A stretch of 64,000 nucleotides of DNA, from the NCBI GenBank assembly GCA_965261595.1, contig CBDHDG010000007.1:384001-448000 (forward strand), given 5' to 3'. Under the pieces are notes generated by a model. The model was given only the letters and a program-made list of their open reading frames with translations. It made no database searches and had not been told where the DNA came from. This stretch comes from a bacterium. Lineage in GTDB: Bacteria > UBA8248 > JACPRG01 > G963555815. Positions within the stretch are counted from its first letter, which is position 1. Each line of letters begins with the position of its first letter. Of the stretch, positions 1 to 64,000 are shown piece after piece. The position numbers and the translations under genes were made by a program.

Positions 1-146
1 CCTCTGAATGGCGGTGAGGCGTGTCGGGATAGAAGGGGGCTGGGCTGTCTTGGATAATGGGCCTTCTCTCAGTTTTGCGAGAGGATGACACAAAACGATG
101 CCCGCGCTTCGTACAAGGTGATGAAGGCCAGTCCCTCTTTCCGACA

Positions 147-311
147 GTCATTCCCGCGCAGGCGGGGATCCAAAACCCTTCGGGTCGCCCACAAAAACCC
201 TCTCACCGGCGGAGGCAGTCCCCCATGGGATACCCTCCTGTTGATGGGCCGGTGGGGATGAGGACGGACACGCCGGTCAGCACGCTGGATTCCCGCCTGC
301 GCGGGAATGAC
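147..311. repeat. Palindromic REP/RPE-like element
   Basis: GTCATTCCCGCGCAGGCGGGGATCC (147-171) and near-perfect inverted copy GGATTCCCGCCTGCGCGGGAATGAC (287-311); each half is itself palindromic. Confidence 0.8.
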
Positions 312-530
312 GAAGAGAGGTCTCTTTGACGCAAACCCGACCTGAGGACGGGCATCCCCACTCATGATAGAGCGCTTCATCTCCTCAGGCGCGGGAAAAC
401 TGGGGATAACTCAGGACGATTCGGCTTGAAATGCGTCCGCCTCCTATGATACCTTGGCGCGATTCTCAGGAAAGAACTTCGAATATCCGGACAGTGGCCG
501 CGTCTGCACGCCTTGCCGATGGGGATCTTC

Positions 531-1343
531 ATGACCCGGGAAAATCAGCCCGCGCAAACCTCCGCCAGCGTTGCCGATGTCCCCTGTATCAGCCTGCGAA
601 ACATAGAGATGGTCTACAAGAGCCGGGGAAAGCCGGATTTTCTGGCCGTTCGGGACGTGTCTGTGGACGTCCGGGACCAGGAGCTGTTCGCCATCGTCGG
701 CCCGACCGGCTGCGGAAAATCGACCCTCCTTTTGAACATCAGCGGGCTGCTTCAGCCAACGGGCGGAGAGGTGAGAATTCGCGGCGGCAGCGTGGAGGCG
801 GCCAAGAGCGGCAACCAGTTCGGGTTCATCTTCCAGGACCCGGTGCTCCTGCCCTGGCGGACCGCCATCGATAACGTCCGGCTCCCCTTGGAGGTGACCG
901 GGGCGTATAACGGAGGGGAGGACGACCGGTGCCGGGCGCTCCTGAAATTCGTCGGCCTGGAAAATTTTTCCCGCCACTATCCCCACGAGCTATCCGGCGG
1001 GATGCGCCAGCGGGTGGCCATCGTGCGCGCCCTCGCCCACGATCCTTCGATCCTGTTGCTCGACGAGCCCTTCTCGGCCCTGGACGAGATCACCAAGCGG
1101 CGGCTCCACGTGGAGTTCCTCGACCTGTGGGCGCACGAAAACAAGACCGGCTTGTTGATTACCCACGACCTCTACGAGGCGGTGTTCATGTGCGACCGCG
1201 TGGCCGTCATGTCCCCCAACCCCGGGCTAATCAAAGAGATCATCGAGGTCACCCTTCCGCGGCCACGGACAAAGGAGCTACGCGACTCCAAAGAATTTCA
1301 TGATTTGACCCGCTACGTTCGCAACGTTTTGGGGGAGTTCTAA
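531..1343 (+). CDS. ABC transporter ATP-binding protein (NitT/TauT/SsuB family)
   Basis: Walker A GPTGCGKS, signature LSGGMRQR, Walker B LLLDEPF; start uncertain (513-531). Confidence 0.92.
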   Translation: MTRENQPAQTSASVADVPCISLRNIEMVYKSRGKPDFLAVRDVSVDVRDQELFAIVGPTGCGKSTLLLNISGLLQPTGGEVRIRGGSVEAAKSGNQFGFIFQDPVLLPWRTAIDNVRLPLEVTGAYNGGEDDRCRALLKFVGLENFSRHYPHELSGGMRQRVAIVRALAHDPSILLLDEPFSALDEITKRRLHVEFLDLWAHENKTGLLITHDLYEAVFMCDRVAVMSPNPGLIKEIIEVTLPRPRTKELRDSKEFHDLTRYVRNVLGEF

Positions 1344-1345
1344 GC

Positions 1346-2143
1346 ATGACGAAAGGTTCTCCTAAAAACGAAAGGCTCCGGGGTTTCTTGGAGAGCTATG
1401 GCCCGGCGCTCATCTTTCTGATCGTGGGCCTGGTGGCTTGGCAGACCGTGACGACGGCGCTAAAGATTCCGGATTGGTTTATCCCTTCGCCCCTCAGAAT
1501 TGCCGAGGCGTTCACGACAACGAAGTTTCTCTGGAGGCACACCTACACGACGCTGATCGAGTCCTTGAGCGGCTTCGGTCTGTCGGTGGTATTCGGGACA
1601 ATGATGGCGGCGGGAATCGCCAACTCCCGGTTCCTCGAACGGGGTGTCTTTCCTTACATCTCGCTGTCAACCTCCATTCCGATCGCGGCGACGGCGCCTC
1701 TGCTCGTCATCTGGATGGGGCACGACATGAAACCGAAGATCGCGCTGGCGATGATCATCACGTTTTTCCCGATTGTCGCCAACACAACCCGGGGCCTGAT
1801 TTCGGCCGACTACCGGATGATCCGGATGATGCGCGCGCTGAATGCCTCCACTTGGACCATCTTTAGAAAGATTCAGATCCCCACGGCGCTTCCGTATATG
1901 TTTGCGGGGTTCAAGGTCTCCACCTCGCTCTGCCTGATCGGTGCGGTCGTGGGCGAGTTCTTCGGCGGCGACGATGGCTTGGGCTACATGTTGGTAATGG
2001 CCGAGTCCGGAATGGAAACACCGGTTGTGTTTGTTGTCATCGGCGTCTTGGCCGCCTGCGGCATTACGATGTTTCAAATTGTCGCTTACCTGGAAAGGAG
2101 GTTCATATTCTGGGCAACACAAGATTTAGGGAATCAAAATTAA
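1346..2143 (+). CDS. ABC transporter permease (SsuC/TauC type)
   Basis: Multiple hydrophobic segments, IPSP and GAVVGEFFGG motifs, 2 bp after the ATPase. Confidence 0.9.
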   Translation: MTKGSPKNERLRGFLESYGPALIFLIVGLVAWQTVTTALKIPDWFIPSPLRIAEAFTTTKFLWRHTYTTLIESLSGFGLSVVFGTMMAAGIANSRFLERGVFPYISLSTSIPIAATAPLLVIWMGHDMKPKIALAMIITFFPIVANTTRGLISADYRMIRMMRALNASTWTIFRKIQIPTALPYMFAGFKVSTSLCLIGAVVGEFFGGDDGLGYMLVMAESGMETPVVFVVIGVLAACGITMFQIVAYLERRFIFWATQDLGNQN

Positions 2144-2237
2144 TTGGTTTCAGTTAACCGTTTAGGGGTTGGCTTTGGTTGCGGGGTCGATCTCAACGAT
2201 GGGCAAACCGAAAACCAAAATACCGGAGGAAACAGAA

Positions 2238-3212
2238 ATGAAAAAGGCGTGGAAATGCATTCGGGCAATCGGACTGCTGCTCCTGGTTACCGGCCTGTTG
2301 GGCGGACAGGCGTTGGCCGCTAAGAAGGTGACATTTATGATGTCCTGGATTCCCGATGCCCGCTGGGCGCCGGAATTAGTGGCCAAGTATAGGGGTTTCT
2401 TCAAGGCCGAAGGACTCGACGTCAGTTTGAAATGGTCGAAAGGGAGCCGTAACGCTGGCAAGGCGGTGGCAACCGGCGCTGCGGAATTTGGAGCGCCAAC
2501 CGCCGGCGTCGTCTTGACGGGCCGAGAGAAGGGCTTGCCTTTGGTCTCAATTCTCTCCTCCTTAAACAAGACCCAGATATCCTTCATCTCACTGAAAAAG
2601 TCAGGGATCAAAACCCCAAAGGATTTCTATGGAAAAAAGGTGGGCGTCCAGCGGGGAAGCGCAACCTGGATTGGATTTTTAGCCCTGACGGGCAAGTACG
2701 GCATCGACATCGACAAGCTGAACAAGATCAATGTGGGGTTCGGCCTTAAGCCACTCCTTTCCGGGATGGTGGATGTTCGGCCCGCGTACATTGCTAATGA
2801 GGTTGTTCTCGCAAAAGTTAAGGGAATTGACCTTAACGTTATCTGGCTCCCGGACCACGGAATCGACCAAGTCGGAAATGGCACTGCGACCAACGAGACA
2901 TTCATGAAGGAAAATCCGAACGTTGTCCGGAGCTTCGTTCAAGCCACCATCAAGGGGTACAAGCACTCCATGAAGGATCCCGCCGACGCCCTCAAGGCGG
3001 TCCTTCAGCATAAGCCCGACCACAATCCCGTTTTCCAGAAGAGAGCCCTGAAGATAATTCAGACCAAGATTTCCGTGGCTTCGAAGGGATATCCCTGGGG
3101 CTGGGCGGTTCAGAAGGAGTGGCAAACAACCCACGACAATCTCGTCAGGTACGGTGTGATTAAGAAGCCCGTGGACGTGAAAAAGGCTTTCACCAATCAG
3201 TTTATAAAGTAG
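2238..3212 (+). CDS. ABC substrate-binding protein (NMT1/THI5-like)
   Basis: GGAGG RBS, signal peptide, GFFKAEGLDV and IKTPKDFYGKKVG motifs. Confidence 0.88.
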   Translation: MKKAWKCIRAIGLLLLVTGLLGGQALAAKKVTFMMSWIPDARWAPELVAKYRGFFKAEGLDVSLKWSKGSRNAGKAVATGAAEFGAPTAGVVLTGREKGLPLVSILSSLNKTQISFISLKKSGIKTPKDFYGKKVGVQRGSATWIGFLALTGKYGIDIDKLNKINVGFGLKPLLSGMVDVRPAYIANEVVLAKVKGIDLNVIWLPDHGIDQVGNGTATNETFMKENPNVVRSFVQATIKGYKHSMKDPADALKAVLQHKPDHNPVFQKRALKIIQTKISVASKGYPWGWAVQKEWQTTHDNLVRYGVIKKPVDVKKAFTNQFIK

Positions 3213-3463
3213 TCGCTCTACAGTTCAGAGGGCGCTATGGAGTGCGATCAGGCTGCGGGCGAGCAGGGCGATCTGTGACGTTATGAAGAAGCGGGTCAAT
3301 GTGGACGACGCCCTGACCAACCGCTTCGTGAAGGCGTATTACAGCAAGTAGGCGAACGGGCAATCGGCCGTCCGGTTCGCTGATTCCGTCCGGCGGTTAA
3401 AGATCACGCATTCCATCCGGAGGCCGGAGGACATCTCCGTCCGGCCCTCGCGGAGATGATCAC

Positions 3464-4486
3464 GTGCGCTTCGGCGTCGGCATCTGGGCGGACAAGCCCA
3501 TCGAGGAGTTGGTGCGGCTGTGCGAGCGCGCCGAGGCGCTCGGCTTCGATGACGTATGGTTCAACGACCACTACTTCGTGAAAGACGTCTACGTCGTTCA
3601 GGCCCTCGCCGCCCTCAAGACGAAGGACATCCGGTTCGGGACCTCGATCACCAGCCCCTACCAGCGCCATCCCGCCCAGCTCGCGTCTACGGTCCGGACG
3701 ATTCACGAGCTGTCGGGCGGGCGGGCGATCCTCGGCCTGGGGTCCGGGGGATTCGAGTATCCCGAGAACCTCGCAACGCCCATCCCGAAACCCCTCACGG
3801 CCTGCCGGGAGACCATCGACATCGTCCGCGGGCTTTGGACTTACAAGCCGGTTTCGGCTGGCGGAGAGGTTTTCCGAATTAAAGACGCCCGCCTCGAGTT
3901 CGGCGAGGCGGCCGACATCCCCATTTACCTGGGCGCGCGGGGACCCCGGATGCACCGTTTGGGTGGCGAGACCTGCGACGGAATCATCATGCACGGCGCG
4001 ACAGAGACCCACTGCCGCTATGTCCGCGACAAGGTCGCCGAAGGCGCGAAGCGCGCGGGGCGGGACCCGGGCAAGGTGGATATCTGCGTCCTGACCGATG
4101 TCGTTCTCACGGACGACTTCGAGGCCACGATGGACCATCTCAGACCCCGGTGCCTGATCATGGCGGGGGGGGAATATTCACTCGAGGTCCTCGAACACTA
4201 CGGCCTCACGCTGGAGGAGGTGGAGCCGCTTCGGCAAGCCGTCCGCGAAGGGGACAAGAAGAAGGCGCTGTCCCTGGTGACGCCGGCGATGGCCAATACC
4301 TTTTGCATCGTCGGAGACGCCTCGGCGTGTCTGGAAAAGGTGCGATCCCTCGAGCGCGCCGGCCTGACGCACTTGATCGCCACCGCCGGACTGCGCCAGA
4401 CGGCCGACTTGACCATGCGGTCCATGGAAACGTACGCCGAGTGCATCGTGGAGCCCTACCGAACCGCGTCGGGAGAGAAGAGGTAA
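3464..4486 (+). CDS. LLM-class flavin/F420-dependent oxidoreductase (Mer-like)
   Basis: AEALGFDDVWFNDH, ELSGGRAILGLGSG, PIYLGARGP motifs. Confidence 0.88.
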   Translation: MRFGVGIWADKPIEELVRLCERAEALGFDDVWFNDHYFVKDVYVVQALAALKTKDIRFGTSITSPYQRHPAQLASTVRTIHELSGGRAILGLGSGGFEYPENLATPIPKPLTACRETIDIVRGLWTYKPVSAGGEVFRIKDARLEFGEAADIPIYLGARGPRMHRLGGETCDGIIMHGATETHCRYVRDKVAEGAKRAGRDPGKVDICVLTDVVLTDDFEATMDHLRPRCLIMAGGEYSLEVLEHYGLTLEEVEPLRQAVREGDKKKALSLVTPAMANTFCIVGDASACLEKVRSLERAGLTHLIATAGLRQTADLTMRSMETYAECIVEPYRTASGEKR

Positions 4487-4500
4487 AGGGCGGGTGAATC

Positions 4501-4541
4501 GGGGGAGGCCTTTTCCGTCATCGAGGAAGGCCCCCCTCCCC
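4501..4541. terminator. Probable hairpin terminator between convergent genes
   Basis: GGGGGAGGCC...GGCCCCCCTCCCC imperfect stem between the LLM and EamA stops. Confidence 0.4.
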
Positions 4542-4580
4542 CCCCTCCCTATGGGGTCCAATAGCGGGTGAAAATCGCCG

Positions 4581-5459
4581 CTAAATCCGGAGGGCCACCA
4601 GAACGCTTCCCAGGACGATGAGGGCTGACCCGGCAATAACCGGGACCGTCAACCTGTCGAGGCCCCGCAAGAACATCGCGCTTAAAAAGAGCGTAAAGAG
4701 CGGCGTCGTCCCCGTAACGGGCGAGACGACGACCACTTCGCCGGCTTGAAAGGCGAAAAAGAGCGTCGTAAATCCCACACTCACGCCCACGCCCAATGCC
4801 CCGAAATACATCCAGCCTTGCGGGGAGGGCCGCTCCTCGTCCGGAGAACGGGTCCACCGCCAATAGACCAGGACAACAAGCATCGAAACCGCCGTGGCCG
4901 CCCAGGACCCGGCCACGGGATACGGATAGTCCGCCAGACCGAAGCGGACCGACACGTCTCGAAAGGCCGTCAAGACCGTGCCGCCCAGGGGGAATATCAG
5001 ATCCCTGCGGTTCCACAAGGGTTCGTTCCGCGACTTTCTCGAGAGAAAAACACCGCCCAGGACAATGGCCCCGATCCCGGCCAGACTGAACAGCGTGGGG
5101 GATTCCTTCAGCCAGAGGACGGCGGCCAGGGTGGCAATCAATGGCGCGGCGGCGCGAATGCTCGAGGACCGGGAGGCGCCCACCTTGTGGACGCTGAGGA
5201 TCAACAACAGGCGGGAGATGCCGGGGACGAATAACCCGATGAGGCAAAACACCCACAACCGCCCGTCCGCGAGGGCCGCCCGGGGCGTCGTCGACAGCGC
5301 CCAGATCGTCATGATGAAGAGATTGACACCCGTGGCGATGAGCGTCCCCAGTGTGACGTTGCAGTAAACGGTCCCCCGGCGCGCGAGGATATAGCAACTG
5401 GCGAAGCTCAGAGAGGACAGCAGCGTCCAAAAAACCGGGTTCAAGGGTCCACTTTCCAC
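4581..5459 (-). CDS. DMT/EamA family transporter
   Basis: 292 aa, about 10 TM segments in two repeated halves. Confidence 0.85.
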   Translation of the reverse strand: MESGPLNPVFWTLLSSLSFASCYILARRGTVYCNVTLGTLIATGVNLFIMTIWALSTTPRAALADGRLWVFCLIGLFVPGISRLLLILSVHKVGASRSSSIRAAAPLIATLAAVLWLKESPTLFSLAGIGAIVLGGVFLSRKSRNEPLWNRRDLIFPLGGTVLTAFRDVSVRFGLADYPYPVAGSWAATAVSMLVVLVYWRWTRSPDEERPSPQGWMYFGALGVGVSVGFTTLFFAFQAGEVVVVSPVTGTTPLFTLFLSAMFLRGLDRLTVPVIAGSALIVLGSVLVALRI

Positions 5460-5798
5460 AAGGGCGGATGTTCCCGCGGGGACCCCGCGCGGCGGCTCCT
5501 CCGGAAGGTCATCATGACTTCCATCGGTGAAGGAACCCGATGAGGGATCAGGTCAGCGGCGACCTAAGCACAACTCCTCGAAATGTGTCAATCAACGGAT
5601 TTTGCTCAAGGAAGCGGGACGCGCGGAATAAAGATCTCCGAATGCGCACGGCGATTCACGGGGCGAAGACTCCCCTTTCCCGAATCGGAGGCAAGACGGC
5701 GGCGAGCGGCCCATTCACTTGACAGCGACGGACCGTCATGTGGTAATTGCGCCTCCGAATTCAAATCGACCCGACGGCAACGAGGAGTTCACATAACG

Positions 5799-7220
5799 AT
5801 GGCAAAAAAACGTGAGGGGCCGGCGAAGATCGACACGCTCATTCACGACGCAGACTATGTCGTCACGATGAACAAGGACCGCGAGATCCTGACCGACGGC
5901 GCGGTGGCGGTCCATCGAGGGAAAATTGTCGAGGTCGGCAAATCCGCCGCCCTCAAGAAGAAGTACACGAATGTGAAGAATAAGATCCGTGCGCGGGACC
6001 GGCTGGTCATGCCCGGGCTGATCAACGCCCACATGCACTCCACCCAGCAGCTCGCCCGTGGCTTGGCCGACTGCGTATTTCTGCCGACCTGGATTCACGA
6101 CCGGCTTTTCCCCTGGGAGAACGCCTTGTCCGAGGAGGAGGTCTACCTGTCCAGCATGGCTTGTTGCATCGAGTTGATCCGGACGGGCTCGACCTGCTTC
6201 GACGATCCCGGCGGCTACAACATGCACCGGGCCGTCCAGGCCGTGACCGAAGCGGGGGTCCGGGCGAACATCAAGCGGTCGGTGACCGACATCCACACCA
6301 CCGGACGGCCCCTGCCGGCCAAAATGAATGAGGGGACGGACGACGGGCTGGCCGCCGGGGAGGATTTCGTCAAGAAATTCAACGGCGCGGCGAACGGGCG
6401 CATCAGCGCATGGTTCTCCTGCCGGACCGAGCGGACGAGCTCGAGCGACCTCCTGGCCAAGACCACGGAGCTCTGCAAAAAGCACGGCGTCGGCTTCGGC
6501 ACGCACATGCTGTCCAACCCGGACTCCGTCAATCGCCACAAAGAAGTCTTCCACGGGAAGAAGGCCGTCGTTCGTTATCATGAGGCGGGCGCCCTCGGCC
6601 CTCACCTCATCACGTATCACACCAACATCATCGACGAAGAAGAGCTGGAGCTCCTCGACGAGTATGAGGTCGGCGTCGTCCACTGCCCGACGGCCAGCTT
6701 CGCGGGGGGGTACGGCGCCATCAGCGAGGGGTTTCACCCGGAGATGTTCCAGCGCGGCATGAAGCACGGCCTGGGCTGCGACACCGCCCCCGAATCCAAC
6801 TTCGTCGACATGTTCCGCGTCATGTTCTCCGTGACCGCCCACCGGGACTACCGCCTGGACGCGACGCTGTTCCCGCCCGAGCACATCCTGGAGATGGCGA
6901 CCCTGGGGGGGGCGCGGGCGATGAACATGGAGAAACAGGTCGGCGCGCTCGAGAAGGGCAAGCGGGCGGACTTGATCATGCTCGATATCACCCGGCCGGA
7001 GTGGATCCCGCACCACAACATCATCTCCAACATCGTCCAGTCCTCAAGCGGGGATACGGTGGACTTCATGATGGTGGACGGCGAGGTTCTTTACGAGGAC
7101 CGGCAGATCAAGACGCTGGACGAGAAGGAGGTCCTGAAAGAGGCCAACAAAGCCGGCCTGGCCGTCGCCAAGCGGACGGGGCTCGACTACTTCGGCCGAT
7201 CCCCGTGGCCGATGCGGTAG
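5799..7220 (+). CDS. Amidohydrolase (MtaD/SsnA/guanine deaminase-like)
   Basis: MPGLINAHMH metal motif, VHCP, GLGCD, GALEKGKRADL; GAGGAG RBS upstream. Confidence 0.9.
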   Translation: MAKKREGPAKIDTLIHDADYVVTMNKDREILTDGAVAVHRGKIVEVGKSAALKKKYTNVKNKIRARDRLVMPGLINAHMHSTQQLARGLADCVFLPTWIHDRLFPWENALSEEEVYLSSMACCIELIRTGSTCFDDPGGYNMHRAVQAVTEAGVRANIKRSVTDIHTTGRPLPAKMNEGTDDGLAAGEDFVKKFNGAANGRISAWFSCRTERTSSSDLLAKTTELCKKHGVGFGTHMLSNPDSVNRHKEVFHGKKAVVRYHEAGALGPHLITYHTNIIDEEELELLDEYEVGVVHCPTASFAGGYGAISEGFHPEMFQRGMKHGLGCDTAPESNFVDMFRVMFSVTAHRDYRLDATLFPPEHILEMATLGGARAMNMEKQVGALEKGKRADLIMLDITRPEWIPHHNIISNIVQSSSGDTVDFMMVDGEVLYEDRQIKTLDEKEVLKEANKAGLAVAKRTGLDYFGRSPWPMR

Positions 7221-7312
7221 GGCTCAAGGCGTCCGGGCCGGGCGTCTCCGCGGCCAAGTCGGAGATGTTCATCCCCCCGGCAAAACCTTCTTCCGGCGTT
7301 CAACGGTCCGGT

Positions 7313-8164
7313 TCAGCCGGGAATTCCCAGCCGCTCGCAAGCGAGTTCCGCGATGGCGTCAGAGGCGTCGGCATGGCAGCCCGTGAAGCTCGGCCAGTCG
7401 TTCAGGCCAATGAGAAAAATCTCCCCCTCGGGCGTCACCACGGCGTCCCCCCCGTATATCTCTAGTCCCAACCGGGCCGAAGCGTCCCGGCCGAGCGCCG
7501 CGAGGGCGTCGGCATAGGGCAGGTGGCGGCGCGTGGCCACGCTCCGCCAGAACCAGAAACGCTCGCGCCCGACGCCGCAGAACCGGATTGCCTCGCCCTC
7601 GATATGCTCTTGAAACAGGACCCGGCCGACGCCCCGCTCGGCGAACATCGCCAGGGCCGGCGCCAGCCCTTCGGCGGCGTTCACCTTCAGGATGTCCTCC
7701 GCCTCCCGGGCGTGCAGGTCCTCCCCCTTGGCCCATACGGGCAACCCCCAGCTTTCGCTCGCCTCCTCGGCTTCGGCCGCCGCGCCGACTCCGGCCGCCG
7801 CGCAGGAGAAGAAACGGGGAATTCCGAAACCCTCGAACGGGGCCGCTTCGAGACGGGCAAGCAGGGTCTCCCGCCCGGAGCAGTCCCGCACGGACCGGGT
7901 CGTGTTCATGACGGGAACCCCTTCTTCCTCCCACCGGGCCAGGCGGGCAAGGGCCTCCTCCCCCCGGGCCATGCTGAGGACCATGGCGGGCGGCGTCCCC
8001 TCCCCCTCCTTCCACACGTCCGGGTCTTCCCCCGGCACCTGTCGGGTCCCCACGCCCCGGGCCGCCAGCCAATCGAACGTCAGGCGCAGGATGGCGGAAT
8101 CCTTTTCCCCCGGCGTGAAGGCGGGCTCCCGGGTGATTCCCAAAATGGTCCGGTCCACGTCCAC
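7313..8164 (-). CDS. ATP-grasp-like hypothetical protein
   Basis: PVWAK, LFQEHIEG, LEIYGGDAVV, LNDWPSF resemble an ATP-grasp fold; start estimated. Confidence 0.6.
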   Translation of the reverse strand: MDVDRTILGITREPAFTPGEKDSAILRLTFDWLAARGVGTRQVPGEDPDVWKEGEGTPPAMVLSMARGEEALARLARWEEEGVPVMNTTRSVRDCSGRETLLARLEAAPFEGFGIPRFFSCAAAGVGAAAEAEEASESWGLPVWAKGEDLHAREAEDILKVNAAEGLAPALAMFAERGVGRVLFQEHIEGEAIRFCGVGRERFWFWRSVATRRHLPYADALAALGRDASARLGLEIYGGDAVVTPEGEIFLIGLNDWPSFTGCHADASDAIAELACERLGIPG

Positions 8165-8199
8165 TGAGAAAATCCAGACGGAATGTTGAAATGGAGCAA

Positions 8200-8540
8200 A
8201 AACCGCGGGGGGCGCTTTTTGAAAGGCGCCCCCCCGCACCCCTCCCAGGGGTTGGGAACCCCCCCGTAAAACTTTCATTTCGCGATAGTGTGCAGCCCTG
8301 ATGGGCCGCACACTATCGCAGAAGCGAATGAGCGGATCTTCTCATCCACCCCCATTGTAGGGGCGAGTCGCTGACTCGCCCACTTATTGCCCAATACCAT
8401 ACGGGGTGCCACTGGCAGCTTGTCTGCCAGTGCCGCGTTTAGAATCCGTAGGGGCCGGGTCCCCGTCCCCACCCGAATCATCGTTGGTAGGGCGGGCATC
8501 CTGCCCGCCCGCCGGACAAGATGCCCGGCCTGCCGAGGTG
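8200..8540. repeat. Cluster of REP-like palindromes
   Basis: Hairpins GGGCGAGTC/GACTCGCCC (8361-8381), CACTGGCAG/CTGCCAGTG (8410-8432), GTAGGGCGGGCATCCTGCCCGCC (from 8487). Confidence 0.65.
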
Positions 8541-8640
8541 TGGCACGGTGGCAAACCGGCCCAACCGGGGGGCAAAGCCCTTGAGTCAGTGACCCCCTGG
8601 ACCCCTCAAAGCGTAAAAGGGTAAAAGTGATCAAGGGTTA

Positions 8641-9720
8641 CTATTTTGAAGCCTTGGCGCAACGAAACGAGACGCTGCTGGTCCGGAAGTCGGGAGCGTA
8701 CCAGATCCGATTCGCCGCGCGGAAGGCCTTCGTACCGCCGGTGTACCACGAGCCGCCGCACAAAACGCGCCCCCTGCCCGAGGGCGGTCCCTTCGGGTTG
8801 CGATCCGGGGCGCTCCCGTAATAATCCACCCGATGCCTGTCCTGAACCCACTCCCACACATTCCCGGACATGTCCACCGCGCCGTAGGGGCTTCGGTGGG
8901 TGTTGTAATCCCGGTCCACGGGGTGCGTCCTTTTGCCGCTGTTCTTATCCCAAATGATCTTCAACCCGGGCCAAGCGTTCCCCCAGGGATACTTCCGGCC
9001 GTCCACGCCGCGCGCCGCCTTCTCCCACTCGGCTTCCGTCGGAAGGCGCTTGCCGGCGGAGGCGCAATACTCCCGCACCTGGAACCACGTCACGCCCACG
9101 ACCGGCTGGCGGTCGCCGTTGAACTTCGACCCGTAATCCTTTTCCGGCCTTCCGAACCCTTGGAAACGGACGTTCGTCACCGGATACTTGTCGATGAAAA
9201 ACCCGTCCAGGTAAACCCGCCGCCGGGGCTTCTCGTCATCATACCCGCTGTCGCTCCCCATGATGAACCACCCCGCCGGGACGAGGACCATCGTATCCAG
9301 ACCGGCGCCGATCTGTTTCGGGGCTCCCTGACCGACGGCCACGCGAGGAGAGGGCTTTCCCGGTTTCTCCCCCGGTGGCTTCGTTCCCGGCCGGAAGATC
9401 AGCGTCACGATAAACGTCTTTCTGTCGGAGAGGTAGCCTTTGTCGATGATGTGGTCGATGACGATTGTTCCCTTCGCCTCGTGTTCTGTGATCCACTCCT
9501 TTAGCAATCCCATATCCAGCCGGACTCTCTCCGAAATCCTGACGCCAAGAAACTCAATCGCCTTCCGCTTGGCGTCCAGGATCGCCTCATTCCGGTCGGC
9601 CTGAAAGCCGTTCCGCGCGTTGTCGCTGTAACCATCCACCTGCCGGCTCGGCTGCGCCTGCGCGGGGCCGATAATCAAGAGGCACAAAACGAAGCCGACC
9701 AGGATGAGCCAGGCCTTCAT
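8641..9720 (-). CDS. Secreted FGE-sulfatase (SUMF1/EgtB/PvdO) domain protein
   Basis: Signal peptide; RLPTEAEWEKAARG, YPWG, DMSGNVWEWV motifs. Confidence 0.88.
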   Translation of the reverse strand: MKAWLILVGFVLCLLIIGPAQAQPSRQVDGYSDNARNGFQADRNEAILDAKRKAIEFLGVRISERVRLDMGLLKEWITEHEAKGTIVIDHIIDKGYLSDRKTFIVTLIFRPGTKPPGEKPGKPSPRVAVGQGAPKQIGAGLDTMVLVPAGWFIMGSDSGYDDEKPRRRVYLDGFFIDKYPVTNVRFQGFGRPEKDYGSKFNGDRQPVVGVTWFQVREYCASAGKRLPTEAEWEKAARGVDGRKYPWGNAWPGLKIIWDKNSGKRTHPVDRDYNTHRSPYGAVDMSGNVWEWVQDRHRVDYYGSAPDRNPKGPPSGRGRVLCGGSWYTGGTKAFRAANRIWYAPDFRTSSVSFRCAKASK

Positions 9721-9843
9721 CGGAATATCCCTTTATTAAGCTCCGCAACGGATACCCTGTATTTGGACAACTTGTATGAAAGAGTAGTTGCAGTGCATTG
9801 TAATACGAATTTCCTGTGGGGGTTCGTTTCGCGATTTCCGCTG

Positions 9844-10037
9844 GTGGGGCGGGCATCTTGCCCGCCGCCGGGCTAGAAGCCCGGCCTACCAAATCGCGGC
9901 TATGCGTGGGTGGCACTGGCGGCTTGGCCGTAAGTTTTCTTGCGAAATCGGGGAGCGCCAAAGGCGCTCCCCGATTTCGCGAAACAAAAGTTTTCGAGGG
10001 GGGCCTGGGGGGACAGTTTTCAAAATGTCCCCCCAGG
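9844..10037. repeat. REP-like doublet and hairpins
   Basis: GTGGGGCGGGCATCTTGCCCGCC...GGCTAGAAGCCCGGCCTAC; GGGAGCGCC/GGCGCTCCC; CTGGGGGGACA/TGTCCCCCCAG. Confidence 0.6.
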
Positions 10038-10132
10038 AAGATCCAGATGTCTCTCAAAAACTCCTCGCCGCCGACTCCGATATAATAAAAGGAGTCCGGT
10101 TTCATCTCATCCCCGCTGCGGAGAATCTTTTC

Positions 10133-12433
10133 ATGAGTGAAGAACGATATATAGGAAAGCGCGTTTCGGCCATCGACAGCCCCATCAAGGCAACGGGGAC
10201 GGCGGATTACGTGGCGGACCTTCGGCTGCCGGGCATGGCGTACGGGAAGGTCCTGCGGAGCCCGCACGCCCACGCCCGAATCCGCTCCCTCGACGCGTCC
10301 CGCGCAGAAAAGCTGCCGGGCGTTCTGGGCGTCGCCTCCCGCGAGAACACGCCCCCGGCCAAGTGGGGCATCTTTATCAAGGACGAGCAGGCGTTCTGCC
10401 ATGAAAAGGTCCGGTTTATCGGGGACGAAGTGGCGGCCGTGGCGGCGGAATCGGCCGAAATCGCCGAGGAGGCGTGTTCGCTGATCCGCGTGGAGTACGA
10501 GCCCCTGCCAACGGCGTTCACGCCGGAGGAGGCGATGGCCGAGGGGGCTTCCGCCATCCACGAAGAAGGCAAGAACAATCACGCCTCGGAGTTCCTGGTC
10601 GAGCGGGGCGACGTGGACACCGCGTTCAAGGAGGCGGACGCCCTCTTCGAGGAGACCTTCGACACCCACATGGTCCACCAGGCCTACATCGAGCCCACCG
10701 GCGTCATCGGTCAGTGGAACAAGGACGGGACGGTCACCGTCCGCGGGCCGCTCCAATCCCCGTTTACGGTGCGCGAATTCATGCTGGCCCCCGGCCTCGG
10801 GATGCCGCAGGAGAAGATCCAGGTCATCCAAACCCGCTCGGGGGGCGCGTTCGGGGGCAAACTCGACGTCAAGCTCCTCCTCGTCGTGGCCTTCCTGGCC
10901 AAAGAGGCCGGCCGCCCGGTCCAAATCCTCCTGTCGCAGGAGGAAGACATCTCGACCATGCGGCCGAGGGTGCCCGCCCGGTTCCACATCCGGTCGGCCT
11001 TCGCCGGGGACGGGAAGCTCCTGGGCAAGAAGGTGGACGTGACGGCCGACAACGGCGCGTATTCCTCCTTTTCCCCGGCCATCGCCTCCAGCATGGCCGT
11101 CCGGACCGACTCCCTGTACAAAACGCCCAACGTCCGGGTGACCGGGCGGCTCACGTACACCAACACCGAGCCTTCCGGCCAGTTTCGCGGGTTCGGAAAC
11201 CTCCAGGCCAGCTTCTGCTGGGAGTCCCACCTGGACACCGCCGCCGAGGGCCTCGGGATGGACCCGATCGATCTGAGAATGCGCAACTTCACCGAACCCG
11301 GCGAGACGACCGTCCACGGCTGGCGAATCTCGAGCAACGGGATCAAGACGTGCGTGGAAAAAGCCGCCGAATCCATAGGCTGGGAGAAGCGGAAAAAAGA
11401 CGGGCTTGCCGGCGGCTCTTCACCGGGCGGCGCTTCGTCCAAGATCCGCGGCGTCGGGCTGGCCTGCACGATCCACGTCACGAGCAACAGCGCCCACGCG
11501 GCCCATTTCAGAAACGGCAAGGATGAGGCGGAGGGCGAGGTGATCATCGGGGCCGACGGCGGCGTGAGCGTCCTGTCGGGCGAAGCAGAGCTCGGCGAGG
11601 GCGCGGCGACGGTTATGGCCCTCATCGCCGCCGAGGAGCTGGGGGTGGATTACCGGAGCGTCCAAGTGCCCCACGTGGACACCATGCGCCACCCCTACGG
11701 CCTGGGCACGTACGCCAGCCGGGCCACATTCATGGGCGGCCACGCGACGCTCCTGGCCGCGCGGTCGGCCCGGCAGGCCCTCCTCCAACGGGCCTCGCGG
11801 GTCCTCGAAGCGGATGTCTCGGAGCTGGCCGCCGAGGACGGAAAGGTGTTCGTCACGGGCGCCCCCGCGCGGTCCGTGACGTTCGGCGAGGTCATCGGGC
11901 AAACCGGCGGCGAGGACGTCGACGAGACGAGCCTCTACGTCTCCGACGGCGAGGTCCCCGACCCCGTCACCCGGTACGGCCACACCGCCTCGACCTATTC
12001 CTTCGCCGCCCACGCGGCCGAGGTCAGCGTGGACCGGGAGACGGGCGAGGTCACGGTGGAGCGGATCGCCTGCGCCCACGACCTGGGCCGGGCGCTCAAT
12101 CCGATCGGGGCGGAAGGGCAGATCCAGGGGGGCGCGCTCCAGTCCATCGGGTTCGGCCTGATGGAGGAAATCAAAAAGGAGAAGGGCGTCGTCGTGAACA
12201 ATAACCTGGAGGGCTATCTGATCCCGACGGCCCTGGACGCCCCGGATTGCGACCCCATCTTCGTCGAGACCATCGATCCCCACGGCCCCTTCGGCGGAAA
12301 AGGCGTGGCCGAGACGGCCATCAACCCGACGGCGGCGGCGGTGGCCAACGCGGTCTATAACGCCGTCGGCGCAAGGGTGCGGACGCTTCCAATCACGCCC
12401 GAACGAGTCCTTGCGGCGATGGCGGAGAAGTAG
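10133..12433 (+). CDS. Xanthine dehydrogenase-family molybdopterin-binding subunit
   Basis: LRSPHAHA, GGAFGGK, FRGFG, GQIQGG, GKGVAE motifs. Confidence 0.92.
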   Translation: MSEERYIGKRVSAIDSPIKATGTADYVADLRLPGMAYGKVLRSPHAHARIRSLDASRAEKLPGVLGVASRENTPPAKWGIFIKDEQAFCHEKVRFIGDEVAAVAAESAEIAEEACSLIRVEYEPLPTAFTPEEAMAEGASAIHEEGKNNHASEFLVERGDVDTAFKEADALFEETFDTHMVHQAYIEPTGVIGQWNKDGTVTVRGPLQSPFTVREFMLAPGLGMPQEKIQVIQTRSGGAFGGKLDVKLLLVVAFLAKEAGRPVQILLSQEEDISTMRPRVPARFHIRSAFAGDGKLLGKKVDVTADNGAYSSFSPAIASSMAVRTDSLYKTPNVRVTGRLTYTNTEPSGQFRGFGNLQASFCWESHLDTAAEGLGMDPIDLRMRNFTEPGETTVHGWRISSNGIKTCVEKAAESIGWEKRKKDGLAGGSSPGGASSKIRGVGLACTIHVTSNSAHAAHFRNGKDEAEGEVIIGADGGVSVLSGEAELGEGAATVMALIAAEELGVDYRSVQVPHVDTMRHPYGLGTYASRATFMGGHATLLAARSARQALLQRASRVLEADVSELAAEDGKVFVTGAPARSVTFGEVIGQTGGEDVDETSLYVSDGEVPDPVTRYGHTASTYSFAAHAAEVSVDRETGEVTVERIACAHDLGRALNPIGAEGQIQGGALQSIGFGLMEEIKKEKGVVVNNNLEGYLIPTALDAPDCDPIFVETIDPHGPFGGKGVAETAINPTAAAVANAVYNAVGARVRTLPITPERVLAAMAEK

Positions 12434-12536
12434 CGGGTAAACGCCCGGTGGGCGCTTGCCCGCCGGCCAGGCTGCGAGGGAAGCGCCTTGCCCTGACCAC
12501 CATGTCCCCGGTTGACGAGCTTGATTAAGGAGGTCA

Positions 12537-13940
12537 TGGACCGCCCCTGGGTTATTGGACACTCGGGTGAGGGTATTCGACCTCATGCGGCCTCCGCAAC
12601 TTGAGCGAGTTTTTCCTGCCTTGCCTGGGCCGGCGTTCGGTAGCCGTAGCCCTCGAGAATCCAATGATGGTTGTACAGGTTTTTGAACTCAAGCAGCGCC
12701 CACCGCAGTTCCTCTACGGTGGCGAAAGAGCGCACCCACAGGAGATTCTCCTTCAAGATGCGGATAAACCACTCACAGTAGCCATTTCCCTCGGGCGCCC
12801 GCACGAAGCTGGGCGAACTGGTCATGCCCAGGTAGGCGATCTCCCGCTGAAAGTCATCGGACAGATAGGCGGGGCCGTGGTCGTGACGAACTTTAAGCCC
12901 CTCGGCGACGTCCGCCTCCAAGCCGGCGAAGCGCTCGGCGACCCCCTGCCGGATCGGCTCCAGGGCCTCGAAGCGGTTGCCGCTCTTGGCCGCATGGATC
13001 CCCACGCAGTCCACCGAGCAGTGATCCACCGCCACGAACACCGAGGCCACCCCCTCCTCGGTGGTCACCGTCGTCGTCATGTCCGTGCCCCACATTCGGT
13101 CGGGCCGCTCGGTGCGGATGGTCCCGTTGTGGGCCTTGGGACCTCGGGGTTTGCCCACCCGGTGGGGGGCCTGAAGCCCCGCCTCCCGCATCAGGCGACG
13201 CACCCGCTCCTTGCTGGTGCGGATGCCCGCGAAGCGCAGCCTCGCCCACACCTTGCGGTAGCCCTCGCCATGGAAGGGAGAGTCCTCCAGGACCTGCCGG
13301 ATGTGGCCGAGGAGTTCCGCATCGGTGCACGGGCCCACAGGGCCGCGCTTATTGGGCGTGGGGCGTTCATGAACGGGGACCGCCTCTCGCCGCCGTTGCG
13401 CGTAGACCGTGGAGCGCGCCAAGCCCCAAAGGGCGCACACCCGCTTCAGGCCGTAGGCTCTGCCCGTGGAGGTGAAGCGGGCCTGACTCATCGCCTCCAC
13501 CTCCTGCCGGCTAAAGGGCGGCCGGCCTCCAGGCGGTCGATCTTCTCCCGCAGGACCTCGCCCTCCATCGTGAGTTCGCCCACCTTGGCCTTGAGCCGGG
13601 CGTTCTCCTCGGCCCGCTCATCCGCCGGGCGGGCTTTGAGCGCCGCCTCGCCCCCGCGAAGGAACGCCTCGCGCCAGGCGGAAAGCCGAGCCGCTGTCGT
13701 GCCCAACTCGCGGCAGAGCGTCTCCAGGCTCTCGCCCCGCAAAAGACGCAGGACCGCCTCCCGCTTGCGCTGGCAGGAGAACCGACCCCGCTCACTGCGA
13801 TGCCCTGGGGCCTTGGCTCCGTTCGCCCTGCGGGCGCCCTCCGCCAAAGCCCCCTCTTGCTTTTGTTCGTTCATCGCGACACCCCTTTCTCCATGAATCA
13901 TGGATCAATCGAGTGTCCAACAAAACCCTAGAGCGGGGGA
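12537..13940 (-). mobile_element. IS3-family element, copy 1 (1404 bp; orfA HTH + orfB DDE)
   Basis: Imperfect IRs TCCCCCGCTCTAGGGTTTTGTTGGACACTCG / TGGACCGCCCCTGGGTTATTGGACACTCG; 4-bp duplication GTCA; orfA about 13488-13874, orfB about 12583-13491. Confidence 0.9.
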
Positions 13941-14111
13941 GTCAAATGGTTTCAAACCGCAAAGGGGACCGGAAGGACATCGGCGGAAGTTGAAATAGGA
14001 AATTCCCTTATAATCATTGTTGGGCAAAGGAATTGAATACCTGCGGCACGTGGTGACCTGGATCAAGTAAGACGAGCTTGGAACAATCCCGATAAAGTAA
14101 AGAAGAGTTTT

Positions 14112-14714
14112 ATGCCAATCTTTCGAAATGCGGTTGATACGACCAAGTTCAACAAAGATGCAAGACCACCATATGAGCTTCGCCCTCAGGACTTCCAAAT
14201 GGCGATGCAGGACGTGTACGATTTCTTCTTTGACGTAAACTCACATTTATCGGGAAAAGGATTGGAGCGGCTGGATGATATGTTACGTCCCGCAATCATG
14301 TCTGGCCTTCTTTCAGACATGCTTACGGCCAGCCTTGCTAAACATTCACGCGTATTAACAGAGAACAAATATTTTAATGGCCACCCAGACTTAATCGTCC
14401 AAGGTGTTTATCCAGGCAATGCTGTCAAAGCAGGCGCCAAAGGGGTAGAGATCAAGACAACAAGAAAGGCGGGGGGAGCGGTTGATACCCATGGGGCGAG
14501 GGAACAGTGGATGTCTGTATTTGTCTATACGGTAGATGCAGATTCAGAACCAGCGATGGACCGAAGACCAATGACTTTCACCGAAGTCTACTTAGGCCAA
14601 GTGAGTATCACTGATTTCAGAAAGAATCCCCGTGGAGAATTGGGAACTCGAACTGCGACTTTACATAAAGAAGGGATCAAGAAACTTCGGAATAGCTGGA
14701 TATATATGCTTTAG
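14112..14714 (+). CDS. Putative PD-(D/E)xK restriction endonuclease
   Basis: HPDL...VEIK motif, low GC, convergent with a DNA methyltransferase. Confidence 0.6.
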   Translation: MPIFRNAVDTTKFNKDARPPYELRPQDFQMAMQDVYDFFFDVNSHLSGKGLERLDDMLRPAIMSGLLSDMLTASLAKHSRVLTENKYFNGHPDLIVQGVYPGNAVKAGAKGVEIKTTRKAGGAVDTHGAREQWMSVFVYTVDADSEPAMDRRPMTFTEVYLGQVSITDFRKNPRGELGTRTATLHKEGIKKLRNSWIYML

Positions 14715-15858
14715 AATTTCCATTTGGCTCGAATTGAACCAGCTTTGGAATGGAGTCACATGCCATATCAAAATAATGTGAGTCCTTTTCCACACCAATG
14801 CTCTTGTAACCGATCGCCTCTGCCGCTGCCAATGTGGAGCCAGCGCCCGCAAAGGGATCAAGAATTACACCTTCCCCTAGAGGTAATGCGGCGCGAACAA
14901 GTTGTCTCATGAATGCTTGTGGTTTTAGGCTTGGGTGAGGTGCAATCGATTTTTCATTCTTTCTCGTAGGGGCTGATGCGATGACATCGCCGAACGGCTT
15001 GTCGTCGGAAAGACGGCGAAACCCTCCTGTTTTCCATTTTCGTAGATTATCTTGTACGCGGCCTTCAAGAGGTTTTCTGAAAACAACCCATGGCTCCCAC
15101 ATGGAGCGAGGCATTACACTGACCTCACTGAATTCCTCATGCGCCGCTTTTGGGCGGTCGCCGCCTCGCATGGTCATGGTTAGGCGAACGATTTCACCTC
15201 TTCGTTCCAAACCTGCATCAGCCAATGCACTTGAGACGATATAAGAAACAAGGGGATTCGAGGCGACCACAACCTGTGCCCCAGGAACGAGTCTAGGTAA
15301 GAGCAATCTCCCCCAAATGAAGAAGAAAGTTAGAAGTTGCTCCAACTGTTCCTGTGTAAGTGTTGTGAATCGCGGCAGAGGGGATCGTTGGTGGCCGTCA
15401 TAGGACGGAGGAATACGCCAAACGCCCCCTTTTCCTTTGCGCAATTTCGCTTGCTGGTCTGGCGCATATTCGTGCAGTCCATACGGCGGATCAGTTATAA
15501 CCGCGTGGATGCTGTTTGAATCTTGATTTTCTATCCAATCAAAACAGTCAGCATTCACTAATGTTGAGTGCCCGTAGGTGAATGGCTTTTTCCACCTATG
15601 AACTTGGGCGATTTCTCGATTTACGCCAGCAGTGCGGTTGCCCCGAAGGCGGTAGATACCACGTTCTTCGCGGACGAAAATATCAGGGGTATTTAGTCGC
15701 AAGTACGATCTGATCGAAGATGGAGGCGTTGGCCCCGCTATTTGCTGCACGCGGGCTTCGATTTCCTTGACGGACAAAGACTTAGAGGTTAACGCCATCA
15801 CTTGTAAAAGGGCGTCTCGAACCTGACCGGGAGAATAGCGTGAGTTTGGTCCGTCCAT
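14677..15858 (-). CDS. N6/N4 DNA methyltransferase (beta-class motif order) with N-terminal winged-HTH-like extension
   Basis: DPPY precedes DPFAGAGST; HPSLKP motif; about 70-aa N-terminal segment LSVKEI...SIRSYL...GIYRL. Confidence 0.88.
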   Translation of the reverse strand: MDGPNSRYSPGQVRDALLQVMALTSKSLSVKEIEARVQQIAGPTPPSSIRSYLRLNTPDIFVREERGIYRLRGNRTAGVNREIAQVHRWKKPFTYGHSTLVNADCFDWIENQDSNSIHAVITDPPYGLHEYAPDQQAKLRKGKGGVWRIPPSYDGHQRSPLPRFTTLTQEQLEQLLTFFFIWGRLLLPRLVPGAQVVVASNPLVSYIVSSALADAGLERRGEIVRLTMTMRGGDRPKAAHEEFSEVSVMPRSMWEPWVVFRKPLEGRVQDNLRKWKTGGFRRLSDDKPFGDVIASAPTRKNEKSIAPHPSLKPQAFMRQLVRAALPLGEGVILDPFAGAGSTLAAAEAIGYKSIGVEKDSHYFDMACDSIPKLVQFEPNGNSKAYISSYSEVS

Positions 15859-15865
15859 GCTTGGC

Positions 15866-15900
15866 AGTATAGACGTCCAGACGTCTGGTGTCAACACCAG
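15866..15900 (-). promoter_or_regulatory. Sigma70-like promoter of the MTase, overlapped by palindromes
   Basis: Minus strand TTGACA-17 bp-TATACT, 7 nt before ATG; palindromes CCAGACGTCTGG and CTGGTGT-CA-ACACCAG. Confidence 0.7.
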
Positions 15901-15986
15901 ATATATTTAAGGTGATGTACCGTTTTGTGTGTAGAAAGTGTTTTCGGGCAAAAAGAGAGGGTGTACTCTTCCTGGGAGCAAGAAAC

Positions 15987-17390
15987 TGGACCGCCCCTGG
16001 GTTATTGGACACTCGGGTGAGGGTATTCGACCTCATGCGGCCTCCGCAACTTGAGCGAGTTTTTCCTGCCTTGCCTGGGCCGGCGTTCGGTAGCCGTAGC
16101 CCTCGAGAATCCAATGATGGTTGTACAGGTTCTTGAACTCAAGCAGCGCCCACCGCAGTTCCTCTACGGTGGCGAAAGAGCGCACCCACAGGAGATTCTC
16201 CTTCAAGATGCGGATGAACCACTCACAGTAGCCATTTCCCTCGGGCGCCCGCACGAAGCTGGGCGAACTGGTCATGCCCAGGTAGGCGATCTCCCGCTGA
16301 AAGTCATCGGACAGATAGGCGGGGCCGTGGTCGTGACGAACTTTAAGCCCCTCGGCGACATCCGCCTCCAAGCCGGCGAAGCGCTCGGCGACCCCCTGCC
16401 GGATCGGCTCCAGGGCCTCGAAGCGGTTGCCGCTCTTGGCCGCATGGATCCCCACGCAGTCCACCGAGCAGTGATCCACCGCCACGAACACCGAGGCCAT
16501 CCCCTCCTCGGTGGTCACCGTCGTCGTCATGTCCGTGCCCCACATTCGGTCGGGCCGCTCGGTGCGGATGGTCCCGTTGTGGGCCTTGGGACCTCGGGGT
16601 TTGCCCACCCGGTGGGGGGCCTGAAGCCCCGCCTCCCGCATCAGGCGACGCACCCGCTCCTTGCTGGTGCGGATGCCCGCGAAGCGCAGCCTCGCCCACA
16701 CCTTGCGGTAGCCCTCGCCATGGAAGGGAGAGTCCTCCAGGACCTGCCGGATGTGGCCGAGGAGTTCCGCATCGGTGCACGGGCCCACAGGGCCGCGCTT
16801 ATGGGGCGTGGGGCGTTCATGAACGGGGACCGCCTCTCGCCGCCGTTGCGCGTAGACCGTGGAGCGCGCCAAGCCCCAAAGGGCGCACACCCGCTTCAGG
16901 CCGTAGGCTCTGCCCGTGGAGGTGAAGCGGGCCTGACTCATCGCCTCCACCTCCTGCCGGCTAAAGGGCGGCCGGCCTCCAGGCGGTCGATCTTCTCCCG
17001 CAGGACCTCGCCCTCCATCGTGAGTTCGCCCACCTTGGCCTTGAGCCGGGCGTTCTCCTCGGCCCGCTCATCCGCCGGGCGGGCTTTGAGCGCCGCCTCG
17101 CCCCCGCGAAGGAACGCCTCGCGCCAGGCGGAAAGCCGAGCCGCTGTCGTGCCCAACTCGCGGCAGAGCGTCTCCAGGCTCTCGCCCCGCAAAAGACGCA
17201 GGACCGCCTCCCGCTTGCGCTGGCAGGAGAACCGACCCCGCTCACTGCGATGCCCTGGGGCCTTGGCTCCGTTCGCCCTGCGGGCGCCCTCCGCCAAAGC
17301 CCCCTCTTGCTTTTGTTCGTTCATCGCGACACCCCTTTCTCCATGAATCATGGATCAATCGAGTGTCCAACAAAACCCTAGAGCGGGGGA
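15987..17390 (-). mobile_element. IS3-family element, copy 2
   Basis: Near-identical to copy 1; 4-bp duplication AAAC. Confidence 0.9.
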
Positions 17391-18199
17391 AAACCCATTT
17401 TGGAGGAGCACACCCAATGCAACCGAAGTTGCTTTTTGGGGATAAGGATTTGGGCCGGGCATTTCAAGAGCTGAATGAGACGTGGGAGGTGGAGTTGCCC
17501 ATCGAGGCGAGCCTGAAAGGGTTTTTGGAGGGCCTGATGGCCGAGGAGCGGGCCGTCTACCTGGCGGCCGGGTTCCGGGAGCGCACGCCCAAGCGGCGCG
17601 ACTGGGCCAACGGCCACTACGTCCGGGACCTGGGGACCGAGGGGGGGCTGATCCGCGCCCTGCGTGTGCCCCGGGTTCGCGGCGGCGGCTTTCAGAGCCG
17701 GGCGTTCGCGCTACCGGCGCCGCCGGGCGGTGGTGGACCGCACGCTTCGCGATTGCTTCCTGGCCGGGGTGTCCACCCGCCGGGTGGGGGCGTGCGTGAA
17801 GGGGTTGTTGGGTGAAGCGGTGAGCGCCTCCACCGTCTCGCGGGTGTGCACGGCGCTCAGCCGAGACGTTGCGGCGTTCCACGACCGCCCTTTGAGCGAC
17901 CACTACCGTTGTGTGTTCCTGGATGGCCTGGCTTTCAAGGTGCGCGGGGCGTCGAGAAGCCGGCGCAAGGTCCTTTTGTGCGCGATGGGCGTCACACTCG
18001 CGGGCCGGCGGGAGATCATCGACTTCCGTCTGGCCGACTCGGAGAGCGAGGCCACGTGGACGAAGTTCCTCGACGACCTCTACCACCGGGGGCTTTTGGG
18101 TCACTCCCTTCGCCTCATCATCACCGACGGCAACCCGGGGCTGTTGGCGGCGCTGGAGGTGGTCTACCCCTTCACGCCCCATCAGCGGTGCTGGTTTCA

Positions 18200-18220
18200 C
18201 AAGATGGAAAACGTGGTTAA
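18200..18220 (+). repeat. attL-like site
   Basis: CAAGATGGAAAACGTGGTTAA, matches 58456-58476 at 18/21. Confidence 0.72.
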
Positions 18221-18430
18221 AATATCTCACCTCGCCAATGGTGCGACCGAGAACGCTGTGCTGAGATAAAGTGCTGTAAACATTGAATTTATTTTTCATT
18301 ATCCCGTCTCTTGCCCCTTGCATTCCCGCCACGCTTGTGCTCAAATACGCACCGATTTGATGCAGCGTGTGTTCTATTTGATTACGGAATTGCATACCGA
18401 ATCACCATAGAACAAAGGCAAGGAGCGACC

Positions 18431-19231
18431 ATGCCCAGAAGGAGCGAGCTCAGGATCACCAAACGCACCGTGGATGCACTCACCGTCGATGCCAAGGATG
18501 GCGTCTTCTGGGACCGGGACCTGGCGGGCTTCGGGGTGCGGGTCCATGCCACGGGTCGCAAGGTCTACGTAGTGCAGTCCCGGGGGCCGGCCGGACCGAA
18601 GCGAGTGACCCTCGGACGGCATGGGGACATGTCGACCGAGGAGGCGAGGAAGCGGGCGGCCGTGGTCATCGACCGCATCAAGCGGGGGGAGGACCCCGTG
18701 CCCGCGCCGCCCGAGCCGGAGCTCACGTTGGCCGAACTGTCCGAACGGTTCCTGCGCACCCATGTCAAGGTGCATTGCAAGCCGAGCACCGTTGCAACGT
18801 ACCGGTGCGTGCTCGGCAAGCACATTCTTCCCACCCTGGGCGCGATGTCAATCAACGAGGTAGGACGAAGGGAGATTTCCGCGCTGCATCACCGGCTTCG
18901 TGACACGCCTGCAATGGCCAACCGGACGGTCAAGGTTCTGTCGAGAATGTTCTCGTTGGCGGAAGCCTGGGAAAGACTGCCGCCCGGCCGGAACCCGTGC
19001 CGGTCGGTGCGCCGCTACAAGGAGAGGTCGTGCGAGCGGTTTCTGACGCCGGAGGAGTTCCGGCGGCTGGGCCGTGTGTTGAGGGACGCGGAAACGGACG
19101 GCTCGGTGTGGCCGCCGGTGATTGCGGCGCTCCGGCTGCTGCTGCTGACCGGATGCCGGAAGAGCGAGATCCTGACGTTGCGCTGGGAATTTATGGATAG
19201 GTTGTTTCCTGCACGGCGAGTATCCGTATAA
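18431..19231 (+). pseudogene. Tyrosine integrase, C-terminally truncated
   Basis: Arm-binding N-terminus (WDRDLAGFGVRV), LLLTGCRKSEILTLRWE, then unrelated sequence; no HxxR/Y motifs. Confidence 0.85.
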
Positions 19232-19469
19232 CTCATTGATAAATAATTATTCTTGTCGGTATCGCGATGACCATGGAAGGCGCGTTCAGCCTGGGTTCAA
19301 CACTATTTCAACACCGACACCCCGACCGGAAACGGGCGCATGCTTGACGCCGTATGACACCGATTCGAGGGATCCGGCTCGGCCTGGAACAGGCCCTGGA
19401 AGATTACATAGCGGCCTATCCACGTCGAACGGCGGGGATCAACAAATTGTACCGCGAGGGGTTCACGCG

Positions 19470-19620
19470 CCATCGAGGCCGTTATCGGTCGCAACAAACC
19501 GAGGGCCAACTCGATCGAAACTTCCTCAAGGGACGCCTCGGCGTTCAGAGCAACGCCGTCATGAGCACCGCCGACTACAACTTCCGCCTCCTCCTCTATC
19601 GTAGCCATCAGAAACTGGGC
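19470..19620 (+). pseudogene. IS5-family transposase C-terminal remnant
   Basis: EGQLDRNFLKGRLGVQSNAV...YNFRLLL. Confidence 0.5.
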
Positions 19621-19896
19621 CTGCACCTCGATCCGGCCGGAATGACGGTCGCCGCCACGTATCCAGTCCCACTTGAGACAAGTGATCTCCGAGGACCGCG
19701 TGCCAGTGCGATCCGCGTTCTCTCCCCAAAACCGCCGCCCTTTGTTCCTTAGGAACGGATGACTCAAAAGGGAACAGACAAAGGAGACAGCGACCGCCGA
19801 TGAGATACTCGATTCCATCAAGCGGTTCTGTCTGAGAACCCTCAAAACTGCCCAGTATGCAGGATAGTGGTAGAAACTAAAGAATCGGGACAGTAG

Positions 19897-20008
19897 CAGG
19901 CTACTGAATAACTGTTTTGAGAACTGTCACGAGCAATATCGGTTGGCAAATTGCCTAATAACGATTCCATACTGTCGCTATTCGAATCTTTCTTGTTTTA
20001 GCAGCCTG
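19897..20008. mobile_element. Possible MITE (112 bp)
   Basis: Imperfect IRs CAGGCTACTGAA / TTTAGCAGCCTG flanked by GTAG and CTAG. Confidence 0.4.
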
Positions 20009-20027
20009 CTAGAGAGGAACAAAGAAA

Positions 20028-20708
20028 TTAATTGGGACCATTAACCGCTGTTTCGACCCGCTTAAGTGAATCCAAGAGCCGGCTTCCCGCACCTACGATC
20101 TTCGATAGAACTGCAATTTGTTCGCGCAAGGAGATATCTCCTGTAGGTACGGGGTAGTTTATCTGATGATCGACTTCTGCCCAAATTTCCTCAAATAGTG
20201 TTCTCACCTGAATTTCGCAGCACAGCACCGAATCTTCACGCGGACGGACAAGATAATGGACGCTCGTATATGAGGTGGGCTTTTCGGACACTTCGAGATC
20301 GAACTGCTTAAAAAATGAAACTGTTTCGGGATCCCATGTGTATGCTTTGGGCTGCTCGGCAAACCACCAATCACCTTCCTCTAACACCTTGTGCCGAATA
20401 ACTGAATCAATACTCTCGAAATGTTCTTGAAAAAGATGAAGTATTCTAACGCCTGCAAGATCTGTTATTTTAGAAAATAGATTTTCCGAATTAATCTCCG
20501 TTCCTTGCGCGCTCTTTCTAAGAATTTTTTGACGCAAATACTCCCGGTCTTTCAGACGACTCTTGAACGAGTGCACTACTTGGTGACCATTCAAATTTAA
20601 CTCCGGATGCCTTCCGATATAATTGACGACCCCTTCCATAAATATCTGAAGATCATGCCGTTGTTGATCGTACCGTTTAAGAGCATCCTCTATGATGGTT
20701 TCGTTCAT
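20028..20708 (-). CDS. RelA/SpoT-domain small alarmone synthetase-like protein
   Basis: SRLKD, DLAGVR, YTSVH, EIQVRT, WAEVDH motifs; 226 aa, no hydrolase domain. Confidence 0.88.
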   Translation of the reverse strand: MNETIIEDALKRYDQQRHDLQIFMEGVVNYIGRHPELNLNGHQVVHSFKSRLKDREYLRQKILRKSAQGTEINSENLFSKITDLAGVRILHLFQEHFESIDSVIRHKVLEEGDWWFAEQPKAYTWDPETVSFFKQFDLEVSEKPTSYTSVHYLVRPREDSVLCCEIQVRTLFEEIWAEVDHQINYPVPTGDISLREQIAVLSKIVGAGSRLLDSLKRVETAVNGPN

Positions 20709-23213
20709 AGCTCGGCAACCCTGCCAAGAAAGTCTTTGGCAAATTCCTGATAAGCTCTTTGAGTCTTGCGGTATCTCTCTCGGTTTCCAGCAATGGTATT
20801 TTTATCCTCTTGTTCCAGATCCACGTCAGGGAGAAGCCACATTGGTTGGTGGTATTTTTGCGCCATGCTTGGAAATGTGTTGTGGCTGTGGATTACAGAA
20901 TTTCCACCTATGGAGTCCGACAAGAGACCTTCGAAAGGTAACGAGTTCTCTGGATCCAAGTAATGTTCAATTGTTACCGGAATCTGTTTTGGACCGCCCC
21001 TGGGTTATTGGACACTCGGGTGAGGGTATTCGACCTCATGCGGCCTCCGCAACTTGAGCGAGTTTTTCCTGCCTTGCCTGGGCCGGCGTTCGGTAGCCGT
21101 AGCCCTCGAGAATCCAATGATGGTTGTACAGGTTCTTGAACTCAAGCAGCGCCCACCGCAGTTCCTCTACGGTGGCGAAAGAGCGCACCCACAGGAGATT
21201 CTCCTTCAAGATGCGGATGAACCACTCACAGTAGCCATTTCCCTCGGGCGCCCGCACGAAGCTGGGCGAACTGGTCATGCCCAGGTAGGCGATCTCCCGC
21301 TGAAAGTCATCGGACAGATAGGCGGGGCCGTGGTCGTGACGAACTTTAAGCCCCTCGGCGACGTCCGCCTCCAAGCCGGCGAAGCGCTCGGCGACCCCCT
21401 GCCGGATCGGCTCCAGGGCCTCGAAGCGGTTGCCGCTCTTGGCCGCATGGATCCCCACGCAGTCCACCGAGCAGTGATCCACCGCCACGAACACCGAGGC
21501 CATCCCCTCCTCGGTGGTCACCGTCGTCGTCATGTCCGTGCCCCACATTCGGTCGGGCCGCTCGGTGCGGATGGTCCCGTTGTGGGCCTTGGGACCTCGG
21601 GGTTTGCCCACCCGGTGGGGGGCCTGAAGCCCCGCCTCCCGCATCAGGCGACGCACCCGCTCCTTGCTGGTGCGGATGCCCGCGAAGCGCAGCCTCGCCC
21701 ACACCTTGCGGTAGCCCTCGCCATGGAAGGGAGAGTCCTCCAGGACCTGCCGGATGTGGCCGAGGAGTTCCGCATCGGTGCACGGGCCCACAGGGCCGCG
21801 CTTATTGGGCGTGGGGCGTTCATGAACGGGGACCGCCTCTCGCCGCCGTTGCGCGTAGACCGTGGAGCGCGCCAAGCCCCAAAGGGCGCACACCCGCTTC
21901 AGGCCGTAGGCTCTGCCCGTGGAGGTGAAGCGGGCCTGACTCATCGCCTCCACCTCCTGCCGGCTAAAGGGCGGCCGGCCTCCAGGCGGTCGATCTTCTC
22001 CCGCAGGACCTCGCCATCCATCGTGAGTTCGCCCACCTTGGCCTTGAGCCGGGCGTTCTCCTCGTCCCGCTCATCCGCCGGGCGGGCTTTGAGCGCCGCC
22101 TCGCCCCCGCGAAGGAACGCCTCGCGCCAGGCGGAAAGCCGAGCCGCTGTCGTGCCCAACTCGCGGCAGAGCGTCTCCAGGCTCTCGCCCCGCAAAAGAC
22201 GCAGGACCGCCTCCCGCTTGCGCTGGCAGGAGAACCGACCCCGCTCACTGCGATGCCCTGGGGCCTTGGCTCCGTTCGCCCTGCGGGCGCCCTCCGCCAA
22301 AGCCCCCTCTTGCTTTTGTTCGTTCATCGCGACACCCCTTTCTCCATGAATCATGGATCAATCGAGTGTCCAACAAAACCCTAGAGCGGGGGAGTTTCGC
22401 ATAATTGTAGTGTGCTTGCGCAAGATCGAGGTCATTCAGGGATCCCGAGTAACGTTTGGCATTGTAGATTGTCTAACCGATCAGCTTCACAAAGCTCTCG
22501 GGAAACTGGCTGCGTTTGGAGTCTGAGAGCAGGTGGAATATGCTGTCGAACTGTTTCCTCCACACACTCAAGGCGCTGGCGATGTTTCGAATTCCGTAAA
22601 CGGAGAACAGGTCTGGAGAACAGGGTATGAGGAAACCATCTGCCAATGTGAGAAGGTGGCGATTTAATGCACCTAGACTTGGAGAGGTATCAAATATCAC
22701 TAGATCGTAATCATATTTTTTTGTGTACTCGTATGACAACTGACGAACTCTCGTGGCAGTCCTTATTGCAAGTGGGTCTCCTTGATAGATACCGCTCCAT
22801 CGTTCGCCTATCTTTGCCTCGAACAGGTGAAGTGTGAGTCGTCCGGGAATGAGATGAACATTGTCTGTTAACTCTGCTGGTGGAGGTAATGTATCGAGTT
22901 CTCCAGTGCCGTCCTCTGTAGGTTTGAGAGCAAAATGGATCGTACGTGGCATCTTTATGAGTTTGACGAAATCTCTGTCCTTAAATTTGGCTAGCGAAGC
23001 GGCAAAATCGTCAATGAAATCTTCTTCCGGTGCCCAAATATCGTGAATTTTCTCCATACCCAAAGAAAAGATGGTTAGGTTACACTGCGGGTCAAGATCA
23101 ATTAGGAGGACTTTCTTGCCCATTTCACCAAGAGCATGCGCTAAGTGGAAAGTGAGGGTTGTCTTTCCAACGCCGCCCTTATTGTTGAAAATGGTGATGA
23201 TATCAGGATTCAT
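20705..23213 (-). pseudogene. ParA/Soj-family ATPase (366 aa when rejoined), split by IS3 copy 3 and carrying a TAG at 22473
   Basis: NNKGGVGKTT, IDLDPQCNLT, DTSPSLG; frame continuous across the IS after removing one duplication. Confidence 0.85.
20990..22393 (-). mobile_element. IS3-family element, copy 3
   Basis: Near-identical to copy 1; 4-bp duplication GTTT. Confidence 0.9.
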
Positions 23214-23350
23214 AAGAGGCGTTTCCTTTTGGTCACTTCGAGGTTTCTTGTTGTGCCAGTTTGGGGCTATTCTGGTCTGGATTGAAGATACGGTTAAATA
23301 GCAGGGTAAGTCAAATCTGTATGGCAAAATAGAGGTTCGATCTTAGCCCC

Positions 23351-24738
23351 GAGTTACTGTCAAATCTGGTGTATGGGCGTCCTGAATCAAGCGGCTTCCC
23401 TGCCCATCTCTCTCTCGTCAATCCCATCGATGAACTTCACGTCGGCGACCACGCCGGCCAGATGACGGAAGCCGCGTAGCCGACGCCAGCGTTTCTGGGC
23501 GCTCATGGCGAGTTGATGCACGAGGCTCAACGCCGTCTTCTCGCTCAGGCAGTTCCTGGTCTTCACCGTTCGCAGCCGTATGGTCGCGAAGGTCGATTCG
23601 ATGGGGTTGGTAGTCCGCAGGTGCTGCCAGTGAGCCGCCGGGAAGTCGTAGAAGGACAGAAGCGTCTCCCGATCCCTGGCCAGGCAGTCGGCGGCCTTGG
23701 GGTATTTGGCTTCGTAGGTGGCGACGAAGCGCTTGAACGCCTCCTCCGCTCTCGCCCGTGTATCCGCCCGCCAGATCTCATGCAACATCGACTTCGCGCT
23801 GCCCTGAAGGCGTTTGGGAAGCTTGTCGAGCACGTTCGCCGTCTTGTGCACCCAGCAGCGCTGCGCCCGGGTTTCTGGGTACACCTCGGCCAGGGCCGAC
23901 CAGAACCCGAGCCCTCCGTCGCCCACCGCCAGTTTCGCCGCCTTCACCCCGCGGTCGCGCAGGCTCAACAGCACCGCCTTCCAGCTCTCCTTCGATTCCC
24001 GGAACCCCGCATCCAGGGCCAGGAAGTGCTTGCAACCACGCACGTCGCAACCCACCACCACCAACAGACAACGCCGCTCCTCGCTGCGCACGTTCACGTA
24101 TATCCCGTCCGCCCACAGATACACGAACTCCTCGCCTCCCCAGTCACGCTCCCGCCATTGGGCGTACTCGACCTCCCAGCCGCCCTTGAGACGTGCGACA
24201 CTCGCCGCAGACAAACCCTTCACCGATTCGCCGAACAACGCTTGCAAGGCTTCCTCGAAGTCATTCGTCGATACCCCCTTCAGGTACAGCCACGGCACAA
24301 CCGCTTCCACCCGCCTCGTCTTCTTCAGGTAGGGCGGCAACAACTCCGAGCGGAAACAATGTCCCCCGCCGGACCTGTCCCGCGTCCGGGGAACACGGAC
24401 ACGGACCGGGCCGATTCCCGTCAAAACCTCCCGCGAAGGCAGGTAGCCGTTGCGAACGACCGATCGGCGTCCCCGACCGTCGCGCTCGGCCGCATGCTCC
24501 TCCAGGAAGGCCTGCAACTCCGCTTCCACGGCTTGTCGAATGATTTGCCGTGCGCCGTGGCGCACCACTTCGCTGAGTTCGTCCCGAAAGGCTGGATTCG
24601 AAAATGTAACCGTCGTATCTTTCTCCATGGTGGCGCATCTCCTCTCTCGCTGAATAACCGGGCTCTTCACAACCCCATTTCAGCAGGAATGCGCCGCCTT
24701 CTTCAATTCACCCCATACACCAGATCTGAGCGTATCTC
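23351..24738 (-). mobile_element. IS256-family element with apparently intact transposase (23387 to about 24628)
   Basis: WADGIY, VGDGGLGFW, QRCWVHK, TTNPIES; IRs GAGTTACTGTCAAATCTGGTGTATGGG / CCCATACACCAGATCTGAGCGTATCTC. Confidence 0.88.
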
Positions 24739-24859
24739 TAGCCTCTTAGCCCCCGGTTCCACTCCGAAGTGAACCATCTCCTGTTGCAGTTGTTAAATTA
24801 CTTTGAATGGCGCTAAACAAGTTAACGCTTATGGGGCGTCCCTACCGCGATCCCGAAAC

Positions 24860-25378
24860 CCGGACGCAGTGCTGCTGGGTGCACAAGACGGCGAACGTCC
24901 TCGACAAGCTGCCCAAGCGTCTTCAGGGCGAAGCCAAGTCGATGCTCCACGAGATGTGCGGGCCGATACACGGGTGAGAGCGAACAAGGAGTACGAGCGC
25001 TTCCTCGCCACCCATGAGGCGAAATACCCCAAGGCCGCCGACTGCCTGGCGAGGGACCGATAGGAACTGCTCGCCTTCTACGACTTCCCGGCGTCTCACT
25101 GGCAACACCTGCGGACCACCAACCCCATCGAGTCGACCTTCGCCACCATACGGTTGCGAACGGTGAAGACCAGGAACTGTCTGAGCGTGAAAACGGCGCT
25201 GAGCCTCGTGAACAAGCTCGCCATGAACAACCGGAAGCGATGGCGCCGCCTACGCGGCTTCCGTTAACTGGCCTGTGTGGTCGCCGATGTGAAGTTCATC
25301 GATGGGGTGGACGAAAGAGAGACGGGCAGGAAAGCCGCTTGATTTACGACAGCCATACATCAGATTTGACAGTAGCTC
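24860..25378 (+). pseudogene. Partial, diverged inverted copy of the adjacent IS256 (3' part)
   Basis: Homologous to 23351-23880, internal stops, ends in ...CAGATTTGACAGTAGCTC. Confidence 0.8.
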
Positions 25379-25399
25379 CATTTGCACAAGCTCTCGAGC

Positions 25400-26108
25400 T
25401 TATTTGAATCCTCCGCGACAAAACCAGTCGCTGTTGGCACAGGCTTCATACGTAGCCATTTGCCAAGAATTCTTAGACACATGTTCGCGAGAAACTACCA
25501 TCTCATTCAAATGCTTCCGTACCCCATAAGGGCCAGCCGTGTCCAGTAATTTAGATAAATAATAGCGAATGTTGACAAGTTCCTGAGCTGCTTGTACTGC
25601 ATAAAGCTTTGCAAGCTTGAATACCTCAAAATGTCGGGGAACTCGTAACTTTGTCAGGTAATCCCATGATTTATGCGGAACAACAAAGAAATGTAGACTG
25701 GCAGGCTTAACTTTTTTTACATTAGCGTACAGCCACCGATCATCCTGAATGCAGTCAAAGTATGGATGCAGCGTCACCTCTTCACCTTTTTGAGGTATGC
25801 CGTCAAGCTTAGCTTTGTTGCAATCCATACAAGCAGGTACCAAATTATCCGGTGCAACGACCAACGCCGGATAGTGTGCCATGGGCAAATGATGATCCAA
25901 TGTACTGACTGTTCTCTGTCCGCAAAGCGGGCAACGTGCATGTGGGGAAGACGAAAGAAGCTTGTCGTATATCGATCTTCCAAGTGCCCGTTTCTGAGCC
26001 ATCCGAGAGTTGTAGACGACAGCCATTTCTTGTTTCGTCACCACTCCACCTACATTGTCCGCAGTTGCTATGGTATTCAACTCCCCGGCGTTTGCTGCAC
26101 GTCCGTAC
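25400..26108 (-). pseudogene. HNH endonuclease (PtuB-like), N-terminus removed by IS3 copy 4
   Basis: CPLC...TLDHHLP...NLVPACMDCN...LHPYFD; low GC. Confidence 0.8.
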
Positions 26109-27512
26109 TCCCCCGCTCTAGGATTTTGTTGGACACTCGATTGATCCATGATTCATGGAGAAAGGGGTGTCGCGATGAACGAACAAAAGCAAGAGGGGGC
26201 TTTGGCGGAGGGCGCCCGTAGGGCGAACGGAGCCAAGGCCCCAGGGCATCGCAGTGAGCGGGGTCGGTTCTCCTGCCAGCGCAAGCGGGAGGCGGTCCTG
26301 CGTCTTTTGCGGGGCGAGAGCCTGGAGACGCTCTGCCGCGAGTTGGGCACGACAGCGGCTCGGCTTTCCGCCTGGCGCGAGGCGTTCCTTCGCGCGGGCG
26401 AGGCGGCGCTCAAAGCCCGCCCGGCGGATGAGCGGGACGAGGAGAACGCCCGGCTCAAGGCCAAGGTGGGCGAACTCACGATGGAGGGCGAGGTCCTGCG
26501 GGAGAAGATCGACCGCCTGGAGGCCGGCCGCCCTTTAGCCGGCAGGAGGTGGAGGCGATGAGTCAGGCCCGCTTCACCTCCACGGGCAGAGCCTACGGCC
26601 TGAAGCGGGTGTGCGCCCTTTGGGGCTTGGCGCGCTCCACGGTCTACGCGCAACGGCGGCGAGAGGCGGTCCCCGTTCATGAACGCCCCACGCCCAATAA
26701 GCGCGGCCCTGTGGGCCCGTGCACCGATGCGGAACTCCTCGGCCACATCCGGCAGGTCCTGGAGGACTCTCCCTTCCATGGCGAGGGCTACCGCAAGGTG
26801 TGGGCGAGGCTGCGCTTCGCGGGCATCCGCACCAGCAAGGAGCGGGTGCGTCGCCTGATGCGGGAGGCGGGGCTTCAGGCCCCCCACCGGGTGGGCAAAC
26901 CCCGAGGTCCCAAGGCCCACAACGGGACCATCCGCACCGAGCGGCCCGACCGAATGTGGGGCACGGACATGACGACGACGGTGACCACCGAGGAGGGGAT
27001 GGCCTCGGTGTTCGTGGCGGTGGATCACTGCTCGGTGGACTGCGTGGGGATCCATGCGGCCAAGAGCGGCAACCGCTTCGAGGCCCTGGAGCCGATCCGG
27101 CAGGGGGTCGCCGAGCGCTTCGCCGGCTTGGAGGCGGACGTCGCCGAGGGGCTTAAAGTTCGTCACGACCACGGCCCCGCCTATCTGTCCGATGACTTTC
27201 AGCGGGAGATCGCCTACCTGGGCATGACCAGTTCGCCCAGCTTCGTGCGGGCGTCCGAGGGAAATGGCTACTGTGAGTGGTTTATCCGCATCTTGAAGGA
27301 GAATCTCCTGTGGGTGCGCTCTTTCGCCACCGTAGAGGAACTGCGGTGGGCGCTGCTTGAGTTCAAGAACCTGTACAACCATCATTGGATTCTCGAGGGC
27401 TACGGCTACCGAACGCCGGCCCAGGCAAGGCAGGAAAAACTCGCTCAAGTTGCGGAGGCCGCATGAGGTCGAATACCCTCACCCGAGTGTCCAATAACCC
27501 AGGGGCGGTCCA
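26109..27512 (+). mobile_element. IS3-family element, copy 4
   Basis: Near-identical to copy 1; flanks GTAC / ACCG do not match. Confidence 0.9.
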
Positions 27513-27547
27513 ACCGAACGAAAACCGCGACCCGGAGAGACAAAACC

Positions 27548-27931
27548 ATGAGCGAAAACCAGCGAGCTGATGCCGAAACCGGCGCGACTCCAGACGAAAA
27601 ACAGACCGACACGCGCACGCCGCGGGCGATCCGGTTCTCGGATTCCGAGTGGGATGAGGTCAAAACGGCGGCAGCGGAGCATAAAATCCCGGCCGCCGAG
27701 TTCGTCCGCGATGCCGCGCTGGACCTCGCACGGAACAAGAACGTCGTGGACCCCGCCGCGATGCCGCCCGGAACCGTCGCGCTGATCGAGCGCATCTATC
27801 GAAGCACCTACATCGTTGCGACCCTCAAACGCGATGAAATGCTCCGCGAAGGGCGCGGCGACGAGCTCGACGAGATGATAAAATTGGCCCGGGAGACCCA
27901 GGCGACGATCCTGGAAGATGCCTCGAAATGA
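27548..27931 (+). CDS. Hypothetical protein, possible ribbon-helix-helix DNA-binding protein
   Basis: PRAIRFSDSEWDEVKTAA...AEFVRDAAL pattern; GGAGA RBS. Confidence 0.55.
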   Translation: MSENQRADAETGATPDEKQTDTRTPRAIRFSDSEWDEVKTAAAEHKIPAAEFVRDAALDLARNKNVVDPAAMPPGTVALIERIYRSTYIVATLKRDEMLREGRGDELDEMIKLARETQATILEDASK

Positions 27932-28004
27932 ACCCGCCCGTCGAGAAGCACCCGGCTACAGGCCGTATGCGTTCGATAGAAAACCGAAAGGGAGGGAGAG
28001 AACA

Positions 28005-28340
28005 ATGACGGAAACGGCGGGACTTGGTCGCATCGAAAAGGCCGACCTCCGTGAGGCCTGGCCGTATGAGGCCGCCGATTTCACTCCTTGGCTCGGGGAC
28101 CATGTATCGGAACCGGGCGCCGCCTTGGGGACTGGAACTCGAACTGGAATCCGAAGAAGCTCCGGTCGGGACATTGTCACTGGATTTGTTGGCTCGCGAC
28201 ACAGAACAAAGCGAACAACCGACCGAACGGTGATAATTCAAAAGCAACTAGATTCGACCGATCGTGACCATCTGGCCAAGCTGCTGACTAACGCGGGCGG
28301 CTGCGACGCAAACGTGATCGTCTGGGTTGTGCACAAAAAC
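28005..28340 (+). pseudogene. Frameshifted fragment of a DUF4268/NucS-like nuclease
   Basis: LREAWPYEAADFTPWL; LGLELEL..EAPVG.LSLDLLA and QLDSTDRDHL in different frames. Confidence 0.6.
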
Positions 28341-28389
28341 TCCGCAGGGAGCCCGATGAGCACTTGTGCCCTGCACACCGTCATCGACC

Positions 28390-29238
28390 CGTAAAGCCAC
28401 TGCGCGCCTGCGCCAACATCGTCATGAACCAAAGGAAGCCCGTAGCGCGCTATCTCAGCCGGGAGGAGCTCGAACGCCTGGGCGTGGTGCTGGACCGGCA
28501 CAATGACGAACACCCCTGGCCGGTGGCGGCCATTCGTCTGCTCACCCTGGCCGGGGCGCGGCTCTCCGAAGTGCTCAATCTGCGGTGGGAGGAGATCGGG
28601 GAGCTGTCCGAGGACGGCGGCGCAAACGCCCGGCTCGAAGACTCCAAGACCGGGCCGCGCACCATCTGGCTAGGGCCGGAGGCGGCGAAGGTCCTCGCGT
28701 CCCTTCCCCGGCGCGAGGGCCGGGTGTTTCCCGAGGATCTCACATCCCAACGGCTCTACGCCTTCTGGTGCGGCGTCCGGGAGGAAGAGGGACTGCCCGG
28801 CCTTCGTATTCACGACGCACGGCACACCTGGGCGTCCCAGGGCGTCATGAACGGTGTCGGGATCGCCACCGTGGGGCGGCGCTGCTCGGCCACAGGCAGC
28901 GGTCCACCACCGCGATCTATGCTCATCTTGACGATAACGCCTTGCAGGATGCCGCCGCGCAGGCGGCGCGAGTGATCGCCGAGGCCATGGGATACAAGGC
29001 CGAGCTGTTGCCGGAGGAGACGGATGACACCGTGGACGGCAGGCAAGCGCAGTCTGCTTCGTTCGAACCGTTGCCGCCATCGCCTGGGCCGCAGCGGCCG
29101 GAGGAACAGGAAGCCGATGTCATCGCCCGGTTGAGACGGTGGGACTGGCTGGGCGGTAGCAGATCGGAACCTTCGGACGGGGCAGGGTCGAAGGACAGGA
29201 GCGAGCCCACCCAGCCGCAGGGACTGGTGAATATTTGA
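28390..29238 (+). pseudogene. Second tyrosine integrase, catalytic half only, frameshifted
   Basis: GARLSEVLNLRW, DSKTGPR, RIHDARHT, then LLGH...IYAH in another frame. Confidence 0.82.
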
Positions 29239-29404
29239 CCCACACACCGGTGGGTGTCGAACCGTCCGGGCTGGGGAACCTAGGCTAAAGGACCGGAGCG
29301 TTCAGGCCGGAGCGGTCGTGCACGTCCGCTTTCCTGCTATGATGGCCGGGTTTTTCCGGGGAATTTTCCTCATTCGGCGGGTCTGTAACGGAATGGGGGA
29401 GAAG

Positions 29405-29888
29405 ATGATTTTGCTTGTCAGGCTGTTTTGCGTGGGGTTATGCCTGTGGCTTGTCACGTGGACGAGCGCGACCCCGGCATTGGCGGCGAGGGTTTCATGT
29501 AAGGCCTGGAACACGGGGGGATTCTTCTTGCGTACCGGCGTGGCGGATGTCTCCCGTTGCATGGGTGAAAGACCCGAACGCGAGGAATAAATACGGATTG
29601 ACACCCCTGCAGCGGGCGGTGGCGTGGAGTACAACCCCTGGGGCCGTGACCGCCCTGCTGGATGCCGGGGCCGATGTGAACGCGCGGGCTGAAAAAGGAG
29701 CGACCTCCCTACACGAGGCGGCGAGGTTCAGTGAACCCCCTGGGATCGTGACCGCTCTGCTGGATGCCGGGGCCAACCCGGAGGCAAGAGACAAAGGCGG
29801 TAAAACGCCGTGGGATCATATCAAAGCGGTTTCCCCTCTCAAGGGAACGGATGTCTACTGGCGGCTGCACGAAGGGCGGTTCAGATAG
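29405..29888 (+). pseudogene. Secreted ankyrin-repeat protein, frameshifted near 29565
   Basis: Signal peptide in one frame; two ankyrin repeats (TALLDAGADVNAR, TALLDAGANPEAR) in another. Confidence 0.75.
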
Positions 29889-30289
29889 TCCTGAGCGCAT
29901 TGCAAGGGACACGATGGTTCCATGGGCACGGCCGCCCCGGGGTTTGCCGTGAATGACACGAACGCCATGTTCGGTCCGGCCCTTGGCTTCAACTTCACGT
30001 CGTACTCCGACGCCATGTCTTGCGCTAAGTGCAGCACCATCCACCGCACGAGTGCGGGGGCCGAGACGCACGGCCCCAGACCAGGTGACGGATGCGGACC
30101 GACCGCTAAAATTGGAGCTGGTGAACCGCCTCGTGCGCTGAGAGCTGCGTGGTCATGAAAAGGACGATTTCCCAAGCACGTAGATTGGGTATGAAAAAGC
30201 GGCGCTTGTGAGAAACGACGACTAAGGTGTGCCTTAAAACGCGTGAACTAGAACGAATTCTTCCAAATTAAGTAGAGAAAGCCACAGGA

Positions 30290-31170
30290 ATGAAATTTCC
30301 CAGAGAAGTGCTAATTGATTTGGCACAAGAAGACATTCAGGGGGTCGATCCCCGTAAAGTGACAATATATAGCGGAATTACGACCTTCGTGGGACCGAAT
30401 GGTTCAGGAAAAACCCAGCTTATGAGGGGATTGAAGCGCGCGGTCGCTGAGCTAATTCCAGGTAAGAAAGTACGTTATGTTTCTGCTGGAAGATTAGGCC
30501 CCATCGAAAGCTACAGATCGGATTTCGACGGACGGCGAGGCGGGGTTAATTATGACAGCGCAACCTATGGCGATCAAAGCTCCATGGGAAGACGGCATCT
30601 AACTGAAACCGTGCTCGGTGATATGGCCAGCCTATCTGAGCGACAGGATATCTTGATCAAAGTCCAGGAAAGGTTAAGGAAGCTATTTAATAGGAATTTG
30701 CGAGTTGACTGGGACGGTGGCAATCTGCGGGTATTCTTCGAGAGGATTGATCTTGCGGCCAACGAATACTCGTCAGCACGGGAGGCGAGCGGCCTGCTGC
30801 ACCTCGTGGCGATACTAGCGGCGCTCTATGATGACGAAGTGAGCTGCATTCTGATCGACGAGCCAGAGGTATCGTTGCATCAGCAGTTGCAATCTTATCT
30901 TTATCAGGAAATGTCAAAAGTGGCTGGTGACCCAGACATCGATGGAAGAAAACTCATCTTCCTTTCGACCCACTCAACAGAATTCCTTCAACTTCAATCA
31001 GTTGACGATCTAGCATCTATCGTATTTTGCAGCGATATGTACGAAACGCCCGTGCAAATTGATCCGGACATTGTTGAATTCCGAAGTCGCTCAATAACGA
31101 CTTTGCTGTCCCGAATTGGGCAAGAATATAAATTGGCGCTCTTCTGCAAAAGACCGCTACTGGTTGAAGG
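30290..31170 (+). pseudogene. ABC-type ATPase of an OLD-like ATP-dependent nuclease, N-terminal part
   Basis: GPNGSGKT, ILIDEPEVSLH, STHS, ends at TOPRIM-like LLVEG where IS3 copy 5 begins. Confidence 0.82.
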
Positions 31171-34025
31171 TCCCCCGCTCTATGGTTTTGTTGGACACTC
31201 GATTGATCCATGATTCAGAGCCTGTCCCATTCATAGTTGAAGGTTGAGAAAAAGAGGTGGCGGTTCACTCCTGCCGACTCGGTTAGAATCGGGTTGGCAA
31301 ACATTCAAAGAGGAGGAACCGCCATGAGTGAAGCTTACCAGATCATCGAGAAGAAAGAGACCCAAAGGTTGGCCGCCTTTGTGGCGGAGCACGGGCAGGC
31401 GTTTTTTCCTCTGGTGTCGCTGGTGGAGCAGTCCCAACTGGCGGTGGAGGACCTGATGGACGTCATGGGCCGGGCGGGCCTGGAGGCCGTGCTTTTGCTG
31501 TCGGCCAAGGGCTTGACGGGCGCGCCGCATCCAGGCAAGCGGGGTGGCGAGGTCCGCCGGCACGGCAGCCAGGGGGGCCGGGTGACCCTGAAGGGGCGCA
31601 AGCTGAAGGTGAGAAAGCCGCGGCTTCGCCGCCGGGGCCAGGGTCGGGGCGGGGAGGTGGAGGTGCCGGCGTATGCGGCCATGCAGGCCGACCCCGGGCT
31701 GGGGGAGCGGATGCTGGATTTGCTGATGCGAGGGGTCTCGACGCGGAACTACGCGGCCGTTCTTCCCGAGCTGGCCGAGACGGTGGGGGTGTCGAAGTCG
31801 GCCGTGAGCCGGGAGAGCATCGAGGCGGCCGAGGCGAAGCTGCGGCGTCTTTGTGAGCGGCGTTTTGACGACATCGACCTCCTCATCCTCTACCTGGACG
31901 GTCTGCGCTTCGGCGCGCATCACGTCATCGTGGCCGTTGGGGTGGACACACGGGGCCAAAAGCACGTTCTGGGCCTGAGGTCGGGCGCCACCGAGAACGC
32001 CACGGTCGTGACGGCGCTTCTTGAGGAGTTGGTGGAGCGCGGCGTGCGGCCCGGGCGGCGTCGGCTTTTTGTCATCGACGGCTCGAGGGCGCTTCGTGCG
32101 GCGATTGACCGGGTGTACGGGGACGACAATCCGGTGCAGCGGTGCCGCAACCACAAGGTGAAGAACGTGATGGACCACCTGCCCGAGGAGTTGAAGGATC
32201 CGGTGAAGGCGACGATGAAGGCGGCCTGGCGGCTGGCGCCGAAGGAGGGGATTGCCCGTCTGCGCAAGCAGGCCCGGTGGCTTCAGATCGAGCATCCGGA
32301 CGCGGCCGCCAGCCTTTTGGAGGGTCTGGAGGAGATCTTCACCGTCAACCGCTTGGCTCTTCCGCCCGGCCTTCGGCGCTGCCTGGTGAGCACGAACCTG
32401 ATCGAGAGTCCCTGTTCGGGGGTGCGGATGCGCACCCGGCGCGTCGGCCGCTGGCGGGACGGGGCGATGGTGAAAAGGTGGGCCGCTTCCGCCTTCCTCG
32501 CCACCGAGAAGAACTTCCGTCGCCTGGACGGCTACCGGGACCTGTGGATCCTGAAGGCCGTTCTGGACGAGCCCCGCTTTGACACCCGAGAGGAGGTCGC
32601 ATAAGGTGAACCACACACGGACCGCCGCCTCAAACCTTCAACTGAATTCGGGACACCCTCATGATTCATGGAGAAAGGGGTGTCGCGATGAACGAACAAA
32701 AGCAAGAGGGGGCTTTGGCGGAGGGCGCCCGCAGGGCGAACGGAGCCAAGGCCCCAGGGCATCGCAGTGAGCGGGGTCGGTTCTCCTGCCAGCGCAAGCG
32801 GGAGGCGGTCCTGCGTCTTTTGCGGGGCGAGAGCCTGGAGACGCTCTGCCGCGAGTTGGGCACGACAGCGGCTCGGCTTTCCGCCTGGCGCGAGGCGTTC
32901 CTTCGCGGGGGCGAGGCGGCGCTCAAAGCCCGCCCGGCGGATGAGCGGGACGAGGAGAACGCCCGGCTCAAGGCCAAGGTGGGCGAACTCACGATGGATG
33001 GCGAGGTCCTGCGGGAGAAGATCGACCGCCTGGAGGCCGGCCGCCCTTTAGCCGGCAGGAGGTGGAGGCGATGAGTCAGGCCCGCTTCACCTCCACGGGC
33101 AGAGCCTACGGCCTGAAGCGGGTGTGCGCCCTTTGGGGCTTGGCGCGCTCCACGGTCTACGCGCAACGGCGGCGAGAGGCGGTCCCCGTTCATGAACGCC
33201 CCACGCCCAATAAGCGCGGCCCTGTGGGCCCGTGCACCGATGCGGAACTCCTCGGCCACATCCGGCAGGTCCTGGAGGACTCTCCCTTCCATGGCGAGGG
33301 CTACCGCAAGGTGTGGGCGAGGCTGCGCTTCGCGGGCATCCGCACCAGCAAGGAGCGGGTGCGTCGCCTGATGCGGGAGGCGGGGCTTCAGGCCCCCCAC
33401 CGGGTGGGCAAACCCCGAGGTCCCAAGGCCCACAACGGGACCATCCGCACCGAGCGGCCCGACCGAATGTGGGGCACGGACATGACGACGACGGTGACCA
33501 CCGAGGAGGGGATGGCCTCGGTGTTCGTGGCGGTGGATCACTGCTCGGTGGACTGCGTGGGGATCCATGCGGCCAAGAGCGGCAACCGCTTCGAGGCCCT
33601 GGAGCCGATCCGGCAGGGGGTCGCCGAGCGCTTCGCCGGCTTGGAGGCGGACGTCGCCGAGGGGCTTAAAGTTCGTCACGACCACGGCCCCGCCTATCTG
33701 TCCGATGACTTTCAGCGGGAGATCGCCTACCTGGGCATGACCAGTTCGCCCAGCTTCGTGCGGGCGCCCGAGGGAAATGGCTACTGTGAGTGGTTTATCC
33801 GCATCTTGAAGGAGAATCTCCTGTGGGTGCGCTCTTTCGCCACCGTAGAGGAACTGCGGTGGGCGCTGCTTGAGTTCAAGAACCTGTACAACCATCATTG
33901 GATTCTCGAGGGCTACGGCTACCGAACGCCGGCCCAGGCAAGGCAGGAAAAACTCGCTCAAGTTGCGGAGGCCGCATGAGGTCGAATACCCTCACCCGAG
34001 TGTCCAATAACCCAGGGGCGGTCCA
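31171..34025 (+). mobile_element. IS3-family element, copy 5 (with nested IS256)
   Basis: Left IR 31171-31217, remainder 32661-34025; flanks AAGG / CCAA do not match. Confidence 0.88.
31218..32660 (+). mobile_element. IS256-family element with intact transposase (31324-32604)
   Basis: 8-bp duplication ATGATTCA; YLDG, VIDG, QRCRNHK, STNLIES motifs. Confidence 0.9.
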
Positions 34026-34657
34026 CCAACCTGCACTGGCGGGAAGAGAACGTCGTGAGGTTCTACAACCAGCGTGGGACGGCGGAGCAGTGGATCAAGG
34101 AGGGCAAGTACGCCCTGAACTGGACGCGCCTGTCCTGCCACGGCTTTGAAGAGAACCAGGTTCGCTTGCAACTATTTGCCTTGGCGTACAACCTGGCAAA
34201 CTTCCTGCGGCGGCTGGCGTTGCCCAGAGCGGTGAAGCACTGGTCGCTGACGACGTTACGCGAGAAGCTGATTAAGATTGGGGCCAAGGTGGTCACCCAC
34301 GCCCGGCACACCACCTTCCAGATGGCCGAGGTGGCCGTGCCGCGTCAACTGTTCAGGGCAATCCTTGAACGAATTCGACGGTTGTGGTTACCGCCTCCCG
34401 TACCAGATACCGGATGACGGAGCAGATGGCCCGGAAGCTTAGTGACGTGGTGGAGACGGGGGATCAGTCTGTGCCGAACTCCCCTGAGTGTGCCGGTAGA
34501 GCTGGGTTTTCAAGGGATTGCGGCTTTAGGACGGCCGTTGCCCCTCGATTGAGCAGAGGGTTCTGCAAAGAGACCCTGAATCTGTAGTAAAATGGGGTAC
34601 TTTGATGACACAGGAGGACCGCAGGATGGCTAAGAGTGGTCATCTGGGAAATCCCGG
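34026..34657 (+). mobile_element. IS1380-family 3' remnant
   Basis: FYNQRGTAEQWIKEGK...WSLTTLREKLIKIGAK; end CATCTGGGAAATCCCGG. Confidence 0.82.
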
Positions 34658-34699
34658 TTGAATGGAGAACAGATCGTCAACAGGAGGAGGATATCGGAG

Positions 34700-36340
34700 A
34701 TGAAAGCGCGTCGATTCAGGCCGGGGACCGTTCACCGAGCCGTTGTTGTCGGGGTTTTGTTGTGGAGCTTGATATTCGCCGGGGCCGCGTTCGCACGTGG
34801 CAAGACCGTCACGCTTGCCTCCACCGGCGACCTGTTCCGCATCTCGAACCCGGCGATTTTCCGGCTTTCCTCGCTGAACTACTGGTGGTATCAGGTTTTC
34901 AGCGGCCTCGTCCGGGTGAACAAGGATTTCAAGCCCGTTTCGGATCTGGCGGAATCCTGGACGGTGAGCGATGACGGAAAGACCTATACGTTCAACCTCC
35001 GAAGCGGGGTCCAGTGGCACGACGGCAAGCCTTTCAGCGCGGAGGACGTGAAGTTCACCTACGAGCTCATGCTCAACAAAGACAATCGCGCGGCTTCCTC
35101 CCACTGGCTGTACTACGGATACATCGAGGGGGCCGCCGCGTATCGGGCCGGGAAGGCGGATTCTATCAAAGGCATTGAAGTTCTGGGACCCGCTAAGATC
35201 CGGATTCGGCTGAATGCGCCTTACGCGGCGTTCCTGACCGTTTCGGCGGCCCAGCCCATTGTGCCGAAGCATATTCTCGGGAGTGTTCCCGTCAGAAAGA
35301 TGATCAAGCACAAGTTCACCCACTACCCCGTTGGAACCGGGCCTTACGTCGTTGAGTCCTGGAAGTCCAGAGACCGGACCGTTTTGCGGGCCAATCCGAA
35401 TTACTTCGGCAAAAAGCCGAATTTCGACCGGATCATCTGGCGAACCCTGCCGGACAGCTTCTCCCGGCTCTCCGCTTTGCGGACGGGTAAGATCGATGTG
35501 AACGGCATGTACGCCGCCGTTCCGGTGGACGAGTTCGGAAACCTGGGCAAAGACCCCTGCTGCCGGGGAGTCCGGATGTCCGGCCAGTCCAACTGGTTCA
35601 TGGATTTCAACCTCAAGAACCCCATGTTCCACGACCCTCGGGTCCGGAAGGCCATCAGCTACGCCATCGACAGGAAGGTCATTCTGAAGGAGATCTTCCA
35701 TGGCTGGGGAACCATCAACAACACGCCCTTCCATTCCCTGTCCTGGGCCTACAAGCGGGACGTGACGATATACGATGGCGACTTGGGCAAGGCCAAGGCG
35801 CTCCTGGAAGAAGCGGGCTGGAAGATAGGGCCGGGCGGCGTACGCGTCAAGGACGGTAAGCGCCTCAGCTTTACCTGGCGCGTGGGCATCGGACGGGCGG
35901 CCGCCATCATGGCCCAAGCGGCCGTGCCGATGTTGCGAAAGGCGGGGATCGAGGCCAAGGTCGAACGGCTCGATTTTGTGACCCTGTGGTTCAAGCATTA
36001 CGTCAGGAAGAAATACGATGTGCTCTCCCACCTCCACCCCAACAGCATTTACCCGGATCCGGACTACGACCTGTTGCGCTGGTACGACAGCAGGATCAAC
36101 AAGACGGGCTATAACAACCCGAAAGTCGAACAGATCATCAAGAAGGCCGCGGTCACGCGGGGCCGCGCGAAGCGCAAAGCCCTGTACGATGAGCTTCAGG
36201 AAATCCTGGCGAAGGACGCCGTGCGACTATGGCTGATCCAGACGGACGAGCTGTGGGGCGTGAGCAAGGACCTGGTCATGCCCAGCGCCCCCACGGGATA
36301 TCGGCGGATCCTGGCCATCGACGAGTGGGATCGGAAGTAG
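34700..36340 (+). CDS. Peptide/nickel ABC substrate-binding protein (family 5), no adjacent permease
   Basis: Signal peptide, DLAESWTVSDDGKTYTFNLR, WHDGKPFSAEDVKFT, PVGTGPY. Confidence 0.92.
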   Translation: MKARRFRPGTVHRAVVVGVLLWSLIFAGAAFARGKTVTLASTGDLFRISNPAIFRLSSLNYWWYQVFSGLVRVNKDFKPVSDLAESWTVSDDGKTYTFNLRSGVQWHDGKPFSAEDVKFTYELMLNKDNRAASSHWLYYGYIEGAAAYRAGKADSIKGIEVLGPAKIRIRLNAPYAAFLTVSAAQPIVPKHILGSVPVRKMIKHKFTHYPVGTGPYVVESWKSRDRTVLRANPNYFGKKPNFDRIIWRTLPDSFSRLSALRTGKIDVNGMYAAVPVDEFGNLGKDPCCRGVRMSGQSNWFMDFNLKNPMFHDPRVRKAISYAIDRKVILKEIFHGWGTINNTPFHSLSWAYKRDVTIYDGDLGKAKALLEEAGWKIGPGGVRVKDGKRLSFTWRVGIGRAAAIMAQAAVPMLRKAGIEAKVERLDFVTLWFKHYVRKKYDVLSHLHPNSIYPDPDYDLLRWYDSRINKTGYNNPKVEQIIKKAAVTRGRAKRKALYDELQEILAKDAVRLWLIQTDELWGVSKDLVMPSAPTGYRRILAIDEWDRK

Positions 36341-36360
36341 TCGGAAAAGACCGGAAGAAT

Positions 36361-36401
36361 GCGGGGACCCCGGCGGAGGATTTTCCGCCTTCGGGGCCCG
36401 C
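36361..36401 (+). terminator. Hairpin after the SBP gene
   Basis: GCGGG..CCCCGGCGGA...TCCGCC..GGGGCCCGC imperfect stem. Confidence 0.4.
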
Positions 36402-36498
36402 AAGAGGTCTGATTCGATGTTGGTGTTTCTGAGCGGCAGGCCGGGCGGGACGCCCGGCCTGCCGCGATCCGGCGAAGCGACGGGCGATTCTTCCGGAT

Positions 36499-37206
36499 TA
36501 CAGTGATTTTGCAGCTCTGGTAAAAAACAACTGGGATGATATCCGCCATCTGGCGGAACAGCATTCCTACTGGACGAACCGAGATAATTGCGACGAGTTG
36601 TTAGCTAAAAAGAGAGCTACAGTTTCGACCCTCCTAAATACGGAATCAAGGATTATTCAGGAACTAGATAATTCGGAACAATGGATTCAAACAGCGTGCC
36701 GCCTCAGGACATTACTTGATATTGTGAACACATTGGGCTGCTTCATTCTGACAAAAGGAAGAATTGAAGACTACTATATTCATAAATTAAGCAAAAATCG
36801 TAATGATAAACGCAATGTGGCAGCGCTCGAAGCATCTCATATTGCGGATGCAGATAACCTGAATATCAGAAAAGACTATGCTGATATAGTCGCTGCTATA
36901 GAGTATGCCGCGCACGCGGAGACGATTGATGAAGGCATGGCGATAAGAGATCTTGTTCTGGCGGTCGTCACACCAGCGTTGGCGAATATTACTCCTGACA
37001 CAACGACCATTCAACTTAAGACCCAAAGTAAAAGCATGTTGGGCAAGAAATCCGAATTGTTCGATCTTGAAGTGGAAAACGATGACGGTCTTCACTTGGT
37101 AGTAAACCTAAAATCGACAATATTAGATGTAAAGGGATTTCCACTTAGAATTCCTGTCGATTCAAATCCGATTGTCAGTGTAAATCATCAAATGGGTCTC
37201 GAGTAA
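36499..37206 (+). pseudogene. Probable C-terminal part of the OLD-like nuclease
   Basis: Open frame from 36499 with no proper start, low GC like 30290-31170, GCFILTKGRIEDYY. Confidence 0.6.
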
Positions 37207-38030
37207 CGGTTGCTGTCTAACGAAGAGTTAACCTCCCAGTATTGAGATGGTGAGGGTTCAATACCTCAGAGTGTTAAATCACATACTCCGCTGACCTGCC
37301 CCCAAGAACGAGACCACCTGCTACGTTAGACACGGGACCCTTTGAAGTCCACTCCGGGGAACCGGCGCCAGGGCTTGGGATCTTGGGAATCTGGTCTCCG
37401 GCGCAGGCGGCCGGTAGGCCAAGGCGCTGTGAGGCCGTCGCTGGTTGTACGCCCCCTCCACCTCTCCACCAGCACCTGGGCTTCCTTCAGCGTCTCAAAC
37501 ACCTCCACGTTCAGGAGCTCATCCCTCAGCTTCCCGTTGAAACGCTCCACATATCCGTTCTCCCAGGGACTCCCTGGCTCGATGTACAACGTCCTCACGC
37601 CAACCGCCTTGAGCCAGTCCCTGACCACCCTGGCCGTGAACTCCGACCCGTTATCTGACCGGAGGTATTCAGGGACTCCCCGGCCCACAAACAGCTCTGC
37701 CAACCGCTCCAGCACATCTTGGTGATTCATCTGCCTTGGGGGCATCAATGGATAAACATTCAAAGGCTGTACGCATCCAAAATGGTCAACAGCCGGAAAG
37801 CTCTCCCTTCTTGGGTACACTCATGCATGAAGGCATAGCTCCAGACATGGTTCCGATGAGTTGGTCTCAGGCGCACGCAGGACCCGTCATGGAGCCACAG
37901 TCTCCTTCGTTTCGGCTGTCTGGACGGGACCTTCAGCCCCTCCTGTCTCCAAAGCCTTTCCACTCGCTTGGGGTTCACCTTCCACCCCTCTAAGGCGAAG
38001 CATGGCCGTGATCCTCCGGTACCCGTATCG

Positions 38031-39380
38031 ATGGGGTGGACGCCCCCTCCCGACGGCATCACGCTGTGGCAAGGTGGTGTCGTGTTCAACCCCTGAAGGA
38101 GGAGGAACCATGGAACAAGTGAGCATCATCGGCATCGATTTGGCGAAACACGGCTTTCAACTGCACGGCGCGCGGCCGGACGGTTCGGTTGCATTCCGCA
38201 AGAAGCTGACCAGGGAGAAAGTGCTGGACTTTCTGGCCTCGCACCCGCGCTGTCTGGTAGCGATGGAGGCATGTGCGAGCGCGCACTATTGGGGCCATGA
38301 GATCGGCAAGCTCGGCCATGAGGTGAAGCTCATGCCGCCGGTCTATGTGAAACCCTTCGTCAAGCGTCACAAGAACGACGCCGCGGATGCGGAGGCCATC
38401 TGCGAGGCGGCCTCTCGCCCGACCATGCGCTTTGTGGCCGTGAAGACGGAGGGCCAGCAGGCCCACGGGATGCTGTTCCGCACGCGCGATTTGCTGGTGC
38501 GCCAGCGCACGCAGCCCATCAACGCGCTCCGGGGCCACTTGGCGGAGTTCGGGGTCATCGCTCCGCAGGGACCGGCTTATGTCGGCCGGCTGGCGTTGGC
38601 CCTTGCAGAGCCGGGCTCGGGGCTGCCCGAGGCGGTCCGCGAGCTGGGCGGTGTTCTGCTCGATCAGATTGCCGGCCTGAACGAGAAGATTCGGGAGTTG
38701 GACAAGCAACTCCGCACGAGTGCGCGCCAGGACGAAGAGACGAGGCGCCTGATGACCATCCCGGGGATCGGGTCGATCAGTGCGATGGCTATCCAGGCCT
38801 TCGCGCCGCCGATGGAGAGCTTCCGGCGCGGCCGTGACTTCTCGGCCTGGCTCGGGCTTGTCCCGCGGCAGAACTCCACCGGAGGCAAGCCGCGGCTGGG
38901 CAAGATATCGAAGACGGGCCAGCGCGATGTCAGGCGGCTGTTGATCACGGGCGCGATGGTGGTGGTGCGTTGGGCGGCCCGGCGCGGTGCGCCGGCAGGC
39001 TCATGGCTGGCTCGGATGCTGGTCGCGGTGGCGCTGCCGAATCGAATGGCGCGGACTGCCTGGGCGTTGATGACGAAGAAAGCGGTCTATCGGGAGCCGG
39101 CGCCGGCCGTCTGAGCGACAGGCGCGCGGATGACGTCGGGAATGTGAGCAGGTCGGAGGACGGGTAAGGGACAACGGTCAACGCGACGGGATCGGGAAAA
39201 CCAGGGTATGGCCAAGAGCCCTCGAGCTCGCCGTGCCGATTTGGACCTGGTCCGCGCATCTCCATACGGGCCCGCAGCGTGTGACCCGCCGCATCAGAAG
39301 GCCGGATACACGACTGCACCTGACCACATTGCTCCAAACTGTCCGAAGAAAACGCTTGCATTCACGGGGGCGTCCATACA
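38031..39380 (+). mobile_element. IS110-family element, IS1111 type (transposase 38110-39114)
   Basis: GIDLAK, MEAC, KNDAADAEA, QNSTGG; subterminal IRs TGGACGCCCCC (38037) / GGGGGCGTCCA (39366); CG on both sides. Confidence 0.88.
39120..39330 (+). ncRNA. Putative seek/bridge RNA in the 3' non-coding end of the IS1111-type element
   Basis: 266-nt non-coding end; ATACACGA (39306-39313) equals the predicted circle junction. Confidence 0.55.
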
Positions 39381-39913
39381 CGGCTATACTGACTGGCCAA
39401 CTCCAGCATCCGGATCACCAGTTGTGCCTCTTCCTTGGGGAATCTGTCGGACTCTTCGCTGGGTGGATCTGGCCTGTCCCAACACGCGGCAGGCCCGACG
39501 CTCACAGACTCGCTCAGGCCCGAACCGCTCTCTGACCCATACCACGGATCCTCTCCGCTTCGCCGGCGCCTGGAAGTTTCCCGAGGAGACTTCCTTCAAA
39601 ATCTGGTTGTCCAGCGACAGGTCCGCCACCAGCTTCTTCAGCCGGCCATTCTCCTTGTCCAGCGACTTCAGACGCTTGGCCTGATCCATCCTCAGACCCC
39701 CGTACTCCTTCCTCCACCGGTAGTCGGTCTGCTCGGTTACCCCGACCGGCTTGCACACCTGGACCACCGTCTTCCCCTGGGACTGGGCCACTTCCGCCTC
39801 TCGCAGCTTGATGACGATCTGTTCCGCTGTAAACCGCTTCCTGGCCAGCCTTCCCCTCCTTCCGAAAATCCAGGAATACTCCTTTATCAACTGGACTCGT
39901 TTGAAGGGGGCAG

Positions 39914-41090
<1,177 letters not shown>

Positions 41091-41153
41091 AGGTCAGGGT
41101 AGCTTTATTCACAGGGGATTGTAAAAGCTATGACACCGGATTAGGCTGGTGTC

Positions 41154-42009
41154 GTGGACGTAAAGAGCTTTGAAGGGCTTGTAAAAACGGAGGTTACAGC
41201 GAGACGCCATTTGCTCAGGGCGTGTCAGAAAAACGGGCGTAAAATCTGCCCTCGTTGTGAGGGTCGAAAATGCTACGTTGTGGGCACGAAAGGGCGGTTT
41301 CGCTGCGCTGGGTGTCGGTACACCTTCGGGCCGTTCACGGGCCGCTGGCTGGGCCAGCTTCGCCTCTCGGCCCGGCAGTGGCTTTGGGTGGTGAAGCTCT
41401 TTGAGCTGGAGGTCGCGGCCCGCAAGATGGCCCAGCAACTCGCCGTGAGCTATCCGACGGCGCTCAGGGCTGTGACGACGCTCAGGCGCAGTCTTGTGGC
41501 CGGAACGCCGGGGGGACAGGAGCTTCTTCGAGGGGAGGTGGAGGCGGACGAGGCCTACTTCGGGGGCAGGCGCAAGGGGAAGAGAGGCCGAGGCGCAGCG
41601 GGTAAAGTCCCTGTTTTCGGTATTTTGGAGCGGGGTGGCCGGGTGAAGGTGGAGGCGGTCGGCAATGTCAAGGCCCGGACCCTTTTGGCCTCCACCGTGA
41701 AGCTGGTCCATCGGGGCAGCGTGGTCTACACCGACCGCTACCAGCGTCTATGACGCCCTGATGTTCTGCGGCTATCGCCACCTGCGGGTGGATCATGATC
41801 GGCGCTTCAGTCGGGGCAAAGTGCACGTCAACGGCCTGGAAGGCTTTTGGGCCTACGCCAAGCAGAGGCTCATCAAACATCATGGCGTGTCCAAGGAGCG
41901 ATTCCCCCTCTACCGGAAGGAGATGGAATTCCGCTACAATCACCGCCACCAGGATCTCTTTCCCCTGGTGGTCCAACAACTCACCCAATTGGTGTCAAAA
42001 CCTTTATAA
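41154..42009 (+). pseudogene. IS1595-family transposase, frameshifted near 41745
   Basis: CPRC...CAGC, EVEADEAYFGG, VYTD, HVNGLEGFW, EMEFRYN. Confidence 0.85.
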
Positions 42010-42286
42010 TTCCCTATTCATATAACAGGACGAAAAAGAGAGCATAAGCATATATATATGGATGGTGTCCTCTAGATTCCCCCGGGCTGGTAGGTAGCAG
42101 GAACGGTACCTAACTGCGTGTGGTGGCCGATCACGGCGCCGGCGGTAGTTTGAAAACCAAGCGCTTTGTGATTATATTCTGTCACCGTCTGGTTCTCAGG
42201 ATGATCCATTCTAACTAATTGAATCATAACACCTTATGAAACTAGTCGGAACTCCTTTCACGCACGATCCGGATAAGGTTTCGAAG

Positions 42287-45200
42287 ATGAATTACAAGTA
42301 CTACGATTCGGCGGCTCTCGTTGATCGGCTCTGCAATGCCTCTGATAGGAGAGACAGGGCCGTCACGTTCCTTGTAGGTTCGCCGCTATCGCTTCCGGAT
42401 CATGTGGGAGGGCACGGCGTGCCGGGTGTCTCCGGCATGATTGACCTCATCCGTCGTGAGTTCGAGTGTAGCGACGCCGAAACTGAATTTGATCAGAGCC
42501 TCAAGGGAGAGGCGGCGAATTGGTACCGGAGAGCCTTCGAGTTCTTGCATGGGCGAAGAGGGCAAGATGTCGTGAATAGAATCGTCAGAGCTGCCGTGTG
42601 GCAAGCCTTGGACGCCAACAATTGGCCTTCTTGCCTTCCCATGAAGTCGCCACATGATGCGGACTCTGCCATCTGCAAAACCCTAGAGGGTGAAGTTGAT
42701 GCTTGGGTCTTGCCACGTGCTGTGGATCTCCTCGGAAATCTGTTGGTAACTTTCTGGGATACGTTTGGAGGAGTTGTGTTGACGACAAACTTCGATCCTT
42801 TGATCGAGGTCAGTGTCCCCCGCTCTAGGGTTTTGTTGGACACTCGATTGATCCATGATTCATGGAGAAAGGGGTGTCGCGATGAACGAACAAAAGCAAG
42901 AGGGGGCTTTGGCGGAGGGCGCCCGCAGGGCGAACGGAGCCAAGGCCCCAGGGCATCGCAGTGAGCGGGGTCGGTTCTCCTGCCAGCGCAAGCGGGAGGC
43001 GGTCCTGCGTCTTTTGCGGGGCGAGAGCCTGGAGACGCTCTGCCGCGAGTTGGGCACGACAGCGGCTCGGCTTTCCGCCTGGCGCGAGGCGTTCCTTCGC
43101 GGGGGCGAGGCGGCGCTCAAAGCCCGCCCGGCGGATGAGCGGGACGAGGAGAACGCCCGGCTCAAGGCCAAGGTGGGCGAACTCACGATGGAGGGCGAGG
43201 TCCTGCGGGAGAAGATCGACCGCCTGGAGGCCGGCCGCCCTTTAGCCGGCAGGAGGTGGAGGCGATGAGTCAGGCCCGCTTCACCTCCACGGGCAGAGCC
43301 TACGGCCTGAAGCGGGTGTGCGCCCTTTGGGGCTTGGCGCGCTCCACGGTCTACGCGCAACGGCGGCGAGAGGCGGTCCCCGTTCATGAACGCCCCACGC
43401 CCCATAAGCGCGGCCCTGTGGGCCCGTGCACCGATGCGGAACTCCTCGGCCACATCCGGCAGGTCCTGGAGGACTCTCCCTTCCATGGCGAGGGCTACCG
43501 CAAGGTGTGGGCGAGGCTGCGCTTCGCGGGCATCCGCACCAGCAAGGAGCGGATGCGTCGCCTGATGCGGGAGGCGGGGCTTCAGGCCCCCCACCGGGTG
43601 GGCAAACCCCGAGGTCCCAAGGCCCACAACGGGACCATCCGCACCGAGCGGCCCGACCGAATGTGGGGCACGGACATGACGACGACGGTGACCACCGAGG
43701 AGGGGATGGCCTCGGTGTTCGTGGCGGTGGATCACTGCTCGGTGGACTGCGTGGGGATCCATGCGGCCAAGAGCGGCAACCGCTTCGAGGCCCTGGAGCC
43801 GATCCGGCAGGGGGTCGCCGAGCGCTTCGCCGGCTTGGAGGCGGACGTCGCCGAGGGGCTTAAAGTTCGTCACGACCACGGCCCCGCCTATCTGTCCGAT
43901 GACTTTCAGCGGGAGATCGCCTACCTGGGCATGACCAGTTCGCCCAGCTTCGTGCGGGCGCCCGAGGGAAATGGCTACTGTGAGTGGTTCATCCGCATCT
44001 TGAAGGAGAATCTCCTGTGGGTGCGCTCTTTCGCCACCGTAGAGGAACTGCGGTGGGCGCTGCTTGAGTTCAAGAACCTGTACAACCATCATTGGATTCT
44101 CGAGGGCTACGGCTACCGAACGCCGGCCCAGGCAAGGCAGGAAAAACTCGCTCAAGTTGCGGAGGCCGCATGAGGTCGAATACCCTCACCCGAGTGTCCA
44201 ATAACCCAGGGGCGGTCCAAGTGTGTCGAAGCACGGTGGGCGATTCTACAGAACTGTGCTCCACGACGACGGGAAACTGGGGCAGACGGTTGCAGAAGGT
44301 ACTCATATCGTCCACCTCCATGGGTATTGGCAGGGCTCTGACACGCTTCACACGCCGCAGCAGTTGGTTCAACCGCGGCCGCAGCTTGGAAGGTCGCTCG
44401 CGCGAGTGGTCGAGGCATCGACCCTGGTCGTTATTGGATATAGCGGTTGGGATGACGTGATTACGCAGACTCTTGTGGAATTACTATCAGATTCGGAGAG
44501 CAATCCAGAGATCATGTGGGCGTTTCATGAAGAAGACACAGCGACCATCGAGGCGTCGAACGAGCGGGTACTCTCTGTACTCGCGCCGGGAATTGGTCGG
44601 GGGAGAGTGTCGCTGTACCGAGATATCGACTGTTGCTCCATACTCTCTGATATCTACGAACAACTGAAACCTAGTTACCCAGCAACTTCTGGCCCGACCA
44701 GAGGGCCACATATGACTACCGTCGTCAAAGAGGACGCCGGTGGAGGCGCTGGACGGCGCCAAGTACGCATCGAGATGAATTTTGCGATGCCGCAGCAAGC
44801 CTCGGCCGATTCAGATAGACCGTTGTTTGTTACCCCCTGGGTCGGCCGAGATCAAGAACTGAGCATTCTGGCTTCCTCAATCACGCCTGTGGCTTTTATC
44901 ACAGGGCTGGGAGGGCAGGGAAAGTCAGCGCTTACTGGACGGTTTCTGCAACAGCAGGCCATGGCCGCGGGCGGTCGTTTTGAGTTCTGGGACTGGAGAG
45001 ACTGCCGAGAAGAAAGTGATCGACTGATCACGCAGATCCTTCGCCTTATCGAGCGTTTGAGCGATGGGGCAATAGACGCCAGCCAGATCGAGGTTACCGA
45101 TATCAGAGCGGTGATCGGTGTGCTGTTTCACGTGCTCCAGGACCGGAAGGCCCTTCTCGTCTTCGACAACGTAGACCAGTACGTCGATCTCGAGACGCTC

Positions 45201-46802
45201 GAGCCTGTAAGAGGACTTGACGTCCTCATCTCAGAGGGCCAAGCACGCAGTCATGAAAGCCTCTTCCTTTTCACCTGCCGACCCGACGTTCGAGTTGATG
45301 AGTCAAGGGCCGTAAGGGTGCCCCTAACCGGGCTTACGGAGGATGAAACCAGGGAGCTGATCATAGCCCGTAGAGCCCTTGAGAAGGATCACCATCTGGT
45401 GCAGGAACTGCATCGAACGACTGATGGGCATCCCTTGTGGGTGAACCTGATCGCGATGCAAGCAGTTCAGCATGAGGATGGACTTCGCGGGGCCTTGGAC
45501 CTGATTAAGCAGGGCGGGGCGACGCTTCCAGATACGACGAGGACCATCTGGGGCATGTTGAACGACCAGCAACGCAACGTGCTTCGTACAATGGCCGAAT
45601 TGGACCGACCAGAACCCGCGAGTCACCTGCTAGACCTGCTTCCCGGCGTCAACGCGAATCGAGTGAATCGAGCGCTGAAGGCACTGCGGTCCTTTCATCT
45701 GATAGAGACACGGACGCAGCCGGAGGGGGAGCCTTTGCTTGGGCTACACCCGATCATTCGCGAGTTTATCAGGACTAGTTTTCCGAAGAAGGATCGTGAG
45801 AAGTACGTTGGCGCGATCCTTGACTTCTTGGACCAGATGATCGGTCGCTTCAAGAGCCTTCTTCCACAGGAACCATCGTACGACATCCTGGAACATTGGA
45901 CGCGAAAAGCTGAACTGCAGATCACATTTAGGCGCTTTGAAGAAGCAACTTCTACCATCGCTGAAATCGCACTCCCGCTGGTCAACCGGGGCTACTCAGA
46001 AGAAATGGTCCGGCTTACGATACGTCTTCTCGGCGAATGCGACTGGGCGGAGGCGTGTTCTTCATACAAGGATTTCGATGCCGTCTTCGAAGAGTGCCTC
46101 ACTCAAATGATTCAGAGCGGACACGACACCTCTGAGGATCTCTTGACACAGTATGAAGCTGCGATCCCAGGCAAGAGCTCGCAGTTCATCTTGCTATGTC
46201 AGCTCCGGTGCTATGCGGACTGGTATACCAGCAAATACGACTCGGCTATTCGATGGGGCGAGAAGGGCGAGCGACTGAAGGAACGTACGTCCGTCGATAC
46301 AGGGTTCTCGACGACGCACAATCTGGCCCTGTCTCGGCGGGATGCAGGACGCGTGCCGGAAGCGGTCGAGAGTTTCCTTGAAGGCGAGTCGTTGGAGACG
46401 GTGGTTACACCGGGCGAGCGAGTTCAGGGCAAGGGAGCACAGTTCTACGGGAACATTGGCCGATGTCTCTTCCTGACTAGTCGCTTGGATGAGGCTCTAG
46501 TTTGCTATGTAAAGTCGGCTCAGTTGCTCGAAGAGGGCCGTACTCGTATGGACCGCCTCAACAAGGGCTACATTAGATACTGGATTGCTGAATTACTGGT
46601 GCAGCAAGAGGAATTCGAGTTGGCAGCGGCTTCGTATCGTGCCGCAGTGTGCATTTGGGATGATTCCTCTCCTCCTCGAGCAGGTCAAGCGAAAGAGAAG
46701 CTGGAGGCCTTGGTGACTGCGCATCCGGAACTTCACAACTACCTTGTCCAGGAGGACTGGAAGGCGGAAGAGGCATACGGGCGTTGGTTGGCTCGTCAGT
46801 AG
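42287..46802 (+). pseudogene. SIR2-like + STAND (NB-ARC/NACHT-like) ATPase + TPR-like protein (1035 aa when rejoined), split by IS3 copy 6
   Basis: TTNFD, HLHG, IGYSGWD; GLGGQGKS, LLVFDNVD, GHPL; helical repeat C-terminus; alternative start 42236. Confidence 0.85.
42816..44219 (+). mobile_element. IS3-family element, copy 6
   Basis: Near-identical to copy 1; 4-bp duplication AGTG. Confidence 0.9.
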
Positions 46803-46854
46803 GCTTAACAATGCACTCTCCTCGATCCTTCGGTTTAGAAATTTAAGATTTAAC

Positions 46855-47090
46855 TGTCCGACAAGCTGCGCAGCTACGGCGCGGCCCTCAAGATACTCAC
46901 CCCGAGGATTGAGCACTTCAGCCACAAAGGCCTGAACAACAAGGCTGAAGTCTCGCATCGTCCGACCAGACGACGCGAGAGGATTATGACGCAGAGCTTT
47001 TTGGCAACCCATGATCAGGTGCAGACCGTCTTCCGCCTCCCACGCTGCTTGGCTTCGCGTAACGCAAAAGCACTACACGAAGCAGCGCGG
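46855..47090 (+). pseudogene. IS6-family transposase remnant
   Basis: DKLRSYGAAL and HKGLNNKAEVSHRPTRRRERIM in shifted frames. Confidence 0.65.
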
Positions 47091-47254
47091 GTCCTGGAGT
47101 TACTCCCCGTTTCGATGGGCGGTTTAGGGCTTTCGCCACCAGCCTTGAGGTGGATGGAGCCCGGTCCCAGCCGGTTGTGGATGGCGCCGAAGGCCTCGAC
47201 GAGCTTGTCGTCCTGTTGGATCGGTCCTGGCTTCAGCGAGCGCAGACCTCGCTC

Positions 47255-50200
47255 TCAAAGGCCCAAGTCCATCTCGACCCGTTTCCCACGATCCGGCGTA
47301 GCCGGCTCCCGGTCCTTCACGGCCGGCTCGGTCTCTTTCCCGGCCGCCTCGCTCCTGCCGCGGTCCGTATCCCGGGTGGCTTCAGCCTCCCGATCCGCCG
47401 TCCGTCCCGCGTTCGCAGCCGCTTCCATGCCCTTTGCCGGCGCGTCCCGCGCCGCCTCTCCGATCCCCTCCAGCGCCGATATGCGCTCGCCTGTGGCCGT
47501 TTCGAGCTGCTCGCGCAGCCGCGCCGCATCGTCCGTCACCAGCTCGGCCCGGTCGCGGGCGCGGCTGATCTCCACATAGAAGCTCTTCTGCGTGGTGAGG
47601 TGGGGGTGATTGGCCTCCATCGCCGCGATCACGTTGTCCACCGTCCGGCCCTGAAAGGCATGCACGGTCGAGGCCCAGGCATGGTCGAGATGGTGCAGCT
47701 GGGGATCGCCCGCCTTCATGTCGAGCACGCGCCCGTCTTCCAGACGGAAGGTCACACGGCCGTCCTTCACGCTCGCCACCTCGGCGGTGCGGCTGTTGAC
47801 GAGGCCGAGGCCCTTGTCGTTGCGGGTCCAGCGGATGCGGTCTCCGGCGCGAAGCTCGATGCCCTCGGCTCGGTAGACCTCGGCGCCGCCTGTCCGCCCG
47901 GCGATCCGGCCCGGCTTCCACGGAACGGTCCTGCCGTCCCCGCCTTCGAGTATCACCGTATGGCTCTTGTGATCCACGTCGGCGACCCGGCGCTCGTCGC
48001 CCTTGTCGATTCCGAGCGTCTTGTAGGGGCGGTGGAAGGCGACGATATCGCCCTCGGCGTAGTTGGTCGCGAGCGATTTCTCGGCGTTCGTGTAGCCGTG
48101 GGAGACCAGCCGCTCGCCCGTGAAGGCGGGGCCGTGGATCCTGCCATCGCGCGCGAGGCGCTCCCGGATATGACCGTTGATCTCCCGGCGAAGCTCATGG
48201 CTCGGCGCCATGACGCCGGTGTTCTCTCTCGCCTCGGGGGACAGCTTGAGCCAGCGCGCCGCCACCGCGCCCGCGATGTTGTCGGCCTGGACCTCGGCTA
48301 CGTTGGGGCCGAGCTTCTCGAAGGCCTTGCCGATCTCGCCGGCGAGGCTCGCCTTCACGGCCGCCTTCAGTTCCGGGTCGCGCTGGCGCAGGATCTCGTC
48401 CATCACCGCGGTCTTCATGCCTGCCCGCTACAACTGCGCAAAGGGTTTGCCGGCGTCGACAGCGTCGAGCTGTTTCTCGTCGCCGACCAGGACCACGCGG
48501 GGGACGCGGAGCGCGTTCGCGATCCTGAGCAGATCGCGGGCCTGGACGGTGGAGGCGAGCGAGCCCTCGTCCACCACCAGCACGGTCTTCCGCCAGGCGG
48601 CGCGCATCTCCCGCGCGCCCTTGGCCGTAAGACGGCCCTCGGCGATGCCGGCGTTCCGCGCGAGGAACAATTGCAACGTCTCGCTTTCGATCCCGGCTTC
48701 CGTCCCGAGCGTCTTGACCGCCGAGGCCGACGGCGCCAGTCCCATCATGCGGTAGCCGTTCTTGCCGGCAAGGGCGTTGGCGCGCCGCAGCATGGTGGTC
48801 TTGCCGGTGCCGGCATAGCCCTGCACGCCGACGACGCGGTCCTTCGAAGACAGGATCAGCTTGACGGCCTGCTTCTGCCCCTCGGTGAGCGGTCCCTTGT
48901 GCAGCCGCGCGCTCGCCATCCAGCTTCGCATCACCACCGGGCTTCTGTCCTGTCCGCCTTGCATCAGGGCGATGGTCTCGCGCTCGCCGGCGAGCGCCTT
49001 ATCGGTGGTCATGCCGTCGCCGCCCATGAGCGCCGGGGCGCAATGGAGCCGTCCTTCGCCTTCGAGGGCGCCGACGGCTTTTTCCGCGGCCTCGACCGAG
49101 ACGGCGCCGGGCATCCAGGCGAGGGCGGCGGCGAGCAGATCGGCGCGCGAGAACACCGCCTCGCGTTCGGCGAGATGCGCCATCGCCCATTCCGCGGCCT
49201 CGGCCGCCGGCTCCTTCGTTGCCGGTTCCCGCCGCGTTGGGTCGGTTTCCGCGATGGCGGCGGAAGACCCGACGGCATCCGCCGGAGCGGGATCGACATC
49301 CCGTTCGGGAGCGTTCTCCCGGCCGGAGTCCCTGCCGGCTTCCCTCACCACGGCCCCGGCGACAAGCGCCCGCGCATCGAATCCCAGGCCGGCGGCCTGC
49401 TTCTCCCAGCTTGCCTTGAGCGTCGCCTTGTCGACCTCGCGCTTGTGGGCCCGGGTCATCAGCGCCGCGCGCTCGGCGAGGCGCTGGTTCTCGGCGGTGC
49501 CGCTCATGCCCCGCTCGGCCATCGCCGCCTCGATCTCCGCCCGCCGGGTCGAGAACGCCTCGATGACCTTCCTCGGGACCCCGGCGATCTCGAAGCGTCC
49601 GTCGGCATGGCTCTTCTCGATGCCGTAACCGAGCTTGCCCAACTCCCGCGCGAGTTCGCTCCGGTAGATGATGCCAATCAGCTTCTGGCGGCGGTAGAGC
49701 GCCTCGTTGGCCATGGTCCGCCACTTGCCGTCCCCGCCCTGGACCATGTTGGCGAGGACCGCGTGGGTGTGGAGCTGGGGATCGAGATTGCGCGAGGCGT
49801 CGTGCCGGAAGGTCGCGGCCACCGTCTTCTGGTCCCCGGCCCGGACCATGCGGCTGGTCTCCGGGTCCTTCAACCGGGTCTCGGCGGCGTTGCCCTCGAT
49901 CCAGGCCAGCGAGCGCTTCACCGCCCGGTCGTGGGCGTCGACCACGCGCCCGTCGCCGCCGATCAGCGCGGCGAGCGAGACGGATTTGGGAGCCGAGAAG
50001 GTGAGATCGCGTCCGGGCCGGTGCTGCAGGACCCCATCGGGTCCCCCGCGTCCGAGTTGCCGGCCGGTCCCGTCGAGTACCTTGCCCTCCAGCACCGCCT
50101 TGAAGAGGTCCGGATCGACCGGGCCGGAGAGGCCGAGGTCCTCCGCGCCCTTGCCGGTCCAGGCGCTTGCGTCCCTGTGGGCCGGGTCGTCCCTGGCGTA

Positions 50201-50272
50201 GTAGCCGTCCCTCTCGTAATAGGAGATGCCCTGGGCAGAGGACGCGACGGCGCCGATCGAGACGACCATCAC
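47255..50272 (-). pseudogene. MobF (TrwC/TraI-type) relaxase-helicase, one frameshift near 48425
   Basis: YYERDGYY, DLTFSAPKSVS, HDASRNLDPQLHTH, GYAGTGKT, VVDE, TVHAFQG. Confidence 0.9.
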
Positions 50273-52371
50273 AGCCAGTCGGCCGGACAGCGCTCGTCCG
50301 CGCCGCCGGTACCGCTGTCCTCGGGTTCATCCGGATCGGCCGCGGGGTCATTCCGTTGCCCGGAAAGAGCGGAATCCCGGCCGCCGGAACCGGCAACCGG
50401 GACCTCGGGCATTTCCGCGCCTTCCGCTTCCACCGCGCGGCATTCGGCCGGGGCCGGCTCGAGACCGAGCTCGGGTTGATCGCCGGTCCATTCGGCCGCC
50501 GAACTCGCCACGCCCGTATCGCCATGCTCGCTTTCGTTCCCGGCATCGCCCGGCGCCGGGGCATCGGTGTCGCGCCCGCTTCCGGAATCGGCCCCGGTCA
50601 CATCGGAGACCCAACCGCCTTGCTCCGAAGGCCCTTCCTCCCTGGGCACGAAGCGCTCGGCCGCCTTGGGCCTCTTCACGTAGTCGAGTCCGATCCGGGC
50701 CACGGGCCAGGGTCCCGGGAACTTCAGATACCCCTGCAGGTTCTCGAGCCGCATGATCTCCGACGGCAGGGCCAGGGAACGCATCTCACGACGCTGGGTC
50801 AGCGAGACCCCGTCGCGCATGACGCTGGCCCCGTAGCTCATCCCGTGGGAATACTCCTCGACCTCGCCCCGCCCCAGGCTTTCGGCCGACCACCGGGCCG
50901 TCTCCTGGTCGGGCGCGGCCAGGACCACACGGGTACCGCACAGCCCGGATATCGTCTCCGCCCCGTTTTTTCCGTAGAGGTCGCGCAGGGCCGAGATCAC
51001 CTGGATCCCGAGCACGAAGCATCCTCCGAACTGGCGGGACTCGGCCAGCCCCGGCTGGAGGCTCGGCACCTGGTGAAGGGTGGGCAGCTCGTCCAGGACT
51101 ACCCAGACCCGGCGCGCATCGTCCTGATGGAGGGAAAGGAGCGCGTTCACCGCGATCTCGAGCCAGGTAGAGATGAGCCCTCTCAGGCTCGCGTGCTGGT
51201 CGCCCCGGGAGGTCAGGAACAGGAACCCGGTCCCGTCCTCTTGGCCCACCCAGTCCCGGATCGAGAAGGGCTCTCCCGTATCGGGCAGGAACTCGAGCGC
51301 TCCCAGGTGCGCGGTCAGCATGGCCCGGACCGAGAGCGCGGTCTTGGGGTTTTCGGGGTCCACGATGGACTGGGCCACCGTGCCCTCCATGGCCCGGGCC
51401 AGGGCCGTCAGGTCGGTCTTGAGCAGGTGGTCGACCAGCACCCGGTTTTCGGTCACCCCCTGCTTCCAGAGCACGCCCGCGCCGTTGGAGAACAGCTGCC
51501 TGGCGGCCGTGACCCAGAAGGGGTCCACCGTGTCCTTCTGCTGGGGGATGAGGGCGGCGGCCATCATGTCGAAGTCCCGGGGGGTCCTGGCCTCGAAGAA
51601 GGGCGACCAGCGGGGCGCCCGGGCATCGAGGGGGTTCATCAGCACGTCGCGGGCGGGATCGAAGAAGGAGCGGGTATAGCTCCCCATCTTGTCGTAGAGG
51701 ATGCAGCGCTCGCCCCGGGCGCGGAGCCGGGCGACGAGGTCGGAGATCAGGACGGTCTTGCCCGAGCCCGTGGTGCCGGAGACGATGGTGTGCTGGGTCT
51801 CGGCGCGTTCTGGCCAGGGGATCCCGGCGATGCGGCAGGAGGCCCGGCGCGCGGCGGGGAACAGGGCCTCGGCCAAGCGCGCGGACACGGGCTGCACGCG
51901 CCTTCTCAGCTCCCGGGCCGTCGTCATTTCCGCGCCGCGGACCCGTTGGGCGCGGTCCAGGCGCCTTCCCAGGACCGAGAACAGGACCGTACAGAGGACC
52001 GCGCCCCCCACTCCGATCCAGAGGCCGAGCCACGCCCTGGCGTATACCGTATGGAGGAGGCGTTTCCGGATCCGCTCGATCCTGGGGTCCCTAGCGATGT
52101 CGACGATCCTCAGGGCCGTTTTTTGGCCCTCTCGCCACTCGTACGCCTGGAGGGAGTGCCGGGGGTATCCGAGCACGAGCTTGGCCTGGGCGAGGGTCCC
52201 GGTGCCCACGAGGCGCCATTCATGGGCGGTGGTTGTGCGGAACAGGGCCGCGGCCGGGACCAGGACGACGGTCAGGGCGATGCCGAAAAGCCCCCACCTG
52301 ACCAGCTGGCCCCACATGTGGACGTCGTGGGCCAGGGTCTGGCCGCCCCTGAGCGTTGCGTTGCCGAACAT
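50269..52371 (-). CDS. Type IV coupling protein (TraD/TrwB family)
   Basis: Two N-terminal TM segments, GTTGSGKT, VLDELP; 4-bp overlap with the relaxase start. Confidence 0.9.
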   Translation of the reverse strand: MFGNATLRGGQTLAHDVHMWGQLVRWGLFGIALTVVLVPAAALFRTTTAHEWRLVGTGTLAQAKLVLGYPRHSLQAYEWREGQKTALRIVDIARDPRIERIRKRLLHTVYARAWLGLWIGVGGAVLCTVLFSVLGRRLDRAQRVRGAEMTTARELRRRVQPVSARLAEALFPAARRASCRIAGIPWPERAETQHTIVSGTTGSGKTVLISDLVARLRARGERCILYDKMGSYTRSFFDPARDVLMNPLDARAPRWSPFFEARTPRDFDMMAAALIPQQKDTVDPFWVTAARQLFSNGAGVLWKQGVTENRVLVDHLLKTDLTALARAMEGTVAQSIVDPENPKTALSVRAMLTAHLGALEFLPDTGEPFSIRDWVGQEDGTGFLFLTSRGDQHASLRGLISTWLEIAVNALLSLHQDDARRVWVVLDELPTLHQVPSLQPGLAESRQFGGCFVLGIQVISALRDLYGKNGAETISGLCGTRVVLAAPDQETARWSAESLGRGEVEEYSHGMSYGASVMRDGVSLTQRREMRSLALPSEIMRLENLQGYLKFPGPWPVARIGLDYVKRPKAAERFVPREEGPSEQGGWVSDVTGADSGSGRDTDAPAPGDAGNESEHGDTGVASSAAEWTGDQPELGLEPAPAECRAVEAEGAEMPEVPVAGSGGRDSALSGQRNDPAADPDEPEDSGTGGADERCPADWL

Positions 52372-52534
52372 GATGAAGCCCTCCTCTTACAAAACACCGG
52401 GGTGTTTATGCCCCGGGCGGGCGCATGGACTCCGGGGAGAGGCCGGGGAAGGCGGAGGTCCGGGTGCAGGGACTCTTGGACCGGAGAGGCCGGCACCCGC
52501 GATCTCCTGAACCCCAACCCCGGAGGAACGAACC

Positions 52535-52900
52535 ATGACCGACGCCAATCCATCCGGCAGCTGGCGCGCCCGGGCCTTCGTCCTCGGCGGGATCGCACTC
52601 GCCCTTGCCGTCACCGTCTTTTCCGTCGTCATCGCGATCGGTGCCCGCTTCCTGGGGGCCATCTGGTTCTGGGCGGTGATATGGACCATTCTTGCCGCTC
52701 TCGCGTGCGCCCTGTGGCGGGGGCTCCGCTATCGGGACTGGTCCGCCTTTGGCGGGTACGAGCTCCCGAAAGAGGGCGGCGATCGGTTCGACTGGGCGAC
52801 CAGGACCGGCCGCTACGCCTGGCTCCGTGACCTCGAGGACGGGCATCTCCACGACCAGGATCACCTTCGCGGTCATGGCCCGAGCACCTGGTCCCTGTAG
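52535..52900 (+). CDS. Small hypothetical membrane protein
   Basis: GGAGG RBS, two hydrophobic segments. Confidence 0.55.
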   Translation: MTDANPSGSWRARAFVLGGIALALAVTVFSVVIAIGARFLGAIWFWAVIWTILAALACALWRGLRYRDWSAFGGYELPKEGGDRFDWATRTGRYAWLRDLEDGHLHDQDHLRGHGPSTWSL

Positions 52901-53733
52901 AAGGGCCGCCCAAGTCCGGGGTCTTTCTTCTTCCCCGCGTCCGGCGCAGGCGCTCGTCCAGGGGCAGCTCGGAGTGGGTGTCGGGCGTTGTCATGGGAAG
53001 GAACATAAGGAGGAGGTTTGTGCTTGCCCATGGGTATCGATCGTGCATGACCTACACTTGGCTGGCATTCCTGCGCACATCCGCGGTGGAATGCGCGGGC
53101 GTGCGGCAAAAAAAAACCGGGGACACGGCAGTTGGAAGGAAAAGGATGAACCCAGAGGGAAAGACGGACGAAATGAAGACGATCAGACAGGACCCGGTCC
53201 TGCTCAGGCTGAAGGACCTGCTCCGGCGTTACGACCTTCACCCTCGCCGGCGCGGAATGAGCCTTGAGTCGCGTTCAATGACCTGATCCCCTGGCGTCCG
53301 AAAGGTGTCCACACAGTCCCGGACTTCATCGTGCTGGCAACCGAGGTTCGGCACGCAGCTGGTACGGTTGCACACGTTACCGCGCGCGCATGGAGCCATT
53401 GTAATTAGGTTACCGCTTCGCATCGCCGCCAGTCGCGCATGGCGCGGCGACTTGCTCGCCAGAGCGCTCGCGGTCGTCCGCCGACTGGTCGCGAACGCGG
53501 ACGAGCCGCACGGATAGATCGAGGCCGAAGGGCAGGCGTAGAAAGCACTCACAGCCGGAGGAAGAACCTGACGTCACTCATCTACCGAGTGCGCCATTTT
53601 CGGACGGTTCTTGACCGCCATCGACATGCGCCGGATGCAGGCGGAATTTCGCCAATCGGGGTGGGCGGGGCAAAAGGCAGCGTGTATACGTCTTTACAAG
53701 GCGACATGGCCACATGAAGGCCGAAGCGGGCAG

Positions 53734-54087
53734 CTATTCATCAGGTCCGAATGTCTCGTCGACCCATTCCTGAGCACGAGCACGATGTTCTGGTTTTATG
53801 TGTGCGGCGACCATTGCCGCTGCCGCGCCCAGCACGGCGAGGTCATCAACGAAACCGCCGGGCAAGAAATCGGGAACCGCGTCCAAAGGACTAATAAAAT
53901 AAATGAGAGCCCCTATTATGGTCGCTCTCGCCCATGCAAGCGTATCTTCATCTCTCAAACAATAGTAGAGCGTTAAGACTAACTTGATAACCTCTTTTCC
54001 TGCCTTTTTTGCTACTGACTTGATTTTGTCCCACAACGATTTTTCTTCAAAACTCGGTGTGTCGAACACCCCGTTTTCATCCGTCAT
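53734..54087 (-). CDS. YkvA/DUF1232 family protein
   Basis: ALIYFISPLDAVPDFLPGGFVDD; GGAGG RBS. Confidence 0.85.
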   Translation of the reverse strand: MTDENGVFDTPSFEEKSLWDKIKSVAKKAGKEVIKLVLTLYYCLRDEDTLAWARATIIGALIYFISPLDAVPDFLPGGFVDDLAVLGAAAAMVAAHIKPEHRARAQEWVDETFGPDE

Positions 54088-54356
54088 ATTTGTTCCTCCT
54101 CCGTAATGTAGCGTGTGTCTGCCGTTGACTGAGTCGAAAAGCACCAATCGACGTGAGGGCCGTGCAAGATGCAGTGCGCAAGGGCCGTCAAGCGGCACCA
54201 CGCGTGGCGAGGCCGTGAGTGTTCAAATCATGTAAACGGCGGTGTAAAACTGTCCCAGTGAGGCGGTCGGATATTCTGGCGGCGGCGGTCTAAAAGTGGA
54301 CCGCTCTTTGGTCTTCCTTCAGGTTTGCAGGATACGACCTGAAGGGAGGCTGGAGG

Positions 54357-57267
54357 ATGTACTCAGTGGAACTGTACGCACGGGTTCGGCACGCCTGCCA
54401 CGTAGAAGGGATGAGCATCCGCGAAGCGGCGCGGGCGTTTGGTTTGCACCGGGACACGGTGCGCAAGATGCTGCGGTTTTCGATACCGCCCGGGTATCAG
54501 CGGAGTCATCCCCGGGCGAGGCCGAAGCTGGATCCGTTTATGGGTGTGATCGACCACATCGTGGAGGGGGACCGGAAGTGTGTGAGGAGACAGCGTCACA
54601 CGGCCAAGCGGATCTTCGAGAGGCTGCGCGACGAGCACGGTTTCACGGGCGGTTACAGCATCGTGAAGGACTACGTGCGGGAGCGGCGGTAGCGGTCCCA
54701 GGAGATGTTCGTTCCCCTGGTCCACCCACCCGGCCATGGCCAGGCGGATTTTGGCGAGGCCCTGGCGGAGATTGCCGGGGTGGAGGGGAAGGTATCGTTT
54801 TTCACCTTCGATTTGCCCCACAGCGACATGGGTTTCGTGAAGGCCTATCCTGCGGAGAGGACCGAAGCCTTCTGCGCCGGTCATAACGCGGCCTTCGCCT
54901 TCATCGGCGGTATCTCTCACAGCATTCTCTACGACAACACCAAGCTTGCGGTGGCGCGCATCCTGGGCGATGGGAAGCGTCAGCGCACCCGGGCCTTTAG
55001 TGAGTTGCAGTCCCACTACCTGTTCAAAGAACGTTTTGGCCGTCTGGGCAAGCCGAATGACAAGGGGAAGGTCGAGAACCTGGTGGGCTATGTCCGGCGG
55101 AACTTTTTCGTTCCCATCCCGCGCATTGAGAGCTTCGAGGCCCTCAATGCCCACCTGGAGGAGCAGTGCCGGAAGCGGTGGTCCCCCGCTCTAGGGTTTT
55201 GTTGGACACTCGATTGATCCATGATTCATGGAGAAAGGGGTGTCGCGATGAACGAACAAAAGCAAGAGGGGGCTTTGGCGGAGGGCGCCCGTAGGGCGAA
55301 CGGAGCCAAGGCCCCAGGGCATCGCAGTGAGCGGGGTCGGTTCTCCTGCCAGGCGCAAGCGGGAGGCGGTCCTGCGTCTTTTGCGGGGCGAGAGCCTGGA
55401 GACGCTCTGCCGCGAGTTGGGCACGACAGCGGCTCGGCTTTCCGCCTGGCGCGAGGCGTTCCTTCGCGGGGGCGAGGCGGCGCTCAAAGCCCGCCCGGCG
55501 GATGAGCGGGACGAGGAGAACGCCCGGCTCAAGGCCAAGGTGGGCGAACTCACGATGGAGGGCGAGGTCCTGCGGGAGAAGATCGACCGCCTGGAGGCCG
55601 GCCGCCCTTTAGCCGGCAGGAGGTGGAGGCGATGAGTCAGGCCCGCTTAACCTCCACGGGCAGAGCCTACGGCCTGAAGCGGGTGTGCGCCCTTTGGGGC
55701 TTGGCGCGCTCCACGGTCTACGCGCAACGGCGGCAAGAGGCGGTCCCCGTTCATGAACGCCCCACGCCCAATAAGCGCGGCCCTGTGGGCCCGTGCACCG
55801 ATGCGGAACTCCTCGGCCACATCCGGCAGGTCCTGGAGGACTCTCCCTTCCATGGCGAGGGCTACCGCAAGGTGTGGGCGAGGCTGCGCTTCGCGGGCAT
55901 CCGCACCAGCAAGGAGCGGGTGCGTCGCCTGATGCGGGAGGCGGGGCTTCAGGCCCCCCACCGGGTGGGCAAACCCCGAGGTCCCAAGGCCCACAACGGG
56001 ACCATCCGCACCGAGCGGCCCGACCGAATGTGGGGCACGGACATGACGACGACGGTGACCACCGAGGAGGGGGTGGCCTCGGTGTTCGTGGCGGTGGATC
56101 ACTGCTCGCTGGACTGCGTGGGGATCCATGCGGCCAAGAGCGGCAACCGCTTCGAGGCCCTGGAGCCGATCCGGCAGGGGGTCGCCGAGCGCTTCGCCGG
56201 CTTGGAGGCGGACGTCGCCGAGGGGCTTAAAGTTCGTCACGACCACGGCCCCGCCTATCTGTCCGATGACTTTCAGCGGGAGATCGCCTACCTGGGCATG
56301 ACCAGTTCGCCCAGCTTCGTGCGGGCGCCCGAGGGAAATGGCTACTGTGAGTGGTTTATCCGCATCTTGAAGGAGAATCTCCTGTGGGTGCGCTCTTTCG
56401 CCACCGTAGAGGAACTGCGGTGGGCGCTGCTTGAGTTCAAAAACCTGTACAACCATCATTGGATTCTCGAGGGCTACGGCTACCGAACGCCGGCCCAGGC
56501 AAGGCAGGAAAAACTCGCTCAAGTTGCGGAGGCCGCATGAGGTCGAATACCCTCACCCGAGTGTCCAATAACCCAGGGGCGGTCCAGTGGGGAGCACGCC
56601 TGCGTGGGCACAGAGAGAGCATCGGCGAGCGCTTTGAGCGGGACCGGCAGGTCCTTTTGCCGTTGCCGCCGTTGCCGTACGACGCCTGTGAGAAGAGCGG
56701 TACGCGGGTGAGCTCTCTGTCTTTGGTGCGCTACCGGGGGGCAACGACTACTCGGTTCCCGTGGCTTACGGCCACCGTGAGGTGCTGGTTCGGGGCTACG
56801 TGCACGAGGTGGTCATCACCTGCGGGACGGAGGAGATTGCCCGTCACCGGCGCTCCTGCGAGCGGGAGGACCTGGTCTTCAACCCGCTGCATTACCTGGC
56901 GCTGATTGAGAAGAAGATCGGTGCACTGGATCAGGCGGCGCCCCTGGCCGGGTGGGAGTTGCCCGAGGCATTCGGCACGCTGCGCAGGCTGCTTGAAGCG
57001 CGCATGGGCAAGGCCGGCAAGCGGGAGTACGTCCAGGTCCTGCGGCTGCTCGAGACGTTCGGGTTGGAGGAAGTTGACGCCGGGGTCCGGGATGCCCTGC
57101 GGCTGGGAACCATCGGCTTCGATGCGCTCAAACACCTGATGCTGTGCCGCATCGAGCGCAGGCCTGCCCGGCTGAACCTGGAGGTCTATCCCTATCTGCC
57201 GCGCGCCCGGGTTGCGACAACCTCCGCCCGGGCGTACCTGGACCTGCTCACGGGGGTGCGGCCGTGA
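54357..57267 (+). pseudogene. istA: IS21 transposase (TAG at 54690, IS3 insertion, frameshift near 56740)
   Basis: GQADFG, LYDNTK, KGKVEN, YSVPVAY fragments. Confidence 0.85.
55182..56586 (+). mobile_element. IS3-family element, copy 7 (1-bp insertion in orfA)
   Basis: Near-identical to copy 1; 4-bp duplication GTGG. Confidence 0.9.
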
Positions 57268-58055
57268 AGGAGACTCCCCAGGTGCTCCTGGCCCATCACC
57301 TCAAGGCGCTCAAGCTGCCCACCTTCGGGAGGGAATACGACAAGGTCGCCCGGCAGTGCGCCGCCGAGGGGGTCGACCCCGTGCGTTTTTTGATGCGCCT
57401 GTCCGAGCTGGAGCTGATTGACCGGGAGCGCCGGATGGTGGAGCGGCGAATCAAGGCGGCGCGCTTCCCGGCGGTCAAGAGCCTGGAGCGCTTCGACTTC
57501 CTGGCTCTGCCCTCCCTCAACAAGACGCTGGTTGTGGAACTGGCGAGGTGTGAGTACATCGAACGGCGCGAGAACGTGATTGCCCTGGGCAACAGCGGCA
57601 CAGGCAAGACCCACATCGCTCTGGGTCTCGGGCTTGCGGCGTATCAGAAGGGGTTGTCCGTCGGCTTCACACCCGCCGCCGCGCTGGTCAACGGGTTGCT
57701 CGAAGCGCGTGACGAAAAGCGTCTGCAGCGCCTTCAGAAGCAACTGGCCGCCTACAAGCTTCTGATCATCGATGAACTGGGCTTCGTGCCCCTGTCCAAG
57801 ACCGGCGCCGAACTGCTGTTCGAGGTCTTCAGCCAGCGCTATGAGCGCGGCTCTATCCTGGCGACGAGCAACCTGCCGTTCGACGAGTGGACCGAGATCT
57901 TCGGCTCCGAGCGGCTGACCGGCGCCCTGCTCGACCGCCTGACGCATCACGTCCACATCCTGGAGATGAACGGCGAAAGCTATCGGCTCAGGCAAAGTAG
58001 GAAACGGCGCTCAAACAAACAAGCAAAGCCTCAAGACTCCGTCCCAATGGAGTGA
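57264..58055 (+). CDS. istB: IS21 helper ATPase
   Basis: GNSGTGKTH, LIIDELG, LLDRLTHH, GESYR. Confidence 0.9.
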   Translation: MKETPQVLLAHHLKALKLPTFGREYDKVARQCAAEGVDPVRFLMRLSELELIDRERRMVERRIKAARFPAVKSLERFDFLALPSLNKTLVVELARCEYIERRENVIALGNSGTGKTHIALGLGLAAYQKGLSVGFTPAAALVNGLLEARDEKRLQRLQKQLAAYKLLIIDELGFVPLSKTGAELLFEVFSQRYERGSILATSNLPFDEWTEIFGSERLTGALLDRLTHHVHILEMNGESYRLRQSRKRRSNKQAKPQDSVPME

Positions 58056-58455
58056 GGCCACAACCCAGGAAGGGGGCCCATGGGCCCCCTTCTTCACACA
58101 CCAGGTGGGACACTTGCCGCCACGCCGGTACACTTTTACTCCGCCCTTGACACCGTGTACCGCAACCGCTTGACTCTCCTGCCGCCATCGAATTGCGAAA
58201 GCACTGGGTCGGGGCGACCACGTTCGGACAGGACAACGGACCGCTGCTGGCCCCGGCGCCATCATCACCCCACGACTGAATGCTTACCAACAGGGACTCG
58301 CCGAGATGCGCAGGAGTTTTAACGAATCCGCTTTCATTTTGATTACGGACTGCAGAAGGCAGGTTTCGAATGAGATTGGAAATTATGTATATTCTCAATA
58401 ATATCAATAGTATAATAGGATCTCACGGCTGGAAAGAACGGCTTTACGGCTGAAT

Positions 58456-58476
58456 CAAGATGCAAAACGTCGTGAA
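58456..58476 (+). repeat. attR-like site
   Basis: CAAGATGCAAAACGTCGTGAA, matches 18200-18220 at 18/21. Confidence 0.72.
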
Positions 58477-58861
58477 GAAGGTCCGAAAGCGCAACCAGGA
58501 GGCGGTGGTCTCGGGCGCACAAAGGATCTACGAGGCCCACAGCCGCCGGGCGGCCATCGCCGCCTTTTGGCGATGGGCCAAGCAGTGGCGAGGGCGGGAG
58601 CCCAAGGCGGTGGCGTGCATCGAGAGCGACCTCGAGACGTTGTTGGCCCACTTCCAAGAGCCCCCGCCCTTCGGGTCACCCTGCGCACGATAAACCCCAT
58701 TGAGCGGGTCTTTCGGGAGGTGAGACGAAGAACCAGACCCATGACCGTCATGAACAACAACGAGTCCCTGGAACGCGTCGCCTACAGCGTGTTCCACCGC
58801 ATTAACACCTAGTGGGAGACAAACCCTCTCTGCACTTCTACACAAAACTCGTGACATTACC
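58456..58861 (+). mobile_element. IS256-family element, 3' half
   Basis: NVVKKVRK...LRTINPIERVFREVRRR; end CTTCTACACAAAACTCGTGACATTACC is an imperfect inverted copy of 15911-15940. Confidence 0.82.
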
Positions 58862-61617
58862 ACTTACGGCCGCCCGTCTAGGAGATCTGGATGCGGCGGA
58901 AGAAGCACTCGCCAAGATGGAAGCTCTGTATGCCGAGACCTTTGCATGGAGTGGGGTCGCTGATTGGGTTCGACAGCTTTTGAAATCAATGGTATTTCAC
59001 TCGCGAGCCGCCGTATTGGATTCGCGAGGTCGATTGCTGGAAGCGGAGGATCTGCATCGGCAAGCCATTTCGGCCTGGGCCGATTATAGAAAGTGGCCCT
59101 CGGGTGACATAGAGGGTTACATGGATATTAAGATTCAAAGCCTCTTCGCCTCTGACGCTCTTCGTGGGTTGTCCGGTAACCTCCGCCGCCAGGGCCGCCT
59201 TGTTGAAGCTGAGATCGCGGCGTGAAAGGCGGTGCGCGGCGCGCTGCGCTCTCATGGGCGCAATTCCGTGTTCACGGCCTTCACGGTGTCGTTTTTGAAT
59301 CGCGTCATCTTTGAGGAAGGACGCTTTGCCGAGGCCGAAACCCTCGCCCGGGCCAGTCTCGATATGTTCCGCACAGCGGGAGCGTCCCCGGGATCCTTCT
59401 CTCAAGCTTTGGCCCGAAACTTATTGGCCGACGCACTAGTGGCGCAGGGCCGCTGGGAGGGGGCCTTGAAAGAGTACGAGATCATCCGGAAGGGCATGGC
59501 CGGTTACCCGAAGACTTATCGGAGGCGGCTGGGCGGCAATCTCAACTGGGCGCTAGCTCTGGTAGTGACCGGCCGAGCCGACGAGGCATTGGAGATCGTC
59601 CAGACCGCCGTTGAGCGGAATACGCGTCTTCTGGGCGAAAGCCATTACACCACCGCCGAGGCGCGCGGTTTCCTCGGGATGGCGTACGCCGCGAAGGGCG
59701 ACCGAAGGAAGGCGCTTTCCGAGTTTGCCCAGGCCGTCCCCATCCTCATTAGCCATCCCGGTCGGGCGGATGACGAGGGGACGACAATCGGGGCGCGGGA
59801 CCAGCGGCTCAGACTGATCCTCGAAAGCTACATCGATTTGCTATCAAAAATTCGAGGAACCCCGCTCGAAGTCGAGAAGGGGGTGGACGCGGCGGCCGAG
59901 TCCTTCCGTGTGGCGGACGTGGCCCGCGGCCGGAACGTCCAGCGAGCCCTGGCGGCCAGCCGCGCCCGTGCGGGGGCCCGGGACCCCGGGTTGGCCGACT
60001 TGATCCGGCGGGCGCAGGACGCCCAAAGACAGATCAGCGCATTTAACACCCTGCTCTCCAACGCACTGGGCATCCCGACCGATAAACAAAACCCCAAGGC
60101 CATCAAATCCTTGAGGGCCAATATCGGCCAGCTGCGCGGTGCGCGGACCACCCTGAGGGAGGAGATCGGGCGGCGGTTTCCCAAGTACGCCGACTTGATC
60201 AATCCGAAGCCCGCGACGGTGGGGCAGGCCCGTGGGGCGCTGCGGACCGGGGAGGCCTTGATTGCCACGTATGTCGGCCGGAACCGAACGTATGTCTGGG
60301 CCATCCCGCATCGGGGCAAGGTCGCCTTCTCGGCCGCGCCGCTGGATCAGAAGAAGGTGGCGGAAGTTGTGGCCGGGCTCCGGAAGTCCCTTGACCCCAA
60401 GGCGAAGACGCTGGGAGACATCCCGGAATTCAACGTCGCCCTGGCCTACAAGCTCTACCGGGACTTGTTGTGGCCCGTGAGGGCGGGCTGGGAAGGGGCA
60501 AGGAGCCTTCTCATCGTTGCGCACGGCGCGCTGGGGCAATTGCCGTTCTCGCTTCTTCCGACCGACCCGGTGGAATTGAAGGGGGACGGGAAAGGCCGTT
60601 CGGGGGCCGGCGGCCTGAAGCGCAGGGGCGTCTCGGTCGTTCCCTACCGGCCGCCGAAGCTCGCTCGGGAGAAGGGCGTTTTGTTCTCCAGCTACCGTTC
60701 GATACCCTGGCTGATCCGCCGGGCGACGGTGACGCGGTTTCCCTCGGTGGCCTCACTGCTGACGTTGCGGAGCGCAGCCGCGCCGCGGGCGAACAGGCGT
60801 GCCTTTGTGGGGTTTGGCGAGCCTTATTTCAGTGAGTCGCAGGCGAAGGCGGCGTCCCAGGTGAAGCAGGTCGTGCGGGTCGCCTCGCTTTCGGGGCGCG
60901 GCGGCAGGACGCTAAAGGTCCGGGGTTTCCCGGTCTTATTGCGGGCGGCGCCCGCATTGGAGGGCGTGGATTCGAGCGAGCTGGCGCGCCTTCCCCGCCT
61001 GCCCGAGACGGCGGAAGAGGTCCGCGGCATCGCCCGGGCGCTGAAGGCGGATTTGGCGAAGGACGTGTTCCTGGGGGCGGCGGCGAACGAACATCAGGTG
61101 AAGAGCATGGACCTGTCGGACCGGCGGGTGGTGGTGTTCGCGACGCACGGCTTAGTGCCCGGGGATTTGAACGGTCTGACACAACCGGCGTTGGCGCTTT
61201 CATCTCCGAAGGTGTGGGACGAAGGGGGACGGCCTGCTCACGATGGGCGAAATCCTGGGGCTGCGGCTGGATGCCGACTGGGTGGTGTTGTCGGCTTGCA
61301 ACACGGCGAGCGGCCGGGGGGCCGGGGCCGAGGCGGTGTCAGGGCTGGGCCGGGCGTTCTTTTATGCCGGCACGCGCGCGGTGCTGGTGAGCAACTGGCC
61401 GGTGGAGACGACGTCGGCCAAAGCACTGACGATGGAGTTCTTCCGGGGCCAGCCCGGGGGGCGGAAGGCGTCGCGGGCCGAGTCGCTTCGCCGGGCCATG
61501 CTGGGGCTGATCGACGGGAAGGGGTTTGTGGACCGGGTCACGGGACAGAGCATCTATTCCTACGCCCACCCGATCTTCTGGGCGCCGTTCTCTCTGGTCG
61601 GGGACGGGGGAAAGTGA
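58862..61617 (+). pseudogene. TPR + CHAT (caspase-like protease) domain protein, 5'-truncated, stop at 59223, frameshift near 61215
   Basis: TPR-like helices, FATHG, VVLSACNT, HPIFWAPF. Confidence 0.85.
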
Positions 61618-61781
61618 TGAGTGGCCGGCGGTAACGCGAAACCGCGACATTCTTCCCGAGAGCCAGTTGACCCACACTCACAATGACGGCTCGGGTGACC
61701 CGGCGCTCGCTAACGCGTGAGTCCGTGGTTGCTCCTACGACGGGATGCGGCATTCGTCTTTGTCCAACAAAATTGCTTCTT

Positions 61782-61819
61782 GCGAAAGAGGGCGGCCCTA
61801 AAGGGCCGCCCTCTTTCGC
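61782..61819. terminator. Perfect 18-bp hairpin between convergent genes
   Basis: GCGAAAGAGGGCGGCCCT-AA-AGGGCCGCCCTCTTTCGC. Confidence 0.6.
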
Positions 61820-61877
61820 CAAATGAAGGTAGGGCGGCCATCTTGGCTGCCTTCCAATGGCGGGCTGGAAGCCCGCC

Positions 61878-62741
61878 CTACTTCAACCTTTTTTCGAAAA
61901 ACGCCAGCGTCCGCGTCCAGGCGTCCTTGGCGGCCGCGGCGTTGTAGCGGGCCGCCGCCGTGTCGTTATGGAAGGCGTGTTGAACGCCCGGGTACGTCTT
62001 CATCTCGTACGTCACCCCCGCCTTGTCCAGCGCCGCTTTGTAGGCCGGGACGCCCCGGTTGACCCACCCGTCCTTCTCCGCGTAGATGAGGAGCAGGTGC
62101 GCCTTGATCCTCGGGACGGCCGAGAGCGGCGGGACCGGGCCGTAGAACGCGGCGGCGGCCCGGAGTCCGGGCGCGGCGGTGGCGAGACGGTTGGTCATCC
62201 CGCCTCCCCAGCAGAACCCGACGACGCCGATGCGCTCGCCCCGGACGTCCGCCCGGCCTTCGAGGTCAGCGAGCACCGCCTTCAGGTCCGCGACGGTGTC
62301 GGGGCGCTTGAGCGTCCGGATGGCGGCGATGGCATCGCTTTGAACGGGGGGCGTTCCGCCGTTACGCGAGAGGAGGTCGGGCGCGACGGCGTGATAACCG
62401 GCCAGGGCCGCGCGGCGGGCGACGTCCCGGATGTGGTCGTTGAGGCCCCGGTTTTCATGGATGACGAGGACGGCGGGAAGCTTCTGGCGCCCGGCGGCCT
62501 TCGCTCTGGCCCGGTAAGCGCTGATCGGACCCGCCGGGCCGGGGATCTTGACCGTTCGGGTCGCAAGCCGGGCGTCATCCGGAGAGACCATGGCGGCCTC
62601 GGGGTCTCCTTCGAGGAGCGGAAGGATCGCGACGGCCGAGGCCGTTCCCCCGGCGAGCCGGGCCAGGCGGCGGATGAACGCCCGGCGGTCCATCGGCGTG
62701 TGGCGGTACTTGTGATAGAGGTCGAAGATTGCCTGGTCCAT
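61878..62741 (-). CDS. Dienelactone hydrolase family protein
   Basis: HENRGLN, GFCWGG, HAFHND; RR-containing N-terminus; AAGGAGG RBS. Confidence 0.9.
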   Translation of the reverse strand: MDQAIFDLYHKYRHTPMDRRAFIRRLARLAGGTASAVAILPLLEGDPEAAMVSPDDARLATRTVKIPGPAGPISAYRARAKAAGRQKLPAVLVIHENRGLNDHIRDVARRAALAGYHAVAPDLLSRNGGTPPVQSDAIAAIRTLKRPDTVADLKAVLADLEGRADVRGERIGVVGFCWGGGMTNRLATAAPGLRAAAAFYGPVPPLSAVPRIKAHLLLIYAEKDGWVNRGVPAYKAALDKAGVTYEMKTYPGVQHAFHNDTAAARYNAAAAKDAWTRTLAFFEKRLK

Positions 62742-62808
62742 ACAATCCTCCTTTCGCGGCAACCGGTTGGTGGATCTCCGCCCGTTCGGCAATTCCTCCG
62801 GGGCGTCC

Positions 62809-64000
62809 TCAAAGGGCGTCGGAAACAAGAAGAAGAATCCCCGAGTATTGGTGGAGATGCGTCTTGCCTTGGATGGGGGCGATTTCCGACCCCGTGAAGA
62901 ACCCCGCCACGGGAACGCCTTTCAGCGATTCCCTCAGGGTGCGGGAATCGACGTCCGGCTCCCCGTAGAGGCCGCGGCCGCGCGCCATGCAGTTGAAGTA
63001 GAGGCCGAAGGATGCATCCGGACGGTCCCGCTGAAGGTCGGAGGACATCCGCATCAGGTCTTCCCGGGCGCCGGCCGGCTCGCGAAGGGCGAACGTGAGG
63101 AGCTGGCCCGTTTTGGCTTCGCCGGAGATGGCGATGGCCCCGGAGTCGGGATCGACGCCCATGATGTTCCGGACCAGGTATTGTCCCCGTTCGATCTCGT
63201 CCTGGTCCGGCTGCATGGGCAGGCCCACGAAAACCGACGTGACCGCACGCCGGAGGTTCGCCGCCAATTCCTCGCCCGCCGCCTCTTTGAACAACTCCAA
63301 GGCCGGCCGGCCCCCCAATTCATAGATAACGTTCTCCTCCGCCCGAGTCACCACCCGGGGCTCGCCCAGTGGGCGGCACGCCTGCGTCATCCGCATGTCC
63401 AAGGACACGGCCCCGGTCATGAGCATCCCGACCACCGCGTTGGATTCGATGTTCTTTCCATAGAACTGATACGTCCGGCCCTGGGAGCCGTCCTCCGAGG
63501 CCCCCCCGCCGAACAGCGGGACCCCTCCGGTTTCCCTATCGAGCGATGCGAAAAAACGGGTCGGATGAAGGTGGTAGGTGTCGGGCAGGAGGAGGATTGC
63601 GGCGTTCCCGGGGCGGCCGGACCGGGGCAGGTGCGGCCGGATTTTCCCGGCGATGGCCAGGGCGGCCTCATCGGGCCGGCTGTGGAGGGGCCGCTCCAGA
63701 AACGGGAACACCTCAAGGGACGGGGAAGAAACCGCCAGGACGGCGATTCCCGGGGCGTCCTCGATCTCGCCCTCCTCTGTCAGCACGCCGTGCCCGCTGC
63801 ATCCGACGATCTTTTCCGCGCCGGTCTTGGCGGAGATGGTCTCAAGCATCGGTCCGAACGCGGGGAAGTGATGAACCGTCGCGAAGACCACCGCCCAATC
63901 GGCCCGGCCGCCGCCCATCCGGGCCATCGCCCGGCCGGCGGCTTCCTCCGTCGCGTGAATCGTCTCGGCGTCCCCCGACAAGCCGCTGCCGGCGGAAGTG
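62809..64000 (-). CDS. FIST N/C domain protein (5' end probably outside the window)
   Basis: LFGGGAS, QACRPLG, YFNCMARG, GFFTGSEI. Confidence 0.85.
   Translation of the reverse strand, partial: TSAGSGLSGDAETIHATEEAAGRAMARMGGGRADWAVVFATVHHFPAFGPMLETISAKTGAEKIVGCSGHGVLTEEGEIEDAPGIAVLAVSSPSLEVFPFLERPLHSRPDEAALAIAGKIRPHLPRSGRPGNAAILLLPDTYHLHPTRFFASLDRETGGVPLFGGGASEDGSQGRTYQFYGKNIESNAVVGMLMTGAVSLDMRMTQACRPLGEPRVVTRAEENVIYELGGRPALELFKEAAGEELAANLRRAVTSVFVGLPMQPDQDEIERGQYLVRNIMGVDPDSGAIAISGEAKTGQLLTFALREPAGAREDLMRMSSDLQRDRPDASFGLYFNCMARGRGLYGEPDVDSRTLRESLKGVPVAGFFTGSEIAPIQGKTHLHQYSGILLLVSDAL

Follow-up and report, generated by a model that had tools for sequence, protein, structure and literature searches.

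Integrative elements are usually pictured as occupying a tRNA or housekeeping gene in single copy. Islands with P4-like integrases sit at tRNA genes, and their integration restores the single-copy tRNA gene. Targets within other mobile DNA are also described: according to PMC7563843, streptococcal integrative mobilizable elements (IMEs) integrate in the oriT of ICEs, i.e. in another mobile element. GInts (ginABCD), as described in PMC5385486, begin at the 5' end with a recombinase operon, followed by variable cargo of 2.5-70 kb and a short AT-rich 3' end, and variants of their attachment site are said there to drive target specificity. In our literature search, no paper reported an IME whose attB is an IS transposase gene.

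The window, i.e. the whole 64,000-nucleotide stretch of DNA analysed here from a sponge-associated bacterium, most probably contains one copy of an integrative mobilizable element, termed E, which integrated site-specifically in the transposase gene of an IS256-family element and of which the present copy is decayed and recombinant. The features of the locus are as follows:

15911-15986, plus strand: IS256-like left end with the terminal inverted repeat; the same 72 bp in 7 other left copies
15987-17390, minus strand: IS3-family insertion sequence within the IS256 left end, by Pfam on an identical copy
17391-18214, plus strand: N-terminal two thirds of the IS256-family transposase in two frames (PF00872 positions 26-91 and 95-264)
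18200-18220, plus strand: attL, 21-bp imperfect direct repeat with the core AAAACGT at 18208-18214; empty-site contigs break after 18214
18215-18430, plus strand: left (P') arm of E, with conservation in genome G006 starting at the junction
18431-19188, plus strand: int1, P4-like tyrosine integrase gene ending after about 253 codons, by profile domains and the breakpoint
19182-20935, unstranded: junction and left end of E2, an element nested in int1, with the 7-bp core GCTGGGA at 19182-19188, by matching right junctions
47258-50272, minus strand: MobF/TrwC relaxase-helicase in two ORFs (47258-48418 and 48431-50272), by TrwC, AAA_30 and UvrD_C_2
50272-52371, minus strand: type IV coupling protein, TrwB/TraD-like (TrwB_AAD_bind, 1.4e-137)
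52570-52861, unstranded: small backbone gene adjoining the relaxase in the G020 relatives (tblastx, 41-54% identity)
58261-58463, plus strand: right (P) arm of E, AT-rich, common to 9 right junctions, by homology to G006 right arms
58456-58476, plus strand: attR, 21-bp imperfect direct repeat with the core AAAACGT at 58464-58470, identical in 9/9 copies
58471-58861, plus strand: C-terminal third of the IS256 transposase and the right terminal repeat (PF00872 positions 259-324 and 330-371)

The interrupted IS256 is about 1.3 kb long, with imperfect terminal inverted repeats, 8-9 bp target-site duplications (TSDs) and a Transposase_mut gene. Its ends were sharp and common across 8 left and 9 right copies, and the inverted repeat was read by eye. 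The 9-bp TSD TATATTTAA lies directly before the left end at 15911, and the segment 15911-15986 comprises the first 72 bp of IS256 and the 4-bp duplication AAAC that the insertion of IS3 left behind. This IS3 copy, which encodes orfA (137 aa) and orfB (305 aa) with the domains HTH_Tnp_1, HTH_21 and rve found by Pfam in the identical copy, is one of about 187 genomic copies of a 1.4-kb IS; in such a very repeat-rich genome, some long-range assembly joins could be wrong.

The transposase gene was split at 18214/18215 and picked up again at 58471. As read from the sequence, its frame stops at ...QRCWFHKMENV (18200-18220) and restarts with ...NVVKKVRK from 58466. The 21-mers at 18200-18220 and 58456-58476 were identical at 18/21 positions, with mismatches at positions 8, 16 and 19 and the unbroken common 7-mer AAAACGT. 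The four transposase pieces listed above match the 379-position profile PF00872 (Transposase_mut) with a best E of 2.2e-45; the left half reaches profile position 264 and the right half begins at 259, so that the two are contiguous and overlap by the duplicated codons only. The first-pass annotation had proposed a split transposase whose frame is joined at AAAACGT, flanked by 18/21 direct repeats with mismatches on both sides of the 7-mer, and both the sequence and the PF00872 contiguity confirmed this; the integrase that it placed about 210 bp inside the left junction is int1, whose ATG at 18431 lies 216 bp inside. The gene also carries two frameshifts, the first near 17705, where the metagenome run X10 has two extra bases, 'TG', and the second near 58660-58690.

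An uninterrupted IS256, i.e. the empty site, exists outside this genome. In two metagenome runs, X6 (seawater) and X10 (hydrothermal vent), Logan contigs matched the left part of IS256 up to the base corresponding to 18214 and continued for 105 and 125 more letters, respectively, the first 30 of which agreed with window positions 58471-58500 at 30/30 and 29/30. The empty attB that the first-pass annotation had suggested searching for was thereby found, and the contigs support the insertion that it attributed to a tyrosine recombinase with crossover within the 7-bp AAAACGT. Its search for attP had another outcome: the attP 21-mer, at up to one mismatch, gave 6 matches in the assembly, all of which are attL. 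The empty-site 21-mer, also at up to one mismatch, matched only the 9 attR sites of the assembly, in which no empty IS256 was found. No circular form or attP was seen, the metagenome contigs being aligned at the left junction only, so that rare circles may have been missed; run X15, in which 0.98 of the query words were present, yielded a single contig of 1314 nt spanning attL.

In the mechanism proposed here, E would integrate when its attP recombines, conservatively and site-specifically, with the site in the transposase gene of the 1.3-kb IS256-family element. Strand exchange would take place within AAAACGT, and the attP stretch of about 15 bp lying left of the crossover would mimic the IS256 codons K-M-x-N-V. 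An intact E is arranged as left arm, int1-int2, cargo, opposite-strand MobF relaxase, which a coupling protein may or may not accompany, and short AT-rich right arm.

Positions 58364-58452 are homologous to right arms in G006, and exact copies of a candidate 12-bp site were found at 18377-18388 and 58338-58349 (2 matches versus 0.13 expected), which are probably arm-type sites. In the window, int1 retains the Arm-DNA-bind_3 and SAM-like domains without the catalytic domain. In intact copies, int1 (394 aa) and int2 (405 aa), which are 56% identical to each other, both contain Arm-DNA-bind_3, SAM-like and Phage_integrase domains; in the intact copy L023, both have PF00589 and the int1 stop overlaps the int2 start (2867-2870). 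The two integrases probably act together, possibly one on each half-site. int2 is absent from the window, where the sole other integrase-like match is a 37%-identical fragment at 28409-28929.

E carries a relaxase of its own, as an IME does. The window relaxase scored 282 bits with NF041492 MobF (cut-off 100) and is collinear with that of the G020 relatives, which is 938 aa long; TrwC/MobF is conserved in these relatives. The coupling protein scored 496 bits with TraD_Ftype, slightly below the cut-off of 521, and no T4SS families besides it were found among the 80 ORFs of the interval. A full T4SS with a VirB4-type ATPase would make E an ICE. PF03135, a T4SS ATPase family, had zero matches across the entire genome (completeness 96.7%), so a conjugation pore able to move E did not come to light. 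The window copy is no longer able to move by itself: its int1 is cut, it has no int2, its relaxase gene is in two parts, and the 40-kb interval contains at least 13 transposase genes or fragments.

The E family consists of mobilizable elements with tandem integrases, a MobF relaxase and sometimes a coupling protein, in sponge-type MAGs of several phyla. The E side of our query, from exactly 18216, matched 8 places in G006, a genome of the sister genus, and 3-16 places in each of 13 genomes of the genus g7 (at least 10 in 11/13); the IS256 side had no match in G006 or these 13 genomes. Among 80 loci from other MAGs, the int1-int2 tandem was kept in 69, and this IS256 was within 3 kb of none. 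The G020 copies are compact units of 13-15 kb with int1, int2 and relaxase, collinear with the window; as the window lacks all of int2 and the C-terminal part of int1, the continuity of its 40 kb rests only on gene order. In G006, homologous arms surround a different core, which matches a multicopy repeat of about 70 bp. The left half of this repeat gave 19 matches, comprising 5 attL and 14 unoccupied sites, and 3 of the 15 matches of its right half were attR; the controls gave 0. E itself is a target of E2, whose core GCTGGGA lies in the int1 codons for the conserved L-R-W-D motif and is also present at the matching E2 right junctions C6:1294119 and C2:36320. Diverged E2 variants, differing by about 30%, occupy the same int1 site in 4 of the 8 copies here and at 3 loci of G006.

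The genome holds 8 left and 9 right junctions of E, nowhere adjacent. int1 follows in all 8 left copies with at least 98.5% identity across 1798 bp, and at least 195 bp of the right arm are common to all 9 right copies. The first-pass annotation had left the choice between relaxed specificity and a multicopy IS as target; the multicopy IS stands and relaxed specificity was not what was observed, all 8 left and 9 right junctions sitting at the same core. E probably entered pre-existing IS256 copies singly rather than being carried around by IS256. On the left side, 39/973 columns varied among copies in E versus 5/888 in IS256 (Fisher p = 3e-7), the E count including 16 indel columns; on the right side, the values were 14/195 and 3/392 (p = 3e-5), with the first 14 right-arm columns at a ragged boundary. 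Greater variability of the E flanks could also reflect gene conversion with diverged E relatives, such as the 87%-identical copy at C4:857752 in this genome.

It is improbable that E was inserted once and that the composite of IS256 ends and E then spread to 8-9 places through transposition of the IS256 type, using a transposase provided in trans. Variability is 7-10 times higher in the E flanks than in the IS256 parts, and a load of 13-40 kb or more far exceeds the usual IS256 cargo, although the occupation of every IS256 copy in this genome, with none empty, and the individual 8-9 bp TSD at each copy, as after transposition, would agree with such copying. The same two frameshifts were present in all IS256 copies of this genome, which also fits a composite copied as a unit, and other intact IS256-family transposases are present in 4 and 20 copies. 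However, the target repeat of G006 is only partly filled, a pattern of site-specific integration, and the diverged E2 variants at one int1 site show that repeated site-specific hits do occur in these genomes. We prefer separate integrations of E into IS256 copies.

The TSDs also showed which halves belong together: 72 comparisons gave 6 exact pairs of 8-9 bp, covering 5 of the 8 left ends; inspection of the copy ends showed 2 further pairs with a 1-base offset. The left half in the window (TATATTTAA) has its partner in the right half at C7:460036(-), 60 kb away, so the 40-kb interval is a recombinant copy. The flank beyond the IS256 right end in the window, ACTTACGG, matched none of the left-end flanks, and this right half is without a TSD partner. 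The two ends of the window copy derive from two different IS256 insertions, which is the very finding that the first-pass annotation had named as speaking against its 40-kb element. The simplest account would be an inversion via homologous recombination between two inverted E copies or IS copies inside them. Such an inversion fits the order seen here, in which left half 1 is followed after 40 kb by right half 2 and, after 17 kb more, by right half 1 in inverted orientation.

We consider it very unlikely that the separation of left and right halves, and their failure to match, stem from misassembly of a genome saturated with repeats, each left half being really joined to its own right half. The abundance of the 1.4-kb IS (about 187 copies) and many other repeats, the 7 contigs, and the contamination estimate of 5.57% would favor such an error, and near contig ends two TSD pairs, C5:53302(-)/C6:32916(+) and C3:53927(-)/C6:1747141(-), are compatible with adjacency. 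The other TSD pairs lie deep in contigs in incompatible orientations, however, the window pair being in plus and minus orientation on one contig 60 kb apart, and the local junctions were confirmed by independent short-read contigs; moreover, the artefact would concern only which halves pair and not the insertion itself. That the 40 kb form one intact, possibly active element inserted once in this IS256 copy, as the first-pass annotation supposed from the direct repeats, the adjoining integrase, and the relaxase and coupling protein all inside the interval, is hardly credible and the interval is not coherent as such, because the TSDs of its ends differ with the true partner of the left end elsewhere, int1 is truncated, int2 is absent, and the transposase genes or fragments (at least 13) and a nested element lie inside.

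E may, tentatively, be part of a longer chain. A possible reading, to which we give slightly less than even weight, is that a cross-phylum E family in sponge symbionts keeps its arms and swaps the 15-17 bp attP core to mimic a multicopy repeat of the host, while E2 targets E, making a three-level selfish chain. The core here would mimic IS256 transposase codons, and that of the sister genus and two other loci of this genome would mimic the repeat of about 70 bp. If this is true, E would attain the copy numbers of an IS (8-16 per genome) without burdening host genes while knocking out the recipient IS, and would in turn be the specific target of E2, which cuts the integrase gene at the conserved L-R-W-D codons.

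In the E family, multicopy selfish DNA serves as the landing pad, which would explain the 8-16 copies per genome and the inactivation of all target IS copies here. Conserved arms with exchanged cores provide a natural series for the change of target specificity in tyrosine integrases, or in an integrase pair. The scattered identical copies of E are sites for large rearrangements in this IS-saturated symbiont genome, and for annotation, attL and the next attR on a contig may not bound one element.

Compared with known systems, the interrupted IS shares with the IS256 family the Transposase_mut gene, the imperfect terminal inverted repeats, the TSDs of 8-9 bp and the length of about 1.3 kb, but differs from the usual members in that each genomic copy is split by E and carries two frameshifts. 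With P4-like islands, E shares the Arm-DNA-bind_3, SAM-like and catalytic domains and an attP block identical to the target on one side, whereas its target is a multicopy selfish gene destroyed by integration. GInts, according to PMC5385486, resemble E in their tripartite layout and flanking imperfect direct repeats; they need three integrases and a small fourth protein, whereas E has two P4-type integrases with Arm-DNA-bind_3 and a relaxase. E was rejected as a GInt, given the two tandem integrases in 69/80 loci and no third after int2 in L023. The SEs, integrative elements that circularize with a strand bias, likewise have a pair of tyrosine recombinases at their left end and a size of about 15 kb, but they carry tfp between the integrase genes, are described as non-mobilizable, and occur in 1-2 copies per replicon in Gammaproteobacteria only; in E, the stop of int1 overlaps the start of int2, a relaxase is present, and 8-16 copies per genome are found in several phyla. 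Assignment of E to the SEs (intA-tfp-intB-srap order) was also rejected, as the overlapping int1 and int2 leave no gene between them. With the IMEs, as described in PMC7563843, E shares an integration module, att direct repeats, a relaxase, the lack of its own conjugation pore, and a selfish element as target. It differs from these IMEs in having two tandem integrases instead of one, in targeting the coding sequence of an IS256 transposase, in filling all 8-9 target copies, and in its hosts, which are sponge-type MAGs of several phyla.

The IS256-family transposase gene of the window was split as the first-pass annotation had read it, its frame stopping at ...QRCWFHKMENV in 18200-18220 and restarting with NVVKKVRK at 58466. 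The 21-mers at the left junction (attL, 18200-18220) and the right junction (attR, 58456-58476) were equal at 18 of 21 positions, with an uninterrupted AAAACGT at 18208-18214 and 58464-58470, and the integrase expected near the left junction was found as an ORF starting at 18431. Insertion at the shared 7-bp core, the center of that earlier interpretation, therefore stood; its single 40-kb element did not, as what lies between the junctions is a copy of a multicopy element, here called E, and this copy is dead, nested, and recombinant. The transposase pieces matched positions 26-91, 95-264, 259-324, and 330-371 of the 379 positions of Pfam profile PF00872 and joined at the junction, so that, apart from the codons duplicated there, the gene was contiguous over it. 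All IS256 copies of the genome shared two frameshifts, one near 17705 and one near 58660-58690. The left end of IS256 was at 15911 and was followed, after 72 bp, by an IS3-family insertion (15987-17390, AAAC duplicated), beyond which IS256 restarted at 17391 and ran to its right end at 58861; with these ends defined and the IS3 insertion set apart, its length was about 1.3 kb. The 17-kb segment that begins at window 58862 (C7:442862-460035, C7 being the window's contig) had IS256 right halves at both sides, pointing inward.

The predicted empty site was observed in metagenomes. Logan contigs of four runs were aligned to the intact left junction of L023, a locus with an intact left copy of E in the same genome (L023:500-4400; position 646 corresponds to window 17391), and only contigs continuing over the junction were taken as evidence, zero depth over E in runs X6 and X10, runs with a small share of the query words, and depth differences between contigs of run X1 being excluded. 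Contigs of X6 (seawater) and X10 (hydrothermal vent) followed the left part of IS256 to the base corresponding to window 18214 and extended 105 and 125 letters past it, respectively; of the first 30 letters, 30 (X6) and 29 (X10) agreed with window 58471-58500. In these contigs IS256 is uninterrupted, its two parts meeting in the 7-bp core, as had been predicted. The X10 variant had two extra bases at the position of window 17705, which closed the first frameshift; the seawater variant had no such closure. Since the two extra bases restore the frame, the IS256 copies of the window's genome carry a 2-bp deletion there. Run X15 contained 0.98 of the query words, with a single 1314-nt contig spanning attL, and may hold the source organism.

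The 6.17-Mb assembly contained 8 left halves and 9 right halves of IS256, no two of them adjoining. All 8 left halves crossed the same junction into int1, the first of the two integrase genes of E, with at least 98.5% identity over 1798 bp, and a common arm of at least 195 bp lay before each of the 9 right halves. The right 21-mer was the same in 9/9 copies; the left one varied among its 8 copies only at position 8 (six with G, one with T, one with C) and, in two copies, at one core position. Across the assembly, with up to 1 mismatch, the 21-mer of the empty site matched only the 9 attR sites and that of attP, the junction of circular E, only 6 attL sites, so the assembly held neither an empty IS256 nor attP. 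Target specificity was strict, not relaxed, the latter having been one of the two options named earlier.

Comparison of the 8-9 bp beside the IS256 ends, that is, of the target-site duplications (TSDs), gave 6 exact pairs in 72 left-by-right comparisons, covering 5/8 left ends, and two more pairs matched at a 1-base offset. The two halves in the window, first read as one pair, did not belong together: the partner of the left end (TATATTTAA) was the minus-strand right half at C7:460036, which lies 17 kb past the window's right half. In the same 72 comparisons no TSD partner was found for the window's right half (ACTTACGG) or for the left half at C4:629157. Along C7, left half 1 was thus followed after 40 kb by right half 2, and this after a further 17 kb by right half 1 in inverted orientation. 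Inversion via recombination between two inverted copies of E would produce exactly this order and would leave inward-pointing right halves as its footprint. Because the remaining TSD pairs were on separate contigs or hundreds of kb apart, either exchanges between copies are frequent or part of the long-range joins of the assembly is wrong. The 1.9-kb left flank (window 14000-15910) had no match in 8 related genomes and the flank of the TSD partner had only short-repeat matches in relatives; with no orthologous uninterrupted flank there, the TSDs are the sole basis for the pairing of the halves.

Variable columns among the copies were far more frequent in E than in IS256, both on the left side (39/973 in the E flank vs 5/888 in the IS256 part, p = 3e-7) and on the right side (14/195 in the E arm vs 3/392 in the IS256 part, p = 3e-5). 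Because of this difference, the comparison of copies favours separate entry, in which already diverged E copies would have entered IS256 copies that were young and almost identical. Copying of one composite of IS256 and E to all places is less favoured, its difficulty being the much greater variability of the E flanks, although gene conversion with diverged relatives could have inflated the variation of the E part. The shared frameshifts are a second caveat, bearing on how IS256 itself spread.

Intact copies of E, such as that at L023, carried int1 (394 aa) and int2 (405 aa) in tandem, the stop of int1 overlapping the start of int2; intact integrase pairs were located at C3:50.5-52.9 kb and C7:1300.5-1302.9 kb. 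Both products contained Arm-DNA-bind_3, SAM-like, and Phage_integrase domains, and their mutual identity was 56%. The order int1 then int2 was kept in 4/8 left copies, two of which had an extra insertion (IS3 in int2; an IS256-family element in int1). The relatives in genomes of a related genus (G020) were compact units of 13-15 kb, apart from one 25-kb copy enlarged by an insert. From their left end, int1 and int2 came first, then a few small genes, and last a TrwC relaxase (938 aa) encoded on the opposite strand; the BLAST boundaries of their right ends were only ragged, with GGAATT as a possible core. The window kept this gene order, and its genes were as follows.

18422-19201, int1 (by match to the gene order of the G020 relatives)
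47357-50269, relaxase (same basis)
50272-52371, TraD/TrwB-type coupling protein
52570-52861, small gene (same basis as int1)

The relaxase scored 282 bits against NCBIfam MobF, reaching the cut-off of 100. No type IV secretion gene beyond the relaxase and coupling protein was found among the 80 ORFs of the interval, and a PF03135 (VirB4) search of the whole genome gave no match. Since a MobF relaxase was present with no other such gene and no PF03135 match, E was classified as an integrative mobilizable element (IME), not an ICE; the definition of an IME fits E, excision apart. Relaxase and coupling-protein modules similar to those of the window occurred at about 9 more places in the genome (77-95% identity). 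An exact 12-bp repeat, placed once in each arm of the window copy (18377 and 58338; 0.13 matches expected), is a candidate arm-type site.

In the window, int1 stopped after about 253 codons, int2 was absent, and the only other integrase-like match over the window's span of C7 was a 37%-identical fragment (28409-28929). The relaxase was broken into two separate ORFs. The interval contained at least 13 transposase genes or fragments, as listed here.

IS3, four full copies and one truncated copy
other IS256-family elements, two
IS110, two
IS21
fragments of IS1595, IS4-like, and IS3-like elements

The two further IS256-family transposase genes in the interval, at 23390-24670 (minus strand) and 31237-32601 (plus strand), were intact; they had 4 and 20 genome copies, and neither was interrupted by E. 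A 1.4-kb IS3-family element (orfA 137 aa, orfB 305 aa) was present in about 187 copies with at least 99% identity in the 6.17-Mb genome, including seven in the window at 12552-13902, 16002-17352, 21005-22355, 26147-27497, 32663-34010, 42854-44204, and 55220-56571. The cargo likely comprised a SIR2-NB-ARC-TPR protein, an AAA_21 ATPase, a solute-binding protein, a ParA-like ATPase, and a RelA/SpoT-like protein. Large SIR2-domain proteins were apparent cargo in or beside E copies (window 44223-46799; L023 5363-8122, minus strand), with 859 aa for the SIR2-NB-ARC-TPR protein of the window and 919 aa for a SIR2 protein adjoining int2 at C7:1.30 Mb, and may be defence genes.

The break of int1 was a site-specific insertion of a second element, E2. 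The intact gene was continuous through GCTGGGA; in the window this motif (19182-19188) was followed by foreign sequence, the left portion of E2 (19182-20935), and at C6:1294119 and C2:36320 the foreign sequence closed with GCTGGGA and was followed by the remaining int1 and int2. Directly inside this right junction lay a 425-aa E2 integrase, 29% identical to int1 (C6:1293039-1294119, C2:35240-36320). The site, which falls where int1 encodes the conserved L-R-W-D stretch, was occupied in 4/8 copies of the window's genome, by variants about 30% different, and at three loci of the sister-genus genome G006. Because diverged variants share the site in both genomes, E2 was inserted repeatedly and independently. 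GCTGGGA was also contained in int2, where no E2 insertion was seen. A 226-aa RelA/SpoT-domain protein, the size of a small alarmone synthetase, lay directly inside the left end of E2 (20031-20708, minus strand), followed by the ParA-like ATPase (22476-23327).

The E side of the query, from exactly window 18216, matched 8 places in G006, of the same family, at 85-90% identity, and also, with 66-76% identity, 13 genomes of genus g7, where the places numbered 3 to 16 per genome and at least 10 in 11 genomes; its IS256 side had no match in these genomes. Relatives of int1 were found at 80 loci (57-90% amino-acid identity), in MAGs titled Nitrospinota and Alpha-, Gamma-, and Deltaproteobacteria, several with sponge-type names, and the metagenome runs containing the query were mostly from sponge. 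The int1-int2 tandem was kept at 69/80 loci; 5 of the other 11 were cut by a contig end, in 3 int1 broke off at codon 257-280, and 3 differed in other ways. The IS256 of the window was within 3 kb of int1 relatives at 0/80 loci.

In G006 the left arm was conserved from the junction on and the right arm was homologous to window 58364-58452, while the approximately 17 bp between right arm and crossover differed and matched a multicopy repeat of about 70 bp. The left half of this repeat had 19 matches in G006, comprising 5 attL and 14 unoccupied sites, and 3/15 matches of its right half were attR (control 0 in both cases). This repeat is the attachment site of the family in G006. The 12 kb downstream of the integrases in G006 contained no second copy of that genome's junction motif. 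The repeat (e.g. G006 C1 4594712-4594764) contained a short GC hairpin and had at least 14 unoccupied copies; of its two candidate natures, IS end and MITE, the IS end was not adopted, Pfam being empty for 7 neighbouring ORFs and the sequence behind the repeat in the window's genome having 2-4 copies. Two right arms of the window's genome (C3, C4) were joined to a repeat of this type, and one (C5:999860-1000170, minus strand) to a chromosomal membrane-protein-like ORF with a core resembling the IS256 core, which may be a secondary site. Since the arms are homologous in both genomes while the cores differ, the family thus appears to keep its arms and exchange its core, which matches multicopy DNA in the two cases resolved.

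At the level of titles and abstracts, the literature gave no case in which an IS transposase gene, IS256 included, serves as an attachment site, and none of a tandem-integrase IME family like E. The kinds nearest to E are IMEs, GInts, and SEs. IMEs with a tyrosine integrase include streptococcal ones located in the oriT of ICEs (PMC7563843); GInts have, besides three integrases and a fourth gene, cargo and an AT-rich end, and their specificity shifts with att variants (PMC5385486); and SEs have the gene order intA-tfp-intB-srap (PMC10214605). E has neither the defining gene set of GInts nor that of SEs, and it is a variant of an already known kind of element.
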